DNA from: a virus
Lineage: Duplodnaviria; Caudoviricetes
Virus record (IMG/VR): IMGVR_UViG_3300009705_000015
Span: 1,016 to 65,015 of that record
Length of the DNA stretch: 64,000 nt
Direction: 5' to 3' (one strand)
Part shown: in pieces, positions 1 through 64,000 of the stretch
Numbering within the stretch: the stretch's first letter is position 1
Layout: each line of letters opens with the position of its first letter
Position numbers and translations under genes: made by a program
The notes under the pieces: generated by a model
Database searches by the model: none
What the model saw: only the letters and a program-made list of their open reading frames with translations
Told to the model about the DNA's origin: nothing

Positions 1-1
1 A

Positions 2-394
2 ATGAGAATCCGCAAACAAATGAATGCACCTCTTAACCAAATCACCAAAGCCGCTATCCGCCAACCAACCGCAGGTGGCTCAAACGCTGATGGATATGCA
101 GTTCAATGGTGCTTGAATCGCCTTGAGCCTATGTCTGGCAACCGTATGTTATTCGTTATCTCTGACGGACAACCAGCGGGTCCTTGTCCACCAACCATGA
201 ACTGTGATGAACACTTAATCCATGTCGTGAGCAACGCCAACAAAGACATTGGATTGTTCTCCGTTGGAATTGACGGAATGGACACCAGCGCATATTATCC
301 AAACGCTGTCCGTGTCAACAATAGCAAGAACTTAATCCGTGAATCAATGCCGGTTATCCGTAAAATGGTTCGCACCATCAAGAACAAAGCATGA
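2..394 (+). CDS. C-terminal part of a vWA-domain protein (CobT-like), 5' truncated
   Basis: LFVISDGQP and DGYAVQW motifs plus SVGI strand, typical of CobT-like vWA C-termini; frame is open at the window edge. Confidence 0.7.
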   Translation: MRIRKQMNAPLNQITKAAIRQPTAGGSNADGYAVQWCLNRLEPMSGNRMLFVISDGQPAGPCPPTMNCDEHLIHVVSNANKDIGLFSVGIDGMDTSAYYPNAVRVNNSKNLIRESMPVIRKMVRTIKNKA

Positions 395-403
395 GGGATT
401 CCA

Positions 404-1858
404 ATGAGTCCGGCCTATCCATCATACCAAGCCACTTATGGTGGCCATACGGTGCATTCAATGACCGATACCATAGAGGCTGCTCTCAATCACTTTGGCC
501 ATCATACACAGGATGGTCTCATCTCGCATCAATCTCGCAGCGCCCAAAAAAGTGGCCAGCCTGATACGTTCAGGAGGTTGCTGAATCAAGAATATCCAGC
601 CACCGAATACAACAAATATACCATAAGAATGAACCTTGCTGATAGGTTAAATCTCAAGCAAAAGTATTGGGCGATTGAGAACACCCCTGCCAATCATTCC
701 GATATCGCCATGCGACTCGATGTCGATGTTGACATTGCCAATGAATCATATGGCCGTTCAATTGAAATCGAATCCAATCTGTCTCATATGGATATTTTCC
801 GATTGGCACATCGCTCTAATCCACATATCGGAATCATGGGTATGATGAGCAAACAAGCGCATCGTGATTTGGTTGATGAAGCCAATGTTCTTGGTGTGGA
901 ATCAGAACTCCAGCACCAGATTGGTAATACCATGCCTCTCATCTGGAAACAAATAGCCGATAGAATCGCTTTGGAATGGGGCGAGAATATGGTCGCTGGA
1001 TATACCATTCTTCAAGTTCTTAAGACCGAGATTAACCAACCACCCGTATCGGCACATAGCCACATTAGTGAGCATCCCGATAGTAATGCGTTAAACACCG
1101 CCTATTGCCGTTTGTTTCAACCGGATGGTGCATCACACCCATTGCTCTCCCAATACCCCATAATGTGCTACAATGGCATCAGTCCAGATGTGCATGAGGG
1201 TGATATTCTAATCGTGCCAATCAAGAATTGGGTTGGAACAGGATTCATGTTGGATGCAGTTCGTCAATCTGGAACAATCGTTGGACCCATAATCATGTCC
1301 TGTGCAGAAGAGGATAGCGACTTCGATGTGATTCCACCCGATTGGTGGAGATTCAATCCCGACAATGATTCTGGGATGGATGAGATATGTAGTCGTGTTG
1401 ATGAATATGTTCGCATGACTACTGAACAAGTGGATGAATTGGTGCTTCTCTTGGATGGCGATACTGCAAAGGCAACCTATGGATTTCAATTGAATGAATC
1501 GGTGTTTGTTCATCCAACCAAAAAGGATGCCTTTGACCACAGCATTGCTATGTCGATTCTGGCGAGCGAGGTTGATACGGGTGCGGTTGTTATCCCTATT
1601 GATGAAACCGAGTTCATTCCAGCATGGAAAGACAAGCGAGAATGCAAGACAATCGACACCGCATCTCCAGCATTTGCTCACTATCACGATGAACTCCGAT
1701 GCAAAGCCTGTAATGGTCGTGTGCTGGTGAAAATGTCATTCCCCAATCGACAAGCCAACGCTGCTTGTCCTCATTGTAAAGCCGACAAAGCAATCCAATT
1801 CCCCCATCTGATATCGGTGTCAACCGAACAATTTAAGACGGTGGGAATACACGAATGA
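404..1858 (+). CDS. hypothetical protein with C-terminal Zn ribbon
   Basis: 484-aa ORF; CKAC...CPHC near the C-terminus. Confidence 0.7.
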   Translation: MSPAYPSYQATYGGHTVHSMTDTIEAALNHFGHHTQDGLISHQSRSAQKSGQPDTFRRLLNQEYPATEYNKYTIRMNLADRLNLKQKYWAIENTPANHSDIAMRLDVDVDIANESYGRSIEIESNLSHMDIFRLAHRSNPHIGIMGMMSKQAHRDLVDEANVLGVESELQHQIGNTMPLIWKQIADRIALEWGENMVAGYTILQVLKTEINQPPVSAHSHISEHPDSNALNTAYCRLFQPDGASHPLLSQYPIMCYNGISPDVHEGDILIVPIKNWVGTGFMLDAVRQSGTIVGPIIMSCAEEDSDFDVIPPDWWRFNPDNDSGMDEICSRVDEYVRMTTEQVDELVLLLDGDTAKATYGFQLNESVFVHPTKKDAFDHSIAMSILASEVDTGAVVIPIDETEFIPAWKDKRECKTIDTASPAFAHYHDELRCKACNGRVLVKMSFPNRQANAACPHCKADKAIQFPHLISVSTEQFKTVGIHE

Positions 1859-1868
1859 AGTGATACCT

Positions 1869-2348
1869 ATGGCTACTAAAATACCGAACCCCCTGATGAA
1901 ATCAATCCTGACTACTTTAGTGAACTCCCAAGCAACGGGTCCATTGACTTCTGCTCAAATCTGCGAACGTGTAAATGCCGACCCAAATCTCCCAGAGAAC
2001 TATCAACAGACTCCAAAAAAATTAGCATTTGTCTTGAAACAAGTCGCTCGAATCGTTGATGGCGTTGACTCGATAGTGATGAGTCGCAACGGCACGAGCC
2101 ATCATGGCAATGCCAGATTCCGTGTTGGATTCCAAACCGATATGACTTTGGATGAAGCCGAGCAAGCAGCAGGTGTTATCAAAAAACCAAAGGCAAATCT
2201 CAAACAAATCACCGTCAATCTCCCAGCAGATTGCGTTGACTACATCAAGGCGTGGAGAGAATCTGGCGTGGCCGCAGGTCGAATTGTTCAGAACCTCATC
2301 CGTGCCGATATTGAAGCCAATGGCTTGCCATCTAAGAAGGGCGAATGA
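1869..2348 (+). CDS. putative DNA-binding regulator (N-terminal wHTH-like, C-terminal ribbon-helix-helix)
   Basis: C-terminal KQITVNLPADCVDYIKAW...AAGRIVQNLI fits the RHH pattern. Confidence 0.55.
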   Translation: MATKIPNPLMKSILTTLVNSQATGPLTSAQICERVNADPNLPENYQQTPKKLAFVLKQVARIVDGVDSIVMSRNGTSHHGNARFRVGFQTDMTLDEAEQAAGVIKKPKANLKQITVNLPADCVDYIKAWRESGVAAGRIVQNLIRADIEANGLPSKKGE

Positions 2349-2464
2349 GTATGGCTACAAAGAAGCATAAGGCGCATCCAAAGGGCATCTGGCCGAACAT
2401 CAAGCAAGACAAACGCAATCCACGAAAGAGTTCAACGACTACTTTGACATTCAAAAAGAAGTGA
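2345..2464 (+). CDS. small basic peptide (39 aa, MSMATKKHKAHPKG...)
   Basis: ATGA overlap with the upstream stop; below the ORF-track cutoff. Confidence 0.3.
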   Translation: MSMATKKHKAHPKGIWPNIKQDKRNPRKSSTTTLTFKKK

Positions 2465-2659
2465 ATGATTCACTTGATAGTGAATCCAAATCTCCTGTTT
2501 ATTCGTCTGGCGAAAGCCTTCTTCGTTGTCGATTTACGAATCAATTTTCAGACTATTCGCGATTGCGAATAATTAGGCTTATCGAACTCAATACCATTTC
2601 ACGTTCAAACAGAACGTCGATTATTCTCCAGCCTGTCGATTTGTTGAATATCCCAAGAC

Positions 2660-2690
2660 ATTGATAAATCGAAGCATTGATAAGGTGCAA
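2660..2690 (+). promoter_or_regulatory. class A promoter (tandem ATTGATA box plus TATA-like TTGATAAG)
   Basis: attgataaatcgaagcattgataagg; ATG 29 nt after the start of the second TTGATA. Confidence 0.7.
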
Positions 2691-2705
2691 CCGTCAGCAC
2701 CCACC

Positions 2706-3113
2706 ATGTCGAACCACTTTGACAACCGAACCGATGCCCAAAAAAAGACAGCAGCAAAGAAGCACTATCTCGGTGCTTTGTTCCATTCTGTCTTTTACGA
2801 TAACGAACAAAGAGACCGCCCAATCGTTGGTGATACGGTCATGTCCAGCACAGCAAACACATTAGTTCGCAACAAAATGGCTATGATTCACACATTCCCA
2901 ATGCCTGATGGTTCAATCAAAGTATGTCTTGGAATGATGAAATCTGGATGCAAAGTCTATGGTGAAAATGCAAACCTTTGGACTATCGTTGATGGCAAGA
3001 CCACTTCAATCTCTTCATACCCACGATACAAGCACGAGCGAGTATTCATCAATTCAGTTCGTGATGCTTGCTACAAATTGACTAATGGAAAGTTCTCCCT
3101 AAAGGGTCTTTGA
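2706..3113 (+). CDS. hypothetical protein (class A cassette)
   Basis: ORF; start placed at the leaderless ATG after the promoter. Confidence 0.7.
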   Translation: MSNHFDNRTDAQKKTAAKKHYLGALFHSVFYDNEQRDRPIVGDTVMSSTANTLVRNKMAMIHTFPMPDGSIKVCLGMMKSGCKVYGENANLWTIVDGKTTSISSYPRYKHERVFINSVRDACYKLTNGKFSLKGL

Positions 3114-3207
3114 AATCAATCAACCGCCGCCTGAAAAAAGGCGATTTAATGGGTAATTCCATTGATATTCCCAAAGCATTGATAAGGGTGTAGCCCAACG
3201 CATAGAT

Positions 3208-3561
3208 ATGAGCGCACAGACAGACTCGACTCGAATTGAGATTCGCACACGAAAAGGTGTCGAGATAATGTTCAATGTTGATAACTCAACCGACAAGACC
3301 GTCAAGACCGGAGTTATTACTCACCGATTCAATCAAGGCGAAGGCCGAACTCACGCAATCGGATGCGGTGCAATCAACCGAGAATCCAGAGGAACCGCAG
3401 CAGTCAATGATAGACACCGCAACCATGTTGAAATCCGCATGGTCGGATTCACCATTGAACAATCCGCTGGAATCATCTATTCCGACTTCATCAACGAAGG
3501 CAGCATGACAATCGCAGAAGCGGTTGCTTGCATGGGTCAATGCAAGTGCGTTAAGGCATGA
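3208..3561 (+). CDS. hypothetical protein (class A cassette)
   Basis: ORF preceded by cattgatattcccaaagcattgataaggg at 3160-3188. Confidence 0.7.
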   Translation: MSAQTDSTRIEIRTRKGVEIMFNVDNSTDKTVKTGVITHRFNQGEGRTHAIGCGAINRESRGTAAVNDRHRNHVEIRMVGFTIEQSAGIIYSDFINEGSMTIAEAVACMGQCKCVKA

Positions 3562-3625
3562 GCCACATACCCACCATCGAGGCATCCTCGCCCTTTGATA
3601 AGGGTGGGTTGACCCTTGAGGATTT

Positions 3626-3823
3626 ATGACCAAGTTCAGAGTTCGTGTCGATTTAGGAACTCAAGGTTGCGTTGACATAACCAAAGAAGGGAATGTCGGC
3701 GAAGCGTTGAGAGCCGCATATGAAGAATGCAGAAAACGAAAGACAAATCCCATTGCTGTCAATGTTCAGCAAGTGGTGGAGTCTGACCCAAAATGGCAAG
3801 CCACCAACCCCTCACGCTCGTGA
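3626..3823 (+). CDS. small hypothetical protein
   Basis: ORF preceded by ttgataagggtggg. Confidence 0.6.
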   Translation: MTKFRVRVDLGTQGCVDITKEGNVGEALRAAYEECRKRKTNPIAVNVQQVVESDPKWQATNPSRS

Positions 3824-4044
3824 GTCTGGCAACAGGTGGCTCGACAGGGCGATTGCATATCATGGAGGGCATAAGCCCCAAGACGGTCTGTGGGCGAACC
3901 ACAGACGACTCCATTGTCCATGAGGGCGTGTGGGTCGAAGAGATACTCAACAACGGCGATATGAGCAAAGCAACATCAGTGTGCGCTCGATGCCGTGCAG
4001 CCGTGAATAAGTTAAGGGCTATTGTCAATAACCCCAAGCCTTGA
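3820..4044 (+). CDS. small Zn-binding hypothetical protein
   Basis: GTGA overlap with the upstream gene; H..CG...CARC. Confidence 0.5.
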   Translation: MSLATGGSTGRLHIMEGISPKTVCGRTTDDSIVHEGVWVEEILNNGDMSKATSVCARCRAAVNKLRAIVNNPKP

Positions 4045-4053
4045 TGGAGGGTC

Positions 4054-4401
4054 ATGCAAGTGGTCGAGATTGGATTGATGCGCTGGGTCGTGAGTGGCCG
4101 CTTGGGAATGGAACTGTGGGGATTTATTGACGACGACTCCGATTGCAGTTCAAACCCAGATGCGATTGTTCGCATTTCACCCCTTCATTGGGATTTTACT
4201 TTTCCAAATACTCAAGGTTCTGGCCGTGTCCGAATCGGTGCGGGCTGCACATACAATCCTCTCCAGATGATTGAAGCAATGTGGCAACAAATTATCGAAT
4301 CCGATAACAAGAATCCAACGCTGGTAATCGACATGGATTTTGACAATTTCACGTTCGACCCAGACAAACCATTTGGTGAACTTGGGGCGGATTGGGAATG
4401 A
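4054..4401 (+). CDS. hypothetical protein
   Basis: ORF with GGAGG upstream, in the operon. Confidence 0.55.
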   Translation: MQVVEIGLMRWVVSGRLGMELWGFIDDDSDCSSNPDAIVRISPLHWDFTFPNTQGSGRVRIGAGCTYNPLQMIEAMWQQIIESDNKNPTLVIDMDFDNFTFDPDKPFGELGADWE

Positions 4402-4685
4402 TGGTTTGGGTCCATAAAAACGACGATGGTTCAACAGAACTTGTCGGCTATGACAAGGGAATGAGAATCATTGCTCGGCTCATTGAGAACGGCGACGATT
4501 GGTCAATCACCAGCAAGAATGGAGATACATACTCGATGAAAGGTTCTGCTTGTCCAGACCCAATCGACTTCATATTCAAGTTAATCTCACCCGTCAATCC
4601 AAATCCTGATGGCGAGGACATTCCCTATCTCCGATTCCAAAACGACTCCACAGGTGAATGCTGGGAGGTATGGGCTGTCAAGTGA
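4398..4685 (+). CDS. hypothetical protein
   Basis: ATGA-coupled ORF. Confidence 0.55.
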   Translation: MMVWVHKNDDGSTELVGYDKGMRIIARLIENGDDWSITSKNGDTYSMKGSACPDPIDFIFKLISPVNPNPDGEDIPYLRFQNDSTGECWEVWAVK

Positions 4686-4763
4686 TGGCCGACCCGATAC
4701 GCAGGTGGGCTGACGGCTTATCAATGTTTTGGTTCTCAATGTTTTTGGATTTTAGTGATTATT

Positions 4764-6614
4764 ATGGCAACAAGAGATGAATCAATCCGTTCATGGATTC
4801 GCACGAACTACCCAAACCAATCAATCCGTGCCAACATGAGTTATGGTCAATTGGTCAGAATTGTTCAAGACCTGTCTGGAGGTTTGCCAGATGTTTTGGG
4901 AGAAGTTCCTGACGATATGAAATCGACACGGATATTTGGCTCGATACAACCAACAACAACGGACAGTTCTGGAACGTCAAATCTGAAAATTGGAACAACA
5001 TCAACCGGCGCATCTGGCAGCAATGCCGCAGCAACAATCACCGATGGCAAATTGAATCTCACATTGCCGAGAGGAACAACGGGAACCACAGGTGCATCTG
5101 GGGCATCTGGGGCAACAGGCTCAACCGGCGCTGATGGGTCGCAAGGCATTCAAGGCATTCAAGGCTCTCAAGGAATACAAGGAGATGAAGGCTCTCAAGG
5201 AACTGCTGGGGCGGCGGGTTCTCAAGGTATTCAAGGTGCTACGGGAACCACAGGTTCTCAAGGTGCTACGGGTCCAGCAGGACTCCAATGGCGAGGTGCT
5301 TGGTCGTCAGCAACCGCATATATCGTATCTGATGTTTCATCCGATTCAGGCCATTCATACGTTTGCATCGTGGCGAATCAATATCGACAACCTCCCAACG
5401 CAACCTATTGGGAATTGCTCGCTGACGCTGGTGCTGCGGGTCCGACAGGTTCAACGGGTCCTCAAGGAGATGTTGGAACAACCGGCTCTCAAGGTGCGAC
5501 CGGCTCAACAGGCTCACAGGGTCCTCAAGGAGATGCTGGCTCTCAAGGTATTCAAGGTAATCAAGGAGTTCAAGGCACTGCTGGAACCACAGGTTCAACG
5601 GGTTCAACGGGGGCGCAGGGTGCAACGGGTTCATCAGGACTTGGAGTTCCTGCTGGTGGTGCAGCACATAAAGCATTGACCAAAATTGATGCCACCGATA
5701 ACAACACCCAATGGGGCGGGGTTATCGAGTTCGCTCAAGCCGATATACCATCTGCACCAGCAACGGGGAATATCCGAATCGGTGCTGGCAACAACAGCAA
5801 CACATTCGCCATCAACACCGAACATGGCTACATCAACATGGGAATGCAAAACGGTGGAACATGGGCGCACATGAAAACAAGTGCAACATACTTCTATTTT
5901 CACAGGTCAATTCAATTGGATGGTGGCGACGGATTGTATGCGTATGATGGCGATTTTTGGGTCAAGACCGACGACAAGAATAACGCACATCACGAGCGTT
6001 TGACAATTCTCGGTGGAGATAGTCTCGTTGCTGGTGAAACACGAATAGGGATTGACAAAACAACCCCAGCAACCGAACTCGATGTGAATGGAACAATTCG
6101 CCAATCTGCGACTACAAATGCAATCGTCTATGCCGATGCAAACGGCGACCTCACCCCATTGACGATTGGTGCTAATCTCACGCTCACAGGGAACTCTTTG
6201 GCCGCATCTGGTGGTGGTGGTGGAGGAACAAATCTATTGCCACCGACTCTCCAGCCTGTTCCTGATGGTGGATTCATTCCCCAAAACCTCAACAAAGTGA
6301 TTGCTTTGGGTGGCGATGGCAGCCCTATGATAATTGACTTGCCACCAACAACCCCAACACATCAAATTACAATCACGAACACGGCATCGACTCCTGTGTT
6401 GGTTCAATTGACTCCAGCCTCATTCCCTCCGATTCTGTGGACTAAAATGAATGGCCAAACAGGAATCCCGATGCAAGGAGGGATGCTGACAGTTCATGCA
6501 GGTGTCAGTGTGAATGCCGTCTATACTAATGATGATGGGGGCGGTCAACCCAGATACTACATCGAAACATTCAATGTCAGCGAAGAAGGTCGAACCATAG
6601 ATATTGCACCATGA
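4764..6614 (+). CDS. collagen-like (Gly-X-Y) fibre protein
   Basis: Two G-X-Y runs flank a WRGAWSSATAY...SYVC...YWELL module; RIGIDKTTPATELDVNG fibre motif. Confidence 0.8.
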   Translation: MATRDESIRSWIRTNYPNQSIRANMSYGQLVRIVQDLSGGLPDVLGEVPDDMKSTRIFGSIQPTTTDSSGTSNLKIGTTSTGASGSNAAATITDGKLNLTLPRGTTGTTGASGASGATGSTGADGSQGIQGIQGSQGIQGDEGSQGTAGAAGSQGIQGATGTTGSQGATGPAGLQWRGAWSSATAYIVSDVSSDSGHSYVCIVANQYRQPPNATYWELLADAGAAGPTGSTGPQGDVGTTGSQGATGSTGSQGPQGDAGSQGIQGNQGVQGTAGTTGSTGSTGAQGATGSSGLGVPAGGAAHKALTKIDATDNNTQWGGVIEFAQADIPSAPATGNIRIGAGNNSNTFAINTEHGYINMGMQNGGTWAHMKTSATYFYFHRSIQLDGGDGLYAYDGDFWVKTDDKNNAHHERLTILGGDSLVAGETRIGIDKTTPATELDVNGTIRQSATTNAIVYADANGDLTPLTIGANLTLTGNSLAASGGGGGGTNLLPPTLQPVPDGGFIPQNLNKVIALGGDGSPMIIDLPPTTPTHQITITNTASTPVLVQLTPASFPPILWTKMNGQTGIPMQGGMLTVHAGVSVNAVYTNDDGGGQPRYYIETFNVSEEGRTIDIAP

Positions 6615-6648
6615 AGCATTTATAGTGGAGTCTCATCAGTGAAACTCC

Positions 6649-6828
6649 ATGACCGAACCATCCAATCCCAAAGGCATATTCAATGGGAGTCTATGCGACC
6701 GTTGCGGGGCTGTAATCAACCAATACAACACGAGGGCTGGTCGTGGCAAAACCGCATCCAAAATACTCTGTGGCAAATGCTATTTGATAAGCAAGAGAGA
6801 ACAAAGAATAAGAGATGGAATGCTTTGA
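6649..6828 (+). CDS. small Zn-finger protein (59 aa)
   Basis: Own translation MTEPSNPKGIFNGSLCDRC...LCGKCY; TTTATAG box 30 nt upstream. Confidence 0.6.
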   Translation: MTEPSNPKGIFNGSLCDRCGAVINQYNTRAGRGKTASKILCGKCYLISKREQRIRDGML

Positions 6829-6871
6829 TATTGCGACCCTTTGATAAGGGTGGGATTTGACTCGCTAATCT

Positions 6872-7240
6872 ATGATAACTGACGACCCAGCGGAATACGC
6901 AATGTGGCAACAGGAACAAATCCGTGATGCTGAAATGGCGGAGGAACACCATCTGGAACAATTGCACGAGGCCACGAACGTAATGAAGCAAATCCATGAA
7001 GTGGTTGACATCAATTGGATTGCCATGAAGCGTGAGCAAAATATGTCAGAGTCGATTATCAATTCCATCAAGGAGAGTCTTAAAACACATCGAGACAAGA
7101 GCCATGTATTCCATTGCATCATGTCGCCGATTCTCCAAGCATTGAATGAATCTGAATACTTGCTCGAAGCGAGTCGTGATATATTCGTTGACCCAAACAG
7201 TAAAAGTGCTGGTGAGGCTGGGGAGATTAAGGGGGATTGA
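6872..7240 (+). CDS. hypothetical protein
   Basis: ORF with a tandem TTGATA promoter at 6824-6854. Confidence 0.65.
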   Translation: MITDDPAEYAMWQQEQIRDAEMAEEHHLEQLHEATNVMKQIHEVVDINWIAMKREQNMSESIINSIKESLKTHRDKSHVFHCIMSPILQALNESEYLLEASRDIFVDPNSKSAGEAGEIKGD

Positions 7241-7243
7241 AAT

Positions 7244-9496
7244 GTGTCTGATGAAAAACCAACAAGGCCATTCCGATACATCTCTTGCTTCTCTGGAATC
7301 GAAGCCGCATCCGTCGCTTGGGAACCACTTGGATGGGAACCTGCAGCATTCTGTGAAATCGAGCCATTCCCATCTGCGGTCTTGGCAAAACGATTCCCAG
7401 ATGTTCCAAATCTCGGAGATATTACAAAGGTGAATTGGGATGAATGGAAAGACAAAGACATTGACCTTATCATCGGAGGCTCACCATGCCAATCGTTTTC
7501 TGTTGCAGGAAAGCGACTTGGATTGGATGATGCTCGTGGGAACTTGGCAATCGAGTTCTGCCGCATTATTGACACGGTTCGACCAACATGGTTCATCCTT
7601 GAAAATGTCGCTGGTCTCCTGTCGTCTGACGGAGGGAGGGATTTTGGTTCCCTTATCGAACTCATGGGGGAATGCGGGTATGGGGTCTCATACAGGATTC
7701 TTGACGCTCAACACTTCGGAGTTCCCCAACGCCGTCGTCGAGTCTTCGTTGTTGGACATATTAGAGCCGATTGGCGACATTCCGCAGCGGTATTATTTGA
7801 GCAAAGCAGCCTGCAGCGGAATCATTCGCCGACACACGGAGGCGAGAGCAAAGAGGATGCCAGAAGTTCTCCAGAAGGCTTTGGAGAGAGGGGCAGCGGG
7901 GATGGTAAATCTCCCGATACTCGAAGAAGAGTAAAGACCGAGACCTATGGAATCGGTGGTGGCCAAGCCGCCCAATGGACTAATCCAGCCGCCAATCTCG
8001 CACCAACACTTCATTGTCAATCGGATTGCGCTCTTGTCGGACATGAAGTCGATGATTCGGCATTTGCATTTGTTGAATCCATGAATCACGATTCAGATGG
8101 CAAAGCACGACGACAGATTCGAGTCAAAGGAGATAAGACCAACACCGTTGGAACAACGAGTCAAGGTGGAACAACCCATGCGACTATGGTTGCACAGGAA
8201 ACTGACGACCCAGCAGCATTCGCATTCAATCAAGGATTGACTAAGAATGGCAAAGGGATTCTCCGTCAACCCGTGAATATCACAGGCGACACGACCAACA
8301 CTATTTCAACAACCCAAAACCCACGAAACGCTGCAACAATGGTTGCACAGGATATGGACCCAGATGCCTTCGCATTCGTTGAGGGTATGAACCAAGCCAA
8401 AGACGGTTCGACACGCAAGCAAGTGAACGTGAAGGGCGACAAAACCAATTCTCTATCCACGCACCACGATACCAGCACGAATGCAACAATGATTGCACAG
8501 GCTCATCCATCTGGTGTCGATTGGGATGGTGAACTGCCAATCGGTATCGGAGGCAATCAATCCAACCAACAAACAGTCAATTCGTTGATGGAGAACAAAT
8601 CTCCAACATTGGCGGTTGATGCTCGCAATGCGGTTGCAGTTCCGATTCCAGATACAGCATTTGTTCTCGATGGAGTCAATTCCAATTCGATGAAATCATC
8701 CAACCCAGATTCTGGAATCCACGAAGAATCAATATCTCCGACTCTTGACACATCAGCACCAACACCGGCCAAGAATCAAGGCGGGCTGGCGATTCTCCAA
8801 GAGGATTCCGTTTTGCCTATTCAGATATTCACGAAGGGTCAAAATGGAACAGGAGTCGGTCAGGCTGGTGCGCCTTCATACACATTAAGTGAAATGGGGA
8901 ATGAAGGGATTATTTCAATTCCCAATGATGAGGGAGATGATGTTGCAGCATTCACATCAGTGGGAGATGGCCGTGTCTTTGAATCAAAGGTTCACCCAAC
9001 ACTTTCATCATCTGGTGGTGGCCAAGCGGGTCAAGGTTATCCTGCAGTTCGTCAAGAAGGAGTTCCACGCCAGCCTGCGGTTGCCGTTGCTATCAATGAC
9101 GACCATGAGGGTCGGCTTGTTGGTGGAGATGGTTCACGAACAGGAACTGTGTTGAGTCAACCACATAAATATCAATCCCAAATACTTGAGAAGCGAGATA
9201 TGATTGTTCGTCGATTGACTCCAAAAGAATGTGAGCGATTGCAGGGATTCCCAGATGATTGGACTAAAATTGAATGGAATGGCAAATCGGCTGATGATTG
9301 TCCTGATGGCCACCGATACAAAGCGTGTGGGAACTCGATGGCCGTGCCGGTCATTCGATGGCTTGGCGTGAGGATTCAGAACGTGCATAATGCAATTCCA
9401 GAAGTTCCATTGCCAGATGATGATGATACGCTCTTAGCCGATTTCAAAGACGGTGTGGCGGTCGGTCAAAAGACAATGGATTCGTGGTTTTCATAA
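7244..9496 (+). CDS. DNA (cytosine-5) methyltransferase with expanded variable region
   Basis: Motifs FSGIEA (I), GSPCQSFS (IV), ENV (VI), QRRRRVF (VIII), RRLTPKECERLQGFP (IX), GNSMAVPV (X). Confidence 0.95.
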   Translation: MSDEKPTRPFRYISCFSGIEAASVAWEPLGWEPAAFCEIEPFPSAVLAKRFPDVPNLGDITKVNWDEWKDKDIDLIIGGSPCQSFSVAGKRLGLDDARGNLAIEFCRIIDTVRPTWFILENVAGLLSSDGGRDFGSLIELMGECGYGVSYRILDAQHFGVPQRRRRVFVVGHIRADWRHSAAVLFEQSSLQRNHSPTHGGESKEDARSSPEGFGERGSGDGKSPDTRRRVKTETYGIGGGQAAQWTNPAANLAPTLHCQSDCALVGHEVDDSAFAFVESMNHDSDGKARRQIRVKGDKTNTVGTTSQGGTTHATMVAQETDDPAAFAFNQGLTKNGKGILRQPVNITGDTTNTISTTQNPRNAATMVAQDMDPDAFAFVEGMNQAKDGSTRKQVNVKGDKTNSLSTHHDTSTNATMIAQAHPSGVDWDGELPIGIGGNQSNQQTVNSLMENKSPTLAVDARNAVAVPIPDTAFVLDGVNSNSMKSSNPDSGIHEESISPTLDTSAPTPAKNQGGLAILQEDSVLPIQIFTKGQNGTGVGQAGAPSYTLSEMGNEGIISIPNDEGDDVAAFTSVGDGRVFESKVHPTLSSSGGGQAGQGYPAVRQEGVPRQPAVAVAINDDHEGRLVGGDGSRTGTVLSQPHKYQSQILEKRDMIVRRLTPKECERLQGFPDDWTKIEWNGKSADDCPDGHRYKACGNSMAVPVIRWLGVRIQNVHNAIPEVPLPDDDDTLLADFKDGVAVGQKTMDSWFS

Positions 9497-9768
9497 TGAC
9501 AAGAAACCAGCAATGTCGAATGCAAATTAAACAAGCATTACAGGGAATGAATGTTGGTGATGAGTTCGGTTTGGATGAATTAGTCGAAGCAATGAGAATC
9601 CCCAAATCCCCAGATAGAAGGGGGTTGAGAATGCAACAACCCCGTCAACGAGTCGCAATGATATTGACGGAATGGGTGAACCACAGATTCGTCGTCAGAG
9701 CGCAGTTAAATCAACAGACAACCATCCTATACAGGTTGGTCAAATCGGTTGATGATTGGCATGGATAG
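9496..9768 (+). CDS. small putative wHTH protein
   Basis: TAATG coupling to the MTase stop; helix-helix-wing pattern by eye. Confidence 0.45.
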   Translation: MTRNQQCRMQIKQALQGMNVGDEFGLDELVEAMRIPKSPDRRGLRMQQPRQRVAMILTEWVNHRFVVRAQLNQQTTILYRLVKSVDDWHG

Positions 9769-9823
9769 TCGCAACCTCAATACTACGAAAGTGTGAATAA
9801 CCACTTAGCGATAGGTCAATGAT

Positions 9824-10396
9824 ATGGATGAAACCATTGATGATGTTGACAAGGCCGATGTAATGGTGAAATCGAAACACGATGAATCGCTCGTGAGATT
9901 CGTTGCTCATCTCTTGGTGAGGGGCAAAACTGAATCAGAAGTCAAAAGGAACTTGATTGAAAATAGTCTGTTTAACTCTTCAAGCCCAGCCGACAAATGG
10001 CGTTCTCTTATTCGACAGGCGCAGATTGTTGCAGAGGACATTAAGTGGATGGTCGTGGCGAAAGCGGAGATGGATGATATTGAACATCAGAGGCTCGATT
10101 CATTTGGTCGAAGGCGACGAGCGATTGCTCGGCTCGAAGCGGTGATTGAATCGGCACATGACCAAGCGGATTCCGTCAGCAAATTGAATAGCGTTTCATT
10201 CATGCTTGGTGGTCTCATCAAGGCTCAAGAGTCAATGGATAAGTTCACGGGCGCACAGGAGGCCGCACCACAGGTTGTTGTCAATGTTGGATATGACCCG
10301 CTTCAACAATTCAGAGAAGTCATACAGGATGCAATTGAAATCATAGATGTTGAAGACGATTCAGATTCAGATGATGGAACAACAGATTCAGATTGA
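9824..10396 (+). CDS. putative terminase small subunit
   Basis: HTH-like N-terminus, helical middle, VVVNV strand and acidic IIDVE tail typical of TerS; late-type promoter. Confidence 0.5.
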   Translation: MDETIDDVDKADVMVKSKHDESLVRFVAHLLVRGKTESEVKRNLIENSLFNSSSPADKWRSLIRQAQIVAEDIKWMVVAKAEMDDIEHQRLDSFGRRRRAIARLEAVIESAHDQADSVSKLNSVSFMLGGLIKAQESMDKFTGAQEAAPQVVVNVGYDPLQQFREVIQDAIEIIDVEDDSDSDDGTTDSD

Positions 10397-10399
10397 ACC

Positions 10400-11170
10400 G
10401 CATATGCGATTCGCAACAGCAGGCTGTCAGCAGCAAGTGGTATTGAACTCAATATATCGCAGCACCGATTTACAACGTGAGATAGCAATTAACAAGGCAT
10501 CGACAGAAAAAAAAGCATGACCGAGAGCCTGTCTTTTATTCGGGTCAGGGAACGTGAGAATCCCAGAATCCGGTGCTGGGAATTATCCAGCAAGAGTCGC
10601 AGCACTATTCCAGCCACCAGCCCAAGCGCAGCAAACAATCAATCGACGGTTTTTCAGACGACCAAATTAAAAACCCAATCACACCCTCGCATCGACGAAC
10701 AAAAAACGCTATACTGCGAGCCTGTTGTTTTTCAAGGGTGCCTGACAAAAAGGGCATCGACACTTTTCCAGACGACCAAAGAATCTGGTGCTGCAGATTA
10801 TCCAGCAAGGAGGAATGGATAGAGGAACAGAACGTGCGATTTGGTATTGAGTTCAATATCACACATAGCCTATCGACACCATTCCAGACGACCAAGTGAA
10901 ACACGCCGGACCCAGACAAAATAACCGTGCTACTGCGAGCCTGTTTTTTCTTGCTAAAAAGCGTTTTAATCCCATCGACACTATTCTCAAAAAACAGGTA
11001 TTGACTTCAATATATCCGTGCTGCGAATTACCCTCAATCGCACGTTGTCCATCTCCAGCACAAAACCAGCACCAGATTGATTTGTCGATTATTCTTCGAG
11101 GTTATCGACAACAGATATTGGATTCGATACTCACTAAAGGGGGTTTGTCAAAATTGACAGATTATCTGCT
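10400..11170. repeat. non-coding mosaic of short repeated motifs (candidate pac or ori region)
   Basis: ATCGAC..CAGACGACCAA x3, GAGCCTGT x3, TATTGANNTCAATA x3, ATTATCCAGCAAG x2; no convincing ORF. Confidence 0.7.
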
Positions 11171-11288
11171 GCTCAAATAAATCACTATGGAACAATGCAA
11201 AAAGCCGGTTTTGAGGGCAATTGGTATTGATATACACGAAGCATTGATATAGTGCATAGTGCTACCAATGGATAAGGAGACCGCCAAT

Positions 11289-11819
11289 ATGAGCCAAACT
11301 GAAGAATTAGAAATGAGCCAGACAAACGAACTAACCCTTGATAGGGCAACAGGAACTTTGGTTCCTGCTGTTATGTCAACAGGCGCAGGTTGCGCCGTTG
11401 CATCATGGGCTACTTCGCAGAAGAAGACCGACCGTGCTACTGTTAATGAAGCACCTGCAGAAAAGCAAACCAACGCTGTTGACTTGACCATCATAGACAA
11501 CATCACAGGTGCAACAGACAACATCACCGGAGATGCAACAGTTGGTCTTGATAACCCAGACGCAATCATCACACAGAAATTGGGAACAAAATCCCTTGCT
11601 CTATTACTATTGATGAAACAGAACAAAATCACTTCTCTAAAGCAAGCACAGGAAATGTCCGAATCACTAATCAACGGTGATGTCGCAACACAGGCTACAC
11701 TACTTGGAATTGACTTTGACTCCGAGAGATTCGCTTTTGCTGAAACACTTCTAAAGGGAATCACCAACGATACTCGTGGAATGAAGGCAGGTCGCCAGCA
11801 ATTCACTGACCGTTCTTGA
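11289..11819 (+). CDS. hypothetical protein (class A cassette)
   Basis: ORF after attgatatacacgaagcattgatatag (11226-11252); GC hairpin at about 11851-11876 downstream. Confidence 0.7.
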   Translation: MSQTEELEMSQTNELTLDRATGTLVPAVMSTGAGCAVASWATSQKKTDRATVNEAPAEKQTNAVDLTIIDNITGATDNITGDATVGLDNPDAIITQKLGTKSLALLLLMKQNKITSLKQAQEMSESLINGDVATQATLLGIDFDSERFAFAETLLKGITNDTRGMKAGRQQFTDRS

Positions 11820-12548
11820 ATACCAAGCACGAGTCGAGTCGAGTCTTAGGCTCTCCATCCCTGCGGGGGTGGGGGGTCGTTGAGATGTGATAGTCAATTA
11901 TCCATGCCACCCATCTGGTGGTGTTGGTTGCAGTTCACCCGATACTCACACCGATTGGTGTGGAGATGATGAACAATACCATGCCGGTGATGCTGGAGGG
12001 ATTCATTCCTGAACTGCTCACCTCCAACATCTGTGATGGGTGCGATAGATGCCGCCCATGCGTGTGTGCTGGGGATGGCGTGTGCGTGTCGATTGCTTGA
12101 TGAGCAACGAGATTGCCTCCAAGCGATTCATGCGCTCACAGGCCAAACAAATAAACAAAATGTTCCAGAAGAATTGCAGGCTGGAGGGATGGTTGCTGAC
12201 CAACCCCCCCATCTGTTATCGAGAGCCATATTTATTTTGGATTCCTGTGCAATATCCCCTCGAAAATTATTGTCGTTTTTCACTATTTTTTTTCTTAACT
12301 TTTCATACTACTTCTGTTCTCTAATAATAATTAAACAAACAAGAGGGGTATAGGACACACACACACGATACAAAACCTAAACGCACTACGCAATCTGGAG
12401 GTGTGTGTATGCCTCAAAGGGGGGTCTGGTTCCATTCATTGTTCTAACCCCCTTTAGGGGGTTAATGATTGCAGGCTGGTTTCACAGGCTCAAGAAGCAT
12501 CCCAATCATTCCAAGTCATTGAAATACGGTGAGCGCATCCATCCAGAT

Positions 12549-12788
12549 ATGACCGACTCGATGTTGAAGTGGGGCTATGATAATTATTCCACATACTCAT
12601 CCGTTTGTCCAAACACAGGCTGGGAATTACGGATTCAACGAGTTCGGGTTCGGGCGGTTCGGAACGTATGGGTGATATTTGTCAATGGTGAAGAATACTC
12701 CAATAAGCGACGATACTCGGATGCTCAACGAGCGATTGAGAATTGGGTGAGCGAAGGTTCAATGGAATCTCGACTCACGCTGGTTTGA
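12549..12788 (+). CDS. small hypothetical protein
   Basis: ATG 30 nt after a TTGAAATA box. Confidence 0.55.
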   Translation: MTDSMLKWGYDNYSTYSSVCPNTGWELRIQRVRVRAVRNVWVIFVNGEEYSNKRRYSDAQRAIENWVSEGSMESRLTLV

Positions 12789-12814
12789 AATACAGGATTC
12801 ATCTCCGAGAAGTT

Positions 12815-13015
12815 ATGGCTCGCAGATGTGTTCAAAAGAATTGCACCAACCAACCCAATCGTGGATTCAGGGTTTGCTCAATCCACCGCCCAGATTTATT
12901 GAAAAAACAAAAGGCTGCTTTGGCCAAAGTGAAATCAATCGAAGAGGCAAGTGGAATCCTCAAACAAGGCTCGCCATTATCTGATAGAACATCTCCATCT
13001 GGTGAAGACGAATAG
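12815..13015 (+). CDS. small CCCH-type protein
   Basis: MARRCVQKNC...VCSIH. Confidence 0.5.
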   Translation: MARRCVQKNCTNQPNRGFRVCSIHRPDLLKKQKAALAKVKSIEEASGILKQGSPLSDRTSPSGEDE

Positions 13016-13054
13016 GCCAATACCGTGATAACCCCCCACGCAAGAGGTTGAGTT

Positions 13055-13351
13055 ATGGTTTTGACTCACATTGCTCTTTCAGCAACAGGAACACAGGTCG
13101 TGTCAGCGACTCCGTTTTCAATGTTATCTGGAATAAGTGGCTCTTTCAAACAAGACGAATGCACCATCACCGTGTATGATGCCAAAAGTGTTGCCGATGC
13201 GGTTGCTGGTGCGGTTGCATTTGAGTTCGACGCATACCTGCAAAATCAGTTTTCATTTGTATTCAACGAGGCTATATTCTTGCAGGGAATTGTTGTCAAG
13301 GCAACAATCGTTGGCACGGGTCCGGCAAATATAATTGTCGATTGGGAATGA
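13055..13351 (+). CDS. small beta-rich hypothetical protein (possibly virion)
   Basis: ORF after a late-type GATAACCCCCC promoter. Confidence 0.6.
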   Translation: MVLTHIALSATGTQVVSATPFSMLSGISGSFKQDECTITVYDAKSVADAVAGAVAFEFDAYLQNQFSFVFNEAIFLQGIVVKATIVGTGPANIIVDWE

Positions 13352-13356
13352 TTTGA

Positions 13357-13680
13357 ATGGATTCCGATTTGAACAGTGTTCTGGGCGAAACGGTATTGAA
13401 GCCGATAATGTTGTTGATTCAATCTGGCGACAACGTGAGAATCATAAACGAAGACGACGACATCGGTGAAGTCAAAATCACCAGCACATTCGAGGATATT
13501 ATTGCTGGAATCAGTTCAGCAATGCAAGAAGCATTCAAACATCAAGTCGAGAATCCAAAAGTCATTATGGATATGACTCGTTGCTGCAACCCAGATGGCC
13601 AATTGGAACATTTGGTATTCGACCACGATGCGGAGTCAGGACATAACAACGCTTGTCGATTGCTATGGTCGGCATATTGA
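13357..13680 (+). CDS. hypothetical protein
   Basis: ORF in the operon. Confidence 0.55.
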   Translation: MDSDLNSVLGETVLKPIMLLIQSGDNVRIINEDDDIGEVKITSTFEDIIAGISSAMQEAFKHQVENPKVIMDMTRCCNPDGQLEHLVFDHDAESGHNNACRLLWSAY

Positions 13681-13735
13681 GGAACAAGAGCATTGATATA
13701 CTCGCAACACCACCATGAGGTGGAGGCCGATTGGT

Positions 13736-14536
13736 GTGAGTTCAAAAATAATTCCATTCAATTTCATCGAGATTGATTATGTTGACAAGAGAATAGAGGC
13801 TGTGTTGAATGCTGCTCACCTCGCACAGATTTCAGGCATAGTTCCAGATTGTTGCTATCAAGTGAGCGAGGGCATTGCATACTCTTTGAATGAGATGGGA
13901 TTCCCAGATGCAAAGTCAATGGCCTGTGATGTTTATGGATGGAACCATCACTTCACACGAGCCAAAAGTGGAGAAGCCATAGTCAAAAGGATTCCAAAAC
14001 ATCAGGTCAATCGGCATCCCCAGCGTGGCGGTCGAAAAAAGAAGGAGACGAGGATTTGGCCATATTGCCTCGCCATCCACCACGAACAAGAAGTCGAAGG
14101 AACAGGATATGATGGTCATGTTGTTGCCATGTGCGACGGCTGGGTTCTCGATTCAACCGCCGGTCAATTCACCCGACCAGCAAAGAAGGTTCTTGTTCCT
14201 GACCAATTGATAATTCCATTGAAAGCGTTTGTCGCAATTGACCCAGCACTAATGACAAATGGTTGGTGCGAATGGATAGATACTCACGATGTTGAAGAAG
14301 AATGGTTTTCCAAAAAGTCGATTGCACCAGAATTGGTTTCAATCGGCTCGATGAATGAAATCAAACCGAGCGAATCTGGATTCATGGCGATTTGCCTTCG
14401 ACCAGATATTGACTCCGATAATTGGATGCTGCATACTCCACAGACCAAAACCAATCTCCAGAATACAAATAAAATTATTCTTGAACTGTCAAATCAAATC
14501 CTCAAAGACCCGACAAAGGTTTCAATCGACATATGA
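13736..14536 (+). CDS. transglutaminase/papain-like fold protein
   Basis: CCYQVS ... GHVVA ... VLDSTAGQF gives Cys-His-Asp order; start uncertain (13715 or 13736). Confidence 0.5.
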   Translation: MSSKIIPFNFIEIDYVDKRIEAVLNAAHLAQISGIVPDCCYQVSEGIAYSLNEMGFPDAKSMACDVYGWNHHFTRAKSGEAIVKRIPKHQVNRHPQRGGRKKKETRIWPYCLAIHHEQEVEGTGYDGHVVAMCDGWVLDSTAGQFTRPAKKVLVPDQLIIPLKAFVAIDPALMTNGWCEWIDTHDVEEEWFSKKSIAPELVSIGSMNEIKPSESGFMAICLRPDIDSDNWMLHTPQTKTNLQNTNKIILELSNQILKDPTKVSIDI

Positions 14537-14548
14537 GTCGCATTCATA

Positions 14549-14812
14549 ATGGTGGGGAGACACCCCAAAGTTATGTGTCCAGACGATGCCATAGATGATG
14601 ATGATTCCGTTCAGATTGAAATTAACGGTCGAAGAGAAACCCGTTCTTGGGAACTCAACGCCAACACAGCACCATCGGCGATTGGTGAAAAAGTCCAAAT
14701 GTTATTGATGTCGAATCCTCAACAGGTTTTCAGAATGTTCCGTGCAGATGAAGTCATATTCATCACCGCCGTCGAGGGAGAAGAATGGAAAAGAGTCGAG
14801 AACGAGGATTGA
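14549..14812 (+). CDS. hypothetical protein
   Basis: ORF. Confidence 0.5.
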   Translation: MVGRHPKVMCPDDAIDDDDSVQIEINGRRETRSWELNANTAPSAIGEKVQMLLMSNPQQVFRMFRADEVIFITAVEGEEWKRVENED

Positions 14813-15363
14813 CCAATCCATTAAGTGTTGAACATCTCTTGCTCGTGCGCTCGTTGTATCGTGAACTTCGTGCCGAGAGGCCAGACGAACTCGGTGGGTT
14901 GCCATCAGGAACTTCTTGGTTGAGATGGCGATATCTCCGTGAAGGAACTATTCGTGTGCTGGCGCAAGTCAGGCTGAAAGACGACGACTTTACGTTGTCG
15001 ATTAACCGATATGCCTTCGATTATTACTTCGAGGGTTCACCGATACTACTCAAAGGATTGATTCATCACGAACTGATTCACATAGTTCTCGGTTCGAGCG
15101 AGGGTCATGGACCCATGTTCCAAAGGATGGAGAAGTCTTGGATGGAATATCCAGATTACAAATACCACAGAGCCAAGTTCGTGCGCTCGGTGGAACGGCT
15201 TGAACGTGAAAGAGGCAACCTCCATCGCTATGAATGTCCGAATTGCCAAAAGGTATTATTCCGAACAAGGGCTATGTCTCCCGAATCGGCTTGTCGAGAG
15301 TGCTGCAAAGTATTCAACAAAGGTGTTTGGTGTGAATCCTATGTATTGATAAAGGTGGGATAA
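14785..15363 (+). CDS. SprT-like zinc metalloprotease with Zn ribbon
   Basis: HELIH...GHG..F then YECPNC...CREC. Confidence 0.85.
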   Translation: MEKSRERGLTNPLSVEHLLLVRSLYRELRAERPDELGGLPSGTSWLRWRYLREGTIRVLAQVRLKDDDFTLSINRYAFDYYFEGSPILLKGLIHHELIHIVLGSSEGHGPMFQRMEKSWMEYPDYKYHRAKFVRSVERLERERGNLHRYECPNCQKVLFRTRAMSPESACRECCKVFNKGVWCESYVLIKVG

Positions 15364-15375
15364 CCAGCACGGCTC

Positions 15376-15861
15376 ATGCCGAGAAAAAAACCACTGATAG
15401 GAAAGCGTGAAATGAAGAAAATGTGCCGAACAAATATCCAGATGTCTTTGGAATCCAAAGGACTCCAATGTGAGGATATGACAGCAGGTTCAATCAAATA
15501 CACCGTCGCCAGATACCCACATGAAGAGAATCAGATTGTCGCCGCTATCTATGGCTCAATCAAGGGCTGTGCATCGTTATGGATGAAAGAAGCAGCATTC
15601 GCTCAAATCAAAGAATCATTGCCAGCCGATACTATTGTCGAAGATGTCGCATTATTCCGCAGAGGATTTCAATGGGCGGTTCACTTTGAATCGCACACGG
15701 ATGAGCGAATCGAATTATGTGTCAATGCCTCGATTAGTGCAGGTAATGTCAGACTCAAAAAAACCGAACTCCGCCGTGCAGATGATGTTCGCAGAGATGA
15801 AAGTCGTGCAGAGCGTGAAACCAAAATGGCAGAACGCAAGCGTGATTGGAAAGACGCTTGA
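15376..15861 (+). CDS. hypothetical protein
   Basis: ORF after ttgataaaggtggg. Confidence 0.65.
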   Translation: MPRKKPLIGKREMKKMCRTNIQMSLESKGLQCEDMTAGSIKYTVARYPHEENQIVAAIYGSIKGCASLWMKEAAFAQIKESLPADTIVEDVALFRRGFQWAVHFESHTDERIELCVNASISAGNVRLKKTELRRADDVRRDESRAERETKMAERKRDWKDA

Positions 15862-15906
15862 TTGATATACCGAACCATTGATATAGTGGAACTACTTAGG
15901 ATGGGT

Positions 15907-17040
15907 ATGGCCACCATACCAGAAACCCAGACCACAGCGATATCGGCACTTGCAGAAGTGCTTGAAGTATTACCGACCAGAAGCCAAAAGTTCGCCGGAG
16001 ACCTCGTGTCAAAAGGCAGCAAGTGGGTTCTATCGAGCAAACAAATGTTCTATGTCAACAAGTTCGTCAAAGAAGGCGAAGACGCAACCTCGACAACAGG
16101 CGAAGAGGGCGCTGGTAAAACAATCACCACCGTCAGCACCATCACCCCGTCAACAACCGAGAACATCTCGGAACTGTGCGACCAATTAGAAGCAGTTCGA
16201 CCACACTTGAAATCAAGTGGCCAGAACTTCGCTCAATCCTTGATTCGTCAAGGTCGAAGCAAAGGCTTCTTATCCGCCAAGCAATTGCCATTTGTCCATA
16301 AAATGATTGCAGAAGGCAATGACATGAAAGGCAAACACGCATCGACAATGGCATCCAGAGATGCGGCTCGTGTGGCTCGTGAAGCGGCTCGTGAAGCACA
16401 TCGAATCGCAACCACACCTGTGAGCGATTCAGAAGCAATGACAGGATTTGAAGCAGTTCTCGAATTATTCGACGGTGCTGGTGCAACATTAACACGCACC
16501 AAAATCCACTTGATTACTGATGATGGCCAAGAAGTCGTTGTTCGCTCGAACCGACGCAACGGCGAATCCAATGATGTTCTCTATATCCATAATCATGGCG
16601 CTGACTACAACGACCGTGATTCCCAATTCGGACACATCACCAAATCAACCGCAGGCTGGAACTTCACACCAGCAACCACAGAATCGGTTGTTGCAGTTAT
16701 GACTCAATTCCGCAATGACCCAATCGCAACGGTTTCAGAGATGGGGCGCAAATCCGGTCGCTGTTGCTTCTGCTCTTTGCCTCTAACTGACTTCAAGTCC
16801 ACCGCACACGGCTATGGACCCATCTGTGCCAAGCATTACGCATTACCATACTCTAAGACCACCGCTATGGTCATTGAAGGCACTATCGAAGCACGAGTCG
16901 TTGAAGTCGTTATCCTTCGTGATGATGAAGGGAACTACGCTGTCAAAGACCGTTCCACAGGCGAAACAATCTGCACATTCCAATCCCGTCAAAAGGCAAA
17001 CGAATATGCAGACCAATTCTCCGTTGTCGAAAAGGTTTGA
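15907..17040 (+). CDS. DUF6011-like Zn-finger protein (class A cassette)
   Basis: CCFCSLPLTDFKSTAHGYGPIC motif; duplicated FA..L...G..LS.KQ motif near the N-terminus; promoter at 15861-15887. Confidence 0.75.
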   Translation: MATIPETQTTAISALAEVLEVLPTRSQKFAGDLVSKGSKWVLSSKQMFYVNKFVKEGEDATSTTGEEGAGKTITTVSTITPSTTENISELCDQLEAVRPHLKSSGQNFAQSLIRQGRSKGFLSAKQLPFVHKMIAEGNDMKGKHASTMASRDAARVAREAAREAHRIATTPVSDSEAMTGFEAVLELFDGAGATLTRTKIHLITDDGQEVVVRSNRRNGESNDVLYIHNHGADYNDRDSQFGHITKSTAGWNFTPATTESVVAVMTQFRNDPIATVSEMGRKSGRCCFCSLPLTDFKSTAHGYGPICAKHYALPYSKTTAMVIEGTIEARVVEVVILRDDEGNYAVKDRSTGETICTFQSRQKANEYADQFSVVEKV

Positions 17041-17079
17041 ACAGATAGATTGAATGTGGGCGGCTTGCCTCCTTGTATT

Positions 17080-18615
17080 ATGAGCAAGGCTGGCAATGCT
17101 GTTCTCACAGGCGAACAAGCGAGGGAGATTGCTCTCTATCCAGACCGTTGGGCTTCTTATTTCAGAACCATCAACGGCAAAGCATTCTTGCTGGGAGAGC
17201 GACCGTATCTCCAAGAAGTCTATCGCCACTTTGGTGCAACCGAGCGCAATGACATAACGAAAGTGATTGTTCTCAAGTGTTCTCGCAAGGTTGAAAAAAC
17301 TGAAACCATCTGCAACATTCTCCTGTATGGGTTGCTCAACATTCCATACTTCAATGCGGTCTATACTGCGCCCAGACAACCGCAAGTGAGCCGATTCGTC
17401 GAGGAACGGTTCAATGGGGCTATGATGAGTTCGGTGAACAATGGATGCCTTCTAAAGCAGCGTATCAAGACAAGCGTGAGCCACCAGACATTCGATGTTG
17501 GTGCAAGGTCTTTGAATCACTTCTATGCCTATTCAAATTGGGGAGATGCACATGGGCTTCTTGGTATCGCCGCAGACCTGTGTTGCATTGACGAATATCA
17601 GGATTGCGACCCAGACGTTCTCCCGATGCTGATGGAGATGCTCACCCAATCGAACTTCAAAATAGTGCTTGTATCTGGCACAGCCCGTGAACAAGGCTCG
17701 GAGTTCTGGAGGCTTTGGGAATCCAGCACGAAGGGCGAATGGGATGGCAGCCAATGGGTGCATCAAAACGGCGGTGCAACGCAAGTTCAGAACATCTATG
17801 GCTATCACATAACCCAATTGATTCATCCATCCGTGTCAGACGCCGATATAGAGCAAAAGCGAGGAACATACTCGCCTCGTCGATTTCAAAACGAAGTGCT
17901 TGGCGAGTTCTTTGCCGGTTCTGCAAAACCTCTCACGTTCGATGTTGCGTTGAATTGTATTGACCCCAATAAGTTCCCAGCGGAGTCTCTGGCGATTCCA
18001 GCAGAATCGGTCATGGGAATTGATTGGGGATTGACAACGACAATCGTGATTTGCAGCAAGGATGGAAAAGAGATATTGAATGCAATACGGATTGAGGCGA
18101 GAGGCGATGGAGAATTGGATGAAGTCGCCAGAATCAAAGAACTAATTCTCCGATACAATTGCGTGAAGGTCGTGTGCGATATCGGATATGGTGCAAGACA
18201 AACAAAGGAACTCCAAGACGAGTTCGCCGACCGTGTTTGCTCGTGCTATTATTCATCTCGACCAATGACTCCATATCAGTTCAAGCGAAGAGATAACAAC
18301 CGCAACATAATCAATATGGCCGTTGTCGATAGGACAACGTATGTGGAAAAAACGCTTGAAATTATCAAGAACAAGGAAATCTCTCTCCCATTCAAAGACC
18401 GAGATTTGGAATGGGTTCTCCATGAATGGTGCGCCATCAACAGTTCGGTCGAAGACGACATGAAAAGCCAGAGACAATTGCGAGGGCAAACCTTGACCAA
18501 GTATGGTCGAGATGGCGACGACCACGCATTCCACGCCCTGCTGTATGCGTTGCTGGCTATCGAGATGATGGATGAGGGTGGCGGATTGCCAACCATGAGA
18601 ACCTTTGGTGCTTAG
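17080..18615 (+). CDS. terL: terminase large subunit
   Basis: Walker A-like SRKVEKT, Walker B CCIDE, SGT coupling motif, nuclease GIDWG and DDHAFHA. Confidence 0.9.
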   Translation: MSKAGNAVLTGEQAREIALYPDRWASYFRTINGKAFLLGERPYLQEVYRHFGATERNDITKVIVLKCSRKVEKTETICNILLYGLLNIPYFNAVYTAPRQPQVSRFVEERFNGAMMSSVNNGCLLKQRIKTSVSHQTFDVGARSLNHFYAYSNWGDAHGLLGIAADLCCIDEYQDCDPDVLPMLMEMLTQSNFKIVLVSGTAREQGSEFWRLWESSTKGEWDGSQWVHQNGGATQVQNIYGYHITQLIHPSVSDADIEQKRGTYSPRRFQNEVLGEFFAGSAKPLTFDVALNCIDPNKFPAESLAIPAESVMGIDWGLTTTIVICSKDGKEILNAIRIEARGDGELDEVARIKELILRYNCVKVVCDIGYGARQTKELQDEFADRVCSCYYSSRPMTPYQFKRRDNNRNIINMAVVDRTTYVEKTLEIIKNKEISLPFKDRDLEWVLHEWCAINSSVEDDMKSQRQLRGQTLTKYGRDGDDHAFHALLYALLAIEMMDEGGGLPTMRTFGA

Positions 18616-18941
18616 AGACCAAGCAATCTGGCTTCTGTTGCATCTCGCATCTCGGTGATGATTTGCATTCGGCGTTCACATCTCTTTTCCAATTTGGCAA
18701 CATCGGTTGATTTGGACCCCATGTCTCGCCAATCGACAATGACCAATTTTGTTTCAACGAACTCTTGGCAATCATGGCAGAACCAACGAGTCCATTTACA
18801 CTGCACCTTCGCTTTAATGTTGTCAGTAATTTGTTGAACAAGGAGATTGCATTCGCAGGCTCCGCAGCGTCTTTCTTTATACACATAACCTAAATCAAGA
18901 AGTCCGTTTTCATCTCTTTCTGTTAGTTCTGGTTGCGTCAT
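18612..18941 (-). CDS. Zn-ribbon hypothetical protein
   Basis: CGAC...CHDC; divergent TTGATATA box at about 18978-18986. Confidence 0.6.
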   Translation of the reverse strand: MTQPELTERDENGLLDLGYVYKERRCGACECNLLVQQITDNIKAKVQCKWTRWFCHDCQEFVETKLVIVDWRDMGSKSTDVAKLEKRCERRMQIITEMRDATEARLLGL

Positions 18942-19053
18942 TTGTCTATACCCTCTGTGCTGACCCACCTCGTTGTAGTATATCAAACCCATTGATATTA
19001 CTCACCATTGATACACCGGCACATTGATATAGTGGTGGTGCGTGGTGTGGTTT

Positions 19054-19210
19054 GTAGCAGACAACCACCACCTGCGAGCGAAATCGACGAAGCGCATTGA
19101 GCGCAGACTCCTAAGCCGCCTGTGGGGTCGGCTGCTACAATTCCAGACCAGCGCACCGGCAAACCACAGGCGACGGCTTAGTGGGGAGTTCACGAGGTTG
19201 GCTGGGAATC
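19054..19210 (+). ncRNA. candidate structured ncRNA, about 155 nt
   Basis: Triple ATTGATA promoter (18991/19007/19023) with no ATG at +30; CTAAGCCG/CGGCTTAG, CCTGTGG/CCACAGG and GTAGCAG/CTGCTAC pairings. Confidence 0.6.
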
Positions 19211-19254
19211 CTTTTCACCAATCCATAAAAAACCCCAGCGCCAATGTTATTGGT

Positions 19255-20169
19255 ATGGGCGACGATGAGGTTGATTTAACAGAACTGTCAGCCCGTGCTG
19301 AATTGCTTGCAGAAGCATCTGGGAGAGATGCCAAAGCGGTTCTCGCCGATTTGCTCGACGACGGTGAGATGAATTGGTCGAATGAAAAACAAGGAGTCTT
19401 GGATAGGGCTAATGAGCAAGCCAAGAAGTTCAAGGCTCTCCTTATGACTCTCATTCCCATCATTGCTCTTGTCATAGGCGGAGGGGGTCTGGAGATGCTT
19501 GGAATCGACTTGATGGGTTCGGATGATATAGACGAAGCAGAACGTCAAGACGAGCCTGTAATCACCATATTCTGGGGCTGTATGGATTCGACCGCCGAGA
19601 ATTACGATTCAATGGCCAATGAGGATGATGGCTCGTGCCAATATCCACCACCACCACCGCCTCCACCAGAACCAATCTATGGTTGCACGGACCCAGCAGC
19701 AAACAATTACAATGAGACAGCAACAGATGATGATGGTTCATGTGAATATGACTCATATCAAAATCCAGATAACGGCACTGAATCTGGCAATGAATCTGGC
19801 AATGAAACCGAACCAGCCTGCAATTTATCAGCACTATTCTATCATAGTGAAATCATCTGGACAGAAGAGGACAACAAAACATTGGCAACGGTTCGATGGG
19901 ATGCCGATTTGAACTGCGACCTGACTCACCATATCGAAGTCGATATAACCATCAAGAATGAATCTGGAGATGTTGTTCGCTCAATTTTCACCGGCTACAA
20001 TACAACATATCAAGACCCAGATTGGAAAACATGGACTTGGGATGGTGCGATAACAAACGAAACCTATTCGTTTTGCCTTAGCATTTGGCTTGAGAAGGAT
20101 GGCGAATGGTTCAATACAGATGAAACCAAACATGAAAATCAAATTGCCAAAGTTCCTGAATCGGAATAA
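19255..20169 (+). CDS. membrane-anchored surface protein with GC(T/M)D..A.NY...A..DDGSC repeats
   Basis: One TM helix, two Cys-bounded repeats, poly-Pro linker, beta-rich C-terminus with N-x-T/S sequons. Confidence 0.75.
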   Translation: MGDDEVDLTELSARAELLAEASGRDAKAVLADLLDDGEMNWSNEKQGVLDRANEQAKKFKALLMTLIPIIALVIGGGGLEMLGIDLMGSDDIDEAERQDEPVITIFWGCMDSTAENYDSMANEDDGSCQYPPPPPPPPEPIYGCTDPAANNYNETATDDDGSCEYDSYQNPDNGTESGNESGNETEPACNLSALFYHSEIIWTEEDNKTLATVRWDADLNCDLTHHIEVDITIKNESGDVVRSIFTGYNTTYQDPDWKTWTWDGAITNETYSFCLSIWLEKDGEWFNTDETKHENQIAKVPESE

Positions 20170-20212
20170 TACACGACTATTGTATTAAACCCCAGCCGAT
20201 TCACCAATGGAT

Positions 20213-20425
20213 ATGGAAATCGAAACCATTCTCTTAATCGCAACCGCCGTAGCAATACCAACAGGGCTTTGGCTCAAAGAGCGATACACACGTTTGATGG
20301 CCGATGGTAAAATCACACTTGATGAAGTCATAGGTGAAATCAAAGCAATCGGAGATAAAGCAGAAGAAGTCAAAGCAGAAGTCGAAGAGATAGTCGAGTC
20401 AGATGGTGAGGCTGTTGTCGAATAA
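20213..20425 (+). CDS. small membrane protein (holin-like)
   Basis: N-terminal TM helix, DGKITLDE, acidic tail. Confidence 0.55.
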   Translation: MEIETILLIATAVAIPTGLWLKERYTRLMADGKITLDEVIGEIKAIGDKAEEVKAEVEEIVESDGEAVVE

Positions 20426-20924
20426 GAAGGGAATGTCCTTCAACGACCGCCTGATGCTTCTGGTGGGAGTTCCTGTCGTGCTGGCATGGATGGGCTTCGC
20501 CTGTCTTGTCATTTGGTATGGTCTGCATTCATCTGCAGTTCTTGTCAACATCAAGGATTATACAACCCTCATAGCCATCATTGGTGGACCCGCTTTGCTC
20601 ATCCTCACATCTATTCTTGAACTGTGGAAAAACGAACAGAATCAAGAGATTGGTTCGATGCCAGAGTATTGGGAACATCAAAACACCGATATTCAAAATC
20701 AGGCCGCACATCTCCGAATGGTCGAAACCAAAAACCAGCAGCACGAGCAGATTCTCGAAGCAGAGCGACAGGCTGTGGCATTGGGTCTTATTGGCCTCGA
20801 TACGGACCCAGCAGCAGAACGTGGAGAAGAGGCTAATTCTCAAACCATCGAAAATCCAACCGTTGACGAATTGGATGCAATCGACGAATTGGAATCGCTT
20901 GACATCGAGAACTTGTCAGAATAA
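20415..20924 (+). CDS. two-TM membrane protein
   Basis: Two hydrophobic segments then a coiled/acidic tail; start uncertain. Confidence 0.6.
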   Translation: MSNKKGMSFNDRLMLLVGVPVVLAWMGFACLVIWYGLHSSAVLVNIKDYTTLIAIIGGPALLILTSILELWKNEQNQEIGSMPEYWEHQNTDIQNQAAHLRMVETKNQQHEQILEAERQAVALGLIGLDTDPAAERGEEANSQTIENPTVDELDAIDELESLDIENLSE

Positions 20925-20939
20925 AATTGAGATGATATT

Positions 20940-21221
20940 ATGCCGAATCCTGAAATCGACAACAACCATTTATTCCAATGGACCCAAGCGATTCACAGGG
21001 ATTTATCCAACCTGCGTGATAATCACTTGGCTCATATTGCTGACGACTTGACGACCCTGAAACATGATGTGGCTCGGCTCAAAATTGATGTTGTTGAACT
21101 GAAAGAGATTAAAATTGATGTGCTTGCTGTGATTCGCAGATATTCGAGGCGAGCGATTCTATTCATACTTGCAGGTGTCGCCGCTGGTTTGGGTGTTCCT
21201 GAATTGGTGGGGTTGTTTTGA
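20940..21221 (+). CDS. coiled-coil plus C-terminal TM protein (holin-like architecture)
   Basis: NHLAHI coiled coil followed by AILFILAGVAAGLG. Confidence 0.55.
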   Translation: MPNPEIDNNHLFQWTQAIHRDLSNLRDNHLAHIADDLTTLKHDVARLKIDVVELKEIKIDVLAVIRRYSRRAILFILAGVAAGLGVPELVGLF

Positions 21222-21354
21222 CCATCACCTCACCAATTAGACCTGATGATTGCCCTCCTGACGTTCACGATTGCCTCAAGAACAAAACACGCCTTGCCGA
21301 TATGTGCATCAAGTGTCTTGTTCACCAAGCATCTCTCTGGGGGCGACCATACTA

Positions 21355-21501
21355 ATGCCTCTCGTCTTGGCCAAGTGTCCGGCCTGTGGCCATGAAAAGT
21401 GGACTCGCTCGAACCGACCTAAGTGTGGTTCAAATCAATGCGGGAGACCGCATGGAAACATGAAAATAGTTCAGACCGATAGCAAGCCCAATTGGGATTG
21501 A
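21355..21501 (+). CDS. small Zn-finger protein
   Basis: CPACGH...CGSNQC. Confidence 0.5.
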   Translation: MPLVLAKCPACGHEKWTRSNRPKCGSNQCGRPHGNMKIVQTDSKPNWD

Positions 21502-21562
21502 TATGTTCATCGAAATAATTTGCCGATTCGCTATGCGCTATCGACAATGGAGATTCAAGAAG

Positions 21563-21812
21563 TGAACCCAACCGCCCCATCCCCCGATATTAGCGGAGGC
21601 GAGCGACGAGACTGCCTTAGACCATCCTCCAATTCCCGCACAGATTGTTTGCTTTGGGTCTCTTATGTGAGGTGGCCGTCATGTTTGGCGACGGTCAGGT
21701 TCTGGCAGAGACGAACACTACAACACCTCGACACTTCGCATCTCCCATCCATCCACGCCTGTTGCTCGGATTTCAGTTCTTGCGCCTGTGGGTTGGTCGG
21801 GTTGTTCGCCTC
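21563..21812 (-). ncRNA. candidate structured ncRNA, about 250 nt
   Basis: Minus-strand class A promoter (21835-21862), no ATG at +30; 5' AACCCGACC pairs with 3' GGTTGGGTT; GAGGCGAAC/GTTCGTCTC; CCGTC/GACGG hairpin. Confidence 0.6.
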
Positions 21813-22046
21813 TATTCTGATGCTGGAGATGATACTATATCAATTGTTCGGTCTATCAATGTTGAATATCACAATAGCAATGTTCTTATACTCGTGGCCT
21901 CACCCATAGATTGTCGGGGAACAGCGACAATTCTCACAAACGGCACTCTCGAGAATCGGGAGGGTGTGGACTGCGTGGACTGAACAAATCAATTCTCACG
22001 TTCTCAATTGCCAATGCAATTAAACCATGAGGCGCAACCACCAATC

Positions 22047-24473
22047 ATGTCCGAGCGAAAGCGCAGCATCCGTGAGCGTGTTTTTGGCCGTCAAAGAACC
22101 GATGCGCCCGACCCTGCTGATGTTCAACGATTCACCGATTTGGTGAATGAAGCGAACCAGCCTGAATCTGGATTGCTTTGGGATGGCAAGGCTTTGGCAT
22201 CAATGTCAAGAATCGGTCAAGCCACCAAGAAGGGGCGAGCAGCAGAAGGCAGCGGAACTGATACGCTGGTGTCATATTCCCTCTTGAGAGATATTTCATT
22301 GAAGTCAGAAGTCGTCAATGCTATCCTCCGCAGAACTGTCGATGATTGTCTGGGGAATGGATATGAGTTCATCCTCCCCGTTGGCGAAGAGACCGGAGAT
22401 GCTGACCAATTGAAGAAGGCACGAGAATGGTTCAAGAATCCTAATCCTGACGATAATGGCAACGAATGGTTGGAATCCCTCATCTATGATTTGGCTTTGT
22501 TCGGAGATGCCTATCTGGAACTCGATGGGTCCGAAGACAAGAACACGGGTGGCAAAGGTGTCAAGTGGACATATGGAGGCGACCTCGTGAGCGTATGGCC
22601 TATCCCATCTGAACAAATGACTCTCCTTGCTGGCAATCGACGACCAGCCCCACCAAGAATGGCATATGAGCAAAAACTGAATGGCGAGACTCGTCAATTC
22701 TCATCTGACAAAGTGCTTCACATATCGAAGTTCAAACACGACCGAGCGTATGGAACATCTCCGCTTATCTCTTTATTGAACGTAATTTCAGGACACATGA
22801 ATCTGTCAAATTATCTCAACGAACTCTATACAGGAACTCTCCCCAAGACCATCCTGAATGTTGGCGATATATCCAACGGCGAGATGAAAGCAATGCTCGC
22901 TCTCCTTGAACAACAATTGACCGGAGGCAAATCGCCATTCGGTCTGGTCGCCGTCAATGGTGGAACGGGATTCAATATGCACCGAGTTCTCGATTCAACC
23001 CGTGAAGGGGCGCAATTGGATTTGCTCTATTACTATCGTGAAGAGATATGTGCTGTGTTTGGAATCCCACCGATGAAATTGGGCTGGGTTCAGACAGGCA
23101 AAATGTCGAATCCCGAACAGCAATTGGATGCGTGGTATGATGTGATTGAATCATTCCATCGTCGAATTGAAGCCGTCATTAACAATCGACTTCTCCCCTT
23201 GCTGGGAATCACCGATTGGCAATTCGATTTCATCACAGTTCGCCCAAGCCGTGAGAAGGAACTTGCTGAAACCCGCAAGGCCGAATCATTGGCAATCAGC
23301 CATTTGCGACAGGAGAGCATAGTCAGCATCAATGAAGGCCGTATGATGCTCGGTCTTGAACGTCTAAGCGAGCCAGAAGCCGACGACCCATTCTTTTTAT
23401 CTCCAAAGTTATCCATTAACATGGGTGCGGAGGATTCTGCGGAGGAAAATCCAACAACACCTCCATCTCTTGAAGAATTATTCCCTCCCGATTCAACACC
23501 AGATGGTGAAGGAAAATATGCTGGCGAGCATCCAGCAATGACCGATATCCATCCAGCACCAGAACTATCAAATGATATTCGGCTCGATATGGGTTCTCGA
23601 AGAGTCAAAGCATCTGGCGAATATGAATCGCTCATCAGCAATTCCCAGACTTTGCTCGATGCAACATTTGAAGACAATCAACAAACATTCGCAACCGATG
23701 TTCTCGCCAGCCTGAATGATTTGTTCGCAGCAGGAGATGAAGCGGTTGAGATTCCCGATATTGAAATCGACATACCTGTGAAGTCATATCGTCGCAAGGC
23801 AAAAATCAATCTCGACGACATCGAAGTCGCATTTGGCCGTATTGATGCCAATATCGCAACAACGCTGGAAAAGCAAATTGTCGAGGCTGAACTCTTGCTG
23901 ACTACAACGTATGGAGAATCTCTGGGATTGACTCTTGCACCGACCGGAATGGCGAGCGCATTGATGGCCGACGACATTGCTGCTATTGCATTCTGGCGAA
24001 GGAGATGGGTCATACCAGCCCTTCGCCGAACTCTTGGCTCACATAGGGCTAATATCACCACCGTCTTTGAACAGATGGTTGGAGAAGGCCAATCGTGGAA
24101 ATGGGCTTCTGGCCGAATGAAAGAACTCATTGACCCATCTGGTTCAAAATATCCAAAATACTTTTACAATCGAATCGCTCGAACCGAGACTCGTCGAGTC
24201 GTTGAGAACTCCCACATTTCAGGATTGCGCCGAGCCGGATTCAAATATGTTGAGCGACTCGTTGAAATCGACACCCAAACCGACAAGGATTTATGTGCGC
24301 CGTATGAAGGTGCTGTGTATAAAATCGAAGACTCGAACTCCGTGATTCCAGCCCATCCAAATTGCCGTTGCACGTTCGTTGCACGAGATGGAGAACCTGC
24401 TTCGACCGTGCCAGCATCAGATGTGTTGGTTCCAGCAATTGAAACCCTCCCAGAGCGTGAAGGTGGCAATTGA
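22047..24473 (+). CDS. portal protein fused to a MuF/SPP1 gp7-like head morphogenesis domain
   Basis: L.LFGDAY, YGTSP, ICAVFGIPP and SINEGR..LGL portal motifs; RIARTE and PAHPNCRC MuF motifs. Confidence 0.9.
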   Translation: MSERKRSIRERVFGRQRTDAPDPADVQRFTDLVNEANQPESGLLWDGKALASMSRIGQATKKGRAAEGSGTDTLVSYSLLRDISLKSEVVNAILRRTVDDCLGNGYEFILPVGEETGDADQLKKAREWFKNPNPDDNGNEWLESLIYDLALFGDAYLELDGSEDKNTGGKGVKWTYGGDLVSVWPIPSEQMTLLAGNRRPAPPRMAYEQKLNGETRQFSSDKVLHISKFKHDRAYGTSPLISLLNVISGHMNLSNYLNELYTGTLPKTILNVGDISNGEMKAMLALLEQQLTGGKSPFGLVAVNGGTGFNMHRVLDSTREGAQLDLLYYYREEICAVFGIPPMKLGWVQTGKMSNPEQQLDAWYDVIESFHRRIEAVINNRLLPLLGITDWQFDFITVRPSREKELAETRKAESLAISHLRQESIVSINEGRMMLGLERLSEPEADDPFFLSPKLSINMGAEDSAEENPTTPPSLEELFPPDSTPDGEGKYAGEHPAMTDIHPAPELSNDIRLDMGSRRVKASGEYESLISNSQTLLDATFEDNQQTFATDVLASLNDLFAAGDEAVEIPDIEIDIPVKSYRRKAKINLDDIEVAFGRIDANIATTLEKQIVEAELLLTTTYGESLGLTLAPTGMASALMADDIAAIAFWRRRWVIPALRRTLGSHRANITTVFEQMVGEGQSWKWASGRMKELIDPSGSKYPKYFYNRIARTETRRVVENSHISGLRRAGFKYVERLVEIDTQTDKDLCAPYEGAVYKIEDSNSVIPAHPNCRCTFVARDGEPASTVPASDVLVPAIETLPEREGGN

Positions 24474-24877
24474 TGAGCAAGAGCAAGGCAATGAATCTGG
24501 CGAGGATGCTCAAGGCGAGAACCGCCATTGCTCTCGGCTCTATGTCGATTACAGGAACAACCATGCCGAGCGCACTTGACAAGGTGGCTCATTTGATTCT
24601 TGGAGAAGCCAAAAAGTTAGCACCTGTCGAGACGGGTGCATTGAGAGCATCCGGTCGGGTTGTTCGTGTTAATCAATATCAACGCATCGTGCAATTCGGT
24701 GGGTCCGGTTCTGGTGTGAACTACGCACAGGCTGTGGAGTTCGGAACCATGAGGCAACGACCTCAACCATTCTTATATCCAGCCGTGATGAAGAACAAGA
24801 AGGCAATCAAAGGTCTCATCATCAACGATGTGAACAAGTCATTGAGCCGTGTGGCCAGAATGGGGTCAAGCAAATGA
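24473..24877 (+). CDS. HK97 gp10-like neck/tail completion protein
   Basis: APVETGALRAS, YA..VEFGT..RPQPFLYPA. Confidence 0.85.
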   Translation: MSKSKAMNLARMLKARTAIALGSMSITGTTMPSALDKVAHLILGEAKKLAPVETGALRASGRVVRVNQYQRIVQFGGSGSGVNYAQAVEFGTMRQRPQPFLYPAVMKNKKAIKGLIINDVNKSLSRVARMGSSK

Positions 24878-24937
24878 CGAGCATTGCTGGCCGTGATGCT
24901 GACCACCGCTGGTGCAGACAATCCAAAGTGTGGATTC

Positions 24938-25171
24938 TCAAGCGACTATCGAATCAGAGCCGCAAGAAGCCGCCATTGAATAAGACCCAAAGGGCATGAA
25001 GTATTCGCTGTCGTCAAAATGACTTTGCTTGATTACTCGGCGACACATAACGCCGTCGATTGTTGTCCAGATTGAACCAGCGGTTCGGCGTTCAACGGTG
25101 AAATACCAATGGCATTCTGAATCGCAAACGGAGGTTGCTCGGTATGTTTGGCCTGCTGTGAATTGGGTCAT
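24938..25171 (-). CDS. small hypothetical protein (class A cassette)
   Basis: MTQFTAGQTY...; minus-strand promoter at 25193-25222. Confidence 0.65.
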   Translation of the reverse strand: MTQFTAGQTYRATSVCDSECHWYFTVERRTAGSIWTTIDGVMCRRVIKQSHFDDSEYFMPFGSYSMAASCGSDSIVA

Positions 25172-25249
25172 ATCTAATGCTACACCTCCGAGTATATCAA
25201 TGCTTTGGCAATCACAATGTTTAAGTATCTCATTGCTTTGGGATAGGGG

Positions 25250-25750
25250 ATGAACATATTCATACTTGACACTGACCCACGCCAAGCCGCTGAAAACCTC
25301 GCTGACGTTCATACAATCAAAATGGCGCTGGAGTCAGCCCAAATCCTGACGACCTGTTTGTATCTGGTGGGGGTTGATGAATCGGAGATGCCTTTGACTA
25401 AATCTGGAACTCCATACAAGCCAACCCACCGGAATCACCCCTGCACCATCTGGGCGCAATCGACTCGAAGCAATTTCATCTGGCTGGCGCAACACGGCTG
25501 GTGGATATGCCAAGAATACTCCAACCGATATGGAAAAGTTCACGCTTGTCAATTGCCAATCGAACAGTTAATTTCAATGGCTCATCATATTCCAGACGGT
25601 GAACTGACACCGTTTGTTCAAGCAATGCCAGACGAGTTCAAGCACGAAAGTGCGGTTGTTGCATATCGCCGATACTACATCGAGGGCAAATCTAAAATCG
25701 TCAAATGGGCGAATGGCCGACCAGCACCGGCATGGTTCTCAAGACATTGA
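25250..25750 (+). CDS. pyrimidine-dimer DNA glycosylase / endonuclease V-like protein
   Basis: MNIFILD..P, KMALESAQIL, YKPTHRNHPCTIW, QAMPD, AYRRYY. Confidence 0.85.
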   Translation: MNIFILDTDPRQAAENLADVHTIKMALESAQILTTCLYLVGVDESEMPLTKSGTPYKPTHRNHPCTIWAQSTRSNFIWLAQHGWWICQEYSNRYGKVHACQLPIEQLISMAHHIPDGELTPFVQAMPDEFKHESAVVAYRRYYIEGKSKIVKWANGRPAPAWFSRH

Positions 25751-25791
25751 TACGCCAAAGGATTGATAAGGGGCAACCCACAGGGGTGTAT

Positions 25792-26091
25792 ATGACCCAC
25801 GAAGCATTCGAGATGCAAACGCCATGCCAAACCCCAACACCTGTCTTTGATTCGGTCGATTGGGCGTTCCAGAACAACAGCCTCCAAGTCGGATGGTTGC
25901 CAAAAGACCATCCAGAGTTCGTCAGATATGAACAAGCACATTGGAATGTTGTAGCATGGTCGCCAGATTGGGTTCAGTATACCATCCCCGTAGTCAGCCA
26001 AGAGTTCGCTACTGCACTTCTTAATGAGTTCCACGCAATGAATTGGAACTCAATGCTGATAACTTATGATGTTGGATTGTTCAACCGTTGA
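25792..26091 (+). CDS. hypothetical protein (class A cassette)
   Basis: cattgatacgccaaaggattgataagggg then ATG at +29. Confidence 0.65.
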   Translation: MTHEAFEMQTPCQTPTPVFDSVDWAFQNNSLQVGWLPKDHPEFVRYEQAHWNVVAWSPDWVQYTIPVVSQEFATALLNEFHAMNWNSMLITYDVGLFNR

Positions 26092-26144
26092 ATCCACCAG
26101 ACCAAACAGAAGGGTGATAACCCCCCTCGCTCAACCATTGAGGC

Positions 26145-27713
26145 ATGAGTCAACCTATTCGTGCTGTGGTGCTTGATATTGACGACTACAAGGCTCGTGG
26201 TGGCAATAGCCGTCAGGTGTCTATGAAAATGAACTTTGAGATTCCATTCGAGATTGACACATCGAACAAGGCCGTTGATGGATATACTCCTGACCCAGAT
26301 GATGTGATAGTGCGTGGACCCGTGTATGTTGGCAATGCCGATATGCTTGACCGCCACAGTGAACTCGTCGCCCCAGAAGCAATTCTAAACGCTTGGGGGA
26401 ACTACTCAAAGAATCCTGTAATACTATACAACCACAGCAAGGATGCTGGGGTCATTGGGCGAATGCTCGATGTTGAGATGGGTATGTGGGATGGTATCGA
26501 AGGCGAAGTTCCAATCGGGCGAGCCTTGATTGATGGTGGCGAGAAGGCCATCGTCAGGAAAATACGCAAGGGAATGCTTCGTGCGTTCTCTATTGGATTC
26601 ATTGCCAAAGCCGCTATCAAAGAATGTGCTGACGAGGATTCATGTTATCTGACCTTCACCGATATTGATTGGCTTGAGACCAGCGTGGTTGATGTTCCAG
26701 CCTCACCCAACGCACTATTCCAAGTCGAGAAGCACATAATTGGATATGAAGACTTAGGAGATTCATTCGCAATAGTATTCGAGAAGGAGTATTCCGATGA
26801 TGAGGATATTGCTGACGAGGATGATGATGATGATATGGTTGTCGAAGAATCGGTTGGTTGCGGAGGTTGCGGAACGTGCAATTGCGGTTCAAAGGTTATC
26901 GAGGCCGATACCGAACAGGATTTGGCAATCGACGAATCGACAACAATCTCGGAATTGAAAGACTTAATTTCAAGCCTAAACGATAGACTCGATGCGATTT
27001 CACCTATCTCTGAACCTCAATCCTCCAAAAGTGAATGCACCGAATCGCTTAATACCCCAATAGATGAAGACATAGGATATACAGCGAAGGCGAACACTAT
27101 GACTGACGAAACAATCATCGAAACCGCAGAACAAGAATCTCTTGTTGTTGTTGAAGACTCTATTACTACACCTGAACTCGAAATCAAAACTGTTGAAGAA
27201 TCAACAGAAGAGGTTGTAGTTAAGGCAACAGAAGAAGCAACAGAAGAAGCAGAAGAACTCCCAGCAGAAGAACTCCCAGCAGAAGTCGTTGAAGAGGTTG
27301 CAGAAGCAACAGAAGAGGAATCTGCACCATCTGACCCAACAACCACAGCAATACTTATTGAAGTCGTGAAGGCATTAACAGGTGTCGAGGCTCGTTTGTC
27401 AACAATCGAATCTCACGTTGCTGTTGATGATGAAATCAATTCCCTCAAGGCTCAATTAGAAGCCCTGAAAACCGAGAAGGATGCTGCAATCGCAGAAGCC
27501 GCACTTGAAGCAGAAGTCTCCAAGCGAGTCGCAGCACTTGTTGGAGAAGTTCCTGCTGCTGAATTATCAGCAAACCCAAAATCCATTGGCGGGGCAACAG
27601 TTCCTAAAGTGAACAAGTCCATCACACGCCACGACCCACAGCCTGTAGTATCACATGGCATGAACGGTCTTGCATCATGGTTGGAAAACCAAATCTCAAG
27701 CAGAGGTGCTTGA
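26145..27713 (+). CDS. HK97-type prohead protease with acidic scaffold C-terminus
   Basis: NPVILYNH, IG, AFSIGF, ETSVVDVPASPNA; Glu-rich coiled C-terminal half. Confidence 0.9.
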   Translation: MSQPIRAVVLDIDDYKARGGNSRQVSMKMNFEIPFEIDTSNKAVDGYTPDPDDVIVRGPVYVGNADMLDRHSELVAPEAILNAWGNYSKNPVILYNHSKDAGVIGRMLDVEMGMWDGIEGEVPIGRALIDGGEKAIVRKIRKGMLRAFSIGFIAKAAIKECADEDSCYLTFTDIDWLETSVVDVPASPNALFQVEKHIIGYEDLGDSFAIVFEKEYSDDEDIADEDDDDDMVVEESVGCGGCGTCNCGSKVIEADTEQDLAIDESTTISELKDLISSLNDRLDAISPISEPQSSKSECTESLNTPIDEDIGYTAKANTMTDETIIETAEQESLVVVEDSITTPELEIKTVEESTEEVVVKATEEATEEAEELPAEELPAEVVEEVAEATEEESAPSDPTTTAILIEVVKALTGVEARLSTIESHVAVDDEINSLKAQLEALKTEKDAAIAEAALEAEVSKRVAALVGEVPAAELSANPKSIGGATVPKVNKSITRHDPQPVVSHGMNGLASWLENQISSRGA

Positions 27714-27747
27714 ATCACAGTCCAAAGGGCAATAAATAAAAACGGAG

Positions 27748-28815
27748 ATGAATGATATGACAACTGAAATTAACTTTACTGATATGGTCAGCCGTGTGAA
27801 AGACGCACTTGCTGGCGATTCCGCCTCGAATGGTGCAACCTTTTTTCCAACTGAAACCGCTGATGAGATTATTCAGATAGTGTATGAACGTAATTTCATG
27901 CGCTCTCTATTCCCATCTATGCCAATGTCAACCAGAACTGTTAAGGTTCCAAAATTGAATGGCAGCGTTGGATTCCACCGCCAGACTCTTGCTCAAACAA
28001 AAGCCGGAACTGCATCTGATGAATCAACCCAGACTTCAACAGAAGTCGATTTGACTTTGAAGACCATGATTGCCAACATTCCAATCGGGAACTATTTGAT
28101 TGCATACGGTGTCGAAGGTTTGTTATCCGTTCTCCGTGATGATATCGCTTCTCGCCTTGCATACAATGAAGAATCCCTATTGATTAACGGTGATACTGAA
28201 CTCACACTTGCTGACAACATCAACGGTGTCTATGCTTTGCCAAACAACGCACATGGTATCAACATCACAGCAGGAACAGAACAGAATGATTACCTTCTGA
28301 ACTTCAATGGTCTTCGCAAATTGGCTGGTGCAACATCTGTATCGGTTAGTGGAACATTCGCTTTGAGCCACCTTCGCTCTGCAATCAACAATCTCGGTGT
28401 CTATGCTGACAATCGTGCTGAACTCTCTTTGATTGTTCCTCGAAACCTTGAAGTTCAATTGCTTGGAATGACCGAACTTCAAACTGTCGATAAGTATGGT
28501 GCTGGCGCAACAATTCTCTCTGGAGAACTTGGCCGCATTTACGGAATCCGTGTGTTCGCAACAGGAGTTATCCCAACCAACCTAAATTGGCTTGGCAAGT
28601 TCGACAACACAGTTCTCACCAAGACCGTTGCTCTATTACTGAACAACCGTTCTCCACTGATTGGAAATCCAACTGACCCTGACCGCAGATTCAGCATGGG
28701 ATTCCTTGATGAGCCGACCAAAGACCGATTCGTCTTAATCCCTCGTCAAGACCTTGCATTCAATGTCCGTTATTCAGAGGCCGTGTGCCTAATGACAGGC
28801 ATAGCAACAGTCTGA
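27748..28815 (+). CDS. major capsid protein (HK97 fold)
   Basis: Follows the protease; EESLLINGD, FNGLRK, GRIYGIRV patterns. Confidence 0.9.
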   Translation: MNDMTTEINFTDMVSRVKDALAGDSASNGATFFPTETADEIIQIVYERNFMRSLFPSMPMSTRTVKVPKLNGSVGFHRQTLAQTKAGTASDESTQTSTEVDLTLKTMIANIPIGNYLIAYGVEGLLSVLRDDIASRLAYNEESLLINGDTELTLADNINGVYALPNNAHGINITAGTEQNDYLLNFNGLRKLAGATSVSVSGTFALSHLRSAINNLGVYADNRAELSLIVPRNLEVQLLGMTELQTVDKYGAGATILSGELGRIYGIRVFATGVIPTNLNWLGKFDNTVLTKTVALLLNNRSPLIGNPTDPDRRFSMGFLDEPTKDRFVLIPRQDLAFNVRYSEAVCLMTGIATV

Positions 28816-28824
28816 TTCTGATTA

Positions 28825-28881
28825 GAGTCGCCTATCCAACATGGGTATAGCGTGAGCCATCCCCAAAATGGGATGCGACTC
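28825..28881 (+). terminator. structured 3' element after the capsid gene (three-way junction)
   Basis: GAGTCGC/GCGACTC outer stem with two inner hairpins (one is CATCCC/GGGATG). Confidence 0.5.
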
Positions 28882-28913
28882 CGTGATAAACCATGAAGGA
28901 TAAGGGATAGATA

Positions 28914-29573
28914 ATGACAGCAATCGACTACTGCACACTTGCCGATGTCGAAGCGTATGCTGGCGTTGACTTCTCTGATGGAATCGGACCCACCGATGCT
29001 CAAATCCTATTGATGATTGGAAACGCATCCCGATTGATGGATGCTTATGCTGGCAAACAATTCGCTGGCGCTGAACAACATGAAGAATGGTTCGACACAG
29101 GTTTTGGTTCCTCCAATTTCACGTTGTCAGAACGACCCGTCATAAGTATCACTTCATTCCATATTGTCAGTTCGTCAGGTGTTGAAACCCTCTTGAGCAA
29201 AGGCCGAGTCGGGAACACCAACGACTATTATTTGGCAGACCCAGAAGCGGGTCTCATCCGTATGTTTTACGCATTCCAATACAACGCTCAATCTCGATTG
29301 AAAGCAGTATATCAGGCTGGTGCAACCACACCTCCAGCCGATGTCAAAATGGCCACCATTCTTCATGTTGTCAGGTCGTGCGCTCGTGCGGCCATGAATG
29401 ACGAAAACTGTATGGAGAGAGTCAAGGAGTTCTGGATTGGACTTCTCAAAGACAGCAATAGTGAGTATCGTGATTTGCTTGAGATGGTGAAATCACATCA
29501 CCTCATCGGAGTCGCATCGTGGGGTCAAAATAACGCACCCCAGAATTATTCTGGAATCGGTCGGGGCTGGTGA
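28914..29573 (+). CDS. head-tail connector (gp6-like)
   Basis: YCTLADV start, AS..MD.Y, Y.AG...PADVK.A. Confidence 0.8.
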   Translation: MTAIDYCTLADVEAYAGVDFSDGIGPTDAQILLMIGNASRLMDAYAGKQFAGAEQHEEWFDTGFGSSNFTLSERPVISITSFHIVSSSGVETLLSKGRVGNTNDYYLADPEAGLIRMFYAFQYNAQSRLKAVYQAGATTPPADVKMATILHVVRSCARAAMNDENCMERVKEFWIGLLKDSNSEYRDLLEMVKSHHLIGVASWGQNNAPQNYSGIGRGW

Positions 29574-30085
29574 TACGTTTGGCAATCGGAGATACAGGTC
29601 TGCCGTCGATTGACCCACACACTACTCTCGCCAACCTTATTGAAGCCAATATGGTTTCACCAGATGGCGTCTGGACACCTGTTGTAAATCCCGAATGGCT
29701 CGAATACAAAAAGCAAAAGACATATCAAATCGCAATTCAACCCATGATTGGATTGACAAGTGAAGCATTCTTCGATTCAACATCGACAACGATTGCGAAG
29801 ACTTCTCAATGGTTCGGTCGTGTGTGTTTGTTCGCACCAACCCGTGTGAAATGCTGGGAGATGATGGCCAAGTTCTTGGTGGTGATGAACAACGGCGTTC
29901 TCACGTTCCCATCGGCTGGATTGGAACCTGCTGGCAATGGTGCATATCAATATGCCAGAATTACAAGGTCAGATGAATCCAAACCTGTTCGGTATTTTGA
30001 GCCTGAATGTGGACCCTCTGGAGATGCTGGAAACTGTATCGGATATCGCACCGATTACACGGTGGAATTGAGATGGGGCGAATGA
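29570..30085 (+). CDS. putative tail terminator/completion protein
   Basis: Coupled to the connector; size and synteny. Confidence 0.5.
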   Translation: MIRLAIGDTGLPSIDPHTTLANLIEANMVSPDGVWTPVVNPEWLEYKKQKTYQIAIQPMIGLTSEAFFDSTSTTIAKTSQWFGRVCLFAPTRVKCWEMMAKFLVVMNNGVLTFPSAGLEPAGNGAYQYARITRSDESKPVRYFEPECGPSGDAGNCIGYRTDYTVELRWGE

Positions 30086-30171
30086 TTTATCCATTTAACG
30101 AATGGGGTTTTTGAAACATTGTTGTTCCAAACCATTGATATAGTCGAACCTGTTGGCTATGTTTGAGCATC

Positions 30172-30420
30172 ATGCAAACGAGCCAATACGATAACCAAGA
30201 CGAGCCAAGAACCCATAGTGGAATGAACTACATTTGTTCATTCAACGATATGAAAAAAGCAAACGCCATCCATGCTACATTGACAGAGATTGGAATGGTT
30301 GTTGAAATGGTCAAAAAACCAAATGGTTGGGGCTATCATGCACACCTATACACCAACGATGAAACCTTGAAAGTCCAAGTAATCAATGGTGAAGACTCAT
30401 TGTATTTGACCGAGATGTGA
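30172..30420 (+). CDS. small hypothetical protein (class A cassette)
   Basis: Promoter at 30117-30144. Confidence 0.6.
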   Translation: MQTSQYDNQDEPRTHSGMNYICSFNDMKKANAIHATLTEIGMVVEMVKKPNGWGYHAHLYTNDETLKVQVINGEDSLYLTEM

Positions 30421-30424
30421 GACT

Positions 30425-30694
30425 GTGCAACAGCAAATCCACACCCTGATGAGGGGCTTGGGCGTTGAGGATGAATCATTCACCCTCCACGAGCCTCTCA
30501 CGGACACACACCATGTTTTCACGACCTATGGGGTCGTTGAATGGATAACGAACAATGGTGGTGAATCGGCGATTCAAAGAGTCGTTGAGTTCCTGACCGT
30601 TTGTCCAGATGGAAAAACAGTTCGTGAGTTATTCATTGACATTGCCAAAGGCTCAATCGACTTGAGTTCAGACCCAGATTTCAAATCAAAGTGA
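30425..30694 (+). CDS. small hypothetical protein
   Basis: ORF. Confidence 0.5.
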   Translation: MQQQIHTLMRGLGVEDESFTLHEPLTDTHHVFTTYGVVEWITNNGGESAIQRVVEFLTVCPDGKTVRELFIDIAKGSIDLSSDPDFKSK

Positions 30695-31093
30695 TTTGTA
30701 TTCTGACGATTCTTTCAAGTCTGCGATTATTTGTTCTTCTGACCATCCATGTGCCATCAATTGCACGGTGTAGTGTTGGAGGCCACCAGCATCGGCTTCA
30801 CGCTTCAGGACTTCTTTGAATGCACTTTTGACAAAATCCTCTGGCGCAAGACCAGATGTTTCTGCTTCGACTTCTTCAACGAGTTCGGGAACTGCGACTT
30901 CTTCAACAACCTCTTCGACTTCTTCAACAACCTCTTCGACTACTTCTTCGACCACAGGTTCGACTTCTTCAAGCGATTCCAGATGGGCTTCGATTCGAGC
31001 CAATAGTTCGGCTTTTGTTCCACCGATTGCGAGTTCATGTTCCTCTGCAAGTGCGAGTAATTTTGTCTTGGACAATCCTTTCAGGTCAGTCAT
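30686..31093 (-). CDS. SAP/HeH domain + acidic linker + DUF4214-like domain protein
   Basis: LSKTKL...GTKAELLARI; (V)EE repeats; VLKREADAGGLQHY...SSEY. Confidence 0.75.
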   Translation of the reverse strand: MTDLKGLSKTKLLALAEEHELAIGGTKAELLARIEAHLESLEEVEPVVEEVVEEVVEEVEEVVEEVAVPELVEEVEAETSGLAPEDFVKSAFKEVLKREADAGGLQHYTVQLMAHGWSEEQIIADLKESSEYKSL

Positions 31094-31228
31094 ACCCGAA
31101 AGGTGGGGCTTGGGGGTTAAATTAGTATCGGTCTCGATAAGGTGTCGATTCCTGAACGTGAAAATCATTTGGAACAATAGCATTGATATTCCGATATGTT
31201 GATATAGTCGGTGGTGTTGGTTCAACAC

Positions 31229-31543
31229 ATGAGCGCAATTAGCCCCTCTATCAAGCAATACCTGTGGACTGACATCTATGGCCAAGAAGTGTATGAAGAC
31301 GATTTGGTGGCATCATACCACCAAATATATGCAAAGGATTCCTATTTATTAGGAACTCTTGAAGCAATCGAACAAGACTATGCCGGATGCCCTTGCGGTG
31401 AACCACACCTTCGCATTGCAGTTATTCAAGAAGTCTCCAACGGTGTTCCAACAACCCTCCCAGAAGCAGACCGATACTTTGCATATCCATCATGTGTTCC
31501 AATCGAGCAAGGTGGGGCAGTTATCTCACTTCTCAAAATCTGA
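31229..31543 (+). CDS. hypothetical protein (class A cassette)
   Basis: cattgatattccgatatgttgatatag then ATG at +30. Confidence 0.65.
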   Translation: MSAISPSIKQYLWTDIYGQEVYEDDLVASYHQIYAKDSYLLGTLEAIEQDYAGCPCGEPHLRIAVIQEVSNGVPTTLPEADRYFAYPSCVPIEQGGAVISLLKI

Positions 31544-31585
31544 ATCGGGCAATTCTTTAAGAATAGTCGGTGCTGACTATCGTTT

Positions 31586-31666
31586 GCACCGGCACACCTC
31601 CCAATTGGGCGGCGAAGGGGTCGGTGCGAGGTGTTTGGTAATTCCTCTCTTAACCCTTCGTCGCCC
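31586..31666 (+). ncRNA. candidate small pseudoknotted RNA
   Basis: 13-bp stem 31607-31619/31654-31666; its loop is complementary to 31586-31600; TTTAAG box 30 nt upstream. Confidence 0.45.
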
Positions 31667-31706
31667 ACCTCTCATTCTTAACCCCAGCACAGCACACTTA
31701 GATATC

Positions 31707-32411
31707 GTGCCGATTAAGGACCCAATCAAACGGGCTGCATATTCCAAAGCATATCATAAGAGATGGTATGAGCAAAATAAGAACAATCGAGTCAAAGAAG
31801 TCGCCGTCAGGAAAAAGAGCATCCGTGAATGGATGAGGCTGCTTAAAGAGAGCCTGTTTTGTTCCAGATGTGGACTAAGTGGCAAAGACAACGCTTGGGC
31901 TATGGAGTTCCACCACCAAGACCCAACGAAGAAAGAATCTCTTGTATCTGGGATGGTGTCTGGTGGATATGCAAAGGCTCGAATCATGGAGGAGATTGAG
32001 AAGTGTGATGTGGTGTGTGCATCGTGCCATCGCAAAGAACACTATCAAGAGCATCAGCAATCGCTCGAAGACGGAACTGAATCAATTTGGACTGCAGCAG
32101 GTAAATCTGGGGCGAAGTTCGAGGTGCATGGAAACGACGATATGACAAGGAACAAGAAGCGAAGGCGCAAGCGAAGGCAACAACGATTGCGAGAGGCACG
32201 AGGCACGAACAACAATTCGGGTCCGCAAAGAATGAACAAAGACGATATCGACACCATGTTATTCAAAATGGAAAATGGTGCGAAGTTATCCAAATCAGAA
32301 GTGAAGAGATTCAGAATGCTGATTGGTCGAGAGCAGGCTGGATTAGAAGTCGAAGGCGATTGCGAACATATTGAGTTCGATACCAACATAAACCGAGAAC
32401 GTGAATCGTGA
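31707..32411 (+). CDS. HNH endonuclease-like protein
   Basis: CSRCG...EFHHQDP..K...EIEKCDVVCASCH; GTG start after a TTAACCCC promoter. Confidence 0.8.
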   Translation: MPIKDPIKRAAYSKAYHKRWYEQNKNNRVKEVAVRKKSIREWMRLLKESLFCSRCGLSGKDNAWAMEFHHQDPTKKESLVSGMVSGGYAKARIMEEIEKCDVVCASCHRKEHYQEHQQSLEDGTESIWTAAGKSGAKFEVHGNDDMTRNKKRRRKRRQQRLREARGTNNNSGPQRMNKDDIDTMLFKMENGAKLSKSEVKRFRMLIGREQAGLEVEGDCEHIEFDTNINRERES

Positions 32412-32414
32412 TTC

Positions 32415-33563
32415 ATGGCTTGGGGCGCACTTGCACTTTCACGATTTGCTCGAACTGCACCAGAATGGGCGGCGCAGACAAGACGGGGAACAAACCCAGC
32501 ATCGTTTGAATGGAAAACCAAAGCCATTGCGAATGGGAATTATTACCAATTAAGTGGAATCAACGCTTCTCCGAATGTAATCCTCCCAACCGTTGCTGCT
32601 GGGTATTCGTTTTCAATCGGTGTGCGATTCAAACCAACAGCCTCATTGCCAATCGGGCTGTGGGAGATTGTCGATACCAGCGGCAATGACATTCTCGCTC
32701 TTGAAATCAACGCTGCTAATGCGGTTCAAATCACATTCGGGGCGGTTGGATATGTCGGGTCTGTGAACATCACACCGAACTCGTGGAACTACGTTCTAAT
32801 GACCATCCAAGACAATGTATTCACTATCTATGTCAATGATGTTGCTTGGAGTCATAGCCATTCTGTTCCAGCAAATATGTCAACCGCCGTCTCGTGGAGA
32901 TTGGGCGTTGCCAGAACCGCATTCTTTGAAGGACTCATCACGGAGGCTTGGGTTGCATCGGGATGGCAACCAACCGCATCAGACGCCACCATCCTATACA
33001 ATGGAGGCTCAACCTTCGACCTGACCCAAACAATAGCCCCAATCAATCCAATGCTGGGATATATGACAGCGTGGTGGAATGGTCAAAATACAGGAACAAC
33101 CGCATTCTTTGGTCAGGCTCGGTCTTATTGGTCAACCAAAGTGGCTGGAGGCGACCTCGCATGGGTCGGGAATGGTGGAGGCATAGCGACATTACCCAGC
33201 GTATCTGCGACCAGACCAGCGAATCGAAGCAACACATACTCCAGATTGGCTACATTAGCATCCCTGTGGGCGTCTGGAACAGCAATCGACAGTAAGACAC
33301 CACTTGGGGTCGGCGTGGTCTTAGAGGCGTCTGCACCACACTTCTTGCCCTATCCTCAAACGGGATGGGGAATCAAGGCTGGTGCTGGGTCATTCACCGG
33401 AGTTCTCGATGTTCCACGACAAACCCCTCAATTGGCGATATCGGGAACTCTCCAAGAACAAGGACAATCGGCATGGCCGAATGTTGGTGATGGAACTCTC
33501 CAATACGCATTGGATGGTCGAACCGTCAATCGGCTATTGCCAACCTTTGCCAAGAAGTCTTGA
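32415..33563 (+). CDS. LamG/concanavalin A-like domain virion protein
   Basis: FSIGVRFKP, WNYV, IYVN, FEGLITE, LYNGG. Confidence 0.7.
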   Translation: MAWGALALSRFARTAPEWAAQTRRGTNPASFEWKTKAIANGNYYQLSGINASPNVILPTVAAGYSFSIGVRFKPTASLPIGLWEIVDTSGNDILALEINAANAVQITFGAVGYVGSVNITPNSWNYVLMTIQDNVFTIYVNDVAWSHSHSVPANMSTAVSWRLGVARTAFFEGLITEAWVASGWQPTASDATILYNGGSTFDLTQTIAPINPMLGYMTAWWNGQNTGTTAFFGQARSYWSTKVAGGDLAWVGNGGGIATLPSVSATRPANRSNTYSRLATLASLWASGTAIDSKTPLGVGVVLEASAPHFLPYPQTGWGIKAGAGSFTGVLDVPRQTPQLAISGTLQEQGQSAWPNVGDGTLQYALDGRTVNRLLPTFAKKS

Positions 33564-33564
33564 T

Positions 33565-33918
33565 TCAAGCATTCTGACGAGCCTGAAATCCAGCGCTGAA
33601 TGCGTTGGATGCGACTCCTGTTGCGAATGCAATTCCTGTGGTTGAGCGCACACCCAAGAGGTTATACTTGTTGAAGACCATTGTTCCGAACTTTGCTTGG
33701 CAACGGTCTGCTTGCTCATATCCAGCGGAGTATGCTTGTTGCATCTCTTCACGGGTTTGGGAGAATCGAGCCTTGTTGAATGAAGGCTTTTGTTCGTTTG
33801 CTGCGAAGACTCGTGCTTGCATATCCATGTATGCTGTGATTACTTCATCAGGTAGTGCAACATTGGTGTTCCATGTGCGGCTGTCGTCGGCGTATTGGTT
33901 TGGGCTGTTGTTGTCCAT
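33565..33918 (-). CDS. hypothetical protein (class A cassette)
   Basis: Minus-strand cattgatataccgacacccttaataggggg upstream. Confidence 0.65.
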   Translation of the reverse strand: MDNNSPNQYADDSRTWNTNVALPDEVITAYMDMQARVFAANEQKPSFNKARFSQTREEMQQAYSAGYEQADRCQAKFGTMVFNKYNLLGVRSTTGIAFATGVASNAFSAGFQARQNA

Positions 33919-34209
33919 GTTTAGTGCTGCAGGTTCCCCCTATTAAGGGTGTCGGTATATCAATGGTTTGAACCCCTTATTATTCTCAATATGGTGGTTA
34001 TCGAATGGAATAATTATGATTCAAAACATTGAAATTATCCCACCATTGATGAATCGAAGGATTAAATAGGTGGGTTTTCATGGATGATTTGGAGGGTGCG
34101 TGAACTCCCCATCTGTTTCAGGTTCTATCTCAAAGCGCATCCTCCAAATCAATCTCAATCTCACGTTCTCGCCAAAGGCTTGAAGAGGTTCGAGGGCTTC
34201 GAGTCTTTT

Positions 34210-35553
34210 ATGGCGAGGATATTATGGGGTTCAGAGCAACCCCTCCGACCAACAGGCTATGCGGTTGTCAGCCGTGAAATTATCAAACGATTGATTGCAG
34301 ATTATGGACATGAAGTTCATGTCATAGGTTGGGATTACAACGGCGAGGATTTCAAACACGAAGAAGGATGGATATTGAAACACTGTGGACTTCAATTCGG
34401 TGCATCAGAACCTCTTCAAATCGGCGTTGAAAACAGCCCAACCGTCTTGGACTATCACCTTCAAACCGTTGAGCCTGATGTTTATTTGAGCCTTGTTGAT
34501 TGCTGGTTTTGTGGCCACATGGTTCAATCGACAAACAAGGCTGGAGTTCCATACATTGGATATTTTCCAATCGACGGAGTTCCTATTTCAAACCAATGGA
34601 CACCTATTCTGGCGCACACCCACACCCCTCTATGGATGAGCGAGTTCGGTCGCCAGCAGTTCAAGGAGTTCGTGGCCAAATACCGACCAGATGGAAATGG
34701 ACATGAGAACTTGAAAATGCCTGACCTTGACCGATTCAATTTGGATAACGACGACGACTTTCCAATGATTCATCACGGCGTTGACATTGATACATTCAAA
34801 CCTCTATCGCTCACGGACAAAGAGATAATGAGGGGCAAATTGGGAATCAAATGGGAGACCGTCTTGAGTTCAATCGGGCGCAACACCAATCGCAAGCAGA
34901 TTCCAAGACTCTTGAGGGCGTTGAGAATTGCTCTTGATAAATTGGGAGATGATAATGCCATTGGTATAATTTTGCATTGCGGCGACCCTCTTGACCAAAT
35001 GAATCAGGGCGGTTGGAAACTGCCAGAACTCATCAAGCAATATGAACTCGTTGGGAATGTCATGTTCTCCGATGGTTCAAGCAATCCACTTCATGGAATA
35101 AGTCGTGAGGATATCGCCAATCTATTAGGTTGCTCGGATGCTCATGTGCTGGCAACAGGTGGAGAAGGATTTGGAATCCCATCGGCAGAAGCAATGGGAG
35201 TCGGAATCCCGATAATCCTCCCAGATAATTCAACGGGTCCAGAACTTATTGGACTCAATAATGAAAGAGGCTGGCTCGTGCCGTGTTCCGATTCGATAAC
35301 GGGTCCGAGATGGGGTGTCGATTTGGGGCTGGTTGACATTGAAGCGTTGGCCGATACCTTGATTGAACTTCACCAATCTCCGATTGAACGTATAAAAAGA
35401 GGCAAAGCGGCTCGCAAGTTCGTGGTCGAAAATCTCGATTGGGATTTGATAACTCGTCAGTTCCACGATTTGATTGAATCCAGAATCGGTATGAACCATC
35501 CCATGCAAGAATTATTGGAATCTCGTGCTGGGGGCGAAGAACCTGTCGAATAA
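34210..35553 (+). CDS. GT-B (family 4-like) glycosyltransferase
   Basis: PTGYA, IHHGVD..F, GRN..RK, GEGFGIP..EAM. Confidence 0.9.
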   Translation: MARILWGSEQPLRPTGYAVVSREIIKRLIADYGHEVHVIGWDYNGEDFKHEEGWILKHCGLQFGASEPLQIGVENSPTVLDYHLQTVEPDVYLSLVDCWFCGHMVQSTNKAGVPYIGYFPIDGVPISNQWTPILAHTHTPLWMSEFGRQQFKEFVAKYRPDGNGHENLKMPDLDRFNLDNDDDFPMIHHGVDIDTFKPLSLTDKEIMRGKLGIKWETVLSSIGRNTNRKQIPRLLRALRIALDKLGDDNAIGIILHCGDPLDQMNQGGWKLPELIKQYELVGNVMFSDGSSNPLHGISREDIANLLGCSDAHVLATGGEGFGIPSAEAMGVGIPIILPDNSTGPELIGLNNERGWLVPCSDSITGPRWGVDLGLVDIEALADTLIELHQSPIERIKRGKAARKFVVENLDWDLITRQFHDLIESRIGMNHPMQELLESRAGGEEPVE

Positions 35554-35920
35554 GCACCCACAGCGCAAGCGAACCCAAGAACCCCCCAAGAAGGTGTCTG
35601 GCGTGGTCAAGAAGCCACGAGTTATCAAGAAGCCCATTACTTGCGGGTCTCGCAACAAGACGGTCTGTGAGAAGCATGAGAAGCCATGTGCAATCCATGT
35701 CGATTATCCACCAAATGACGACCGACTCAAGTGGAGAGCAAAATTAACTGAAATCGGCGCACCATCTCACGATTCGGATAGCGAACACCGATGCAAACAT
35801 TGTATGGAGGAACGCTTGCAGCACAGCCCCCACCAGAACCTCGAAGTCGAGGGTTTGAATGCCATGCAATCTGCAAGGCTGACTCGTGAAAGTGGTCGGT
35901 TCATTAGAAGGGCTGAATAA
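35525..35920 (+). CDS. basic Cys/His-rich hypothetical protein
   Basis: ORF; start uncertain. Confidence 0.5.
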   Translation: MLGAKNLSNKHPQRKRTQEPPKKVSGVVKKPRVIKKPITCGSRNKTVCEKHEKPCAIHVDYPPNDDRLKWRAKLTEIGAPSHDSDSEHRCKHCMEERLQHSPHQNLEVEGLNAMQSARLTRESGRFIRRAE

Positions 35921-35967
35921 ACACCGTTAAGAACCCCAACGAAGACAGGATGGGCTAAGGGATTACA

Positions 35968-36363
35968 ATGGCAATTCATTCATACACAGGTTGCACCGGC
36001 AAAATCACGGCAAACGGAACTGTCATTGGATTCGTGTCTGGTGATTTCAGCCTCGCAACGGCAACAGGAAAATACATCACACTTGGAACAAACACCAACA
36101 CCTCACATACTCGTGGTGTCAGAACCGTCAGTGGTTCGCTCAAGAAGGCTTGGGGAATCTCCGATGATGAACTATACATCTGGTATAATACTGACCTTGA
36201 ATATACAATCGTTTTTGATGCCGACCAAGCGGGAACTAAATCCTATACTTGTTCGGGCTGCGTCTTGACCGACCTTGCTATCGAAGGACTTGAAGCAGGT
36301 GGCGACGGGGCATTGATGGTCAATGCTTCATTTGAGGGCTTGACGTTCAGTCGAGCAGTGTGA
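35968..36363 (+). CDS. tail tube protein
   Basis: 131-aa beta-rich protein directly upstream of the chaperone and tape measure genes. Confidence 0.7.
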   Translation: MAIHSYTGCTGKITANGTVIGFVSGDFSLATATGKYITLGTNTNTSHTRGVRTVSGSLKKAWGISDDELYIWYNTDLEYTIVFDADQAGTKSYTCSGCVLTDLAIEGLEAGGDGALMVNASFEGLTFSRAV

Positions 36364-36374
36364 GGTGATTTAGA

Positions 36375-36737
36375 TTGGCTCAATGGTTGGATTCCACGCT
36401 GGACAAAGCAAATGCAGACATCGAAGTCGATATGACAGGCGTGGGTCTGGTCGGCGAGGATGGAAAAGAAGTCAAGGTTCTCATGGCTCGACCGATTTCA
36501 GCAGCGGAATATCAAGTTCTGAAATCCGACCCACAGGCTCAAAAGTTAAAGGGCGAAGACCGAACAGAATATCTCGGACTTCGCATGACATTCGAGATGC
36601 TCGCCAAGTGCGATGCAACATTAACTTGGGGTTCATTCCAGAAATTACCTCTCAATATGCTTGGCAAATTAGCCCAAGCAGTTATACAATCAGTAGGCCA
36701 ACCCACCGAGTCCGGTGGTGGTGTGCTGGGGGAATGA
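36375..36737 (+). CDS. tail assembly chaperone (gpG-like)
   Basis: Synteny; ends CTG GGG GAA TGA. Confidence 0.75.
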   Translation: MAQWLDSTLDKANADIEVDMTGVGLVGEDGKEVKVLMARPISAAEYQVLKSDPQAQKLKGEDRTEYLGLRMTFEMLAKCDATLTWGSFQKLPLNMLGKLAQAVIQSVGQPTESGGGVLGE

Positions 36738-36907
36738 CGACCTTCGCAAAATCGAGCGAAGGCCAATTCTATTTTCATCTATTTTCACACTTAGGAATCA
36801 CGCCACAGGATTGGCGTGAACTCGACCCACGAGATGCTGCATTCTTGGCGAATGCTTTTGTTCAAATGAATGAGAATAAGGCACGACAACAAAGGAGGTC
36901 TCGTTGA
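36728..36907 (+). CDS. -1 frameshift extension of the tail chaperone (gpGT-like)
   Basis: Slippery GGGGGAA at 36728-36734; the -1 frame is open to 36907 (LGITPQDWRELDP). Confidence 0.7.
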   Translation, partial: GGMTTFAKSSEGQFYFHLFSHLGITPQDWRELDPRDAAFLANAFVQMNENKARQQRRSR

Positions 36908-39177
36908 TGTCTAATGACATGAATCTCAAGGTTGTTCTCGATGCTCAAACCGGCGGGTTCAGCAAAGGAATGAAATCAATGCAGCAAGGCTTGTCTGCAT
37001 CCGGCGGCTCTATGGCGAAGTTCTCAAGTATGGCCAAAATGGGATTCGTTGCGATTGGTGTTGCGGCTGCTGCGGCGGGTGCAATGATTCTCACATCATT
37101 CATCATCAAGGCGACCAAGCAATTCATCGAGTTCGAGGAGACGATGATTAAGACGGCGGCAATCATGGGTAAAACCGGCATGGATGAACTGCCAAAATTA
37201 ACTTCTGAAATTAAGCAATTGGGTGCTGAAACCAAGACGACAACCCAAGAGGTTGCAGAAGCAGCACAGATTCTTGCTCTCGCAGGTCTGGGCGAATCGG
37301 AGATGGTTGATGATGGCGCACTTCGCAACCTCAACAACCTCGCAATCGCAGCAGGAATTACTCTCCCAGAAGCGGCGGCTGTCGCAATCTCAACCCTCAA
37401 GGGAATGCAAATGGAAACCAGCGAACTGCGAAAAGTCAATGATATTCTGCTCAATACGCTCTCCAGCACGTTCACCGATATCACATCTCTCGGAGAAGCA
37501 ATGAAGTTCCTCGCCCCAACCGCTTCTGCGGCTGGAGTTAGTCTTGAAGAAGCGGCTGCGGCGGCTGGTATTCTTGGGAACGCCGGACTCAAAGGTTCGA
37601 TGGCTGGAACAGGCTTGCGTATGATGATAACCAAATTGCTCAAGCCAACAGAAGCGGCTCGAATCCAGATGGAAAAATTGGCACTTGACATATTCACATT
37701 GACTCCTGCTGGTGCGGCGGCGAAGGCTTCTTTAGGTAGTGTCAGACGAACATTGGATGCGGCCAAAATGTCTGCAGAAGCCACGAATGCTCAAATGACA
37801 GCACTTAACGAAGTGTTGTCGGATTTGTCGATTGAGCAACAAACCAATAGCCTCGCCATAATGAAAATCAAGAGGCGAGCCGAGAAGGAGGGTCGTGAAT
37901 TAAGCAAACGTGAAGTCGAACAAATCGACAGGCTGGAAAATGCAAATGACGATTTGAATATCACTATGGCCGAGCGCAGAATCGAGCAACAAATCGTTGG
38001 CGCACAGCAGAAAAAGACCAACGCAACCATCTCCGAACAAGCGAAAGAATACTCCAATTTGAACAAAACCGTCAGTGAGCAAACAACAGGAATCACGAGC
38101 CTTTCCGATGTGTTCCATCAATTAGAAGCGGCTGGCGCAACAACCTCCCAGATGCTTGCTATATTCGGTGTTCGTGGTGGAACGGCGGCGAATGCTTTGC
38201 TCGCCAATGTTGATGCTATGGATGAACTCACAGGTGCAAACAAATCGGCTCAAGAAGGGCTTGGATTGACGGCGGAGATGGTTGATGTGATGGGAACATC
38301 AACCTCATATGCTTTGGCAACATTGAACTCGGAATGGAAAGCATTCATGCTTCAAATCGGTGAAGAGTTCGCACCCATGTTGGTTGCAGAAGTCATACCG
38401 GCTCTGCGAGAATTGATTGCATCGTTGTTGCCATTGGTTCCAACATTTGCAGAATTGGCGGTGTCTTTGGGTGAGGTTCTCCCTCCGATAATAGAAGCGT
38501 TGATTCCGATACTCACCAATTTGGGAACTATCCTTAAATTGCTTGCACCATTCATCACCCTAATCGGCTACGCTATGGAGTTATGGTTCTTGTTCATGGA
38601 ACCTGTGTTTGGTTTGGTTGGAGATTTATCGCAAGCACTTATTGACCTTATGAATGGCGACTTTGAAGGATTCATTGGGAGTATCGCATCGGCATTTGGA
38701 AATCTGATTCTGGTTCTCAATCCTGTGTATAGAATGTTGACGGCAATCGCCGAGATGCTCAACGATACAGCAATTGGAGAAGCGGCTGATGATGCAGGGT
38801 TTAATCTCGGCTCGGCGGCTGCGGGCGCAGGTGTTGGATTCGCCGTTGGTGGACCCGTTGGTGCTGCAATCGGAGGTGCGGTCGGTGGATTCTTCTTTGC
38901 TGATGGTGGAATTGTTGACAAGCCAACATTGGGAATCGTTGGAGAGGCCGGACCCGAAGCCGTTATTCCCCTCAATAAATTGGATGGCATCATTGCCAAT
39001 TCCAGCAAGCACGATTCAGCATCCTCTTCACCATCATCATCTCTGACCATCAATGGTGGAATCCACATCGGCGCAGGGAATAACCTCAATAAGCGAGATG
39101 TGAAGTCTGCAATTGAGCAAGTTCTCCCGTCGATGTTATCGGCTGGAACAAGGTCTGGCGCACGGGGGGTTATTTGA
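36907..39177 (+). CDS. tape measure protein (TP901-like core)
   Basis: LGEAMKFLAP.A...G.SLEE.AA..G.L.N.G.KGS.AGTGLR; FADGGIV..PT..GEAGPEAVIPL. Confidence 0.93.
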   Translation: MSNDMNLKVVLDAQTGGFSKGMKSMQQGLSASGGSMAKFSSMAKMGFVAIGVAAAAAGAMILTSFIIKATKQFIEFEETMIKTAAIMGKTGMDELPKLTSEIKQLGAETKTTTQEVAEAAQILALAGLGESEMVDDGALRNLNNLAIAAGITLPEAAAVAISTLKGMQMETSELRKVNDILLNTLSSTFTDITSLGEAMKFLAPTASAAGVSLEEAAAAAGILGNAGLKGSMAGTGLRMMITKLLKPTEAARIQMEKLALDIFTLTPAGAAAKASLGSVRRTLDAAKMSAEATNAQMTALNEVLSDLSIEQQTNSLAIMKIKRRAEKEGRELSKREVEQIDRLENANDDLNITMAERRIEQQIVGAQQKKTNATISEQAKEYSNLNKTVSEQTTGITSLSDVFHQLEAAGATTSQMLAIFGVRGGTAANALLANVDAMDELTGANKSAQEGLGLTAEMVDVMGTSTSYALATLNSEWKAFMLQIGEEFAPMLVAEVIPALRELIASLLPLVPTFAELAVSLGEVLPPIIEALIPILTNLGTILKLLAPFITLIGYAMELWFLFMEPVFGLVGDLSQALIDLMNGDFEGFIGSIASAFGNLILVLNPVYRMLTAIAEMLNDTAIGEAADDAGFNLGSAAAGAGVGFAVGGPVGAAIGGAVGGFFFADGGIVDKPTLGIVGEAGPEAVIPLNKLDGIIANSSKHDSASSSPSSSLTINGGIHIGAGNNLNKRDVKSAIEQVLPSMLSAGTRSGARGVI

Positions 39178-42100
39178 TGGCATCAACAACACAGAAAATA
39201 ACCTTCGTCTATTCAAGACAGAAGAATGGTTTATGTGAAGTTCAACGATGGTGGCCAGCGTATATCAAGAATGATGGCGTTGGCGGATTGACCGTTGACC
39301 CCGTTTTATTCCGGTCAACATTTGGACCCGATACAATCGCAGATGAAGGGCGAGGTTTGATGGATGAGGCCAATACTGCTGGTCTGCGTGTCGAGATGAT
39401 TGGATTCGATGGGTCAGCACCATCTGGAACTCCATCACTTGAAATTATCGGCAGCGGCACACTTGATGCACGATGCGTTCTCACCCACGAGGATGGAACA
39501 AAAACCGAATGGAGATTCATTGGACCCAGCGCAGATGGGATTCTGGCAACAGGCTCGGCTGGATATGGTGCATCCGACAGGCACAGAGCCATGTCGATGA
39601 ATGATGGAATGAATCCAGCAACCTTAGCATCATCGGGTCCATATCCTGTATTTGCCACCATGCAAGACTTTGCCGATTGGTTGGATGGATATGTGAATCA
39701 CGGATTCGGTGCATACGTTGCTGGATTTGACGAAAATGCAGCCTCGTATTCATTCTTGCCTGCTGGCCTTATCGAACCCGATACAAGTGCTTGGCCACCG
39801 GCAAATGCTGACCCAAGACAGGATGCGGCAAACAAAGCGGCGATTCCAACCTCAAGCAAAATGTGTGCAACAATTTTCATGCCATTGTTATTGGATAACA
39901 ACCAAATGAGGGATTCTCAATCTGGAAATACCGCCACCAGCGACATAGTGAAGGGGCAATGGGATGGTGCAACCATCGAAACCGGCGCAGGGAACTCCGG
40001 CGCATATTTTAACTTCTATGACGAGGGAATGACTCGCTATGACCAATCGCCGAACCGAGAAGGCGGGGCGGTTATTTACAAACAATTAGGGAACTCCGGC
40101 GACCATAAGCCAGCAAAGGTTGGTTCTTATCATACAACCGACCCAACATACAACCCAGACAACATAGATGATTTCATCAATAATGATTCCGACCCATCAT
40201 CATCGGCATATGGGGGTCCATCATATCGAATGCGAACTGCACTTGCTTGCTTCTTGAAGGATGGAACGTATTTGCTCACCGGAGGCTCATTCATCCCCTA
40301 TATCTATGACCCAGCACGAACCATTGGCGGCTCGAATGGCAACACTTGTTATGCGGTGTGGAATGGCGATAAGGGAATAGCAAACACACCGGCTGAAATC
40401 CTCGCCGTTGATACAGATGAAATGTCGTCAGCACAGATATTCCCATTGACGGAGTTCGTGCAGGGTCCACTTTGTTCTGGGGCGCAGGGATGGAATTGGG
40501 ATGCCGATGTTGATGGATTGACAACCTATATGAATTGGATTTATTACACACAAGAGCAAACCGATTTGAAGGCTCAATATGATACTACAACCTATTCAGG
40601 GCAAACCCGACCGAACTCATGCACTAAAATTGGTCAACCCAGACAAGGTTTGGTTCGACCGAATCCCATCCGAGCCAAAATATATGCGGCTGAACAAATC
40701 GGAACAACGAATGCGACAGGATTGGCGGGGATAACCACAGGTGAATGCAAGGGAGTTCTGAAGGTTTGGATTGAGAAAATGGGAACCAAATCGGTTCATG
40801 TTCCAAGCGGTATGCCCGTGAACTTAGACTTCTTGGGATTGATGGATGGAACAAAGGATATTGTTGGGAACAACGATGTGCAATATATGATTGGAACAAA
40901 TACCCCCAAAGTCGGTGCAACCGAAAATTATCAATTGGGCGATACAGGAACGGCGGCAACAACCGGAACTTTACTCGGCGTTTCACGTTCAGGCTGGTGG
41001 ATTCCATCAATTTCAACCACCCTCACGGCGGTCAATAAATCGACAATTGTTGCTGGTGCAACCGGCACATTCACGGGTGTGTTGTTGGAGTTCTATATCA
41101 ATCAAGAAGTGGATTTGCCAGACATTGCATCATATGAAGAGGGTGGATGGGCTTGTCAGGGCTTGATGGGTGGTGCAGAAGTTCAATATGGAACCGGCAC
41201 ATACACAACAGGGTCTTGGCCATACCAACCTCTCAATGACCCAACAAATGGAACTCTCGGCGGCACGGGTCAGAAGTATTCGCCAAATGCAAAAAACAAG
41301 TATAATATCCCAGCGGCTCAATTTGATGGCAAAAACGCATTGCCATTCTATTCTTTTCCAACAGGACTTGGATGGAATGCAGGCTGGAATCAAGCGGGTC
41401 AAAATGTTCCAACGGCGGCGGGGCATGATTACAGGCACCCAACCGTTGCCGTCAATTCACCACAGGCCACATGGGTTTCAGACTTTTCTGGTTATCAAGA
41501 CGACCAACAAATAACACCACGAGGATTGTCAATCGTGGCAGCCGATGATAGTCGATACCTAATGACTCCGACTGCTCAAGGAATCGGCGGTGGAATGTTG
41601 AGATTGCCAGCACCACCCAATTTTGGTCTTGCTGACTATTACTATTCCCCAACAGAAGTGCTACATCTCGACGATGGCACTAATGCGCCGATTTACGGCG
41701 ACTTCTCTGGATATTTTGCCTATGGACCCCTTGATGTTGCTGCTGCAGACAGTTCCATATTTAAGTCAGATACGACCGATGCGAGATGGCGAAGCAAATC
41801 AATGGTCATGCCATTATATTCATACATGGAAAATCGAACCGGCGATTCTGGATTCGATAAGACCCTCCCATCGTCTTGGAGAGTCGGTCGAAACCGACCT
41901 TATCCAATCCACGAAAGGATAGGCACTAAGGGTGGTTATGGACCCCTGTCTGGATTGAATTATTGGGCGATAAATAATGCAAATGCGGCTCACAGCAGCA
42001 ACCGCCCACAGGTTGGTGAAGAGACCATTATGACAGGATTGGCTGAAATAGGCTGCTCTCCGATTTGGCTTGACTTGACTATTCGAGCGTGGTGGCCAAC

Positions 42101-44141
42101 CCAAACCGACCGCATGACTCTAATTGAGTTCGATACGGGCGCACCCTCAATGTATCATGGCAGACACGCATTCACGACTCGTGGAACTGCAATGGCAGAG
42201 TCAATGAGAAGTGGATTCTTGCCTCGAAGTCAAGGTGGTTCAAGTTCCAACAGACCCGAATGGACTTCTTGGGAGTCGATGATTATTAACTCACAGGTCA
42301 GCCAACACATTGGGAACACAGAACTGTTCATCTGGGGCGGCTCGAAGACCTTTGACTCAACCGGATTCGATGCGGCTGCATGGAAAAACACCCTCACCAA
42401 TCCAGCCAATGGATGGATATTCAATTCGGCAATGGGGTCAAACAATGTTGGATGGGGCAATATGTCTAATGGATATGGAACAGGCACACCCACCACCATT
42501 TCAGAAGGTTATCACACTATCCGAACAACATTCGATGAAGAGGGAATGCTTCTCAACATTGATGGCACTACAATCGGCAAAGACTTGAACGTGAACAATC
42601 CGGTTTGGGGCTTCGCCATTCAAATGTCGAATGCCGGTGGTGCTGGCGCACGGGCTTCAACCTCACCAATCATTGACCCAAATAATTACTATCTATTCCC
42701 ATCAGGGATGGCATACAATAAGAGCCAAGCCGATTTGCAGATTGATGAAATGGTTGTTCGTCAAATACCATCTCTCCCAATGACACCATTCCCCGTTGAT
42801 ACAATTACGCAGCAGGTTGCTGGGGTTGGAAAATACACAGCACTATCTATCGAGGCCGATAACATTTCAGTCAACGCTGGAATGAACGTGAGAGTCTCAA
42901 TTTGTCCGGTGTCGGCAAATGTCGGCGGTCGTGAGATTGAAGGAGGAACTCCATACACCGGATTCAGCAACATGGATTGCGGCTTCGTTGGTGGATATGG
43001 CTCTGTCGATTTATCCACCTTGCCAGCCGATGCAATCACCAATGGATTCGTTATCCGATTCCTGTTTTTCACCCCAACCGCTTCTGACCCATCCCTCCAG
43101 CCTGTGAATTGGTCTTCGACACCAATAGTTCGAGCATGGACTTTGGAATATGACCTATCTCCGACATCAACAATTGCTTGCACGGGCAACACATTCAACG
43201 GCGACACCGTTGCACCAATCGACACGAAGGTCGGACACATAGTATCATTTAGAGGAACTGCAACCACCACCGATATTGACAGAACAATGTCGTCAGTTCG
43301 ATTCAATTTTGGAGATGGCGTGTCAACCGATTGGTTGCCATTCACCGACCAAACCCTTCAAAGCAACACATTCGATACGGCTCATTCTTATCTGACAACA
43401 GGAACTTATTCAGCAACACTTGAAGTCAGAGATGATGTTGGGAATCTCGCCACATCAGCGGCCTTGAGCGTGGTTGTTGCCAATGCACCTCCGGTCGCAA
43501 TCCTCCGTGCTGTGCCTTCTTTGGTTCGTGCTGGAGATGTTTGCACTTTGGATGCAACCGATTCATTCGATGTCAATGCCGGTGGCTCTTTGACCTCATA
43601 TACATTCGACTTTGGAGATGGCTCTGGAACAATCACGCAAGGCACACCAACGGCTCAACATACATATGCGGCGGCTGGTGAGTATCGAGCGACTCTCACA
43701 GTTCTGGATGCAGATTCGGCGGTATCTCAAACAGCATCGTCGATTGTCAAGTGTTTGCCAGCAACCCTCATTGTTCCATTAGTCTTCAACACCAAACCAA
43801 GAGCATTCAATCGCACACGCTCGGCGGAGATTGGCATGACTCCGGTTCTTGATGCGGTCTATCCTGAAATGACCGATACGGGCAATCGGTCAGATACGTT
43901 CTCATTGTCTGGAATGTTTTTGAAATCGACAGCCAATTCCGATATAGGATTCGTCGAAGAATTACTGCTGACGGGCGCACTTGTTGAGTTCCTGTATGAG
44001 AATGTTGACTATGTTGGCAACCCATCTGGCAAAGTATTCACAGGGCGAATCACTTCATTCGATTATGAACGTCAAGGCGGCGAACATGGCCAAACCCCAT
44101 ACACGATAACTTTGGTTCGAGAAGCCGGACTTGGAGTATGA
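39177..44141 (+). CDS. large tail protein with C-terminal PKD domains
   Basis: Follows the tape measure gene; FNFGDG and FDFGDG...HTY...GEY.ATLTV PKD motifs. Confidence 0.8.
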   Translation: MASTTQKITFVYSRQKNGLCEVQRWWPAYIKNDGVGGLTVDPVLFRSTFGPDTIADEGRGLMDEANTAGLRVEMIGFDGSAPSGTPSLEIIGSGTLDARCVLTHEDGTKTEWRFIGPSADGILATGSAGYGASDRHRAMSMNDGMNPATLASSGPYPVFATMQDFADWLDGYVNHGFGAYVAGFDENAASYSFLPAGLIEPDTSAWPPANADPRQDAANKAAIPTSSKMCATIFMPLLLDNNQMRDSQSGNTATSDIVKGQWDGATIETGAGNSGAYFNFYDEGMTRYDQSPNREGGAVIYKQLGNSGDHKPAKVGSYHTTDPTYNPDNIDDFINNDSDPSSSAYGGPSYRMRTALACFLKDGTYLLTGGSFIPYIYDPARTIGGSNGNTCYAVWNGDKGIANTPAEILAVDTDEMSSAQIFPLTEFVQGPLCSGAQGWNWDADVDGLTTYMNWIYYTQEQTDLKAQYDTTTYSGQTRPNSCTKIGQPRQGLVRPNPIRAKIYAAEQIGTTNATGLAGITTGECKGVLKVWIEKMGTKSVHVPSGMPVNLDFLGLMDGTKDIVGNNDVQYMIGTNTPKVGATENYQLGDTGTAATTGTLLGVSRSGWWIPSISTTLTAVNKSTIVAGATGTFTGVLLEFYINQEVDLPDIASYEEGGWACQGLMGGAEVQYGTGTYTTGSWPYQPLNDPTNGTLGGTGQKYSPNAKNKYNIPAAQFDGKNALPFYSFPTGLGWNAGWNQAGQNVPTAAGHDYRHPTVAVNSPQATWVSDFSGYQDDQQITPRGLSIVAADDSRYLMTPTAQGIGGGMLRLPAPPNFGLADYYYSPTEVLHLDDGTNAPIYGDFSGYFAYGPLDVAAADSSIFKSDTTDARWRSKSMVMPLYSYMENRTGDSGFDKTLPSSWRVGRNRPYPIHERIGTKGGYGPLSGLNYWAINNANAAHSSNRPQVGEETIMTGLAEIGCSPIWLDLTIRAWWPTQTDRMTLIEFDTGAPSMYHGRHAFTTRGTAMAESMRSGFLPRSQGGSSSNRPEWTSWESMIINSQVSQHIGNTELFIWGGSKTFDSTGFDAAAWKNTLTNPANGWIFNSAMGSNNVGWGNMSNGYGTGTPTTISEGYHTIRTTFDEEGMLLNIDGTTIGKDLNVNNPVWGFAIQMSNAGGAGARASTSPIIDPNNYYLFPSGMAYNKSQADLQIDEMVVRQIPSLPMTPFPVDTITQQVAGVGKYTALSIEADNISVNAGMNVRVSICPVSANVGGREIEGGTPYTGFSNMDCGFVGGYGSVDLSTLPADAITNGFVIRFLFFTPTASDPSLQPVNWSSTPIVRAWTLEYDLSPTSTIACTGNTFNGDTVAPIDTKVGHIVSFRGTATTTDIDRTMSSVRFNFGDGVSTDWLPFTDQTLQSNTFDTAHSYLTTGTYSATLEVRDDVGNLATSAALSVVVANAPPVAILRAVPSLVRAGDVCTLDATDSFDVNAGGSLTSYTFDFGDGSGTITQGTPTAQHTYAAAGEYRATLTVLDADSAVSQTASSIVKCLPATLIVPLVFNTKPRAFNRTRSAEIGMTPVLDAVYPEMTDTGNRSDTFSLSGMFLKSTANSDIGFVEELLLTGALVEFLYENVDYVGNPSGKVFTGRITSFDYERQGGEHGQTPYTITLVREAGLGV

Positions 44142-44274
44142 TTATACGACCGATATTGACTCCAATACATCGGAATATCAATACGAACTTCGAGAGTATA
44201 TGAACTCCGCAAAAAAGAACCTAAGTATTGATATACCGACACATTGATATAGTCGAGGCTACACCATTCAAATT

Positions 44275-44696
44275 GTCCGAGCATCCAGCCGAACACCCGA
44301 CTCCCCCAAAGCGGGGCTGAGAACGGTGGGAGTCTGGCGGCTAAGACCGATGCGCCTCCGCATGAAAAGTGCGGGGGATAAAATTGGAAACGAGAGCGAT
44401 TAGAGTCCTCAAGCCTTGAGCCTCCAGAGTCTCCCAAGCAGGTTAAAATGTGCGGGATTACGGCATGGTAGCAAGACAGGATTAGTGTCCACCCTTTGGC
44501 GAGGGTGGTTGGGTATATGATTTGTTTGCGAATATCAGATATTCACAGAACGCACCGACTTCACCTATTTACACGGTGATGTCGATTGTCAGTATGTGTT
44601 TGCTCTCGTTCCCCTGCCTGTCAGAAAGAGTATCGGCGCACTACGCCAAGTGTGTCGAGAGGGTATCTGGCAAGGGTGGGCGCATCGGTTTGGGCT
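44275..44696 (+). ncRNA. candidate large structured ncRNA, about 420 nt
   Basis: Class A promoter 44227-44253 with no ATG at +30; long-range helices 44344-44356/44679-44691 and 44389-44398/44601-44610; several local hairpins. Confidence 0.7.
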
Positions 44697-44752
44697 TCTT
44701 ATTCCATTGATATTACCAAAGCATTGATAAGGGGGAACTGCCAGCGTTGGAT

Positions 44753-45097
44753 ATGACCCAACAGTCAAAGCCAACCAGCCTAAAAGACCGAATGACCAAA
44801 ATGGGGCAAAATAGCCTTTATCCTAATCACATCATCCACCCGATGATGCCAACGGATGCAACCCCTTTGATGCAGAAAATGGTTGAGAACTTTTGCTCTT
44901 ATAATGATACATGGGTCAGCACCCACATGGATAGAGACTTTCTCCTTAGCCTAAACAAATCGCAATACCAATCTCACCGCAATGGCTACAACGCCTCTCC
45001 TGAACAAAGCGAAGCAATCAACGCTCTCGTTGCAGCAGAAGTCTTTGAACTCAATACCACATACAAGCCGGTTCTTATCCTCATCAATTGGGTTTAA
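44753..45097 (+). CDS. hypothetical protein (class A cassette)
   Basis: cattgatattaccaaagcattgataaggggg then ATG at +29. Confidence 0.65.
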   Translation: MTQQSKPTSLKDRMTKMGQNSLYPNHIIHPMMPTDATPLMQKMVENFCSYNDTWVSTHMDRDFLLSLNKSQYQSHRNGYNASPEQSEAINALVAAEVFELNTTYKPVLILINWV

Positions 45098-45141
45098 TCA
45101 AAAGCGAATCCGTGATAAGCCCCAAGCGTTCCACTTGAAGT

Positions 45142-46968
45142 GTGGTTGACGATAGCATAGAGCGATTCCACCGGCTGGTGCGGTCGCCAGAGGATGCGAT
45201 GGTGATTACACCACCTCAACCCCTTCTCGATGAGATAGAGCGTCTTGGACAAGACCCTCGCCGACCACGAACAGCAATTGCGAGATGGGCTTCAAGAATC
45301 TGGTTGGAACACGCTCACACGGCTCGGCTCGAAGGTATCTCCGATAATGAAATTGATTCCACGCATAGTGAAAAAGAATTGATGGAACGGCCATCTCATT
45401 ATCCTGATGATTGGGGTCTTGATTTGATTCCATTCCCATCCGACTTGGGCGGTTCATGGACACGAGATAAGACAACAACGCTCGCATACACCAGCCTCAC
45501 CACACCAAGACCATTCGACCCTCAATTGCATGGTGATGTTGGAACCAGCCCAGACCAAGCACTTGGGTTTGGATATAATTATCAAGGCAAATCGGGATTC
45601 CCAGACCAGCACGACATTGTTGCTCGTCGTGGCGGGGGTCCTCGTGGCGGATTCGCAATGACGACGGGTCCAACAGAAGGTGCATATCCCACAGCAATCC
45701 TCCCACAGCCCGTGTTCAATTTAGGGCGTCTGGGCTTCTCTAATGGAGGTTGGAATCCTGAAGGGCTACAATGGACAAACAGACCCAAGAGGATGCGCTT
45801 AGGAGGTCTTAGGAACGGCTGGGCGCATCGTGTGTTCTTCGCTCGCTCTCGTCGTGTGATGTTCCGCAATTTATTCGGTGCGATTTCAGAAGACGAAGCG
45901 ACTCCACTATGCCCGACCGTAGTGGTCAATGGAATGAATGACCTTCATGGAATACTATCGGTTTCAATGGACAAGACGTTCAATGCACCAACAATTTGCT
46001 CTATCGAAGTCAATAACCCATCTGGTCGTCGAACAGGAACTATCGTCGTTGGCGATACGATTCAGATTTATGCAGCACCGAGAACTTGGGCTGACCCTCC
46101 TTTGGTGTTCACCGGATATGTCTCCGAGATTAACGAATCGACAGAATCAATATCAGTTCGATGTTCAGATGCTCTCGGCTATCTCGGAATCGAAGTTATC
46201 AAATCCGAGCCTCATTATTATCAAACAGATGCGGCGACCGTTATCAAAGACTTCATTGCTAATTCAAATTATTCGCCACCAATCGGTCGGATATTGAATC
46301 AATCATTCGTTATCCTCCCAGCAGGCATTCTCTTTGCTGGAATGACAAGACTCAAAGCGGTGCAGGGGATATTGAACATCATCAACAGCACACCAAATCT
46401 CATTCAATTGTATTGCTCGCCAGATGGAATGATTTGTATGAAGCGGCTCAAAGAAGTTCACGATTCGACAACCATTCCGTATGTTGGAGGGCGACTCCCC
46501 AGAACTGCATCACCTCAAGACTTCTATGCTACGGGAATTGAACGTGAAAGCGGAGATTCAACGGGATTCAATGTGGTCGTGGTTAGCAATCCAAAATTGA
46601 ACATATTGGTCAGCATTCCGGTGAAGGGTTCACTTGCTTATCCAAACATTCCGGTTGAAAGAATTATCAAAGACGAGTCGATTATCAATGACAATCAAGC
46701 CAAAATGGTCGGGGAATATATGTTGAATACTCAAGGATTGGCGAAGACCAGATGGGTCGTTGAAGGAATCCCAGAGCGATTGGATATTGAAACCGGACAA
46801 ATCATGGAGTTCGCATCGGTTGAGGCGAGTCTTGCAGGGCGACAAAGGATATTCAATGTGTCTTGGCAAATCAGCCCAGCAATGTCAACCATGACTTTGA
46901 ATGTTGGCCGACAAGCACCAGACCTGCTCTCGACTTTGAAGTTCGCAGCAGGAATAAATCAGGGCTGA
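45142..46968 (+). CDS. baseplate hub / tail-tip protein (gpD/Tal-like C-terminal half)
   Basis: VFTGYV...VRCSD and hub-like architecture; position in the tail module. Confidence 0.6.
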   Translation: MVDDSIERFHRLVRSPEDAMVITPPQPLLDEIERLGQDPRRPRTAIARWASRIWLEHAHTARLEGISDNEIDSTHSEKELMERPSHYPDDWGLDLIPFPSDLGGSWTRDKTTTLAYTSLTTPRPFDPQLHGDVGTSPDQALGFGYNYQGKSGFPDQHDIVARRGGGPRGGFAMTTGPTEGAYPTAILPQPVFNLGRLGFSNGGWNPEGLQWTNRPKRMRLGGLRNGWAHRVFFARSRRVMFRNLFGAISEDEATPLCPTVVVNGMNDLHGILSVSMDKTFNAPTICSIEVNNPSGRRTGTIVVGDTIQIYAAPRTWADPPLVFTGYVSEINESTESISVRCSDALGYLGIEVIKSEPHYYQTDAATVIKDFIANSNYSPPIGRILNQSFVILPAGILFAGMTRLKAVQGILNIINSTPNLIQLYCSPDGMICMKRLKEVHDSTTIPYVGGRLPRTASPQDFYATGIERESGDSTGFNVVVVSNPKLNILVSIPVKGSLAYPNIPVERIIKDESIINDNQAKMVGEYMLNTQGLAKTRWVVEGIPERLDIETGQIMEFASVEASLAGRQRIFNVSWQISPAMSTMTLNVGRQAPDLLSTLKFAAGINQG

Positions 46969-47161
46969 TATTGGATTCGATATGAAAGTCGCTGATTTCA
47001 GCAACCCCCCAGCGGGTTGATGAAATGCAATTTGACGTTCTATTTGCCTGTCATATTGAACTCAATAGCATTGTCGATGTTTCAGGCTGGCTCGAAACGA
47101 CCGATTTCATTGCTGATTAAAGAACCAAAGCATTGATATAGTGGAATGCACACCGTTGTTT

Positions 47162-47665
47162 GTAGCCGGAACATCAGGCCACCGACGACCCTCGACAATA
47201 ACCGACCACTTTTGAGTCGGCTGGCGGGGATTATTTGAAACGCTACACACCTCAACATGGTGGATAGGGTGCGTGAGTCTCCTTCGAGGAGAACGGATGA
47301 AATAGCCACCTCCCAGATGTTGAGGCGTTCTAAAGACGAGCCTGTGCAGCACCTCGTGAACATCACTTGGTCAGACACCAGCGGAGAACTTAAAGTGGAA
47401 TTGGTTGAAAACCAATGAGAACGGGAGGCATGAGTCTTTCTCCCTCGTTTCAAATACATGGTGAGAATCTCTCCCTTAGCGGGGAGGGTCGTTGCCTTCA
47501 ACCGCACAGGGGGGAGGTCAATCAGAAACATCGAGTTCGTCTTTATTCGGGTGCAAACCGGAACTGAAAGGGTGGCGGGGGTGTGGGCGACAAGCGAAGA
47601 GTTCTATCAACCTCACCGATGATTTGGTTTAGCGACCATCTCATCGGTGCTGGTTGGCCACTTCA
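47162..47665 (+). ncRNA. candidate large structured ncRNA, about 500 nt
   Basis: Class A promoter at 47116-47142; nested helices 47183-93/47484-94, 47232-42/47446-56 (perfect 11 bp), 47250-58/47317-25, 47614-22/47641-49. Confidence 0.75.
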
Positions 47666-47719
47666 CCTTCTTTCATCCTTAGCAACAACCACTTAAAGCG
47701 GCGAGGATTACCATTTGAT

Positions 47720-50700
47720 GTGCCACCAGCGCCAGCAATAACCCCCTCCACAGGAATGCCGGTTGATACGGTGGATATGATTCCACCAATCGGGAGTCGG
47801 GGCTTGCCCTTGACCCTCGTTTTTCACGATAGCATTGACGACACCATTGCCGATGCAGCCAATTCCCGTATGGCTCTCTGGGATGAAGCGGTTTGGACAC
47901 CGAGAGCGACGAATGCGGTCGGTGCATCTGGAACTGTAATCAATCCCAAAGGGGTCGTGCCATCAACAACAACATTCGACAAATCAAGTTATCCACCAAC
48001 ACCAACCAATCTCGGAATGGAACAAATCCCAAGAGCGTTTGGATTGCGAATCGCAACAACCGCACCCAGATTGAATCATGCGAGAGGGCATTTGCTTCAA
48101 GGACAAACAGGTCAAGACATTGGGGCGAGTCGCCACTATCCAGAACAAGTGAAAGGAACTTGCGGATTTGGAGGCTTGTCGATTACAGAAGCGGGTCAAT
48201 TCACATCTCATCCAACAGAAGGCTACACATCGGCTCGTGCTGGGAATCACACTTGGTCTCAAACATCAAGGTCTCAAACATCTCAATTTGACCAGATGGC
48301 CGGAATGCCATTCGTTGAAGGAACATTCTCCAGCACAGAATCCACATGGATTGGGGGTCCTCAAGTGGCCAACATAGCCCACAGTGTTGCTGGCGATATT
48401 CCATCAAATGGTCTTGGGATAATTTATGGAGATAAGCACAATTCACAGTTCCAAACCACGCTTGTATCGAGTCCGATATTGTCAACGGCGACAACGTGTG
48501 GAATCGCTTTCACCGAAGACGAACATACATTCTCATCTCATTGGGTCATAAATCTCCGAACAGACCAACCATTCGTTGAAACGGGTCAAGACATTTCAAT
48601 GCCAGATGGATTGACAGGCTGGTCAGTGATGGGTCAAGCGTCTGCTCGCCATGCCAATGCTGCGTTCAGTGGTGAAGACACCATCCAACAAATCCTCACA
48701 CACGATGCAATATCCAATGGCACAGCCCCACCTCAATCGAAGGAAAACACGACTCTTGGTCGTGTTGATTTGGGCGCAAGTGTGGTTGTCGATTCAGCAG
48801 GTTTGATTGGATATGAAGGTGTGATTGTAGCCAGCGCATTCTTCGCACCAACGAGAGACACCGACCCGACCCAGATTCAAGGTGCAATATCCAACGACAC
48901 CACCTCGAAGGGCTATGCGGGGATTAACATTCAAGTTCATAGTGGAATGACGGCCAGACGAAACCAGACACCATTGATTGATACTGGACCCGAACCCTAT
49001 CTCTATGGAACCGATGGTTTAGTAGTCATGCCAATGACCGATATGGTCAAGACATATGCAGGTCGAGGAATCGGACACACTGTTCCAGCCTCAACAAATG
49101 CAAACAACACATGGGTTCGGAACTTTGGTCGTGTCAGAGATGATGGGTCGGGATTGCCAAGTCAAGCCCCAGCGGTTGGCGATACCACCGCCAAGCCATT
49201 TGGGAATGGGCTAATCGAACGTAAAGGGGCGGGTCGAGCCACTAAAATTGTTGGCTCGAATGCGTGTTCGGTTGGTTCGCCAGAGTCGATTGATTTAGAA
49301 TACAGCACAGGCCGTTGGATTGCAGATGGAGTTCCAACCAAAGTTCAAGTCATTCCCTCAATTGTTGGCTACACCGATGTGGTTGTTGCTGCCGGTGCTG
49401 CAAAATTAGCAGCCAATCCCGCAGCACCAAACCAAACATTCCGCAAGCCAATCGTGGATTATCACGTTCTGGTATCGGTTATTGACCCCAATAATGTTCC
49501 TGCTGCGGTTGCCGATACTGACCCAGCGAACACGAACATTGGTCAACCAACGAACAGGAATGCGCCGATGTCAAATCGACTACACATTGATGCTAATTAT
49601 CAAGACATTCCATGCACTATTTATCACGCTATTTTCAGAATTGACCCGACCAATCTGGAACAGATATTTATTGAATCTGGTGCTGGAGTTATGGCCGGTT
49701 TGGATGCCACCAATTTTGATTGTAAAGCATCCATCATCCCTCGTCATTCTTTCACCGATGGTGAATATGCTCAACAAGGTTGGGGTCTTCACCAAGCGAC
49801 ACCATTCCGACCGATAGCATTGGCCGACTCGAATACTCGGATTCCAAAATTATGCGCCGCCATCGAGGCTGGTGGATTCTATCAACGAGGTGGGATTTCA
49901 CATCTCTGGGATGCCTCCATCTATGAAGGTGAACTCTTTGTTGGGGCTGATTTCATTGACTCACATGACCTATGTGTAGCCACCGGCACGAAGGATGGCC
50001 ACACCACATTTGGTGTGTTTGGCAATGGTCAAATATGGCCAGATGGAACTCCATCCCCTCAACGACCAAAGGGAACTGAATTGATGGTGTGGCGATACTC
50101 GCCGACCCTCGACCCTCTTTGGACTAAAGACACCACATTTGCCAGCAATCCAATCAAGGATATGTTCCCAAAGTCAGTGGTATCGGTGGCATATGATACC
50201 TCTTGCGACACCATGACGAGAGCATCCACCGACTTGTTGAATATATCACGAACTGCAATCGGAATCGGTGCGGTCTGGAATCTCCACGATTGGGTTATGC
50301 CACAGATTGAAATGATGAGATATTTGGGTCGTGAAGAGAAGGATGCGGTGGTTCATCCTTTATCATCACAGGCTGCATCTCCACCTCTCCCCATCTATCA
50401 CCCAACGCTTCATTGTTCCAGCCTGCGAATCATGGAGGATGGTCGGATGGCTATGGCGGCGGTGCATATCGACTACATCAAAACCGAGAATGATTATCCA
50501 GCGGTTGACATCAAATATCCTTTGAATCCTGACCTTGACACGGGCGGTTGTCCTGCTGGATATTACCAATCTGGTGGCAAGTGCATTCCACTTGATGGTG
50601 GTCAAAGCGACAATCCATCGGGATATGGTTCAGACCCAGCATCTGGAGATGTAGTTCCCGAACCAACCGGCGCACCATCACCCGTCAATGGGTCAGGTGG

Positions 50701-53700
50701 TTCGACTCCCAAGAGCGATAACTTCTCCGCATATCCAACATGGTCGAAACTGATGGCGAACACACAGGCTCGCTCGTTGATTTTGATGTTCACCGATGTC
50801 AAAGAGGATGAACAAACAGGACTCGCCAAGCGTGGGCGAGCGTTGTTTGATATTCGATGGGAGACCATTCCTATGGGAGATGGAGAAGTTCCAGATACTA
50901 TCGCCAACCAAATGTGGGTTGATGGAGATACTTGGTGGTCAGGTGCAAGAATCTCATATTGGTATGCCGAATCTGGACAACAAGCAATTCCAATCACATA
51001 TGGTTCATATCCCGATTGCCGAATGACTTTTGCACATTTACCACGTTCATTGCCATTCATCGAAAATATAATTATTGGGTCCAATACGGTTGGAACTATC
51101 CGTTCTGGATTCCCGCAGATTCAGCCGATTACCACAGCACGAACTTTGAGCGTTGCTTTGCCATTTATCAATGCAAATCTCGGCCAGCCTGTGAGCGCAT
51201 GGTCGGTTGAGCGCATTGCGTTTTTGACATTGACTCGGTTCGTGGCAACGACAATCGGCTTTGCTGACTTTGGCTCTGGTGCGAATCCTCACCAAGAACT
51301 TGGGTGGTCTGGTTGGTCATTCCCTCGTGGCCTCTATGACCCAGCAGCATTCGGAGATAACACTTTATTCTTTTCAGATGCGCCAGAATCAACAGAAGCA
51401 GAACCACCAATCGGTGGTGTCATTGTTCCAACCGAGCAAGGGATATTCGCTGGATTCGGAGATATTATTGACGATAATGCTGGAGGGGCGAATCCATACG
51501 CACCAGCATTTGCATATTCTCTCGATTGTTCAGCCATCACATATCCTGTGAACCTTGAATCATTCAGAGCATACAAAGCCGGTGGAACAGGAGAACAATT
51601 GTTGAATCCACCAAGAACCTGTGGTGGTTTGACAGAAGTTCTCGCCAACATAATGGACCCAGCGCAATCGACTTATTTTGCTCTCGACCAAGAATATGTC
51701 AACACCGGAGAGCCTCCATTCCAGATTATTGGAACTTCATTGGTGAGAACATACAACCCCTTCAATCCTCCAACGATTGAAGCGCAGATGCTTTGGACTT
51801 CAATAACTCTTGGTGGAACTACAATTCCATTCGTGTTTCATGGAACAGAAGGCCACCGATTGATGCGGGGTGGACAAGGTGGATGGTCGCATCACGGACC
51901 CCTCCACTATGGAATCTCAACCAAATTGCATCCATACCGTGTCGATAGAGTCTTCAAACAAGTTCACGGTGGTGTTGGCTACAATTTGCCGATTCATTTG
52001 CTCAAGCCTCCTGCTGTCCATGTGCGAGCGAGAGCCGGAGGGCGCAATTCTCTTGAACTTGAAATGGAGACTCCATTCCACCGAACTGACAACATTCACT
52101 TGCTCGGTGCTGCGACTTTCAACACCGGATTTGAACTCGGTGGGGAATCTCCAGCAGGTCAAGCACGACCCGTTGCTGGTCAATACTTCTTGCGAACTAA
52201 TCTATGGGATAAACCAATGTGGCCAACGGGTGGTGCAAAGCCAGCCAAGACTCTTGGGCTTGGTGCATACACGAGAGTTCACGGACCCATTGTCAGTGGC
52301 TCATATGGGCTTGAGGCATTCTGGTCAGACCATCCAACCGACCACTTTCATGCTGCGGCGATACCAATTCTCCCCAACACCGATTATGACCTATCTATGA
52401 TTCAAAATAGCCGATACTCACCAATGATGCTTGGTCGAATCAAGGAAATGAGTCGGCACGATATGATTGCTGTGTCAGAACAATTGATGTCGTCTGTTGA
52501 CGTTCATGTATCGAAAAGTTCTCGACCAATGTGGGATTCTGGCGGAATCGTATCGGCTCAAGGTATTGGGTATAAGGATGCGGTTGCGGGTCCATACATG
52601 ATTCAAACACAATCCTCGATGGATGGTGAGAACTTGAAGGGTCCGGCGACTATGGCCGGTGGTTCGGGTCCACAGTGTCTCGGTCATGGCCAACGTATAG
52701 TCAGAACTCCAGATGGAACTCTTCACCAATTCCAATTCCACAGGTCGGTTCAATCTGGGTCGCTCAATCTCCCCCAATGGTGTCATTTGAAAAAGCCAAT
52801 TCATGCGGATTTGTTTTACAATCGCAGAGCAATGAAACCAGACCAAGACGCTGCGGTGTTCGGTGGCAAGGATGAATGTGGACCCACATTGGCATCCGTT
52901 GGTGCTGGGATGAGTCAAGGTGAATACCATAAAGGCCGAGTCATGGGGGCTGCGTTTTGTTCCGATTCAAATGGAACTCTCCATGCGGTTATTGAATATC
53001 ATCCAAATCCAAATGATGTGCCAAGCCATCAAGCGCATGAACTGTATTATCATAAGGCTGAAAGAACCATGTCAACATACAATCCAGAACCCGTTTATGA
53101 TTGGGATTGGTCAGTTCACACACCCGTGTTGATTCAATCTGGATTGACAGGAACAACAGAATCGGGAGGAACTCGATGGGATTTGAGGCAACCATCTCTC
53201 GTGTGCGATTCTCAAGACAAATTGCATCTCGCCGTTGTCCAAGTTCTATCCACCGTTGGTGGTTCAGGATTGCCTCAATCGACAAGGATATTCTATACTT
53301 GTAAATTGGATAGTGAACCATCATTCGCCGATTGGGTTCCATTGGATTCCACAGCACGGCCTGACGACAATAGGTGGCAATTGGTTCACGGCTCGATTCC
53401 TGATGCTGGCTATACTACGCTCAACCAAGCATCGGTGGGTCCACATTACACCAATTTCAACGCAGAGCCAAAGGTTTGTCTTCGTGGCGACAACCTGCCT
53501 GTTGTATTTTATCGAGGTTTTCCAATCCAATCGTTTGGAATTGCTGACAGGAACTATTCGGCGATATATGCCAACATAGGAATAAGCCCAAATGTATTGT
53601 CAAACGACCCATCAGGGAGATACGCATTCGACACCAAACGATGTTATCATGTGGTTGGATTGCCACCAGATGCAAAGAATACTCTTGAGCCATACAATGT

Positions 53701-54631
53701 CGTGTATTATGACGCAATCATAGATGAGCGAGATAGAGCATTGGTCGTGTCGTGCAAGGATGATAGAGACACCTCGTTGGCCAAAACATTCGCACCAAGA
53801 CAAACACTTCTCACCGTCTTTGATACTCGCAAGACACTTGCTGAACAATACGATGCAATCAATGGACTTGGCAATCACATAACGGTCTGGCGTGGACCCG
53901 TGTATAATGGAACAAGCGAACTGAAAGCCGTTGACCCATCATATCGAGATTTGACTTTAAGCACGGATGGAAAAGGCAACATTCATCTGGTAATGACTTT
54001 CAGTATGATTGGCGAAGACGATGGGAGACTCGGAGAAGTGTATCGAGATGCTGCTTCTCCACAGGTCAGACAATCGGCGCTGGGTCCACTTCAATGGGCG
54101 GCGACTCCAACGGGCAAACTGAACGTCAGCGGGGTCGAAACCCCATATCTGGGTGGATTCATCAAGCCAAACATTTCACCGAATTGGTCTGGGGCGGTTG
54201 TTCCACCATATCCACCATACATGGATTCAACCACAGGCCGTGAATATCAACATATTTTGCATTGCTGGATTCCGTCGATTGAGTTCGACACGACTGCGAA
54301 CGTATTACGCTCAATCAATATCCGCTGGCTATCCGTGCCATCTCTCCGATGGGATAACGCCAACAACACTTGGAGTCCTGTTGGCTCGGCTCAAACAATG
54401 GCCGGTCAAGAGGATTTTCCACACCATTCGACTCAATTGCGCTATCAACGATTCTGGGGATATGATGCGTCAGAGATTGATTTGAGATGGTTCACCAACG
54501 AAACCTCATGGTATCGAACAGGACATAAAGGCGCAGATTTGTATTATCCATCGGCTGGCGGAGTTCAAATGCAAATGGGAGATTCTCAAACGAAAGGTGA
54601 AGGAATCGCAGGTTATCCAGACGGGCTGTGA
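47720..54631 (+). CDS. giant (about 2300 aa) putative tail/receptor-binding protein
   Basis: Uninterrupted Pro/Gly/Thr-rich ORF with SD..G.LH-like propeller repeats near the C-terminus; start uncertain. Confidence 0.7.
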   Translation: MPPAPAITPSTGMPVDTVDMIPPIGSRGLPLTLVFHDSIDDTIADAANSRMALWDEAVWTPRATNAVGASGTVINPKGVVPSTTTFDKSSYPPTPTNLGMEQIPRAFGLRIATTAPRLNHARGHLLQGQTGQDIGASRHYPEQVKGTCGFGGLSITEAGQFTSHPTEGYTSARAGNHTWSQTSRSQTSQFDQMAGMPFVEGTFSSTESTWIGGPQVANIAHSVAGDIPSNGLGIIYGDKHNSQFQTTLVSSPILSTATTCGIAFTEDEHTFSSHWVINLRTDQPFVETGQDISMPDGLTGWSVMGQASARHANAAFSGEDTIQQILTHDAISNGTAPPQSKENTTLGRVDLGASVVVDSAGLIGYEGVIVASAFFAPTRDTDPTQIQGAISNDTTSKGYAGINIQVHSGMTARRNQTPLIDTGPEPYLYGTDGLVVMPMTDMVKTYAGRGIGHTVPASTNANNTWVRNFGRVRDDGSGLPSQAPAVGDTTAKPFGNGLIERKGAGRATKIVGSNACSVGSPESIDLEYSTGRWIADGVPTKVQVIPSIVGYTDVVVAAGAAKLAANPAAPNQTFRKPIVDYHVLVSVIDPNNVPAAVADTDPANTNIGQPTNRNAPMSNRLHIDANYQDIPCTIYHAIFRIDPTNLEQIFIESGAGVMAGLDATNFDCKASIIPRHSFTDGEYAQQGWGLHQATPFRPIALADSNTRIPKLCAAIEAGGFYQRGGISHLWDASIYEGELFVGADFIDSHDLCVATGTKDGHTTFGVFGNGQIWPDGTPSPQRPKGTELMVWRYSPTLDPLWTKDTTFASNPIKDMFPKSVVSVAYDTSCDTMTRASTDLLNISRTAIGIGAVWNLHDWVMPQIEMMRYLGREEKDAVVHPLSSQAASPPLPIYHPTLHCSSLRIMEDGRMAMAAVHIDYIKTENDYPAVDIKYPLNPDLDTGGCPAGYYQSGGKCIPLDGGQSDNPSGYGSDPASGDVVPEPTGAPSPVNGSGGSTPKSDNFSAYPTWSKLMANTQARSLILMFTDVKEDEQTGLAKRGRALFDIRWETIPMGDGEVPDTIANQMWVDGDTWWSGARISYWYAESGQQAIPITYGSYPDCRMTFAHLPRSLPFIENIIIGSNTVGTIRSGFPQIQPITTARTLSVALPFINANLGQPVSAWSVERIAFLTLTRFVATTIGFADFGSGANPHQELGWSGWSFPRGLYDPAAFGDNTLFFSDAPESTEAEPPIGGVIVPTEQGIFAGFGDIIDDNAGGANPYAPAFAYSLDCSAITYPVNLESFRAYKAGGTGEQLLNPPRTCGGLTEVLANIMDPAQSTYFALDQEYVNTGEPPFQIIGTSLVRTYNPFNPPTIEAQMLWTSITLGGTTIPFVFHGTEGHRLMRGGQGGWSHHGPLHYGISTKLHPYRVDRVFKQVHGGVGYNLPIHLLKPPAVHVRARAGGRNSLELEMETPFHRTDNIHLLGAATFNTGFELGGESPAGQARPVAGQYFLRTNLWDKPMWPTGGAKPAKTLGLGAYTRVHGPIVSGSYGLEAFWSDHPTDHFHAAAIPILPNTDYDLSMIQNSRYSPMMLGRIKEMSRHDMIAVSEQLMSSVDVHVSKSSRPMWDSGGIVSAQGIGYKDAVAGPYMIQTQSSMDGENLKGPATMAGGSGPQCLGHGQRIVRTPDGTLHQFQFHRSVQSGSLNLPQWCHLKKPIHADLFYNRRAMKPDQDAAVFGGKDECGPTLASVGAGMSQGEYHKGRVMGAAFCSDSNGTLHAVIEYHPNPNDVPSHQAHELYYHKAERTMSTYNPEPVYDWDWSVHTPVLIQSGLTGTTESGGTRWDLRQPSLVCDSQDKLHLAVVQVLSTVGGSGLPQSTRIFYTCKLDSEPSFADWVPLDSTARPDDNRWQLVHGSIPDAGYTTLNQASVGPHYTNFNAEPKVCLRGDNLPVVFYRGFPIQSFGIADRNYSAIYANIGISPNVLSNDPSGRYAFDTKRCYHVVGLPPDAKNTLEPYNVVYYDAIIDERDRALVVSCKDDRDTSLAKTFAPRQTLLTVFDTRKTLAEQYDAINGLGNHITVWRGPVYNGTSELKAVDPSYRDLTLSTDGKGNIHLVMTFSMIGEDDGRLGEVYRDAASPQVRQSALGPLQWAATPTGKLNVSGVETPYLGGFIKPNISPNWSGAVVPPYPPYMDSTTGREYQHILHCWIPSIEFDTTANVLRSINIRWLSVPSLRWDNANNTWSPVGSAQTMAGQEDFPHHSTQLRYQRFWGYDASEIDLRWFTNETSWYRTGHKGADLYYPSAGGVQMQMGDSQTKGEGIAGYPDGL

Positions 54632-54730
54632 AAATTGATATTGAACTCAATATCCAATTACCAAATACATCGAGGAACAAAACCATTGAGATTCCGAACA
54701 TACTATAAGGGGGAACTCCCACGACTGTAT

Positions 54731-55003
54731 ATGAGCAGCCAATACCTCCGCACATACTTCAACGAGCGCAACCTCCCAGAACGCATCATCACGGTGAACT
54801 TCGTGTATGACTTTGGCGACAGGTCAGCAATCCACATGATTGAATCCTCCGCTGTTATCGACATGGTTCTCAATGTTGCACCAGCAAAAGAACAAGAGAA
54901 CATCGCAAACATGATTCGCAAAATTGAGTTCTCAAACCCAAACGCAATTCACGGATTCATTGACCACTTGGCATATTGCTATGTGGACATGAACTTCTAT
55001 TGA
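54731..55003 (+). CDS. hypothetical protein (class A cassette)
   Basis: cattgagattccgaacatactataaggggg upstream. Confidence 0.65.
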   Translation: MSSQYLRTYFNERNLPERIITVNFVYDFGDRSAIHMIESSAVIDMVLNVAPAKEQENIANMIRKIEFSNPNAIHGFIDHLAYCYVDMNFY

Positions 55004-55018
55004 AAATAAAAAAAGGAG

Positions 55019-55426
55019 ATGAACAGAATGACATACGCAGTAAAAATGATTAACAGACAACCAGACTATGAAGCCGAATACCCTCACACCGTTGAGGATG
55101 GAATTATGCACTATCGTGGATTCAGCACATTCCCAGACCAATCTGGGTTTTATGGCGATGATATTGATTGCATCACGACCTTCGTTTGCCGAACTACTGA
55201 CCTTCGTGTCGCTATGGCGGACAAGCCACGAGGCTGGACAGTCATGTCATGCCAACACCCAATGCAAGGCGATGAGAAGGGCTACAAGCAACGCCCATAC
55301 TTCTTCGTTCCTCAAACTGACAAGTTCATCGCTACGGCTGAATCGAACCTCGCTGAATCCGACTTATCGGACTCCGACAAAGACGAGGTTCGTGCGCTCT
55401 GGGAATCATACGGATGGTTCGCTTGA
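55019..55426 (+). CDS. hypothetical protein
   Basis: ORF with AGGAG upstream. Confidence 0.6.
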   Translation: MNRMTYAVKMINRQPDYEAEYPHTVEDGIMHYRGFSTFPDQSGFYGDDIDCITTFVCRTTDLRVAMADKPRGWTVMSCQHPMQGDEKGYKQRPYFFVPQTDKFIATAESNLAESDLSDSDKDEVRALWESYGWFA

Positions 55427-55625
55427 ATTGATATTCTGATTTGATACTCAATAAGCATTGATAGAAGCCCTGCAATCCATCTGCATCATTAGCCCCCCAT
55501 AGGGGGGCTATATCAATCAATCAAACCCACAGGGGTGTTAGAACACATATACGATAGTCAATATGTATGTGTATGAGCATAGGGGGTGATTCCATTGATT
55601 AAGGTGGGATGCTGGTGTCTTGGAT

Positions 55626-57371
55626 ATGGCAATCGTGAGAATCGACATTCCCTCTCGTGCAGAACTGCCCGATGAATGGGAACAAGTCAGACCGCACTTT
55701 CCGATGCCAGCCCCAAGAAAATATCAAGACGATGCGTTGTCGGTTATGTATTGGGCTTTGGATAATGACGACTTCGACAACATCGTGATTGAAGCACCCA
55801 CAGGAATCGGCAAATCAGCAATCGCTATGACCGTGCAAAACCGTTTTCAATCCGCATACCTCCTGACTCCATCTCTTGGCCTTGCAGACCAATACAAGCG
55901 TGATTATGGCCATGCCTTGAAAGAAGTCAAAGGCCGTTCCAATTTTGCCTGCTGGGTTAATTCTGGAACTGCCGATAAGGGTCCATGTTATGTTGGCAAG
56001 AAGCGGTGTCCACACACCAAAGAAGCCGACCCTTGTCCGTATTATGCACAGAAGTTCGAGGCTGTAAATGCAAGAATCACCCTTTCAAATCCAGCATATT
56101 TATTCCGAGTTATCAAATCCCCAGACCAATCATTTGGTCAACGAGACTTCGCCATAATCGACGAGGCTCACGGCATGGAGGGATTCCTGATGGGCTTGAT
56201 GGAGGTTCGTGTCAATCAAGTGGATTTCAACCGTGTGTTTGGGGCAAAGACTCCATTCCCAATGCACTATCACCCAGCCGATTGGGTTGACGATATAACC
56301 AAATTGCACGAGGGTGCGACGAAGACTTTGACAAGTGCAGAAGAGGATGAGAACGTGAATCTCGTGGATGAAATGCGAGGAATTATTTCACGAACTGCAA
56401 CATTGCTGGAATTGCTTGCTGTGCCAAATGATGTAGTGGTCGAACTCGACCATGACAGAAGAGGCAACCGAGTTCTCATTGTTAAACCGATTCGAGTCAG
56501 CAAATTAGCACCGGATATATTGGAGTCAATAAGCCGCCAGCGGATATTTATGTCTGCAACAATTCTCAATGTTGACGAGTTCTTGGCTGGGCTTGGACTC
56601 TCCGACCAAAAGACTCTCTTCATCCGAATCACAGAATCGCCATTCCCAAAGGAGAACTTCAATGTTCACTATGCACCAACAGGCTCAATGTCATATGCTC
56701 GCCGTGAGAAGTCGATTCCTCGTCAGGTCAAGGCAATCGCAGCAATCATGGAGAAGTGGCCAGATAAGCGAGGCGTTGTCCTCCCTCACACCCATGCAAT
56801 CCGCAAAGGATTGGTCGAGGGGCTACAAGCAGCCGGTCTTGGAGACCGAATCATAACTCACGATTCAAACGGCCATGCACGTTCACTTGCGCTTGATAAG
56901 TTCTTCACTTCAGAGCGTGATGATTTAGTTCTCATTTCAACCTATGTCGGCGAAGGATTCGACTTCAAGGGCAGGCTGGCGGAATGGTTGGTCATATCCA
57001 AAATACCATATCTATTCACACCAGACCCACAGGTCGCTCAAAGGATGGAACAAGACGAGCATGAATGGCGAAGAGAACACGAAGGCACACCTAAATGCCC
57101 CTATGAACCTCCGAACAAATACAGTGGAAATCTATGCTCATCATTCACTTGTCCTAAACCATGTCAATCGTGGTTCAATGTGGCAACCACTTTGAAATTG
57201 GTTCAAGGTGCTGGGAGAATCAACAGAACTCCAGATGATGTTGGCCACTTGTTCATCCTCGACCAATCGTGGGAACGCTATTATCGACTAAACGGACATC
57301 TCTTGCCTTCGTGGTTCAGGAATGCAATCCAACCAGCACCAGCGTGGTTGAAACGCCATCTGGTGTTATGA
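55626..57371 (+). CDS. Rad3/XPD/DinG-family SF2 helicase
   Basis: EAPTGIGKS, KGRSNF.C, Cys cluster ending CPYY, IIDEAH, MSAT, EGFDF, QGAGRINR. Confidence 0.93.
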   Translation: MAIVRIDIPSRAELPDEWEQVRPHFPMPAPRKYQDDALSVMYWALDNDDFDNIVIEAPTGIGKSAIAMTVQNRFQSAYLLTPSLGLADQYKRDYGHALKEVKGRSNFACWVNSGTADKGPCYVGKKRCPHTKEADPCPYYAQKFEAVNARITLSNPAYLFRVIKSPDQSFGQRDFAIIDEAHGMEGFLMGLMEVRVNQVDFNRVFGAKTPFPMHYHPADWVDDITKLHEGATKTLTSAEEDENVNLVDEMRGIISRTATLLELLAVPNDVVVELDHDRRGNRVLIVKPIRVSKLAPDILESISRQRIFMSATILNVDEFLAGLGLSDQKTLFIRITESPFPKENFNVHYAPTGSMSYARREKSIPRQVKAIAAIMEKWPDKRGVVLPHTHAIRKGLVEGLQAAGLGDRIITHDSNGHARSLALDKFFTSERDDLVLISTYVGEGFDFKGRLAEWLVISKIPYLFTPDPQVAQRMEQDEHEWRREHEGTPKCPYEPPNKYSGNLCSSFTCPKPCQSWFNVATTLKLVQGAGRINRTPDDVGHLFILDQSWERYYRLNGHLLPSWFRNAIQPAPAWLKRHLVL

Positions 57372-57439
57372 ATATGAATGGTTTGGTGTGCTAAGTGGAG
57401 AACAGAAGTATTGATAAGGGTGATGGTGGTGCGACAAAC

Positions 57440-57598
57440 ATGAGCGACAAAGAAGCCGACGAACAATCCCGCCGCATGGCTATTGCAGAAAGCGGAATAT
57501 ACCGTTCTATGAAACAACATAAAGAAGCACAGAAAAAAGGCGCAGACCTGTATGACAGGTTTGCTAAAATGATTGCTGAAAGAGATGGAGATGAATGA
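57440..57598 (+). CDS. small hypothetical protein
   Basis: ATG after ttgataagggtg. Confidence 0.5.
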   Translation: MSDKEADEQSRRMAIAESGIYRSMKQHKEAQKKGADLYDRFAKMIAERDGDE

Positions 57599-57923
57599 TA
57601 TGTTCCACTCACGCCTATACACAGCCCGAATTGAAGAACTGAAAAATGTTGAGATTAAATACACTCCAGACGGTGAACCGCACTACAACACATTGAACCA
57701 TTGGAACAATGAGGATTGGTTTGGTTCACTTTGTAATGTATCTGGAACAGGAAAATACCGATTCAACCAAGTGGGAACTGACGGATTCGCATGGAGTCAA
57801 ATGCGATTCAAGAACAAAGACGATGCGATTGCATACCTTTGTCATGGAGTCCAACGATACTATCAAGTCAAAGAAGGCGACGGACAATATGAAGTTCGCA
57901 CATACTACATGGAGGGATATTGA
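57591..57923 (+). CDS. hypothetical protein
   Basis: Coupled ORF. Confidence 0.55.
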   Translation: MNDMFHSRLYTARIEELKNVEIKYTPDGEPHYNTLNHWNNEDWFGSLCNVSGTGKYRFNQVGTDGFAWSQMRFKNKDDAIAYLCHGVQRYYQVKEGDGQYEVRTYYMEGY

Positions 57924-58173
57924 AATGCAAAAGACAATCGTAGTCATTATTGACGGTAAAAAAGAAACCGCTGAAGGAGATGCTGGTCTAATTGAGACCC
58001 TTGCCGATTGGGCGAGCGTGAATGGATATGGACACTATATCTATGACCACACATTGACAAATACCACAGGAGATGAAAGCAAATGAAATGGACAGTTAAA
58101 TTGAATGGGAATATAGTATTCCAGAGCGAATCATTGCACGAATGCACGAATCATGTGAACAAGAATATCAAGC

Positions 58174-58488
58174 GTGTCAATCAACATCAAAAGGTCAGCA
58201 TCAGCAGACTCGCACACGAACAAGGAGATGAATGAGATGTTTAAGTGGATATTAAAAAAGCAATACGATTGCATGGGGTGGGTCTCCGATAATGATGGAG
58301 AAGTCATGGTTGGAAAAACCGACGAACATAACGATTCAAATGTGCTGGATTGGTTCATGGGGAATATCCATGAAGCCGATTCCATATCCAACATGGATTT
58401 CATCAGGATTGATTCTTGCTGGAGATTATTCAACCACTTTGACTTCAAAGACCGTGAAGTATTTTGCCACGATATGGGTGGTGTTTGA
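58174..58488 (+). CDS. hypothetical protein
   Basis: ORF in a dense operon; start uncertain. Confidence 0.45.
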   Translation: MSINIKRSASADSHTNKEMNEMFKWILKKQYDCMGWVSDNDGEVMVGKTDEHNDSNVLDWFMGNIHEADSISNMDFIRIDSCWRLFNHFDFKDREVFCHDMGGV

Positions 58489-58709
58489 AATGACGACACG
58501 ACACACCTTGAAAGGATGCAAAATAGATGCGAACTTTCATCGGGTTATATCTGATGAAATAGACAGATTGTTGTTGCTTGCGAATCAACGAATCGTGCCG
58601 GTTGAAGTGGCACTTGGTTCGGTTGAATTGGCAATAGAGTTCCATAAGGATGATGATGGATTGCCGATTGAAAACCAACCATTTATGACAATTACAATCA
58701 ACAAAGAGG

Positions 58710-59837
58710 TTGAATGATATGAGCGCACTTCTCACCAGACAGGCTCGCCGCTGGAAATCCCAACAGGTTGCTCACGATATGCCACACGAACTCTATGAGG
58801 CATTGGCATCAGGCCGAGCAAAGGCATATGAACGCCGTGTGATTCGCAATCTGGCAAAGGTTTCAAACATCATTTCAGATGATGGTGGCATTCGCAGTTA
58901 TGATGATTTCAGCACCGATTGGAATTACTCTCGCTCGGTCTTTGGCCACACCAACAAATGTGAATTATGTGGCCACGCACCAATCGTGGAGAACTGTGTT
59001 TTAGTCGATGAAGTCAATGGCACTGAAATAATGATTGGGAACACCTGTGTTCACCGCTACATCGAGATTCGAGACCCAGCAACAGGTCGAGTATTGAATG
59101 ACAAAGAGAAGTCGGCATTCCTGAAAGAGAACATGACCAAAGCAAAGGCCGAGTTCAAGAAGCAAGAGTTCGCAGCCTCATATCCAAATGTTATGAATGA
59201 CTTGAAGCGATATGAGTCAATGATGAACTCTCGAAAGGTTTCAAAGTCATTGGCCAGAACAGTTCTCAATCGGATAGTCAAGTATGGCTTCTTGGGTCCA
59301 AAGCAACGCCGCCAATGGGATGATTTCATGTTCGATGCAGAGAAAGAACTCTCCGCATACAATGTGCGTATAACGCAACGCAAGGCAGAAGCAAGAATGC
59401 GAGCCGAGCGCAACCACGAAGCATCGGCGAACTTCGCTCAACAGATAGCAAAGAACCGCAATCTATGGGCTGCAGAAGCAGAAACATTCATCGAATTGAG
59501 CATTGACATTGAAGACGAATTAAATGCTTGGGAGAAGGAGATGGTTGGTCGAGTCCAAAGTAAAATCCGAGATGAGGGAGGTATCGCCGCATTGCGTGGA
59601 GGTTATCTCCGATTCCGTGAAGAACTCGTTGCTCGCCATATGATTGCCAATGGTCTTGATATTCCATTGCCACCCGTTGCAGAACGTCTAATGGCCTTGA
59701 AAAACACAGGAAAATTGAACAAGTGGGAGACCGATTTCATCCAATCTCTGATGGGGCGATTCGCTCAAGGCCGGTCAATATCGACAGGTCAACAGACCGT
59801 TGTTGACAAATTATTATCGAAGGAGGTGAAGGCGTGA
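58710..59837 (+). CDS. hypothetical protein with Zn-binding motif
   Basis: CELCGH...IGNTCV; LN.WE..F/M motif occurs twice. Confidence 0.7.
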   Translation: MNDMSALLTRQARRWKSQQVAHDMPHELYEALASGRAKAYERRVIRNLAKVSNIISDDGGIRSYDDFSTDWNYSRSVFGHTNKCELCGHAPIVENCVLVDEVNGTEIMIGNTCVHRYIEIRDPATGRVLNDKEKSAFLKENMTKAKAEFKKQEFAASYPNVMNDLKRYESMMNSRKVSKSLARTVLNRIVKYGFLGPKQRRQWDDFMFDAEKELSAYNVRITQRKAEARMRAERNHEASANFAQQIAKNRNLWAAEAETFIELSIDIEDELNAWEKEMVGRVQSKIRDEGGIAALRGGYLRFREELVARHMIANGLDIPLPPVAERLMALKNTGKLNKWETDFIQSLMGRFAQGRSISTGQQTVVDKLLSKEVKA

Positions 59838-60049
59838 TTCCAGATTTACAATACTATATGATTGACTTCTGCGAACCCACCTTGAGTCCTGAACTTTTCA
59901 GAGCAATAAACGGTCAAGTTCTCAATGTCATGGTTCAATACGCTCATTCACAGGGCTGGATGATTGTTCCAATGGGGGATTCCAGACCAAGCGGTCAACA
60001 GATGAATGCCAAACTGCAATACCCAGCACGAATGGAGGATGGGCGATAA
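59834..60049 (+). CDS. small hypothetical protein
   Basis: GTGA-coupled ORF. Confidence 0.45.
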   Translation: MIPDLQYYMIDFCEPTLSPELFRAINGQVLNVMVQYAHSQGWMIVPMGDSRPSGQQMNAKLQYPARMEDGR

Positions 60050-60529
60050 TGTCAGGCTGGAAAAGTTATACTTGTAAATTATGCAAGCGGTCTTTCAAGG
60101 GCATCAATCGACACATTGCTGGTGTCGGACATTCCCTATCCAAAGGTGGATATTGCTGTGATAAATGCAACCGTTCTCACGTTCTCCCAGCACGAATGAA
60201 AGGCGAACATCTATGACCGATTTGACCTCAAATGAAATCCCACCAGCAATGGTTTTTGCTTGGGATGGTGAAGACCAATTGCGAGATATTCATTCGGCAA
60301 AACGCTCGCATTCTGTTTGTCCAACCTGCAATGTCATTGCTGAAATCTGGGAGTTCCGATTGGAACCGATTGAACGCCATCCGAATTATTTGAGAGTTCA
60401 TCGTGGCAAACATTCCTGTGGAATCCATTTGGCATCGGTGAATCCGATGCGATTCGATGGCTGGACAATTAAAGAACAGAACCATTGATATACCGAACCT
60501 CTTATAAGGGGGGATGCTCACGCAAGGAT

Positions 60530-60880
60530 ATGAGCCAACAAACTGACTCCGCCCGAACCAACAACCTCGACCTTATGATTGCACAGGCAATGAAGTCGAA
60601 GTCCAAGAAGCAATACCGAGTCGCTGGCGTTATGGTCGTTGCTGACCAAGAGAAGTTCAACGCTGCGAACCGTGCCAAATTGCACATGAGCGCAGATGGC
60701 GAGCAAATCGTCTGGTCTCAAGCAATCGCTTCACTATCATCCAAAACCATCACCGACACTATCACTTTTATGAACAGCAACACTACTACATGGTGGGGCT
60801 ACCGAACAACCGAGTTCGTCGTCTATGATGTTCTTAACCAAGAAGTCGCATTCGTTGGCGTGGACCCACGCACCTTCTGA
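60530..60880 (+). CDS. hypothetical protein (class A cassette)
   Basis: cattgatataccgaacctcttataagggggg upstream. Confidence 0.65.
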   Translation: MSQQTDSARTNNLDLMIAQAMKSKSKKQYRVAGVMVVADQEKFNAANRAKLHMSADGEQIVWSQAIASLSSKTITDTITFMNSNTTTWWGYRTTEFVVYDVLNQEVAFVGVDPRTF

Positions 60881-60923
60881 ATCTGATTCGGTTTCATAAG
60901 GGTGGGTGAAACCCGTCTAATCC

Positions 60924-62948
60924 ATGACGGATGCAGATGCTACACCGAGCAAGCCAATCGTTAGGCAATCTGCAGATGCAGCGAGCCGCTATGAATCGAC
61001 TATCGCTGGATTCGATATGGCATTCACATTCCTATCATCTGCGAAGGGTCGGATGGACTTCACCGCCGAATATGAAGGCAAGCCACTTGGCAAGTTCAAT
61101 GTCCTCTCACAGCATTCTCTCGCACGATTGGCGAAGGCATTGAAATTAGAGGATTCAATAAAATCCGATTTCATCACCGCCGGATTGTCGGTCGGAATCT
61201 CTCTTCAAAATGGCGACTATGTTCCAGCAGCAATGCCAGATAGAATCGAGATTGAGCAAAATGAATATGAAGGCCGCAGTTCGTCATTAGGTGTTATTGA
61301 CTCCAATACGGTTGATACGTTCCTGAACCAAAAAAATCTGCTGGACAGAATAAATGAGATTCTTCACAGTTCACGATTGACTCCATTCATTGGTGATGAT
61401 GCCAACCTGCTGTTGACATTCTTGGTTTTCCTGTCATGCAAGACCGAGCATCCTTTGAATCTGGAGATGATTGGCGCATCATCATCTGGAAAAACATACT
61501 TGACATTGACGGCTCGGAATGGATTCCCCAAGTCAATGTGCATGGTCTTGGCCGGTGCATCCAAAGAGGCTCTGAAATATGATTATGACGAAGTGAGCGA
61601 CGATGGTGAGTATATCGTCAATGTCGGGAATCGCTGCATCGTGATTCTGGAAAAGGATGAATCTCTTCAATTCATGCGCCGAATGAAGCCGTTGATGTCT
61701 GGTGATGATAAAGAATTGCTGCGGAAAACCCCAATCAAGAATGAAATGACCGGCGAGATTGAAACCCGTGATTTCATCATTCGTGGCCAACCTTCATTCA
61801 TCACGCTGACGACTCGCAATCCAAGTGAAGAAGAACAAATCACCCGTCAATTACTAATGACTCCTGACACCACACCTGACAAGGTTGAAGCGGTTGTCTT
61901 CAATACTCTCCGAGCAAAGGCTCGCCCAGAAGAATTATCACTTCATCCCGATTTGCATCTGCTTCAAGCATCCATGTTGAAATTACAAAACCAACGAGTT
62001 CGGAATATATTCGCACCATTGATGGCTGACTTTTTTCCATCAACATCGGCACAGCACCAACGAGACATCACCAAAGTGTTGTCGATTATTGACACCATCA
62101 CGCTTCTGCATCAGAATCAACGACCGACACACGAATCAAACGATGAAGTATTCATATTGAGTTCGATAGAGGATAATGTTGCAGGTCTGATTCTTTGCGA
62201 TTTGGTTTTGAGAGCCAGCCTGTCTGGAGTTCCAGAGGATTCGTGGATGGTTTTCAACGAACTGAAGAAAATGGTTGACAGCAATCGAGGATTGTCGGAG
62301 GATAACATTCTCCAATGGTTGCACATTCACGCATTCTCATGCTCTAAGAACGCCCTCAAGGAGAAGCATCTGCCAACGCTGGAGGATGCGGGCTTGGTCG
62401 AAGTTAAGAGTCGTGGAGGTGGTCGTGGAGGTGGTCGAAAGACATGGAACATAGTCAAGACCCGAACAGGATTGATGGATAACTATGCGCTCGCACCATT
62501 ATTTATCGAAGCGGTTCGCAAGAATCTGAATAATACAATGGCCGACTTCAACGATATTCTGGAGGATGCCCTCCCAGCGATTATGAAATCGACACTTCGA
62601 GATGGAGATGCTGATTTATTGAAGCAGGCTGGTTGTTTGACCAAAGCCGATTCGCTGGTTTGGCGGTCGTTGATTCTCCCATCATACTTGACCGATACTT
62701 CAAAAGGAGTTCTCTATGATATTGTTGGCGATAGCCCACATAAGCCAACATTGTTTGGTTCACGCTGCTCGTGGCTCAATTTGAACGTGAAAGCGGTTGC
62801 GACCGATGCTCTCAAGGCCAAGAATAAGGTGCGAAAGAAGGTTCAAACAATAGCCCAGACTTCGCTTGAGTCAGACGATTCCGACCTGTGGGAACAGATT
62901 GCGAATGCACACCTTGACACCCTCGACCCAGACTATTCGGCTTCATAA
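60924..62948 (+). CDS. P-loop ATPase, putative replicative helicase-like protein with wHTH-like region
   Basis: Walker A GASSSGKT, VILE Walker B-like, ITLTT, E.ITR; lies next to the SSB gene. Confidence 0.7.
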   Translation: MTDADATPSKPIVRQSADAASRYESTIAGFDMAFTFLSSAKGRMDFTAEYEGKPLGKFNVLSQHSLARLAKALKLEDSIKSDFITAGLSVGISLQNGDYVPAAMPDRIEIEQNEYEGRSSSLGVIDSNTVDTFLNQKNLLDRINEILHSSRLTPFIGDDANLLLTFLVFLSCKTEHPLNLEMIGASSSGKTYLTLTARNGFPKSMCMVLAGASKEALKYDYDEVSDDGEYIVNVGNRCIVILEKDESLQFMRRMKPLMSGDDKELLRKTPIKNEMTGEIETRDFIIRGQPSFITLTTRNPSEEEQITRQLLMTPDTTPDKVEAVVFNTLRAKARPEELSLHPDLHLLQASMLKLQNQRVRNIFAPLMADFFPSTSAQHQRDITKVLSIIDTITLLHQNQRPTHESNDEVFILSSIEDNVAGLILCDLVLRASLSGVPEDSWMVFNELKKMVDSNRGLSEDNILQWLHIHAFSCSKNALKEKHLPTLEDAGLVEVKSRGGGRGGGRKTWNIVKTRTGLMDNYALAPLFIEAVRKNLNNTMADFNDILEDALPAIMKSTLRDGDADLLKQAGCLTKADSLVWRSLILPSYLTDTSKGVLYDIVGDSPHKPTLFGSRCSWLNLNVKAVATDALKAKNKVRKKVQTIAQTSLESDDSDLWEQIANAHLDTLDPDYSAS

Positions 62949-62972
62949 GGGTGGGGAATCTCTGGGTGAATT

Positions 62973-64000
62973 ATGTCAGCCAACAAGACTGCAACAACCG
63001 CCCTGCCTCCGACAGCATCCAAGCGACTCATGCCATTTATTGAGCGTGGGATTGCCAATGGGATATTCAAAGACGCATCTCCTGTGGTTGATATGTTCAA
63101 TCGAAAATCCCACGACGCTTCTCTAAAGGAGACCATTGATTCTCTTGGTGGACTTGCATCAGAAGTCGCTCAAGCATTCTTGACCGATATTGTCCTGACC
63201 GATTTGACTTCAATTCTTCGCCAAAAGCGATACGCTGCTCACGTTCAAGTGTGGTCGGTATCTCACAGCACCATTGGCGCTGCATCTGGCAATCCACGAC
63301 CTGTCTGCAACATATTCGGCCAAGCCGTTATGATGGATGGCGACGATGAAATGGATGCCGCACTATTCTCCATGTCTCTATGGGATGAGGATGCTTCTGT
63401 TGGTGATGATGTTGAAGTCGATGGCATCTATGAAGTCAGCGTTTCATGCCGCAATCTGGATGCACCTTCGCTTGATTTGAAGGCTCTCACAGGATTGACC
63501 TCATTCGTCGAAGAAGAATATGCTCACGCCGATTCAGTTCAATTGCTCAAAGACACATATGATGTTGTCGATATCGCAGACCTTGAAGACGACCTTTCCA
63601 AAGGCCGCAACGATTACCGTTTGATTGAAGCAACCGTGTCATATTCTGGAGTTCAGAACTCTCGTGCTGGCAACCAATTCGGCAAAATACTGTTGAAGGA
63701 TGAATCAACCATGACTCTCGAAGCAATCGAATCGGGCGAATCTCTGATGCTCAATGCACTTTGCTCTCCAGATATCGCTTTGAAGTTCGGCAAATACTCC
63801 AAAATCCTCGCTCTAATCACTACTAAAGTGCAAGGCGAATACGGCCTATCGGCGAACATTGCCGTTGCTGTTCCTGTGATTCTTGTTGCACCAATCCAAG
63901 CGGTTGCTGTTGTCAAGACTGAAAAAGAGGATGATGCTGCTGATTACTTCAAGAAGGCATCTGCTCAAGCAATCAGCCTTGATGATGATGATGATGATGA
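62973..64000 (+). CDS. OB-fold ssDNA-binding (RPA-like) protein, 3' truncated
   Basis: Own translation MSANKTATT...; SLWDEDA and FGKILLKDES OB-like motifs; poly-Asp run at the window end; missing from the ORF track because there is no stop. Confidence 0.6.
   Translation, partial: MSANKTATTALPPTASKRLMPFIERGIANGIFKDASPVVDMFNRKSHDASLKETIDSLGGLASEVAQAFLTDIVLTDLTSILRQKRYAAHVQVWSVSHSTIGAASGNPRPVCNIFGQAVMMDGDDEMDAALFSMSLWDEDASVGDDVEVDGIYEVSVSCRNLDAPSLDLKALTGLTSFVEEEYAHADSVQLLKDTYDVVDIADLEDDLSKGRNDYRLIEATVSYSGVQNSRAGNQFGKILLKDESTMTLEAIESGESLMLNALCSPDIALKFGKYSKILALITTKVQGEYGLSANIAVAVPVILVAPIQAVAVVKTEKEDDAADYFKKASAQAISLDDDDDD

What the first reader, a model, noticed from the sequence alone, without database searches (positions are those of the whole stretch)
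18990..47670. Co-regulated suite of unannotated structured ncRNAs driven by one shared viral promoter
Seen: the class A promoter normally has an ATG 28-32 nt after TTGATA (e.g. 3208, 15907, 25792, 31229, 44753). At four sites it has no start codon there: 19054(+), 21812(-), 44275(+) and 47162(+). Each is instead followed by a 155-500 nt gap between genes with several long-range complementary helices. Two begin in the same context (TTTGTAGC). Inference: the virus transcribes several discrete, highly folded RNAs on the same schedule as its small accessory genes. Large structured phage RNAs are known (GOLLD, ROOL), but I recognise no tRNA, tmRNA, RNase P, SRP or intron signature here. They could be scaffolds, decoys for host defence proteins, or guides. 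This is the best candidate for a new system in the window.
Basis: partly seen in the sequence, partly recalled or inferred. Interest (0 to 1): 0.9.

Follow-up and report, generated by a model that had tools for sequence, protein, structure and literature searches.

The report
Promoter-driven noncoding RNAs in marine virus
An uncultured marine tailed virus, probably of archaea, uses its standard gene promoter to drive several stretches that encode no protein, and at least two of them look like members of a previously undescribed family of folded RNAs shared with related viruses.

Summary
The observation largely holds. The window is nearly a whole 65-kb tailed-virus genome. A TATA-type box, TTGATA(T/A)A, usually preceded by a second TTGATA, sits 23-24 nt before leaderless ATGs. 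The motif is shared by four related viral genomes. At 19024, 21843(-), 44244 and 47133 there is no start codon, and what follows has no conserved ORF. No Rfam family, tRNA or tmRNA matches.

Relatives reveal an RNA family ("RNA-1") in about 10 distinct IMG/VR sequences. It starts TAGATTGT 16 nt after the box, then has hairpin P1, ACCGAAG, hairpin P2 with a GNRA loop, GAAUUGGAAAC, and a variable, well-folding body of 200-700 nt. Three of its pairs show two-sided changes.

In the window, the best covariance-model hits are gap 4 (47156-47245) and gap 3 (44330-44395). All these scores are marginal (E 0.08-2.6).

Gaps 1, 3 and 4 fold better than 45 coding controls. The 21812(-) unit does not. In relatives, the slots of gaps 1, 2(-) and 3 hold small protein genes.

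No RNA reads were available, so expression is untested. My best reading is stand-alone structured viral ncRNAs of unknown role.

The parts
18992..19031 (+). Class-A promoter of unit g1: three TTGATA boxes 16 nt apart; the proximal one, TTGATATA, serves as the TATA-type box.
19048..19220 (+). Unit g1, about 170 nt and non-coding. It starts GTTTGTAGC. A 9-bp helix UUGUAGCAG/CUGCUACAA closes the first 90 nt. The 3' end is not mapped (a T4 run lies at about 19213).
   Evidence: No conserved ORF. z = -3.04 and -3.35. Not hit by models R1 or R2. G001 has an ATG-less unit starting TTAGCAGAGAACC at the same place after the terminase gene.
19225..19257 (+). A/T-rich 'class-B' box ATAAAAAAC, 21 nt before the leaderless ATG (19255) of the conserved 304-aa gene.
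21836..21859 (-). Class-A promoter on the minus strand (two TTGATA boxes).
21505..21814 (-). Unit g2(-), about 300 nt with no start codon at the leaderless distance. It faces the 3' end of a small zinc-ribbon gene that ends at 21501.
   Evidence: No conserved ORF. z = -1.2 to -1.5, within the coding controls. Not significantly similar to the small gene that fills this slot in L102.
21883..21890 (+). Variant TATA box TTCTTATA, 16 nt before TAGATTGT. It is conserved in L102, L104, G001 and G002.
21907..22015 (+). It has TAGATTGT, P1 UUGUCG/CGACAA and P2 CUCUCGA/UCGGGAG, and lies directly upstream of the portal promoter.
   Evidence: R1 8.4 bits, E 2.4; R2 8.3 bits, E 2.6. TAGATTGT is unique in the window. 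77% identical over 78 nt to L102. The full-length RNA-1 of the G004 lineage sits in the same place. Fold.
22020..22049 (+). Class-B box TTAAAC, 21 nt before the leaderless ATG (22047) of the portal gene.
44228..44251 (+). Class-A promoter of unit g3 (two TTGATA boxes).
44270..44522 (+). Unit g3, about 250 nt. It starts AAATTGT and has an enlarged first element, then ACCGAUG, a P2-like hairpin CCUCCGCA/UGCGGGGG and AAAAUUGGAAAC. It ends in the hairpin GUCCACCC/GGGUGG.
   Evidence: R1 9.5 bits, E 1.1; R2 10.1 bits, E 0.64, second best in the window. AATTGGAAAC is unique in the window. z = -2.97 and -2.46 for the first 126 nt.
44523..44706 (+). Rest of gap 3, of unknown status: only short unconserved ORFs and no excess folding.
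   Evidence: z = -1.29
47133..47140 (+). Class-A promoter of unit g4 (single box CATTGATATAG).
47156..47680 (+). Unit g4, about 500 nt, between the baseplate-hub gene and the 2,300-aa gene. It is the window's counterpart of RNA-1. The 5' domain is 47156-47245: GTTTGT, P1, ACCGACG, a P2 carrying a 30-nt insertion, and UUUGAAAC.
   Evidence: Best hit of R1 (12.8 bits, E 0.11) and of R2 (E 0.082) in 128 kb; it starts at the predicted start site. Syntenic with RNA-1 of L001, L002 and L040. z = -3.55 and -5.0. No conserved ORF.
47693..47722 (+). Class-B box CCACTTAAAGCGG, conserved in L001 and L002, 21 nt before GTG 47720. That GTG is the likely leaderless start of the giant gene, not TTG 47654.

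Best explanation
These are stand-alone genes for structured non-coding RNAs of a marine tailed virus. The host RNA polymerase would transcribe them from the same TATA-type promoter that drives the virus's small leaderless accessory genes.

Units g4 and g2(+), and in part g3, belong to a family I call RNA-1, which I could define in related viral contigs. It has a conserved 5' module of about 75 nt: 5'-UAGAUUGU, hairpin P1, single-stranded ACCGAAG, hairpin P2 closed by a GNRA tetraloop, and GAAUUGGAAAC. A lineage-specific body of 200-700 nt follows, rich in GNRA and UUCG hairpins.

I propose that the conserved single-stranded stretches of the 5' module are a recognition handle for a protein or another nucleic acid. 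I propose that the variable body is a stable scaffold, and that the RNAs act in trans as an RNP scaffold or decoy while class-A promoters are active.

Shown: the promoter and its spacing; the absence of a start codon and of any conserved ORF; conservation of the family; compensatory changes in P1 and P2; better-than-control folding of g1, g3, g4 and most relatives.

Inferred: that the units are transcribed and end before the next gene; that the RNAs are stable and act in trans; the nature of any partner; and that g1 and g2(-) are functional at all.
For: Promoter. See the observation check. In G005 the TTGATA pair sits just upstream of AAACCTTTATA, which ends 23 nt before ATG. That is the geometry expected of archaeal BRE/TATA promoters with leaderless mRNAs (general knowledge, recalled).

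Non-coding. No ORF is conserved. TTG at the predicted start is followed at once by TAG in g1 and g4 (sequence). In the family alignment the indels are 2 and 3 nt, so no frame is kept.

Family. nhmmer links L002, G002/L040, L003, L005 and G004 over about 430-470 nt. Pattern scans found 15 and then 21 IMG/VR stretches. R1 gave 14 hits of 67-96 bits in 49 loci, which collapse to about 10 distinct sequences.

Structure of the 5' module. 96.7% of 150 cells are paired. Three pairs change on both sides, against 0.6 in shuffles (3 of 500 reach this). The covariation score is 0.201 against 0.115 (0 of 500). Slid controls pair at 37-69%. RNAalifold finds P1 and P2 unaided. In the body of the G004-lineage RNA, a stem CCAAUC/GGUUGG is replaced by CCGUCG/CGACGG in L073 (alignment).

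Folding of relatives. z ranges from -2.6 to -9.2 in 8 of the 10 relatives' RNAs.

Not a leader. In L081, L082 and L085 the RNA lies on the opposite strand, convergent with the hub gene, with no gene downstream. In the window, the genes after g1, g2(+) and g4 each have their own A/T box 21 nt before a leaderless start.

Window copies. The two best R2 hits in 128 kb are g4 and g3, and g2(+) is sixth. L021 likewise has two copies flanking its hub gene. A TATA box followed 15-17 nt later by (T)AG(A/T)TTGT recurs in 18 distinct sequences; by my reading about 14 of them belong to this set.

No known family matches.
Against: No RNA data exist. None of the 20 runs listed as holding part of this stretch is RNA, so transcription, ends and abundance are unknown.

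The window copies score weakly against the family models: 12.8, 10.1 and 8.3 bits, E 0.08-2.6 for the whole window. Coding-region hits of 9.9 and 8.6-8.7 bits rank among them. g1 is not hit at all.

g2(-) folds no better than coding controls. So do g4's first 250 nt taken alone (z = -0.99), g2(+) (z = -1.35) and the L078 and L021 RNAs (z = -0.8 and -1.5).

Covariation rests on about 10 closely related sequences and only 3 pairs. Most pairs never vary.

In the nearest relatives the slots of g1 (L102), g2(-) (L102) and g3 (L002, G002, G001) hold small leaderless protein genes behind the same promoter type. The window units could therefore be remnants or neutral fillers.

Near-identical strains in two DNA runs carry a cluster of one substitution and three indels at 44327-44333. 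It lies in the 3' strand of a predicted g3 helix, and no change is listed on the other strand.

A 50-aa ORF with a TTAAAG box lies inside gap 4, and an open frame crosses gap 1.
Confidence: 0.5

Rival explanations
1. The + strand units are cis-acting. They would be long structured leaders, or transcription that runs across the late-gene promoters lying directly downstream (304-aa gene, portal, giant gene). They could tune late expression by promoter occlusion, or the two-hairpin 5' module could modify the polymerase, as the put and nut RNAs of lambdoid phages do (recalled).
For: g1, g2(+) and g4 each end just before an A/T box and the leaderless start of a structural gene on the same strand. 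RNA-1 lies upstream of the giant gene (window, L001, L002, L040) or of the portal gene (G004, L073, L078, L102). The most conserved part is the promoter-proximal 75 nt.
Against: In L081, L082 and L085 the RNA is convergent with the hub gene and has no gene downstream. g3 is followed by another class-A promoter, and g2(-) faces the end of a gene. The downstream genes have their own conserved boxes, and by eye I saw no Shine-Dalgarno-like stretch before the portal ATG (a weak GAGG lies 13 nt before the giant gene's GTG); I ran no scan for it. A long leader would probably not be translated (inference). Occlusion would not need a conserved RNA structure or a 200-700 nt folded body.
Confidence: 0.15
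2. Some units, above all g2(-), g1 and the second half of gap 3, are cassettes without working cargo. The class-A promoter is a repeated, recombining module. In this genome it stands in front of decayed or neutral DNA, so whatever is transcribed has no function.
For: The same slots hold small protein genes in L102, L002, G002 and G001. One such small gene sits in different slots in L102 and G002. Promoter copies are near-identical within the genome: 33 nt at 44701-44733 against 3156-3188 at 97%, and assembly graphs break there. g2(-) and 44523-44700 show no excess folding. No relative of g1, g2(-) or the g3 body was found.
Against: No remnant of the relatives' genes is detectable in g2(-): DNA local score 20 against a null of 17 +/- 2.2 (67 of 500 shuffles reach it), and no protein frame is significant. 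None was found in any gap by six-frame search. g1, g3 and g4 fold better than all 45 coding controls. g4, g3 and g2(+) carry the family's 5' architecture. Compact viral genomes usually lose neutral DNA (general knowledge).
Confidence: 0.2
3. The gaps encode small proteins or micropeptides. Candidates are leaderless TTG starts at the TTGT, the 50-aa ORF at 47415-47567, or an N-terminal extension of the 304-aa protein.
For: TTG lies at the position where ATG lies in the coding cassettes. Several family members have 36-75-aa ORFs from that TTG. ORF 47415 has a TTAAAG box 19 nt upstream. The frame is open from 19042 to 20169.
Against: TTG is followed directly by TAG in g1 and g4. Frames differ between family members because of 2-nt indels. 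No peptide is conserved. The 304-aa homologue in G002 starts at the ATG with its own box.
Confidence: 0.05
4. The gaps are DNA-level elements such as packaging, replication or recombination sites, not RNA genes.
For: Their position next to the terminase, portal and tail genes. Their variable length between relatives (about 350-800 nt before the giant gene).
Against: A promoter at fixed spacing. Strand-specific folding: g2(-) z -1.21 against +1.39 on the other strand, and g4b -2.67 against -1.19. Compensatory changes, including G-U pairs that only make sense in RNA.
Confidence: 0.04

Closest known systems
GOLLD and ROOL, large ornate RNAs often carried by phages (names and properties recalled; for PMC12286853 I saw only the search listing and the start of the abstract)
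   Same: Virus-borne, several hundred nucleotides, rich in tetraloop-capped helices, no coding capacity, function unknown, found by comparative genomics.
   Different: No match to any Rfam 15 model at E <= 5 in the region 18900-47800, none at gathering score in the whole window, or at E <= 1 in eight relatives' loci. Only the first ~75 nt are conserved across lineages and the body is lineage-specific. There are several copies per genome. The promoter is of the archaeal type. Self-assembly is untested.
phi29 prohead (packaging) RNA (recalled)
   Same: A phage-encoded structured RNA with its own promoter. Here the units sit beside the terminase, portal and tail genes.
   Different: No Rfam match. 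This virus has an ordinary large terminase. There is no evidence of any link to packaging. The neighbour I tested by fold, the 608-aa protein, is a baseplate hub.
put RNA of phage HK022 and nut sites of lambda (recalled)
   Same: A promoter-proximal module of about 70 nt with two hairpins and conserved single-stranded linkers, mostly upstream of long late genes.
   Different: Those act in cis on bacterial RNA polymerase. Here one lineage has the RNA with no downstream gene, and a large structured body follows the module.
Leaderless accessory-gene cassettes of the same virus group
   Same: Identical promoter type and spacing, the same genomic slots, and the same turnover between relatives.
   Different: TTGT instead of ATG at the start position, no conserved ORF, and a conserved RNA secondary structure.

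Membership tests
Any described RNA family in Rfam 15 (tRNA, tmRNA, RNase P, SRP, introns, GOLLD, ROOL, pRNA, C/D sRNAs and the rest) | A covariance-model score at or above the family's gathering threshold. | tested here: not met
   0 hits in the whole window. At E <= 5 in 18900-47800 there were only two chance-level hits, both outside the gaps. 0 hits at E <= 1 in 8 relatives' loci that carry RNA-1. ARAGORN found 0 genes.
RNA-1 (family defined in this report) | A TATA-type box (TTGATATA, TTCATATA, TTTATATA or TTCTTATA) 15-17 nt before (T)AG(A/T)TTGT. | tested here: met
   g1 (19048), g4 (47156) and g2(+) (21907) meet it. g3 has AAATTGT at the same offset.
RNA-1 (family defined in this report) | Hairpin P1 directly after TTGT, with an AACA-type loop. 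| tested here: inconclusive
   g2(+): UUGUCG/CGACAA, 6 of 6 pairs. g4: 4 of 6 model pairs are standard. g3: replaced by a larger branched element. g1: GCAG/CUGC is possible but was not predicted.
RNA-1 (family defined in this report) | Single-stranded linker ACCGAAG (invariant CCGAAG in 10 of 10 seed sequences). | tested here: inconclusive
   g4 ACCGACG, g3 ACCGAUG, g1 UCGACGAAG, g2(+) ACAAACGG.
RNA-1 (family defined in this report) | P2 hairpin CCUCCCGA/UCGGGGGG with a GNRA loop, followed by GAAUUGGAAAC. | tested here: inconclusive
   g3: CCUCCGCA/UGCGGGGG with loop GAAAA, then AAAAUUGGAAAC. g2(+): CUCUCGA/UCGGGAG. g4: CCUCG/CGGGG with a 30-nt insertion, then UUUGAAAC. g1: absent.
RNA-1 (family defined in this report) | A significant covariance-model score. 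| tested here: not met
   For a whole-window search: g4 E 0.08-0.11, g3 E 0.64-1.1, g2(+) E 2.4-2.6, g1 no hit. The hits rank 1st, 2nd and 6th and fall at the predicted start sites, which is suggestive only.
RNA-1 (family defined in this report) | Synteny: next to the baseplate-hub gene or directly upstream of the portal gene. | tested here: met
   g4 and g3 flank the hub gene, as the two copies in L021 do. g2(+) lies upstream of the portal gene as in G004, L073, L078 and L102.
Leaderless protein-coding cassette of this virus | ATG 23-24 nt after the TTGATA hexamer, opening an ORF. | tested here: not met
   No ATG 17-27 nt after the boxes at 19024, 21843(-), 44244 and 47133. No conserved ORF.
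Cis-acting antitermination RNA (put/nut type) | Lies at the 5' end of an operon transcript and acts on the polymerase that made it. | not testable with these tools
   The position fits in most lineages, but not in L081, L082 and L085, where no gene follows. Activity cannot be computed.

The most novel reading that the evidence does not exclude
A clade of marine tailed viruses, probably of archaea, carries a previously undescribed class of large, multi-copy structured RNAs. Each has a conserved two-hairpin 5' handle and a fast-evolving ornate body. They are transcribed from the accessory-gene promoter and placed beside the portal, baseplate-hub and fibre genes. They would be the first large ornate RNAs of archaeal viruses. 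They might work as RNA components or chaperones of virion assembly, or as decoys against host defence, comparable in standing to GOLLD, ROOL or phi29 pRNA.
Probability: 0.3. Interest if true: 0.85.

Novelty: new variant of a known kind. Interest (0 to 1): 0.62.

Why it matters
Virus-encoded structured RNAs are known mainly from bacteriophages. My four full-text searches found no paper on non-coding RNAs of marine archaeal tailed viruses, and the founding magrovirus paper does not mention promoters or non-coding RNA.

If these units are real RNAs, they give a family with a defined 5' module, a covariance model and about ten distinct members. That family can be searched for in ocean metatranscriptomes, probed chemically and imaged.

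The work also gives a clean promoter grammar for an uncultured virus group: a TTGATA-type TATA box with a leaderless start, and a second A/T box before the late genes. This allows gene starts and expression classes to be read directly from sequence.

Tried and rejected
Expression. No RNA holder was listed among 20 runs. Laying contigs of four DNA runs on 44100-47800 showed only near-identical strains and gave no usable covariation.

Closer relatives of the window's own gaps. blastn and nhmmer against 42, then 5 whole genomes, then 80 more loci found only the promoters and the first ~24 nt of g2(+).

Other scans. A metagenome scan with the RNA-1 pattern returned 1 locus, identical to L002 over the 800 nt compared. 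The portal query found nothing in IMG/VR by exact peptides and nothing in genome contigs. The RNA-1 pattern in genome contigs gave one hit, in a contig of a MAG labelled Beijerinckiaceae. It lacks P1, scores 16.6 bits and has no related proteins, so I treat it as chance.

Host domain from proteins. Terminase and capsid searches hit only distant bacterial phages and two haloarchaeal viruses. The protein atlas gave only 'Viruses'.

Is the 608-aa neighbour an RNA-binding partner? Rejected. Its confident C-terminal ~350 residues match baseplate-hub proteins (gp27, gp44, VgrG and a Haloferax tailed virus 1 tail chain) at E down to 4e-17. The whole model is weak (mean pLDDT 59).

Is g2(-) a decayed copy of the small gene in L102 and G002? 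Not supported.

A second, broader model (R2) did not raise the window scores and found no further copies near the terminase genes of 73 relatives' loci (1 hit at E 0.83).

A common 3' domain between g4 and other lineages. I saw only short shared words (ACUGAAAG, CGGUGCUGG) in a different order, so I did not pursue it.

tblastx is not installed, so I used six-frame translation plus tblastn instead.

Full report
What the window is. The window is bases 1016-65015 of a single 65,015-bp virus record. It encodes a large terminase (17050-18615), a portal protein (22047-24473), a prohead protease, a major capsid protein, a tape-measure protein (36904-39177) and other tail genes. GC content is 45-49% throughout. 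Relatives exist only as uncultured marine viral contigs in IMG/VR, up to about 82 kb, one of them with terminal repeats. There were 42 loci around the 608-aa gene, 80 around the terminase gene, and four whole genomes with 55-77% portal identity. Near-identical DNA is held by marine and seawater metagenome runs. Protein searches do not tell the host domain.

The promoter. TTGATA is nearly threefold enriched: 103 against 37.7 expected. It typically occurs as two boxes 16-17 nt apart (14 tandem sites). Among 20 proximal boxes, 10 have ATG 23-24 nt after the hexamer. No -10-like hexamer or consistent Shine-Dalgarno sequence lies between them (sequence). The motif and spacing are shared by G001, G002, G004 and G005. 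In G005 the TTGATA pair sits just upstream of AAACCTTTATA, which itself ends 23 nt before ATG. A TATA-type box centred about 26 nt before a leaderless start is the archaeal promoter geometry (recalled general knowledge). I therefore accept 'archaeal virus' as an inference, not a result. A second, A/T-rich box (TTAAAC, TTAAAG or ATAAAAAAC) lies 21 nt before the leaderless starts of the portal gene (22047), the giant gene (GTG 47720) and the 304-aa gene (19255). It is conserved in relatives.

The four sites. Boxes at 19024, 21843(-), 44244 and 47133 have no ATG 17-27 nt downstream. The three + strand sites have TTGT at offset 21-23. No ORF conserved in four related genomes covers window 18615-19254, 21496-22022, 44204-44702 or 46966-47676, and six-frame searches of the gaps found nothing. 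The conserved protein after gap 1 starts at ATG 19255. A small zinc-ribbon gene ends at 21501. Homology of the giant protein begins at about 47654-47720. No Rfam family reaches its threshold in the window. Relaxed searching gives only two chance-level hits outside the gaps. There are no tRNA or tmRNA genes.

Folding. Against dinucleotide shuffles: g1 -2.24 and -3.04; g2(-) -1.53 and -1.21; g3 -2.09 and -2.97; g4 -3.55 and -5.0. Forty-five coding 250-nt windows of the same genome gave mean -0.53, sd 1.0, minimum -2.71. So g1, g3 and g4 lie beyond the controls. g2(-), the second half of gap 3, g2(+) and the first half of g4 taken alone do not. Long-range helices exist, for example UUGUAGCAG/CUGCUACAA closing the first 90 nt of g1 and UGUAGC/GCUACA in g4.

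A conserved RNA family in relatives. The gaps are not alignable to relatives at the DNA level, apart from the promoters. However, the relatives keep long non-coding gaps at the same places: about 350 nt in L001, 715 nt in L002 and 800 nt in L040 before the giant gene. Reading them showed that the RNA before the portal gene in G004 and the RNA after the hub gene in L002 are homologous. nhmmer links L002, G002/L040, L003, L005 and G004 over about 430-470 nt. Pattern scans found 15 and then 21 IMG/VR stretches.

All members start TAGATTGT (or TAGTTTGT) exactly 16 nt after a TATA box. Next come P1 (6-7 bp), invariant CCGAAG, P2 (9 bp, loop GCGA or GAGA) and mostly GAAUUGGAAAC. On 10 distinct sequences, 96.7% of cells pair. 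Three pairs change on both sides (shuffles 0.6; 3 of 500 reach it). The covariation score exceeds all 500 shuffles, and slid controls pair at 37-69%. RNAalifold predicts both helices unaided.

Beyond the 5' module, similarity holds only within lineages. There, whole stems are swapped with pairing kept, for example CCAAUC/GGUUGG against CCGUCG/CGACGG. GNRA- and UUCG-capped hairpins and repeated hairpin modules abound. Eight of the 10 relatives' RNAs fold with z between -2.6 and -9.2. ORFs from the initial TTG are not in a conserved frame. No Rfam family matches these loci either.

Are the window units members? A covariance model of the 5' module (R1) run without filters over both strands puts g4 first: 47156-47245, 12.8 bits, E 0.11, starting 4 nt before TTGT. 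g3 is fourth (44330-44395, E 1.1) and g2(+) fifth (21907-21977, E 2.4). A model broadened with L001 and a second L021 copy (R2) puts g4 first, g3 second and g2(+) sixth. These E-values are not significant by themselves, and coding hits of similar score lie between them. What adds weight is position. The hits fall at predicted start sites and in syntenic places. g4 lies between the hub gene and the giant gene, as in L001, L002 and L040. g3 and g4 flank the hub gene, as the two copies in L021 do. g2(+) lies directly before the portal promoter, as in G004, L073, L078 and L102, and it shares 77% identity over 78 nt with L102. TAGATTGT and AATTGGAAAC each occur once in the window, at 21907 and 44382. 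g1 is not detected. It shares only the start (GTTTGTAGC...), a CAAC-type loop and a CGACGAAG stretch. G001 has an ATG-less unit beginning TTAGCAGAGAACC at the same place after its terminase gene. g2(-) has no relative.

Independent genes or leaders? In L081, L082 and L085 the RNA is inverted. It converges on the hub-gene homologue and diverges from a 666-aa gene, so nothing lies downstream. In the window, each gene after g1, g2(+) and g4 has its own box at leaderless distance. L021 has three successive TATA boxes, each followed by a non-coding stretch of roughly 130-240 nt. This favours separate transcription units. The 608-aa neighbour is a baseplate hub by fold, so the linkage reflects the tail module rather than a recognisable RNA-binding partner.

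Against a functional reading. The slots of g1, g2(-) and g3 hold small leaderless protein genes in the nearest relatives. One such gene sits in different slots in L102 and G002. The promoter plus its cargo therefore behaves as a mobile cassette, and some window units may be cargo-less. I found no remnant of those genes in g2(-). Strains in two runs carry a small rearrangement at 44327-44333, in one strand of a predicted g3 helix, with no partner change listed. Expression is untested.

Comparison and novelty. The closest known things are large phage-borne RNAs of unknown role (GOLLD, ROOL), phi29 pRNA and promoter-proximal two-hairpin elements (put, nut). All of these are recalled, and none matched by model. 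My searches found no paper on non-coding RNAs of marine archaeal tailed viruses. The founding magrovirus paper has no occurrence of promoter, TATA, non-coding or intergenic (find mode). I read in full one ICTV profile of a Poseidoniales virus family; it describes only protein genes.

Verdict. It remains open for g1 and weak for g2(-).

Noticed in passing
window 19225-19257, 20185-20215, 22020-22049, 47693-47722: A second promoter class. An A/T-rich box (TTAAAC, TTAAAG or ATAAAAAAC) lies 21-22 nt before the leaderless starts of the 304-aa gene, a 70-aa gene, the portal gene and the giant gene. It is conserved in G001, G002, L001 and L002.
   Followed up: partly
window 47654-54631: The 2,325-aa ORF most likely starts at GTG 47720, not TTG 47654. 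Protein homology and the conserved upstream box both point there.
   Followed up: partly
window 45142-46968: The 608-aa protein had no Pfam or PHROG hit. By predicted fold its C-terminal ~350 residues are a baseplate hub (gp27, gp44, VgrG-like), and the matches include a tail chain of Haloferax tailed virus 1. Residues 65-256 are modelled with low confidence.
   Followed up: yes
window about 55441-55516: A TTGATA pair is followed not by a gene but by CATCATTAG and a G/C hairpin (AGCCCCCC/GGGGGGCT). The same CATCATTAG-plus-hairpin element follows the hub gene in distant relatives (L022, L024, L025, L034). There a CACACA/TGTGTG palindrome comes next. It may be a terminator or a DNA-level site.
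   Followed up: no
window 47415-47567: A 50-aa ORF inside gap 4 with a TTAAAG box 19 nt upstream. It is not conserved in any relative.
   Followed up: partly
window 19042-19254: The frame of the 304-aa gene stays open for 71 codons upstream, through unit g1, from a GTG that lies before the predicted start site. It is probably chance.
   Followed up: partly
G001 (L047) about 9472(+) and 9641(-), in my reverse-complemented coordinates: Two ATG-less class-A promoters face each other about 170 nt apart. They would give overlapping sense and antisense transcripts.
   Followed up: no
L021 3999-4560: Three successive TATA boxes, each followed by a non-coding stretch of roughly 130-240 nt. The first is RNA-1. 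The others start ACAGAG..., as does an internal unit of L081 and L082.
   Followed up: partly
L081, L082, L085 (body of the RNA): A repeated hairpin module of about 45 nt, GCAUACCGAGAAUCCC-loop-GGGCAAAGUUCUCGCUCCCUG. There are one to two copies, with variable loops (GAGA, AACA, GUGCA).
   Followed up: no
L102 9436-9672(-) and G002 (L055 8425-8667): The same small Cys-rich accessory gene sits in different genomic slots in two relatives, before the portal gene in one and before the hub gene in the other. The promoter-plus-gene cassettes therefore move.
   Followed up: partly
window 4755-6614, 7244-9496, 31359-32411: A collagen-repeat protein, a C-5 cytosine DNA methylase (750 aa) and an HNH endonuclease that lies inside the structural module.
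   Followed up: no
window 44701-44733 and 3156-3188: A near-identical promoter copy (33 nt, 97%). Contigs of three public runs break or fork exactly there.
   Followed up: partly

Follow-up and report, generated by a model that had tools for sequence, protein, structure and literature searches.

What a promoter placed on the minus strand just upstream of a phage portal gene, and pointing into DNA without a recognizable gene, might transcribe is the question raised by this locus. The locus lies in a stretch of 64,000 nt (the window), which covers positions 1016-65015 of a linear virus record (65,015 bases, with completeness put at about 80%). A sequence-only reading had proposed that the promoter drives a non-coding RNA of about 250 nt on the minus strand. 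The sequence elements quoted in support of this proposal are all present on the minus strand where they had been placed.

Almost all long ORFs of the window are on the + strand. They include the terminase large subunit (17050-18615; phrog_675, 7.3e-58) and the portal gene (22008..24473, +; PF04860, 3.1e-35; phrog_12, 1.3e-41), which is fused to a MuF-like domain. The true portal start is probably the ATG at 22047, judging from the match of MSERKR.. with the MAERKR.. of the related locus L004. A tRNA/tmRNA search found none. Fragments identical to the window are present in contigs from several marine and seawater metagenome runs; of 20 runs identified, none is recorded as RNA. An assembly check of 18 contig pieces, from four runs of four studies, yielded 0 differences to the window sequence. 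Independent contigs from other studies span 21417-21735 and 21813-21996, also with 0 differences; in these segments, an assembly error can therefore not explain the missing ORF behind the promoter.

The collections searched contain no close relative of this phage. There was no DNA-level match to the window among phage records; the portal matches in these records (33 records) are all below 30% identity and include no T4-like relatives; and a single-protein portal scan of viral and metagenome contigs found no close relatives either. A large protein collection contains 122 portal relatives (E<=1e-10), many from contigs of ~80 kb, of which the nearest, other than the window's own portal, is 76% identical. 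The portal alignment A1 led to 80 loci of the 100 relatives found in IMG/VR and to 80 of 105 in metagenomes. It should be noted that many loci of these two sets duplicate each other.

The promoter-type motif and the unit downstream of it

The minus-strand element just upstream of the portal is one copy of a motif, TTGATA-N9-11-TTGATAWRG, that recurs throughout the phage sequence. In this copy, TTGATA-N10-TTGATATAG (21835..21861, -), both half-sites are free of mismatches. A further copy of the 27-mer, differing at 3 positions, lies at 15860-15886 (+), where 0.00 matches are expected (100 shuffles), and a repeat search places it in a window-wide repeat family (direct families D3-D11, inverted pairs I2-I8). 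The promoter claimed in the sequence-only reading is thereby confirmed as a member of the phage's own motif class.

A strict pattern, which requires TTGATA with at most 1 mismatch, 9-11 bases and [TC]T[GTA]ATA[TA][AG]G, identifies 12 copies in the window, all of them intergenic. In 10 of the 12, an ORF of at least 99 aa begins 3-22 nt downstream, and an ATG is found at +20 to +22 in 8. The two copies without a directly following ORF are the one under study (minus, 21859) and one at 44228 on the + strand; the ORF-less units behind them are referred to below as u1 and u2. A slightly looser pattern recovers the motif, along with its +20 rule, in the complete genomes of three relatives (G001-G003). 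From this position and regularity we infer that the motif is a promoter. The distance from TTGATA to TATAGT/TAAGGG, as read from the sequences, is 14 nt, which is not the sigma-70 optimum, and a generic promoter scan of the region gave no enrichment (5 promoters found vs 2.9 +/- 1.9 in shuffles). The motif together with its fixed distance of ~20 nt to the start codon provides a simple rule by which the genes and transcription units of these uncultured phages can be annotated.

The neighbouring + strand sequence (21866..21925, +) combines a putative divergent promoter variant (..AATGTTCTTATACT) with a conserved portal-leader start, CATAGATTGTCGGGGAAC, in a block conserved with loci L004, L005 and L033. 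This sequence type is also present in L004, L005, L093 and L096, and in L004, L005, L033 and L096 a diverged + strand promoter-like sequence (..GGAATGTTCTTATAGTGG) faces the portal. The block may function as a divergent portal promoter.

The unit u1 (21558..21827, -) would correspond to a transcript of ~270 nt, if its 5' end is set by promoter geometry and its 3' end by the conserved module described below. None of the ORFs that begin in the 190 nt after the motif reaches 30 aa; the first minus-strand ORF of at least 25 aa has 29 aa and starts 82 nt away. The + strand is coding as far as 21501, and from 21502 to the portal leader no further coding sequence could be discerned. The GC content of u1 is 55.0%, vs 47.2% for the window, and that of u2 and of a large RNA, u3, is likewise raised.

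Folding of u1 is less distinctive. The minus strand of 21563-21822 has a minimum free energy of -91.3 kcal/mol (z = -1.53), with 13 of 200 shuffles as good or better; its 3' half (21555-21712) gives z = -0.63 (60 of 200 as good), and the + strand gives z = +0.54. The pairings listed in the sequence-only reading, including both possible partners of the 5' segment, are present, but neither a stable fold of the full 250 nt nor alternative folds find support, the z-scores being no better than those expected of shuffled sequence. The proposal of a minus-strand RNA is upheld in part, by its promoter-type motif and by the missing ORF, and not by a fold above chance. Rfam 15 has 0 matches in the window at gathering score, and at E<=5 the region 21100-22200 yields just a chance miRNA match (16 bits, E 4.6).

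No consensus intrinsic terminator is predicted on the minus strand of 20500-22500. A hairpin with a G/U tract ends u1, and a hairpin of 7 bp with a U-rich tail ends u2; neither adjoins the promoter. These 3' hairpins could act as terminators.

The cargo slot beside the portal gene

The site of u1 is bordered on the right by the portal gene and on the left by a small gene for a Cys-rich protein of 48 aa (CPACG...CGSNQCG; 21355..21501, +), which is convergent with u1. The Cys-rich gene has no Pfam family. It is nevertheless kept in L003-L008, L010-L015, L017, L033, L041 and L056, where its own frame is the best tblastx frame; this own-frame support comes from 6 close and ~10 more distant loci. 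Upstream of it lies a 93-aa gene, g93 (20940-21221, +), also conserved in relatives. The order 93-aa gene, Cys-rich gene (where present), gap, portal is conserved across the relatives.

What the gap contains is not conserved. Its length, measured from the Cys-rich gene or, where that gene was not found, from g93, ranges from -4 to 1784 nt, and the cargo is unrelated and located on either strand. Minus-strand ORFs occupy it in L004, L005 and L093 (80, 84 and 86 aa; 76% identical, with in-frame indels), in L096 (155 aa), in L006 and L033 (157 aa), and in L003 and L008 (142 aa); + strand ORFs do so in L146 and L171. The cargo of L010-L013, L041, L009 and L099 consists of ORF-less + strand blocks of 430-800 nt. 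In loci such as L007, L017, L111 and L113, the portal directly abuts the upstream gene (gap -4 to 33 nt). The cargo proteins, some of them small and Cys-containing, have no Pfam family. Synteny with the portal, suggested earlier as a check on u1, is seen in the flanking gene order and not in the slot content: neither blastn nor tblastx matches the body of u1 to any of 183 loci of relatives, and no tblastx hit has E<0.1 (the best E values are 0.86 for u1 and 0.19 for u2).

The minus-strand cargo genes of relatives at this site are preceded by the same motif in the same inverted orientation (L004, L005, L033, L093, L096). The promoter was identified by the strict or one-mismatch pattern in L004, L005 and L033, and read by eye in L096. 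Moreover, the 80-aa cargo family is found in two slots: on the minus strand beside the portal in L004, L005 and L093, and on the + strand in the genome G002, where it has its own promoter and is located between homologues of the 1655-aa and 608-aa genes, i.e., in the slot that holds u2 in our phage. The large RNAs likewise change slots between relatives. Promoter-plus-cargo cassettes demonstrably move between slots, and the interval that separates the Cys-rich gene from the portal is one such slot, with hypervariable cargo.

The arrangement resembles the PeSLs (promoter-early stem-loop cassettes), described as conserved promoter-containing motifs at the hyperplastic regions of T4-type phages, where non-essential genes are shuffled as modules by means of these motifs (Arbiol et al. 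2010, PMC2839356; Comeau et al. 2014, PMC4122927). As in those phages, a promoter motif that is short and strongly conserved recurs along the genome and is concentrated at hyperplastic sites holding non-essential, lineage-specific genes; the cargo varies at one slot, and the same cargo occurs at different slots. Such exchange of slots and cargo is the pattern expected from recombination between motif copies. Compared with the PeSLs, the present motif is not sigma-70-like, given its 14-nt distance between TTGATA and TATAGT/TAAGGG, and no consensus terminator joined to the promoter was predicted on the minus strand of 20500-22500. Furthermore, the phage is not T4-type, as its MuF-fused PF04860 portal illustrates, some of its cargo is ORF-less RNA, and its cargo can be inverted. 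The cassettes described here therefore work like the PeSL architecture and are not members of the PeSL family.

The 3' module and the ORF-less RNAs of relatives

The only part of u1 with relatives detectable by Smith-Waterman alignment and covariance model is a 3' module at 21558..21632 (-). It comprises a purine-rich tract, a 6-bp hairpin and GGAUGGGGGUUGGUUUCG, and is common to u1 and to the ORF-less RNA of several relatives, called here the L013-type RNA. In u1 the hairpin, CCUCCG/CGGGGG, is at 21581..21599 (-) and is followed by AUGGGGCGGUUGGGUUC (21564-21580). The 3' end that the sequence-only reading had assigned to the RNA (...GGTTGGGTTC, 21564) coincides with the end of this module.

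The L013-type RNA is 430-700 nt long, contains no ORF, and is located between the same type of promoter and the portal (L010-L012/L085, L013, L041). In L013 (371-800) this candidate RNA is strongly structured: its fold has -177.8 kcal/mol (z = -5.25), a stability that none of 100 shuffles attains, and a long helix closes the 5' end on the 3' end. A 5' domain, consisting of the hairpin ACCUCCCGA/UCGGGGGGU followed by GAAUUGGAA, is carried by u2 and missing from u1. The ORF-less RNAs of L010, L013 and L041 have no Rfam match, and none was found at gathering score in 12 loci of relatives.

Aligned with the L013 and L041 RNAs, u1 scores 22 in each case by Smith-Waterman, a value reached by 0 of 200 dinucleotide shuffles; with the L010 RNA the score is 17 (13 of 200). 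The reverse-complement controls score 13-14, approximately the shuffle mean (about 13), so that the similarity is confined to one strand. The alignment is collinear over 73 nt (window 21632-21558). A covariance model of the 3' domain of the relatives (R1), built from 3 sequences with u1 left out and run with filters off, has its best match in the 128 kb of both window strands at 21560-21700 (-), at full length, with 14.3 bits and E 0.069; the next-best matches have E 0.7 and worse. It should be noted that the similarity had been spotted by eye before R1 was built, and that the choice of model was consequently not blind. A model of the 5' domain (R2) misses both u1 and u2, failed to pick up the 5'-domain similarity, and gave matches of E 0.028 and 0.08 in coding sequence. 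For this reason, the E value of R1 is not convincing by itself.

Another line of evidence is provided by the hairpin, the stem of which differs between the sequences (CCGUCG/CGACGG in L013, CCAAUC/GGUUGG in L010 and L041, CCUCCG/CGGGGG in u1) and is paired in all of them. Of its 26 cells, 25 are paired, and 2 of the 6 pairs have changed on both sides; covariation is 0.533, vs 0.224 in shuffled alignments (reached by 6 of 500), and controls with the hairpin slid along are at most 61.5% paired. The hairpin remains paired over a divergence at which the portal proteins are only ~60% identical. These compensatory changes suggest constraint or recent transfer, and the 3' module is, as judged from these alignments, the sole part of u1 to bear the mark of either.

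For the first 198 nt of u1, no significant similarity to any sequence was found on either strand. Short motif matches between u1 and L013 outside the 3' module are not collinear, and a GGCnAACAACCCGACC-like element is found in u1 and in the L013-type RNA at equal distance from the promoter. Like that RNA, u1 is directly downstream of the family promoter, contains no ORF, and occupies the same genomic slot. Unlike it, u1 is ~270 nt rather than 430-700 nt long, is on the opposite strand relative to the portal, has neither the 5' hairpin domain nor the long closing helix, and shows no excess folding energy (z -1.5 vs -5.25), so that the strong overall structure of the family is absent from it, in the whole as in the 3' half. 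On this evidence, we take u1 to be a reduced relative of the L013-type RNA family. Further copies of the 3' module were not found in 678 kb of relatives, where R1 and R3 recover only training sequences and their duplicates. A scan of IMG/VR with u1/u2 patterns gave 0 matches, and scans with exact patterns gave one more L010-type contig and 6 chance matches in coding sequence; an nhmmer search started from the L013 RNA gave no match in the window.

The second ORF-less cassette, u2 (44228..44512, +), has a promoter of the same class and, as in u1, of the TATAGT subclass. It folds better than most of its shuffles (z = -2.49; 3 of 200 as good), and its segment 44344-44400 aligns with the 5' hairpin domain of L010 (score 21; equalled in 0 of 200 shuffles), L013 (18; 1 of 200) and L041 (20; 0 of 200). 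Its slot in the relatives holds protein cargo and no homologue of u2. The similarity between u1 and u2 is marginal (score 16, reached by 26 of 500 and by 15 of 200 shuffles); the aligned blocks are equidistant from the respective promoters (169-267 vs 172-261).

Possible nature of the u1 cassette

Among the readings weighed, the best available, albeit unproven, is that u1 is a functional promoter-driven cassette without an ORF that yields a putative non-coding transcript of ~270 nt; we give this reading a probability of roughly 0.4. The inverted standard promoter would drive transcription on the minus strand from roughly 21827 to 21560, and the RNA would end in the conserved module, the 6-bp hairpin and following tract of which may define or stabilise its 3' end. 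Since u1 would be transcribed against the flow of the operon that extends from the terminase to the Cys-rich gene, its effect would most likely be local. Given that u1 converges on the upstream operon and lies next to the putative divergent portal promoter, the simplest guess is that it acts as an antisense RNA or as an insulator. In this case, read-through from upstream would be kept away from the portal promoter by a short and stable RNA, antisense or convergent, although a role in trans is possible. Short promoter-proximal ORF-less phage transcripts are exemplified by the 6S RNA of lambda (from PR'), the oop RNA of lambda and the sar RNA of P22. In these systems, as proposed for u1, a phage promoter and a short non-coding transcript are found near, or convergent with, structural or regulatory genes, and by analogy they may serve as a working model for the local action of u1, which has no sequence or structural relation to them.

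Somewhat less probable is that u1 is a non-functional relic of shuffling, in which a fragment of the large leader RNA, the 3' module, and an unrelated spacer came to lie behind an inverted promoter. Such a relic would arise by recombination between promoter motifs and may still be transcribed into an inert RNA. This would account for relatives being found for just ~75 of the ~270 nt, for the chance-level folding, and for the ATA located exactly where other motif copies have ATG. Moreover, the start of the same RNA type (CATAGATTGT..GGGnAAC) remains on the + strand before the portal; with its 5' start there and its 3' module on the minus strand, the two ends of the L013-type RNA are now on opposite strands. 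The observed mobility of cassettes, both of the 80-aa cargo and of the large RNAs, is in keeping with such an origin. A relic is harder to reconcile with the perfect half-sites of the promoter, with a hairpin kept through compensatory changes at the portal divergence noted above, and with a GC content raised as in structured RNAs.

It is improbable, in our opinion, that the cassette encodes a Cys-rich peptide, either of 29 aa from the ATG at 21752 (MDGRCEVSRCCSVRLCQ...; ORF 21663-21752) or of 50 aa from the ATA at 21815, in the frame of which the shorter ORF is contained (21663..21815, -). No stop codon interrupts the frame between the promoter and 21663, and the ATA, at +19, is at the canonical start distance (the ATG is at +20 to +22 in most strict copies); small Cys-containing proteins are, as described, among the slot cargo of relatives. 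The 50-codon frame has a codon score of -7.0, below 249 of 249 windows of true genes and typical of open non-coding frames. The conserved Cys-rich gene of 48 aa scores equally low (-0.148 per codon), which makes the codon test weak for small genes, and a low score does not exclude a peptide. The canonical place lacks a canonical start, while the ATG ORF is 82 nt from the motif, unlike in any other copy, and an estimated ~9% of random frames of 50 codons, (61/64)^50, would stay open. The absence of a BLASTP alignment to the L004 cargo protein and of any tblastx match also argues against a peptide, and rules out that u1 is a decayed copy of the cargo protein of relatives.

Far less probable still is a real gene on the + strand, at 21520-21909 or 21645-21983, with the minus-strand motif inside it by chance or as an operator. 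By log-odds of codon usage, for which 19 long genes of the window served as training set (training mean 0.196 per codon), ORF 21645-21983 is neutral (+0.001 per codon), and the 100-aa form of it called by a gene caller is present in a public collection (P0123, 100% identical). An exhaustive search against 1.84 billion representatives, however, returned 3 matches, namely the protein itself and two unrelated repeat proteins aligned through low-complexity repeats. ORF 21520-21909 scores -0.192 per codon, and a search with it found nothing, as did one with a 53-aa minus-strand ORF (21419-21580). All three ORFs lack Pfam and PHROG matches. In the loci of relatives, the + strand ORFs have no tblastx match and are not kept, although both flanking genes are, and all other motif copies are intergenic. 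The view that the + strand ORFs of this region are spurious, expressed in the sequence-only reading, is therefore sustained.

The least credible possibility is the packaging RNA of the phi29 pRNA kind, acting on the portal, about which the same reading had speculated: the likeness consists of a phage-encoded RNA and derives solely from its portal-side position and from the large structured RNAs that relatives carry right upstream of the portal, whereas u1 is ~2 times as long as the pRNA, has no match at gathering score, or a meaningful one at E<=5, in Rfam, which holds the pRNA family, and belongs to a phage with a large terminase; RNAs of the same types also occupy slots far from the portal and unrelated to it (at position 44 kb for u2, 47 kb for u3 and, in G002, 70.8 kb), no portal-side RNA is needed in those relatives (such as L007, L017, L111 and L113) whose gap is only -4 to 33 nt, and the hypervariable slot explains the nearness to the portal instead.

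Should u1 prove to be a real RNA, it would show that a widespread group of marine phages of ~80 kb can carry non-coding as well as protein cargo in its accessory ("moron") slots, each cargo with a promoter copy of its own. A wider proposition, which we regard as rather doubtful, is that u1, u2 and the L013-type and u3/L099-type RNAs are modular cargo RNAs, or "RNA-only morons", each of which moves with its own promoter copy, in either orientation, from one hyperplastic slot to another in the manner of protein morons. Such cargo would act as RNA, for example by controlling late transcription or as a decoy for a host system, and would amount to two or three families of structured RNA that Rfam lacks. 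A search of the literature on PeSLs and on large structured phage RNAs, the subject of which was not this phage group, found no description of these RNAs.

Irrespective of its own nature, u1 leads to two larger structured RNAs without a match in Rfam 15, the L013 type and the u3/L099 type, both of which are better candidates for new families than u1 itself. The latter is represented in the window by u3 (47144-47665), a separate, conserved structured RNA of ~520 nt, to which neither u1 nor u2 has significant similarity. Its type folds with z -3.51, and compensatory changes are observed in 19 of its pairs.

ORF-less blocks behind the family promoter

As a candidate for a novel structured RNA, the ORF-less block u3, about 520 nt in length and part of 47116-47665 (+), outranks u1, the ORF-less minus-strand unit beside the portal gene. 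The u3 block is flanked by the 608-aa and 2325-aa genes and lies downstream of a copy of the family promoter (47116-47143), the phage-wide repeated motif that is called a promoter by inference from its position and regularity. The fold z-score of u3 is -3.51, and none of 100 shuffled sequences folded as well. Its closest likeness is an ORF-less block upstream of the portal gene in the related locus L099, with high similarity; the block in L009 is more distant. The consensus fold of the three sequences contains 121 pairs, in 19 of which both sides have changed. A search of Rfam returned no match for u3.

A second ORF-less cassette, u2 (44228-44512, +), follows a promoter of the same subclass as that of u1. 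Its fold z-score is -2.49, and it ends in a terminator-like hairpin (44489-44510) and a U-rich tail. The 5′ hairpin domain of a larger RNA of the relatives (the L010 type) is also present in u2.

Cargo of the relatives

This larger RNA is an ORF-less structured block of 430-700 nt, found directly 3′ of the family promoter in L013 (371-800), L010 (5330-6000), L041 (1815-2510) and the complete genome G002 (70843-71690; L194). It lies upstream of the portal gene in three lineages and, in G002, after the homologue of the 608-aa gene; the G002 copy has only the 5′ domain in common with the others. The L013 RNA has a fold z-score of -5.25, and compensatory differences between L010 and L013, read by eye, are seen in the helix that closes the 5′ and 3′ ends. 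Rfam contains no match for the L013 type.

The relatives also carry a family of small cargo proteins of 80-86 aa, encoded in L004 (5551-5793, -), L005 (5405-5659, -), L093 (1899-2159, -) and G002 (near 68.4 kb, +), and characterized by the motif MYDRVLVHIMDNRTPNHLA..HTGxCxGC..DEVKATDFGLC.FVSNFWLDR. Together with its own promoter, this family occupies two different slots and occurs in both orientations. No Pfam family corresponds to it.

Genes flanking the slot

On one side of the slot that holds u1 lies a conserved 48-aa Cys-rich gene (CPACG..CGSNQCG; 21355-21501, +), which probably encodes a small protein akin to zinc ribbons. Although conserved in at least 16 of the relatives' loci, the gene has a negative codon score. 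The ORF listing gives a longer form that starts at TTG 21271. On the other side, the public portal protein (819 aa) starts at ATG 22014. Comparison with L004 (MAERKRT..) suggests a start at ATG 22047 (MSERKRS..), the position being uncertain within 22008-22050. Just upstream of the portal start, L004, L005 and L093 share the conserved DNA block CCAATGCAATTAAACC with this phage, and L096 has a diverged form of it, CCAAAGCAATTAAACC.

Promoter spacing and other repeats

Throughout the window and in G001-G003, the start codon is almost always 20-22 nt downstream of the motif TTGATA-N9-11-TTGATA(T/A)(A/G)G; the surrounding sequence is often ATATGA(G/C)C, with no clear Shine-Dalgarno sequence. These features suggest that the leaders are very short and that a polymerase or factor specific to the phage may be involved. 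Several predicted ORF starts, e.g., TTG 15862 and TTG 22008, are probably too far upstream. One promoter copy (4719-4739, -), with no ORF of at least 40 aa within 90 nt, shares the conserved downstream leader CGTCAGCCCnCC.GnGTATCGG.. with a copy in G003 (56389, +).

Two other kinds of repeats were observed. Long arrays of GGN-rich repeats with a 9-nt period, coding for collagen-like Gly-X-Y, occupy 5097-5647 (+) within ORF 4755-6614. Two direct-repeat families, D15 (35 nt) and D18 (30 nt), with three copies each, spaced 114-219 nt, fall among short overlapping ORFs at 10508-10949.

What the first reader, a model, noticed from the sequence alone, without database searches (positions are those of the whole stretch)
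44275..44696. About 420-nt structured ncRNA after the PKD tail gene
Seen: AGACCGATGCGCC(44344-44356) pairs with GGCGCATCGGTTT(44679-44691), and inside it AACGAGAGCG(44389) pairs with TGCTCTCGTT(44601). A 5' domain has AGCCG/CGGCT enclosing GACTCCC/GGGAGTC. Hairpins include CCTCCGCA/TGCGGGGG, CCACCCTT/GAGGGTGG and CGACTTCACC/GGTGATGTCG. The element fills the space between its own promoter and the next cassette's promoter. I see no primary-sequence similarity to the 47-kb RNA, so it may be a second class.
Basis: partly seen in the sequence, partly recalled or inferred. Interest (0 to 1): 0.8.

Follow-up and report, generated by a model that had tools for sequence, protein, structure and literature searches.

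The report
Orphan structured RNA cassette in marine virus
A 430-base non-coding stretch behind a tail gene of an uncultured marine virus looks like a self-contained gene for a highly folded RNA that is swapped as a unit between related viruses, but what the RNA does is still unknown.

Summary
The stretch folds better than chance: z -4.05 against a genome background of -0.83 +/- 1.32 over 28 windows. An 11-bp perfect long-range repeat appears in only 13 of 1000 shuffles.

The 605-nt gap 44142-44746 is non-coding. It sits between two copies of the virus's promoter-like tandem CATTGATA box.

Contigs from two other studies carry 44261-44705 at 98% identity. Their promoter part is 77% identical and both flanks are unalignable (Fisher p 2.5e-9). 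The transcribed body is therefore a conserved or exchanged unit.

No Rfam family matches. No diverged homologue was found in any collection, so there is no covariation. Natural variants preserve folding energy only marginally (6% of random sets do as well). Expression rests on one 165-nt contig from an RNA library.

The element is probably not a separate class. It shares a start motif, a hairpin and an AAUUGGAAAC tail with the leader of the RNAs found after the 608-aa gene in relatives, although the full leader model fails on it.

Best reading: a promoter-driven non-coding RNA cassette in a magrovirus-like virus, function unknown (confidence about 0.45).

The parts
44214..44254 (+). Promoter-like motif of the cassette. 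Tandem boxes at 44225-44233 and 44241-44249; proximal TTGATA at 44244-44249 followed by TAGT.
   Evidence: This is the best window match (E 9e-7) to the promoter part of a profile built from the relatives' RNA loci. In the X4/X11 haplotype this part is only ~77% identical.
44273..44276 (+). Predicted transcription start, within ATTGT.
   Evidence: This is an inference. The end of the TTGATA-type box lies 23-25 nt before the ATG in at least 11 genes of the window. The same spacing from 44249 lands here. TTGT sits at the same distance in the relatives' RNA loci.
44261..44705 (+). Conserved and exchanged cassette body.
   Evidence: the X4 contig (16.9 kb) and X11 contigs carry 8 substitutions and 1 deletion here (98% identity). 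They carry 16 substitutions in 44190-44260 and have unalignable flanks. Fisher p 2.5e-9.
44287..44342 (+). 5' domain. AGCCG(AAC) motif paired with CGGCU 44338-42, enclosing GACUCCC 44299-305 / GGGAGUC 44328-34.
   Evidence: pair probability 0.46-0.50. An alternative CCCC/GGGG hairpin competes with it. Positions 44285-44317 match a 111-nt contig of depth 705 in run X4 with 3 differences; this is unexplained.
44344..44354 (+). Long-range closing helix P1, 5' strand. It pairs with 44681-44691.
   Evidence: P 0.96. An 11-bp perfect repeat occurs in 1.3% of shuffles. No variant in any run laid.
44355..44391 (+). Hairpin 44355-63/44369-77 plus the tail AUAAAAUUGGAAAC (44378-44391). This is the counterpart of hairpin 2 and the tail of the relatives' leader.
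   Evidence: P 0.98; model R1 positions 39-60 match at 7.5 bits, E 0.011 in 141 nt; the 10-nt AAUUGGAAAC is identical to the tail in L003, and W_B has AUUUGAAAC.
44386..44612 (+). Inner domain closed by 44386-97 / 44602-12. It contains a weakly defined arm 44404-44483 and hairpins 44489-44508, 44510-44545 and 44556-44584.
   Evidence: (inverted repeat I5). Seven of the natural variant positions cluster in 44444-44492. The RNA-library contig covers 44373-44537.
44613..44680 (+). 3' arm: 44613-25/44666-80 and 44633-42/44649-58.
   Evidence: P 0.83-0.99. No variant in X4, X8 or X11.
44681..44695 (+). P1 3' strand (44681-91), then GGGC 44692-95, which pairs with the predicted 5' end GUCC 44275-78.
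   Evidence: The two ends of the RNA are tied together. No intrinsic-terminator-like site was called on the + strand here.
44704..44733 (+). Promoter-like motif of the next gene. TTGATA at 44724-29 lies 23 nt before ATG 44753.
44753..45097 (+). 114-aa ORF of unknown function. It is not part of the exchanged unit.
   Evidence: no family; no relative in viral or metagenome contigs. The X4 contig diverges at 44705.

Best explanation
The stretch is a self-contained non-coding transcription unit, an 'RNA moron', in the tail module of an uncultured, magrovirus-like marine virus.

Inferred steps:
- The tandem CATTGATA/TTGATATAGT box at 44225-44253 starts + strand transcription at about 44273-44275.
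- The transcript runs to about 44696-44705, giving roughly 420-430 nt.
- It folds into a closed, multi-domain RNA. Its first bases (GUCC) and the 11-bp helix P1 tie the 5' part to the 3' end. A second long-range helix encloses a ~200-nt multi-hairpin core.
- Its first ~120 nt are a rearranged version of the leader carried by the long non-coding RNAs that related viruses and this virus (47139-47653) encode in front of their giant tail genes. The shared elements are TTGT at the start, AGCCGAA, a CCUCC...GGGGG hairpin and an AAUUGGAAAC tail. The body is lineage-specific.
- My committed guess for function: a stable trans-acting RNA made together with the tail genes that works by binding a viral or host protein as a scaffold or decoy. 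It does not act by base-pairing or by encoding a peptide.

Shown:
- The cassette (promoter plus body) sits upstream of a pre-existing promoter.
- The body is kept or exchanged as a unit between lineages whose neighbouring genes have diverged beyond alignment.

The function itself is the weakest step.
For: Non-coding:
- Stops in all six frames.
- No Pfam or PHROG family for any of the 5 short ORFs.
- No protein homologue of the 62-aa or the 121-aa ORF among 5.8 billion proteins.
- The 1-nt deletion at 44318 in the X4 haplotype removes the stop of the only ORF that begins at the predicted start, and it frameshifts the 121-aa - strand ORF.

Structure above chance and above the genome background.

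Promoter framing. The box-to-ATG spacing is constant at 23-25 nt in at least 11 genes.

Discrete unit:
- In run X4 (one 16.9-kb contig) and in X11 (another study), 44261-44705 is 98% identical.
- In the same contigs 44190-44260 is 77% identical, and the flanks fall below the 80% threshold on both sides (p 2.5e-9).

Variants:
- The natural haplotype is as stable as the reference (-171.4 vs -169.2 kcal/mol).
- 300 random sets of the same changes average -163.8 +/- 5.0, and only 6% are as stable.

RNA library: one 165-nt contig of a third haplotype at 44373-44537, with nothing on the flanking 1 kb.

Class context:
- The relatives' RNAs at the neighbouring slot have a two-hairpin leader with covariation: 4 of 16 pairs changed on both sides, and 0 of 500 shuffles reach the covariation score, on 5 sequences.
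- In L002 the RNA ends in a hairpin plus T6.
- The window element shares the start motif, the hairpin and the tail with that leader.

Presence/absence: L002/L017 have only 140 nt at this slot. L007 has a different ~270-nt promoter-flanked insert.
Against: - No diverged homologue was found, so there is no covariation for this element.
  - blastn and nhmmer against 42 related loci hit only the promoter and the first bases.
  - Nothing in 5 complete relatives.
  - tblastx best E 0.79.
  - 8 viral, 2 metagenome and 2 genome collection scans. Of these, sought the element itself and found nothing homologous.
- On the predicted fold, the 11 variant events split as 6 unpaired, 2 pair-keeping and 3 pair-breaking. 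This does not differ from chance (p 0.13).
- The stability test is marginal (6%).
- The fold z-score is equal on both strands.
- Background windows reach z -3.2.
- The RNA evidence is a contig, which cannot show strand, ends or level, and DNA carry-over cannot be excluded.
- No terminator was found, so the transcript may simply read into the next gene.
- The full leader model does not score on it (-0.3 bits; not among 19 hits at E<=10 in the window).
- The 98% identity could reflect a recent recombination rather than selection.
- No partner protein is identified. Pfam on 64 window ORFs shows no RNA-binding or RNA-processing family.
Confidence: 0.45

Rival explanations
1. Non-functional spacer. 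The stretch is a scar left by recombination between promoter copies, for example the remnant of a lost gene cassette, and its fold is a by-product of composition and chance.
For: - The element is an orphan with no diverged homologue anywhere.
- There is no covariation.
- Variants are not enriched in loops.
- Coding windows of this genome reach z -3.2.
- The slot is a hotspot with unrelated cargo in relatives: L007 carries a poorly structured insert with z -1.5, and L031 carries GroES/GroEL on the other strand.
- High identity between two lineages can be a recent recombination event.
Against: - It is the best-folding of 29 windows tested, with the lowest MFE.
- Its nested long-range helices are rare in shuffles.
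- The exchanged block matches the predicted transcription unit on both sides, without any neighbouring gene.
- It keeps an intact copy of the RNA-type promoter and leader elements.
- Natural changes do not cost folding energy.
- It is found in 20 runs of 15 studies, so it is not a one-off assembly oddity.
Confidence: 0.2
2. Cis-acting element. The transcript is an upstream leader or interfering transcription unit that reads into the 114-aa and 608-aa genes. It tunes their expression or stabilises the mRNA, rather than acting as a free RNA.
For: - No terminator-like site lies between the fold and the next gene.
- In relatives the leader-bearing RNA directly precedes the giant tail gene. In L041 no box with the usual spacing is evident before that gene, read from the alignment.
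- The 47-kb element in the window ends in a hairpin 47614-47649 immediately before the 2325-aa ORF (I3).
Against: - A complete promoter with the canonical 23-nt spacing sits between the fold and the 114-aa gene, so the gene does not need the upstream unit.
- The X4 lineage carries the same RNA in front of a different downstream sequence, so the RNA is not tied to this gene.
- In L002 the homologous-slot RNA ends in a hairpin plus T6 before the gene.
Confidence: 0.15
3. CRISPR-repeat mimic. The GC hairpin 44355-44377 with its AAUUGGAAAC tail imitates a host CRISPR repeat (a solitary repeat unit or RNA anti-CRISPR). Host Cas6-type enzymes or Cas complexes would then be loaded with a bulky structured RNA.
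For: - A hairpin followed by a ...AUUG(G)AAA(C/G) tail is conserved at the same place in W_A, W_B, L041-type and L003 RNAs, in 4 of the 6 distinct leaders inspected.
- L041 carries AUUGAAAG, which I recall as the common 8-nt crRNA 5' handle. This is recalled, not tested.
- There is a weak Rfam touch on CRISPR-DR58 at the tail (14.4 bits, E 8).
- Promoter-driven solitary repeats in viruses are a described kind (recalled).
Against: - The Rfam hit is far below threshold (gathering score 38), and L041's leader hits no CRISPR-DR model.
- The 21-mer of hairpin plus tail has no exact match in 185,579 species genomes.
- There is only one unit per RNA and no array.
- The 60 nt after the tail of four RNAs match nothing of 20 nt or more outside the RNA loci themselves, in the 5 complete relatives, 42 loci and the window.
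- The host and its CRISPR repeats are unknown.
- L022 and L002 lack the tail.
Confidence: 0.08
4. DNA-level element: a replication-origin transcript (R-loop type), a recombination site or a protein-binding region. The inverted repeats would matter as DNA.
For: - The fold z-score is equal on both strands.
- A promoter is followed by a G-rich non-template strand, with GC skew +0.13 to +0.17.
- The slot is recombinogenic.
Against: - There is no GC-skew turn near 44 kb over the window.
- Arms 322 nt apart are not a protein-binding palindrome.
- The location is inside the tail module.
- G-U pairs make the + strand 19 kcal/mol more stable than the - strand.
- The element has a single copy.
Confidence: 0.05
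5. It encodes one or more small proteins, for example ORF 44522-44710 or a peptide starting at the predicted transcript start.
For: - ORFs of 43-121 aa exist.
- This virus appears to use start codons at the transcript start, and TTG lies at 44273.
Against: - None of the 5 ORFs has a family.
- Neither of the two ORFs searched has a homologue.
- The TTG-44273 frame stops after 15 codons, and the X4 deletion at 44318 destroys that stop.
- The same frame in W_B and L022 stops at the second codon, read.
- The only changes inside 44522-44710 are two adjacent bases in one codon.
- No box lies at the right distance before 44522.
Confidence: 0.03

Closest known systems
Leader-bearing long non-coding RNAs in the tail module of related viral contigs (L041/L004/L007, L003, L022, L002) and the window's own 47139-47653 element. 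This group is undescribed and is defined here.
   Same: - Same promoter type.
- TTGT 16-18 nt after TATAG(T/G).
- A(G/C)CCG(G)AA(G/C) motif.
- CCUCC...GGGGG hairpin with an AUG..AGU loop.
- AAUUG(G)AAA(C/G) tail.
- The tail is followed by a long-range helix enclosing a multi-hairpin body: for the window; read for L041.
   Different: - Hairpin 1 is missing.
- About 60 nt (44295-44354, including the 5' domain and the P1 strand) are inserted between AGCCGAAC and the hairpin.
- The full model scores -0.3 bits.
- The body has no detectable similarity.
- The slot differs: it lies after the PKD tail gene rather than after the 608-aa gene.
Morons (independent transcription units inserted between phage genes) and PeSL promoter cassettes of T4-type phages (PMC2839356, PMC4122927; I saw the search listing and the start of the abstracts only).
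   Same: - It is flanked by copies of a conserved promoter motif.
- It is present in some relatives and absent in others.
- It is exchanged as a block whose ends fall at the promoter copies.
   Different: - The cargo is non-coding.
- No stem-loop terminator is part of the repeated motif.
- The virus group is different, and the promoters are probably archaeal-type.
GOLLD and ROOL, large ornate RNAs associated with phages (PMC12286853; search listing and start of the abstract).
   Same: It is a several-hundred-nucleotide, multi-domain RNA of unknown function carried by a virus, with no protein partner encoded next to it.
   Different: - No match to their Rfam models or any other.
- It is smaller, at ~430 nt.
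- No tRNA genes lie nearby (0 in the window).
- There is no comparative support and no evidence of multimerisation.
Virus-borne solitary CRISPR repeat units and RNA anti-CRISPRs
   Same: A promoter-driven transcript containing a GC hairpin followed by a short A/U-rich ...UUG(G)AAAC tail.
   Different: - No matching CRISPR repeat is known.
- It is a single unit embedded in a 430-nt fold.
- No spacer-like match was found.
Cis-acting antitermination leaders such as HK022 put RNA (recalled).
   Same: Two conserved hairpins lie immediately downstream of a viral promoter in the relatives' RNAs.
   Different: - The window element lacks hairpin 1.
- No terminators to override were found.
- 300-700 nt of extra structured RNA is not explained by this role.

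Membership tests
Any Rfam 15 family (4227 models, including group I/II introns, riboswitches, RNase P, SRP, tmRNA, 6S, GOLLD, ROOL, CRISPR-DR) | Covariance-model score at or above the family's gathering score | tested here: not met
   There were 0 matches at gathering thresholds in the whole window and in 15 related loci. At E<=10 on 44255-44712, the only matches were CRISPR-DR58 (14.4 bits vs 38) and MIMT1_1 (12.7 vs 45), which are noise.
Leader family of the relatives' tail-module RNAs (model R1, built without the window) | Promoter type and TTGT at fixed distance | tested here: met
   TATAGT, then 18 nt, then ATTGT. The spacing is 16-18 nt in the 7 other leader instances. The promoter is the best window match to the relatives' profile, E 9e-7.
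Leader family of the relatives' tail-module RNAs (model R1) | A(G/C)CCGAA(G/C) single-stranded motif after hairpin 1 | tested here: met
   AGCCGAAC lies at 44287-44294. My chance estimate is post hoc.
Leader family of the relatives' tail-module RNAs (model R1) | Hairpin 1 between TTGT and the CCGAA motif | tested here: not met
   The 10 nt CCGAGCATCC have no self-complementarity.
Leader family of the relatives' tail-module RNAs (model R1) | Hairpin 2 and the UGAAUUGAAAG-type tail | tested here: inconclusive
   The local match 44355-44377 scores 7.5 bits, E 0.011 within 141 nt but E 4.9 window-wide. The tail AAUUGGAAAC is identical to L003's. The hairpin is displaced by a ~60-nt insertion.
Leader family of the relatives' tail-module RNAs (model R1) | Full-length model score | tested here: not met
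   The score is -0.3 bits for 44269-44328. By comparison, W_B 47156-47221 scores 13.2 bits, E 0.067, rank 2 of 19.
Moron / promoter-bounded cassette | Own promoter; presence/absence among relatives; block boundaries at the repeated regulatory motif | tested here: met
   promoter copies on both sides; absent in L002/L017; other cargo in L007; block 44261-44705. The promoter activity itself is inferred. No terminator was found.
Self-splicing intron (group I or II) | Interrupts a gene; conserved catalytic core | tested here: not met
   There are no Rfam intron hits. The PKD gene ends at a stop at 44139-41 and reading on stops again after 5 codons. The next ORF has its own promoter.
MITE or other small transposable element | Terminal inverted repeats at the element's ends; several copies | tested here: not met
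   There is a single copy in the 65-kb record and none in 5 complete relatives. The 11-13-bp arms begin ~85 nt inside the conserved block.
CRISPR repeat mimic (solitary repeat unit / RNA anti-CRISPR) | Close similarity to a CRISPR repeat of the host or of a known type | tested here: inconclusive
   Below-threshold Rfam touch only, and none for L041. No exact 21-mer in genome contigs. The host repeats are unknown, so the key comparison is not testable with these tools.
Magrovirus-like virus (context of the element, not the element itself) | Genome of ~65-100 kb with family B DNA polymerase, archaeo-eukaryotic primase, a tailed-virus structural module, and often GroEL (Philosof 2017, PMC5434244; passages read) | tested here: inconclusive
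   Features found:
- Complete relatives are 80.7-82.8 kb, and one has direct terminal repeats.
- DNA_pol_B is over the cut-off in 4 of 4 complete relatives searched. It is not found in the 80%-complete own record.
- RFC-like lids and a Prim-Pol domain are present.
- Portal, HK97-type capsid and terminase are present.
- GroEL and GroES are present in L031.

No phylogeny was done. The host was not established. No similarity to any cultured phage is better than ~32% over a third of the protease-like protein.

The most novel reading that the evidence does not exclude
Magrovirus-like archaeal viruses carry a hitherto undescribed family of promoter-driven long RNAs. A conserved 5' module (hairpin plus ...AUUG(G)AAAC tail, resembling a CRISPR repeat with its crRNA handle) is fused to fast-evolving, highly folded bodies that are swapped between viruses as cassettes. 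The 44.3-kb element is one such cassette. Its role would be to jam or redirect a host RNA-guided defence or an RNA-processing enzyme, with the structured body acting as the payload or stabiliser.
Probability: 0.08. Interest if true: 0.85.

Novelty: new variant of a known kind. Interest (0 to 1): 0.55.

Why it matters
If real, this would be the first structured non-coding RNA gene noted in viruses of the magrovirus type. My word searches found 0 occurrences of 'promoter', 'non-coding', 'ncRNA', 'intergenic' or 'leaderless' in two papers on these viruses. They found 0 occurrences of 'promoter', 'intergenic' or 'TATA', and a single 'RNA' that names an RNA polymerase, in the founding paper.

It would also show that non-coding cargo, and not only genes, is traded between viral genomes through promoter-bounded cassettes.

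The constant 23-25-nt box-to-ATG spacing gives a testable promoter and transcript-start model for an uncultured virus group.

The element is also a cautionary case. It has a strong fold and clean boundaries but no diverged relatives, so only transcript mapping and probing can settle it.

Tried and rejected
**Homologue hunts that found nothing**
- blastn and nhmmer against 42 related loci.
- DNA search of 5 complete relatives.
- tblastx.
- phages collection in distant mode.
- P1-arm pattern in viral contigs.
- P1-arm pattern in metagenome contigs: 12 stretches, all chance, with only the arms matching.
- 5'-domain patterns.
- Translated-frame scans of two open stretches: 49 and 24 pattern matches, none confirmed.
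- The downstream 114/116-aa protein as bait in viral and metagenome contigs.

**The depth-705 contig**
A 23-nt motif from its loose end was absent from viral contigs and genome contigs, and had no near match (up to 6 mismatches) in my loci.

**CRISPR-mimic idea**
- No exact 21-mer in genomes.
- No CRISPR-DR match for L041's leader.
- No array.
- No protospacer-like match.

**Origin idea:** no skew turn.

**A put-like leader common to all promoters:** rejected, because the motif follows only the promoters in front of non-coding stretches.

**Coding:** rejected.

**Profile of the relatives' RNA bodies against the window:** it finds only promoters.

**Parts of 43950-45150 without cover in runs X8, X11 and X14:** these say nothing either way, because contigs show presence only.

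**Runs with small word shares that I did not lay:** these are not evidence of habitat.

**Tools and files closed or unseen**
- Supplementary tables of the magrovirus papers, which may list genomes like this one, were not seen.
Full report
**Where the window lies.** The window is 64 kb of a 65-kb IMG/VR virus record rated 80% complete. The finding lies in the tail module. A tape-measure-like gene (PhageMin_Tail, 36904-39177) is followed by a 1655-aa PKD-domain protein that ends at 44141. Then comes a 605-nt gap, a small ORF (ATG 44753-45097), a 608-aa ORF, a second gap (46969-47653) and a 2325-aa ORF. With a crude gene call, 44142-44746 is the longest ORF-free gap inside the window.

The well-determined helices (mean pair probability at least 0.9) are:
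- 44344-54/44681-91 (P1)
- 44355-63/44369-77
- 44391-97/44602-08 (P2)
- 44489-96/44501-08
- 44556-65/44575-84
- 44620-25/44666-71
- 44633-42/44649-58

The 5' domain (AGCCG/CGGCU, GACUCCC/GGGAGUC) reaches only 0.46-0.50, and the arm 44404-44483 is poorly defined.

The fold is better than chance:
- z is -4.05, and 0 of 100 shuffles fold as well.
- It is better than the rest of this genome. Twenty-eight other 422-nt windows gave mean z -0.83, sd 1.32 and minimum -3.20, while the target scored -4.24 with the lowest MFE of all.
- A perfect 11-bp inverted repeat occurs in 13 of 1000 shuffles. The number of 8-mer inverted repeats (7) is reached by 0.7% of shuffles.

The - strand folds with the same z (-3.96), so folding alone does not give the strand.

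**Non-coding.** All six frames are broken. The five short ORFs have no Pfam or PHROG family. The 62-aa ORF 44522-44710 and the 121-aa - strand ORF have no relative among 5.8 billion proteins within the length ranges searched.

**Promoter frame.** A tandem box (nCATTGATA, 8 nt, nCATTGATA) occurs at 44225/44241 and again at 44704/44721. It also occurs before many + strand genes.
- The end of the proximal TTGATA-type hexamer lies 23-25 nt before the ATG in at least 11 genes, with no Shine-Dalgarno sequence in between.
- From established knowledge (recalled), this is the spacing of an archaeal TATA box in front of leaderless mRNAs. It does not fit a sigma-70 promoter.
- Applied to the box at 44244-44249, the spacing predicts a start at 44273-44275, inside ATTGT.
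- The first four bases GUCC then pair with GGGC 44692-95 next to P1, so the two ends of the predicted RNA are tied together.
- No terminator-like site was called on the + strand.

**Relatives.** The 608-aa protein retrieved 42 related loci at 48-71% identity.
- None carries the RNA. blastn and nhmmer hits are confined to the promoter and the first bases.
- Five complete relatives of 80.7-82.8 kb have nothing, and tblastx finds nothing.
- At the same slot, L002/L017 have only 140 nt.
- L041-type loci have small ORFs there.
- L007 has a different ~270-nt insert flanked by two promoter copies, which folds poorly (z -1.5).
- L031-type loci carry GroEL and GroES genes on the opposite strand in the slot just before the 608-aa homologue, between a 159-aa ORF and that gene.

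The intergenic slots of this tail module are therefore hotspots for varied cargo.

**A second lineage.** Twenty public runs from 15 studies hold at least part of the stretch, and three hold half or more of its sampled words. I laid four runs.
- *Boundaries.* A 16.9-kb contig of run X4 aligns from 44190 to 44705 and is unalignable (below 80%) on both sides. Its upstream loose end resembles the conserved sequence that follows the tail-gene stop in relatives. Its downstream loose end is another promoter.
- *Independent confirmation.* Short contigs of run X11, from another study, show the same changes and the same upstream junction.
- *Distribution of changes.* All 24 substitutions are accounted for: 16 in 44190-44260 (71 nt) and 8, plus one 1-nt deletion, in 44261-44705 (445 nt). 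The contrast gives Fisher p 2.5e-9.
- *Conclusion.* The highly conserved block thus starts just after the box and ends where the next promoter begins. This is the predicted transcription unit, with no neighbouring gene included.
- *Interpretation.* This fits either strong constraint or a recent exchange through the promoter repeats. The latter resembles the PeSL-mediated shuffling described for T4-type phages (PMC2839356, PMC4122927; listing only).

**Do the variants respect the fold?** Evidence here is weak.
- Of 11 variant events (X4/X11, X8, X14), 6 fall at unpaired positions, 2 keep a pair and 3 break one. That gives p 0.13 against 66% paired positions.
- The whole X4 haplotype is nevertheless as stable as the reference (-171.4 vs -169.2 kcal/mol).
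- In contrast, 300 random sets of the same kinds of change average -163.8 +/- 5.0, and only 6% are as stable.
- The deletion at 44318 removes the stop of the 15-codon frame that begins at TTG 44273 and frameshifts the 121-aa - strand ORF. This argues against both as genes.

**Expression.** One RNA library (X14) yields a 165-nt contig over 44373-44537, of a third haplotype, at depth 8. It yields nothing on the rest of 43950-45150. Contigs give no strand, ends or level, and DNA carry-over is possible. This is only a hint.

**Known families.** No Rfam match at gathering thresholds in the window or in 15 related loci. At E<=10 there is nothing beyond noise. There are no tRNA or tmRNA genes in the window.

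**Relation to the other RNAs.** The gaps after the 608-aa gene in L041/L004/L007, L003, L022 and L002 begin with the same promoter type and a conserved leader. The leader runs TTGT, hairpin 1, A(G/C)CCGAAG, hairpin 2, then UGA...
- On five sequences the two hairpins are 92% paired, 4 of 16 pairs change on both sides, and 0 of 500 shuffles reach the covariation score. Slid controls drop to 45-64% paired.
- In L002 the RNA ends in a hairpin followed by T6 just before the next gene.
- I built a model of this leader without any window sequence (R1).
- In the whole window, R1 places the 47-kb element second (47156-47221, 13.2 bits, E 0.067). The top hit, at 45880 inside the 608-aa gene, is probably chance.
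- The 44.3-kb element is not found as a whole (-0.3 bits).
- Its hairpin 44355-44377 does match model hairpin 2 (7.5 bits; E 0.011 in the 141 nt examined but 4.9 window-wide), with a CG-to-GC swap in the stem.
- The following AAUUGGAAAC is identical to the tail in L003. W_B has AUUUGAAAC and L041 has AAUUGAAAG.

Together with TTGT at the start and AGCCGAAC, this makes the element look like the same leader with hairpin 1 lost and ~60 nt inserted (44295-44354: the 5' domain and the P1 strand). I put homology of the leader at roughly three in four. It is not proven, and the motif-level arguments are post hoc. The bodies are unrelated in sequence.

**Host context.**
- Complete relatives encode a family B DNA polymerase: 4 of 4 complete records searched. 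It is absent from the incomplete own record.
- They also encode RFC-like clamp-loader lids, a Prim-Pol domain and CobS/CobT-like proteins.
- The window encodes portal, HK97-type capsid, protease and terminase.
- Some relatives carry GroEL.

This matches the description of magroviruses (PMC5434244, passages read; PMC11706807, passages). So does the TATA-like spacing. No tree was built and no host link was shown. Cultured phages are only remotely similar.

**Ideas tested and dropped.**
- CRISPR-repeat mimic: the resemblance is hairpin plus tail only. No CRISPR-DR model matches, there is no exact genomic 21-mer, no array and no spacer-like target.
- Replication origin: no skew turn.
- MITE: single copy, and the arms are not terminal.
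- Intron: no core, and no split gene.

**Unexplained.** A 111-nt contig of depth 705 in run X4 matches 44285-44317 with 3 differences and continues with a similar but diverged sequence. A 23-mer from it is absent from viral and genome collections.

**Verdict.** The interpretation 'structured ncRNA' is the best reading but is not demonstrated. 'Second class' is probably wrong. I give 0.45 to a functional, promoter-driven, trans-acting structured RNA cassette, 0.15 to a cis-acting leader, 0.20 to a non-functional scar, and the remainder to the minor rivals.

Supplements of the cited papers were not seen.

Noticed in passing
Its fold z is -3.13. Its start matches the relatives' leader model at 13.2 bits, E 0.067. 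It ends in a 15-bp hairpin at 47614-47649 just before the ORF.
   Followed up: partly
L041:5868-5965, L007:4755-4852, L003:5863-5960, L022:3982-4075, L002:5836-5925: A conserved two-hairpin leader (TTGT, hairpin, ACCGAAG, hairpin, UGAAUUGAAAG-like tail) sits at the start of 300-740-nt non-coding RNAs after the 608-aa gene. Covariation is seen on 5 sequences: 4 of 16 pairs changed on both sides, and 0 of 500 shuffles reach the score. No Rfam match.
   Followed up: partly
L002:5811-6170: A discrete RNA gene layout: promoter-like box, ~310 nt of non-coding sequence, then a GC hairpin followed by T6 about 35 nt before the next large ORF.
   Followed up: partly
window, at least 11 gene starts (e.g. 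2677, 3179, 25763, 44724, 60501): The end of the TTGATA-type box lies 23-25 nt before the ATG, with no Shine-Dalgarno sequence. This resembles an archaeal TATA box in front of leaderless mRNAs. One gene (ATG about 11289) instead has an AGGAG 9 nt upstream.
   Followed up: partly
L031:2096-4065 (- strand); likely the same slot in L025, L032, L034, L039, L040, L042, L043, whose gaps there cluster with L031's: GroEL-like (Cpn60_TCP1, E 4e-62) and GroES-like (Cpn10, E 2e-6) genes lie on the opposite strand in the slot just before the 608-aa homologue. I examined only L031.
   Followed up: partly
run X4, record 7, laid on window 44285-44317: A 111-nt contig of depth 705 (the viral contig has depth 10.8) matches 33 nt of the 5' domain with 3 differences and continues with a related GGUGGGAG-containing sequence. 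Its origin is unknown, and it is absent from the viral and genome collections by a 23-mer.
   Followed up: partly
L007:2270-2560: A different ~270-nt insert, flanked by two promoter-like copies, sits at the same slot as the finding. It has no significant fold (z -1.47).
   Followed up: yes
window 30135-30690: A TATAGT-type box is followed by ~550 nt holding only two short ORFs (85 and 88 aa) and an overlapping - strand ORF. It could be another non-coding unit.
   Followed up: no
L028:2128-3233 and 5795-6827; L026:2292-3233 and 5795-6852: Roughly 1-kb stretches flanking the 597-aa homologue in another lineage have no ORF over about 130 aa on either strand.
   Followed up: no
window 45880-45934: The best window-wide hit of leader model R1 (17.4 bits, E 0.0029) lies inside the 608-aa ORF. 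It is probably chance.
   Followed up: no
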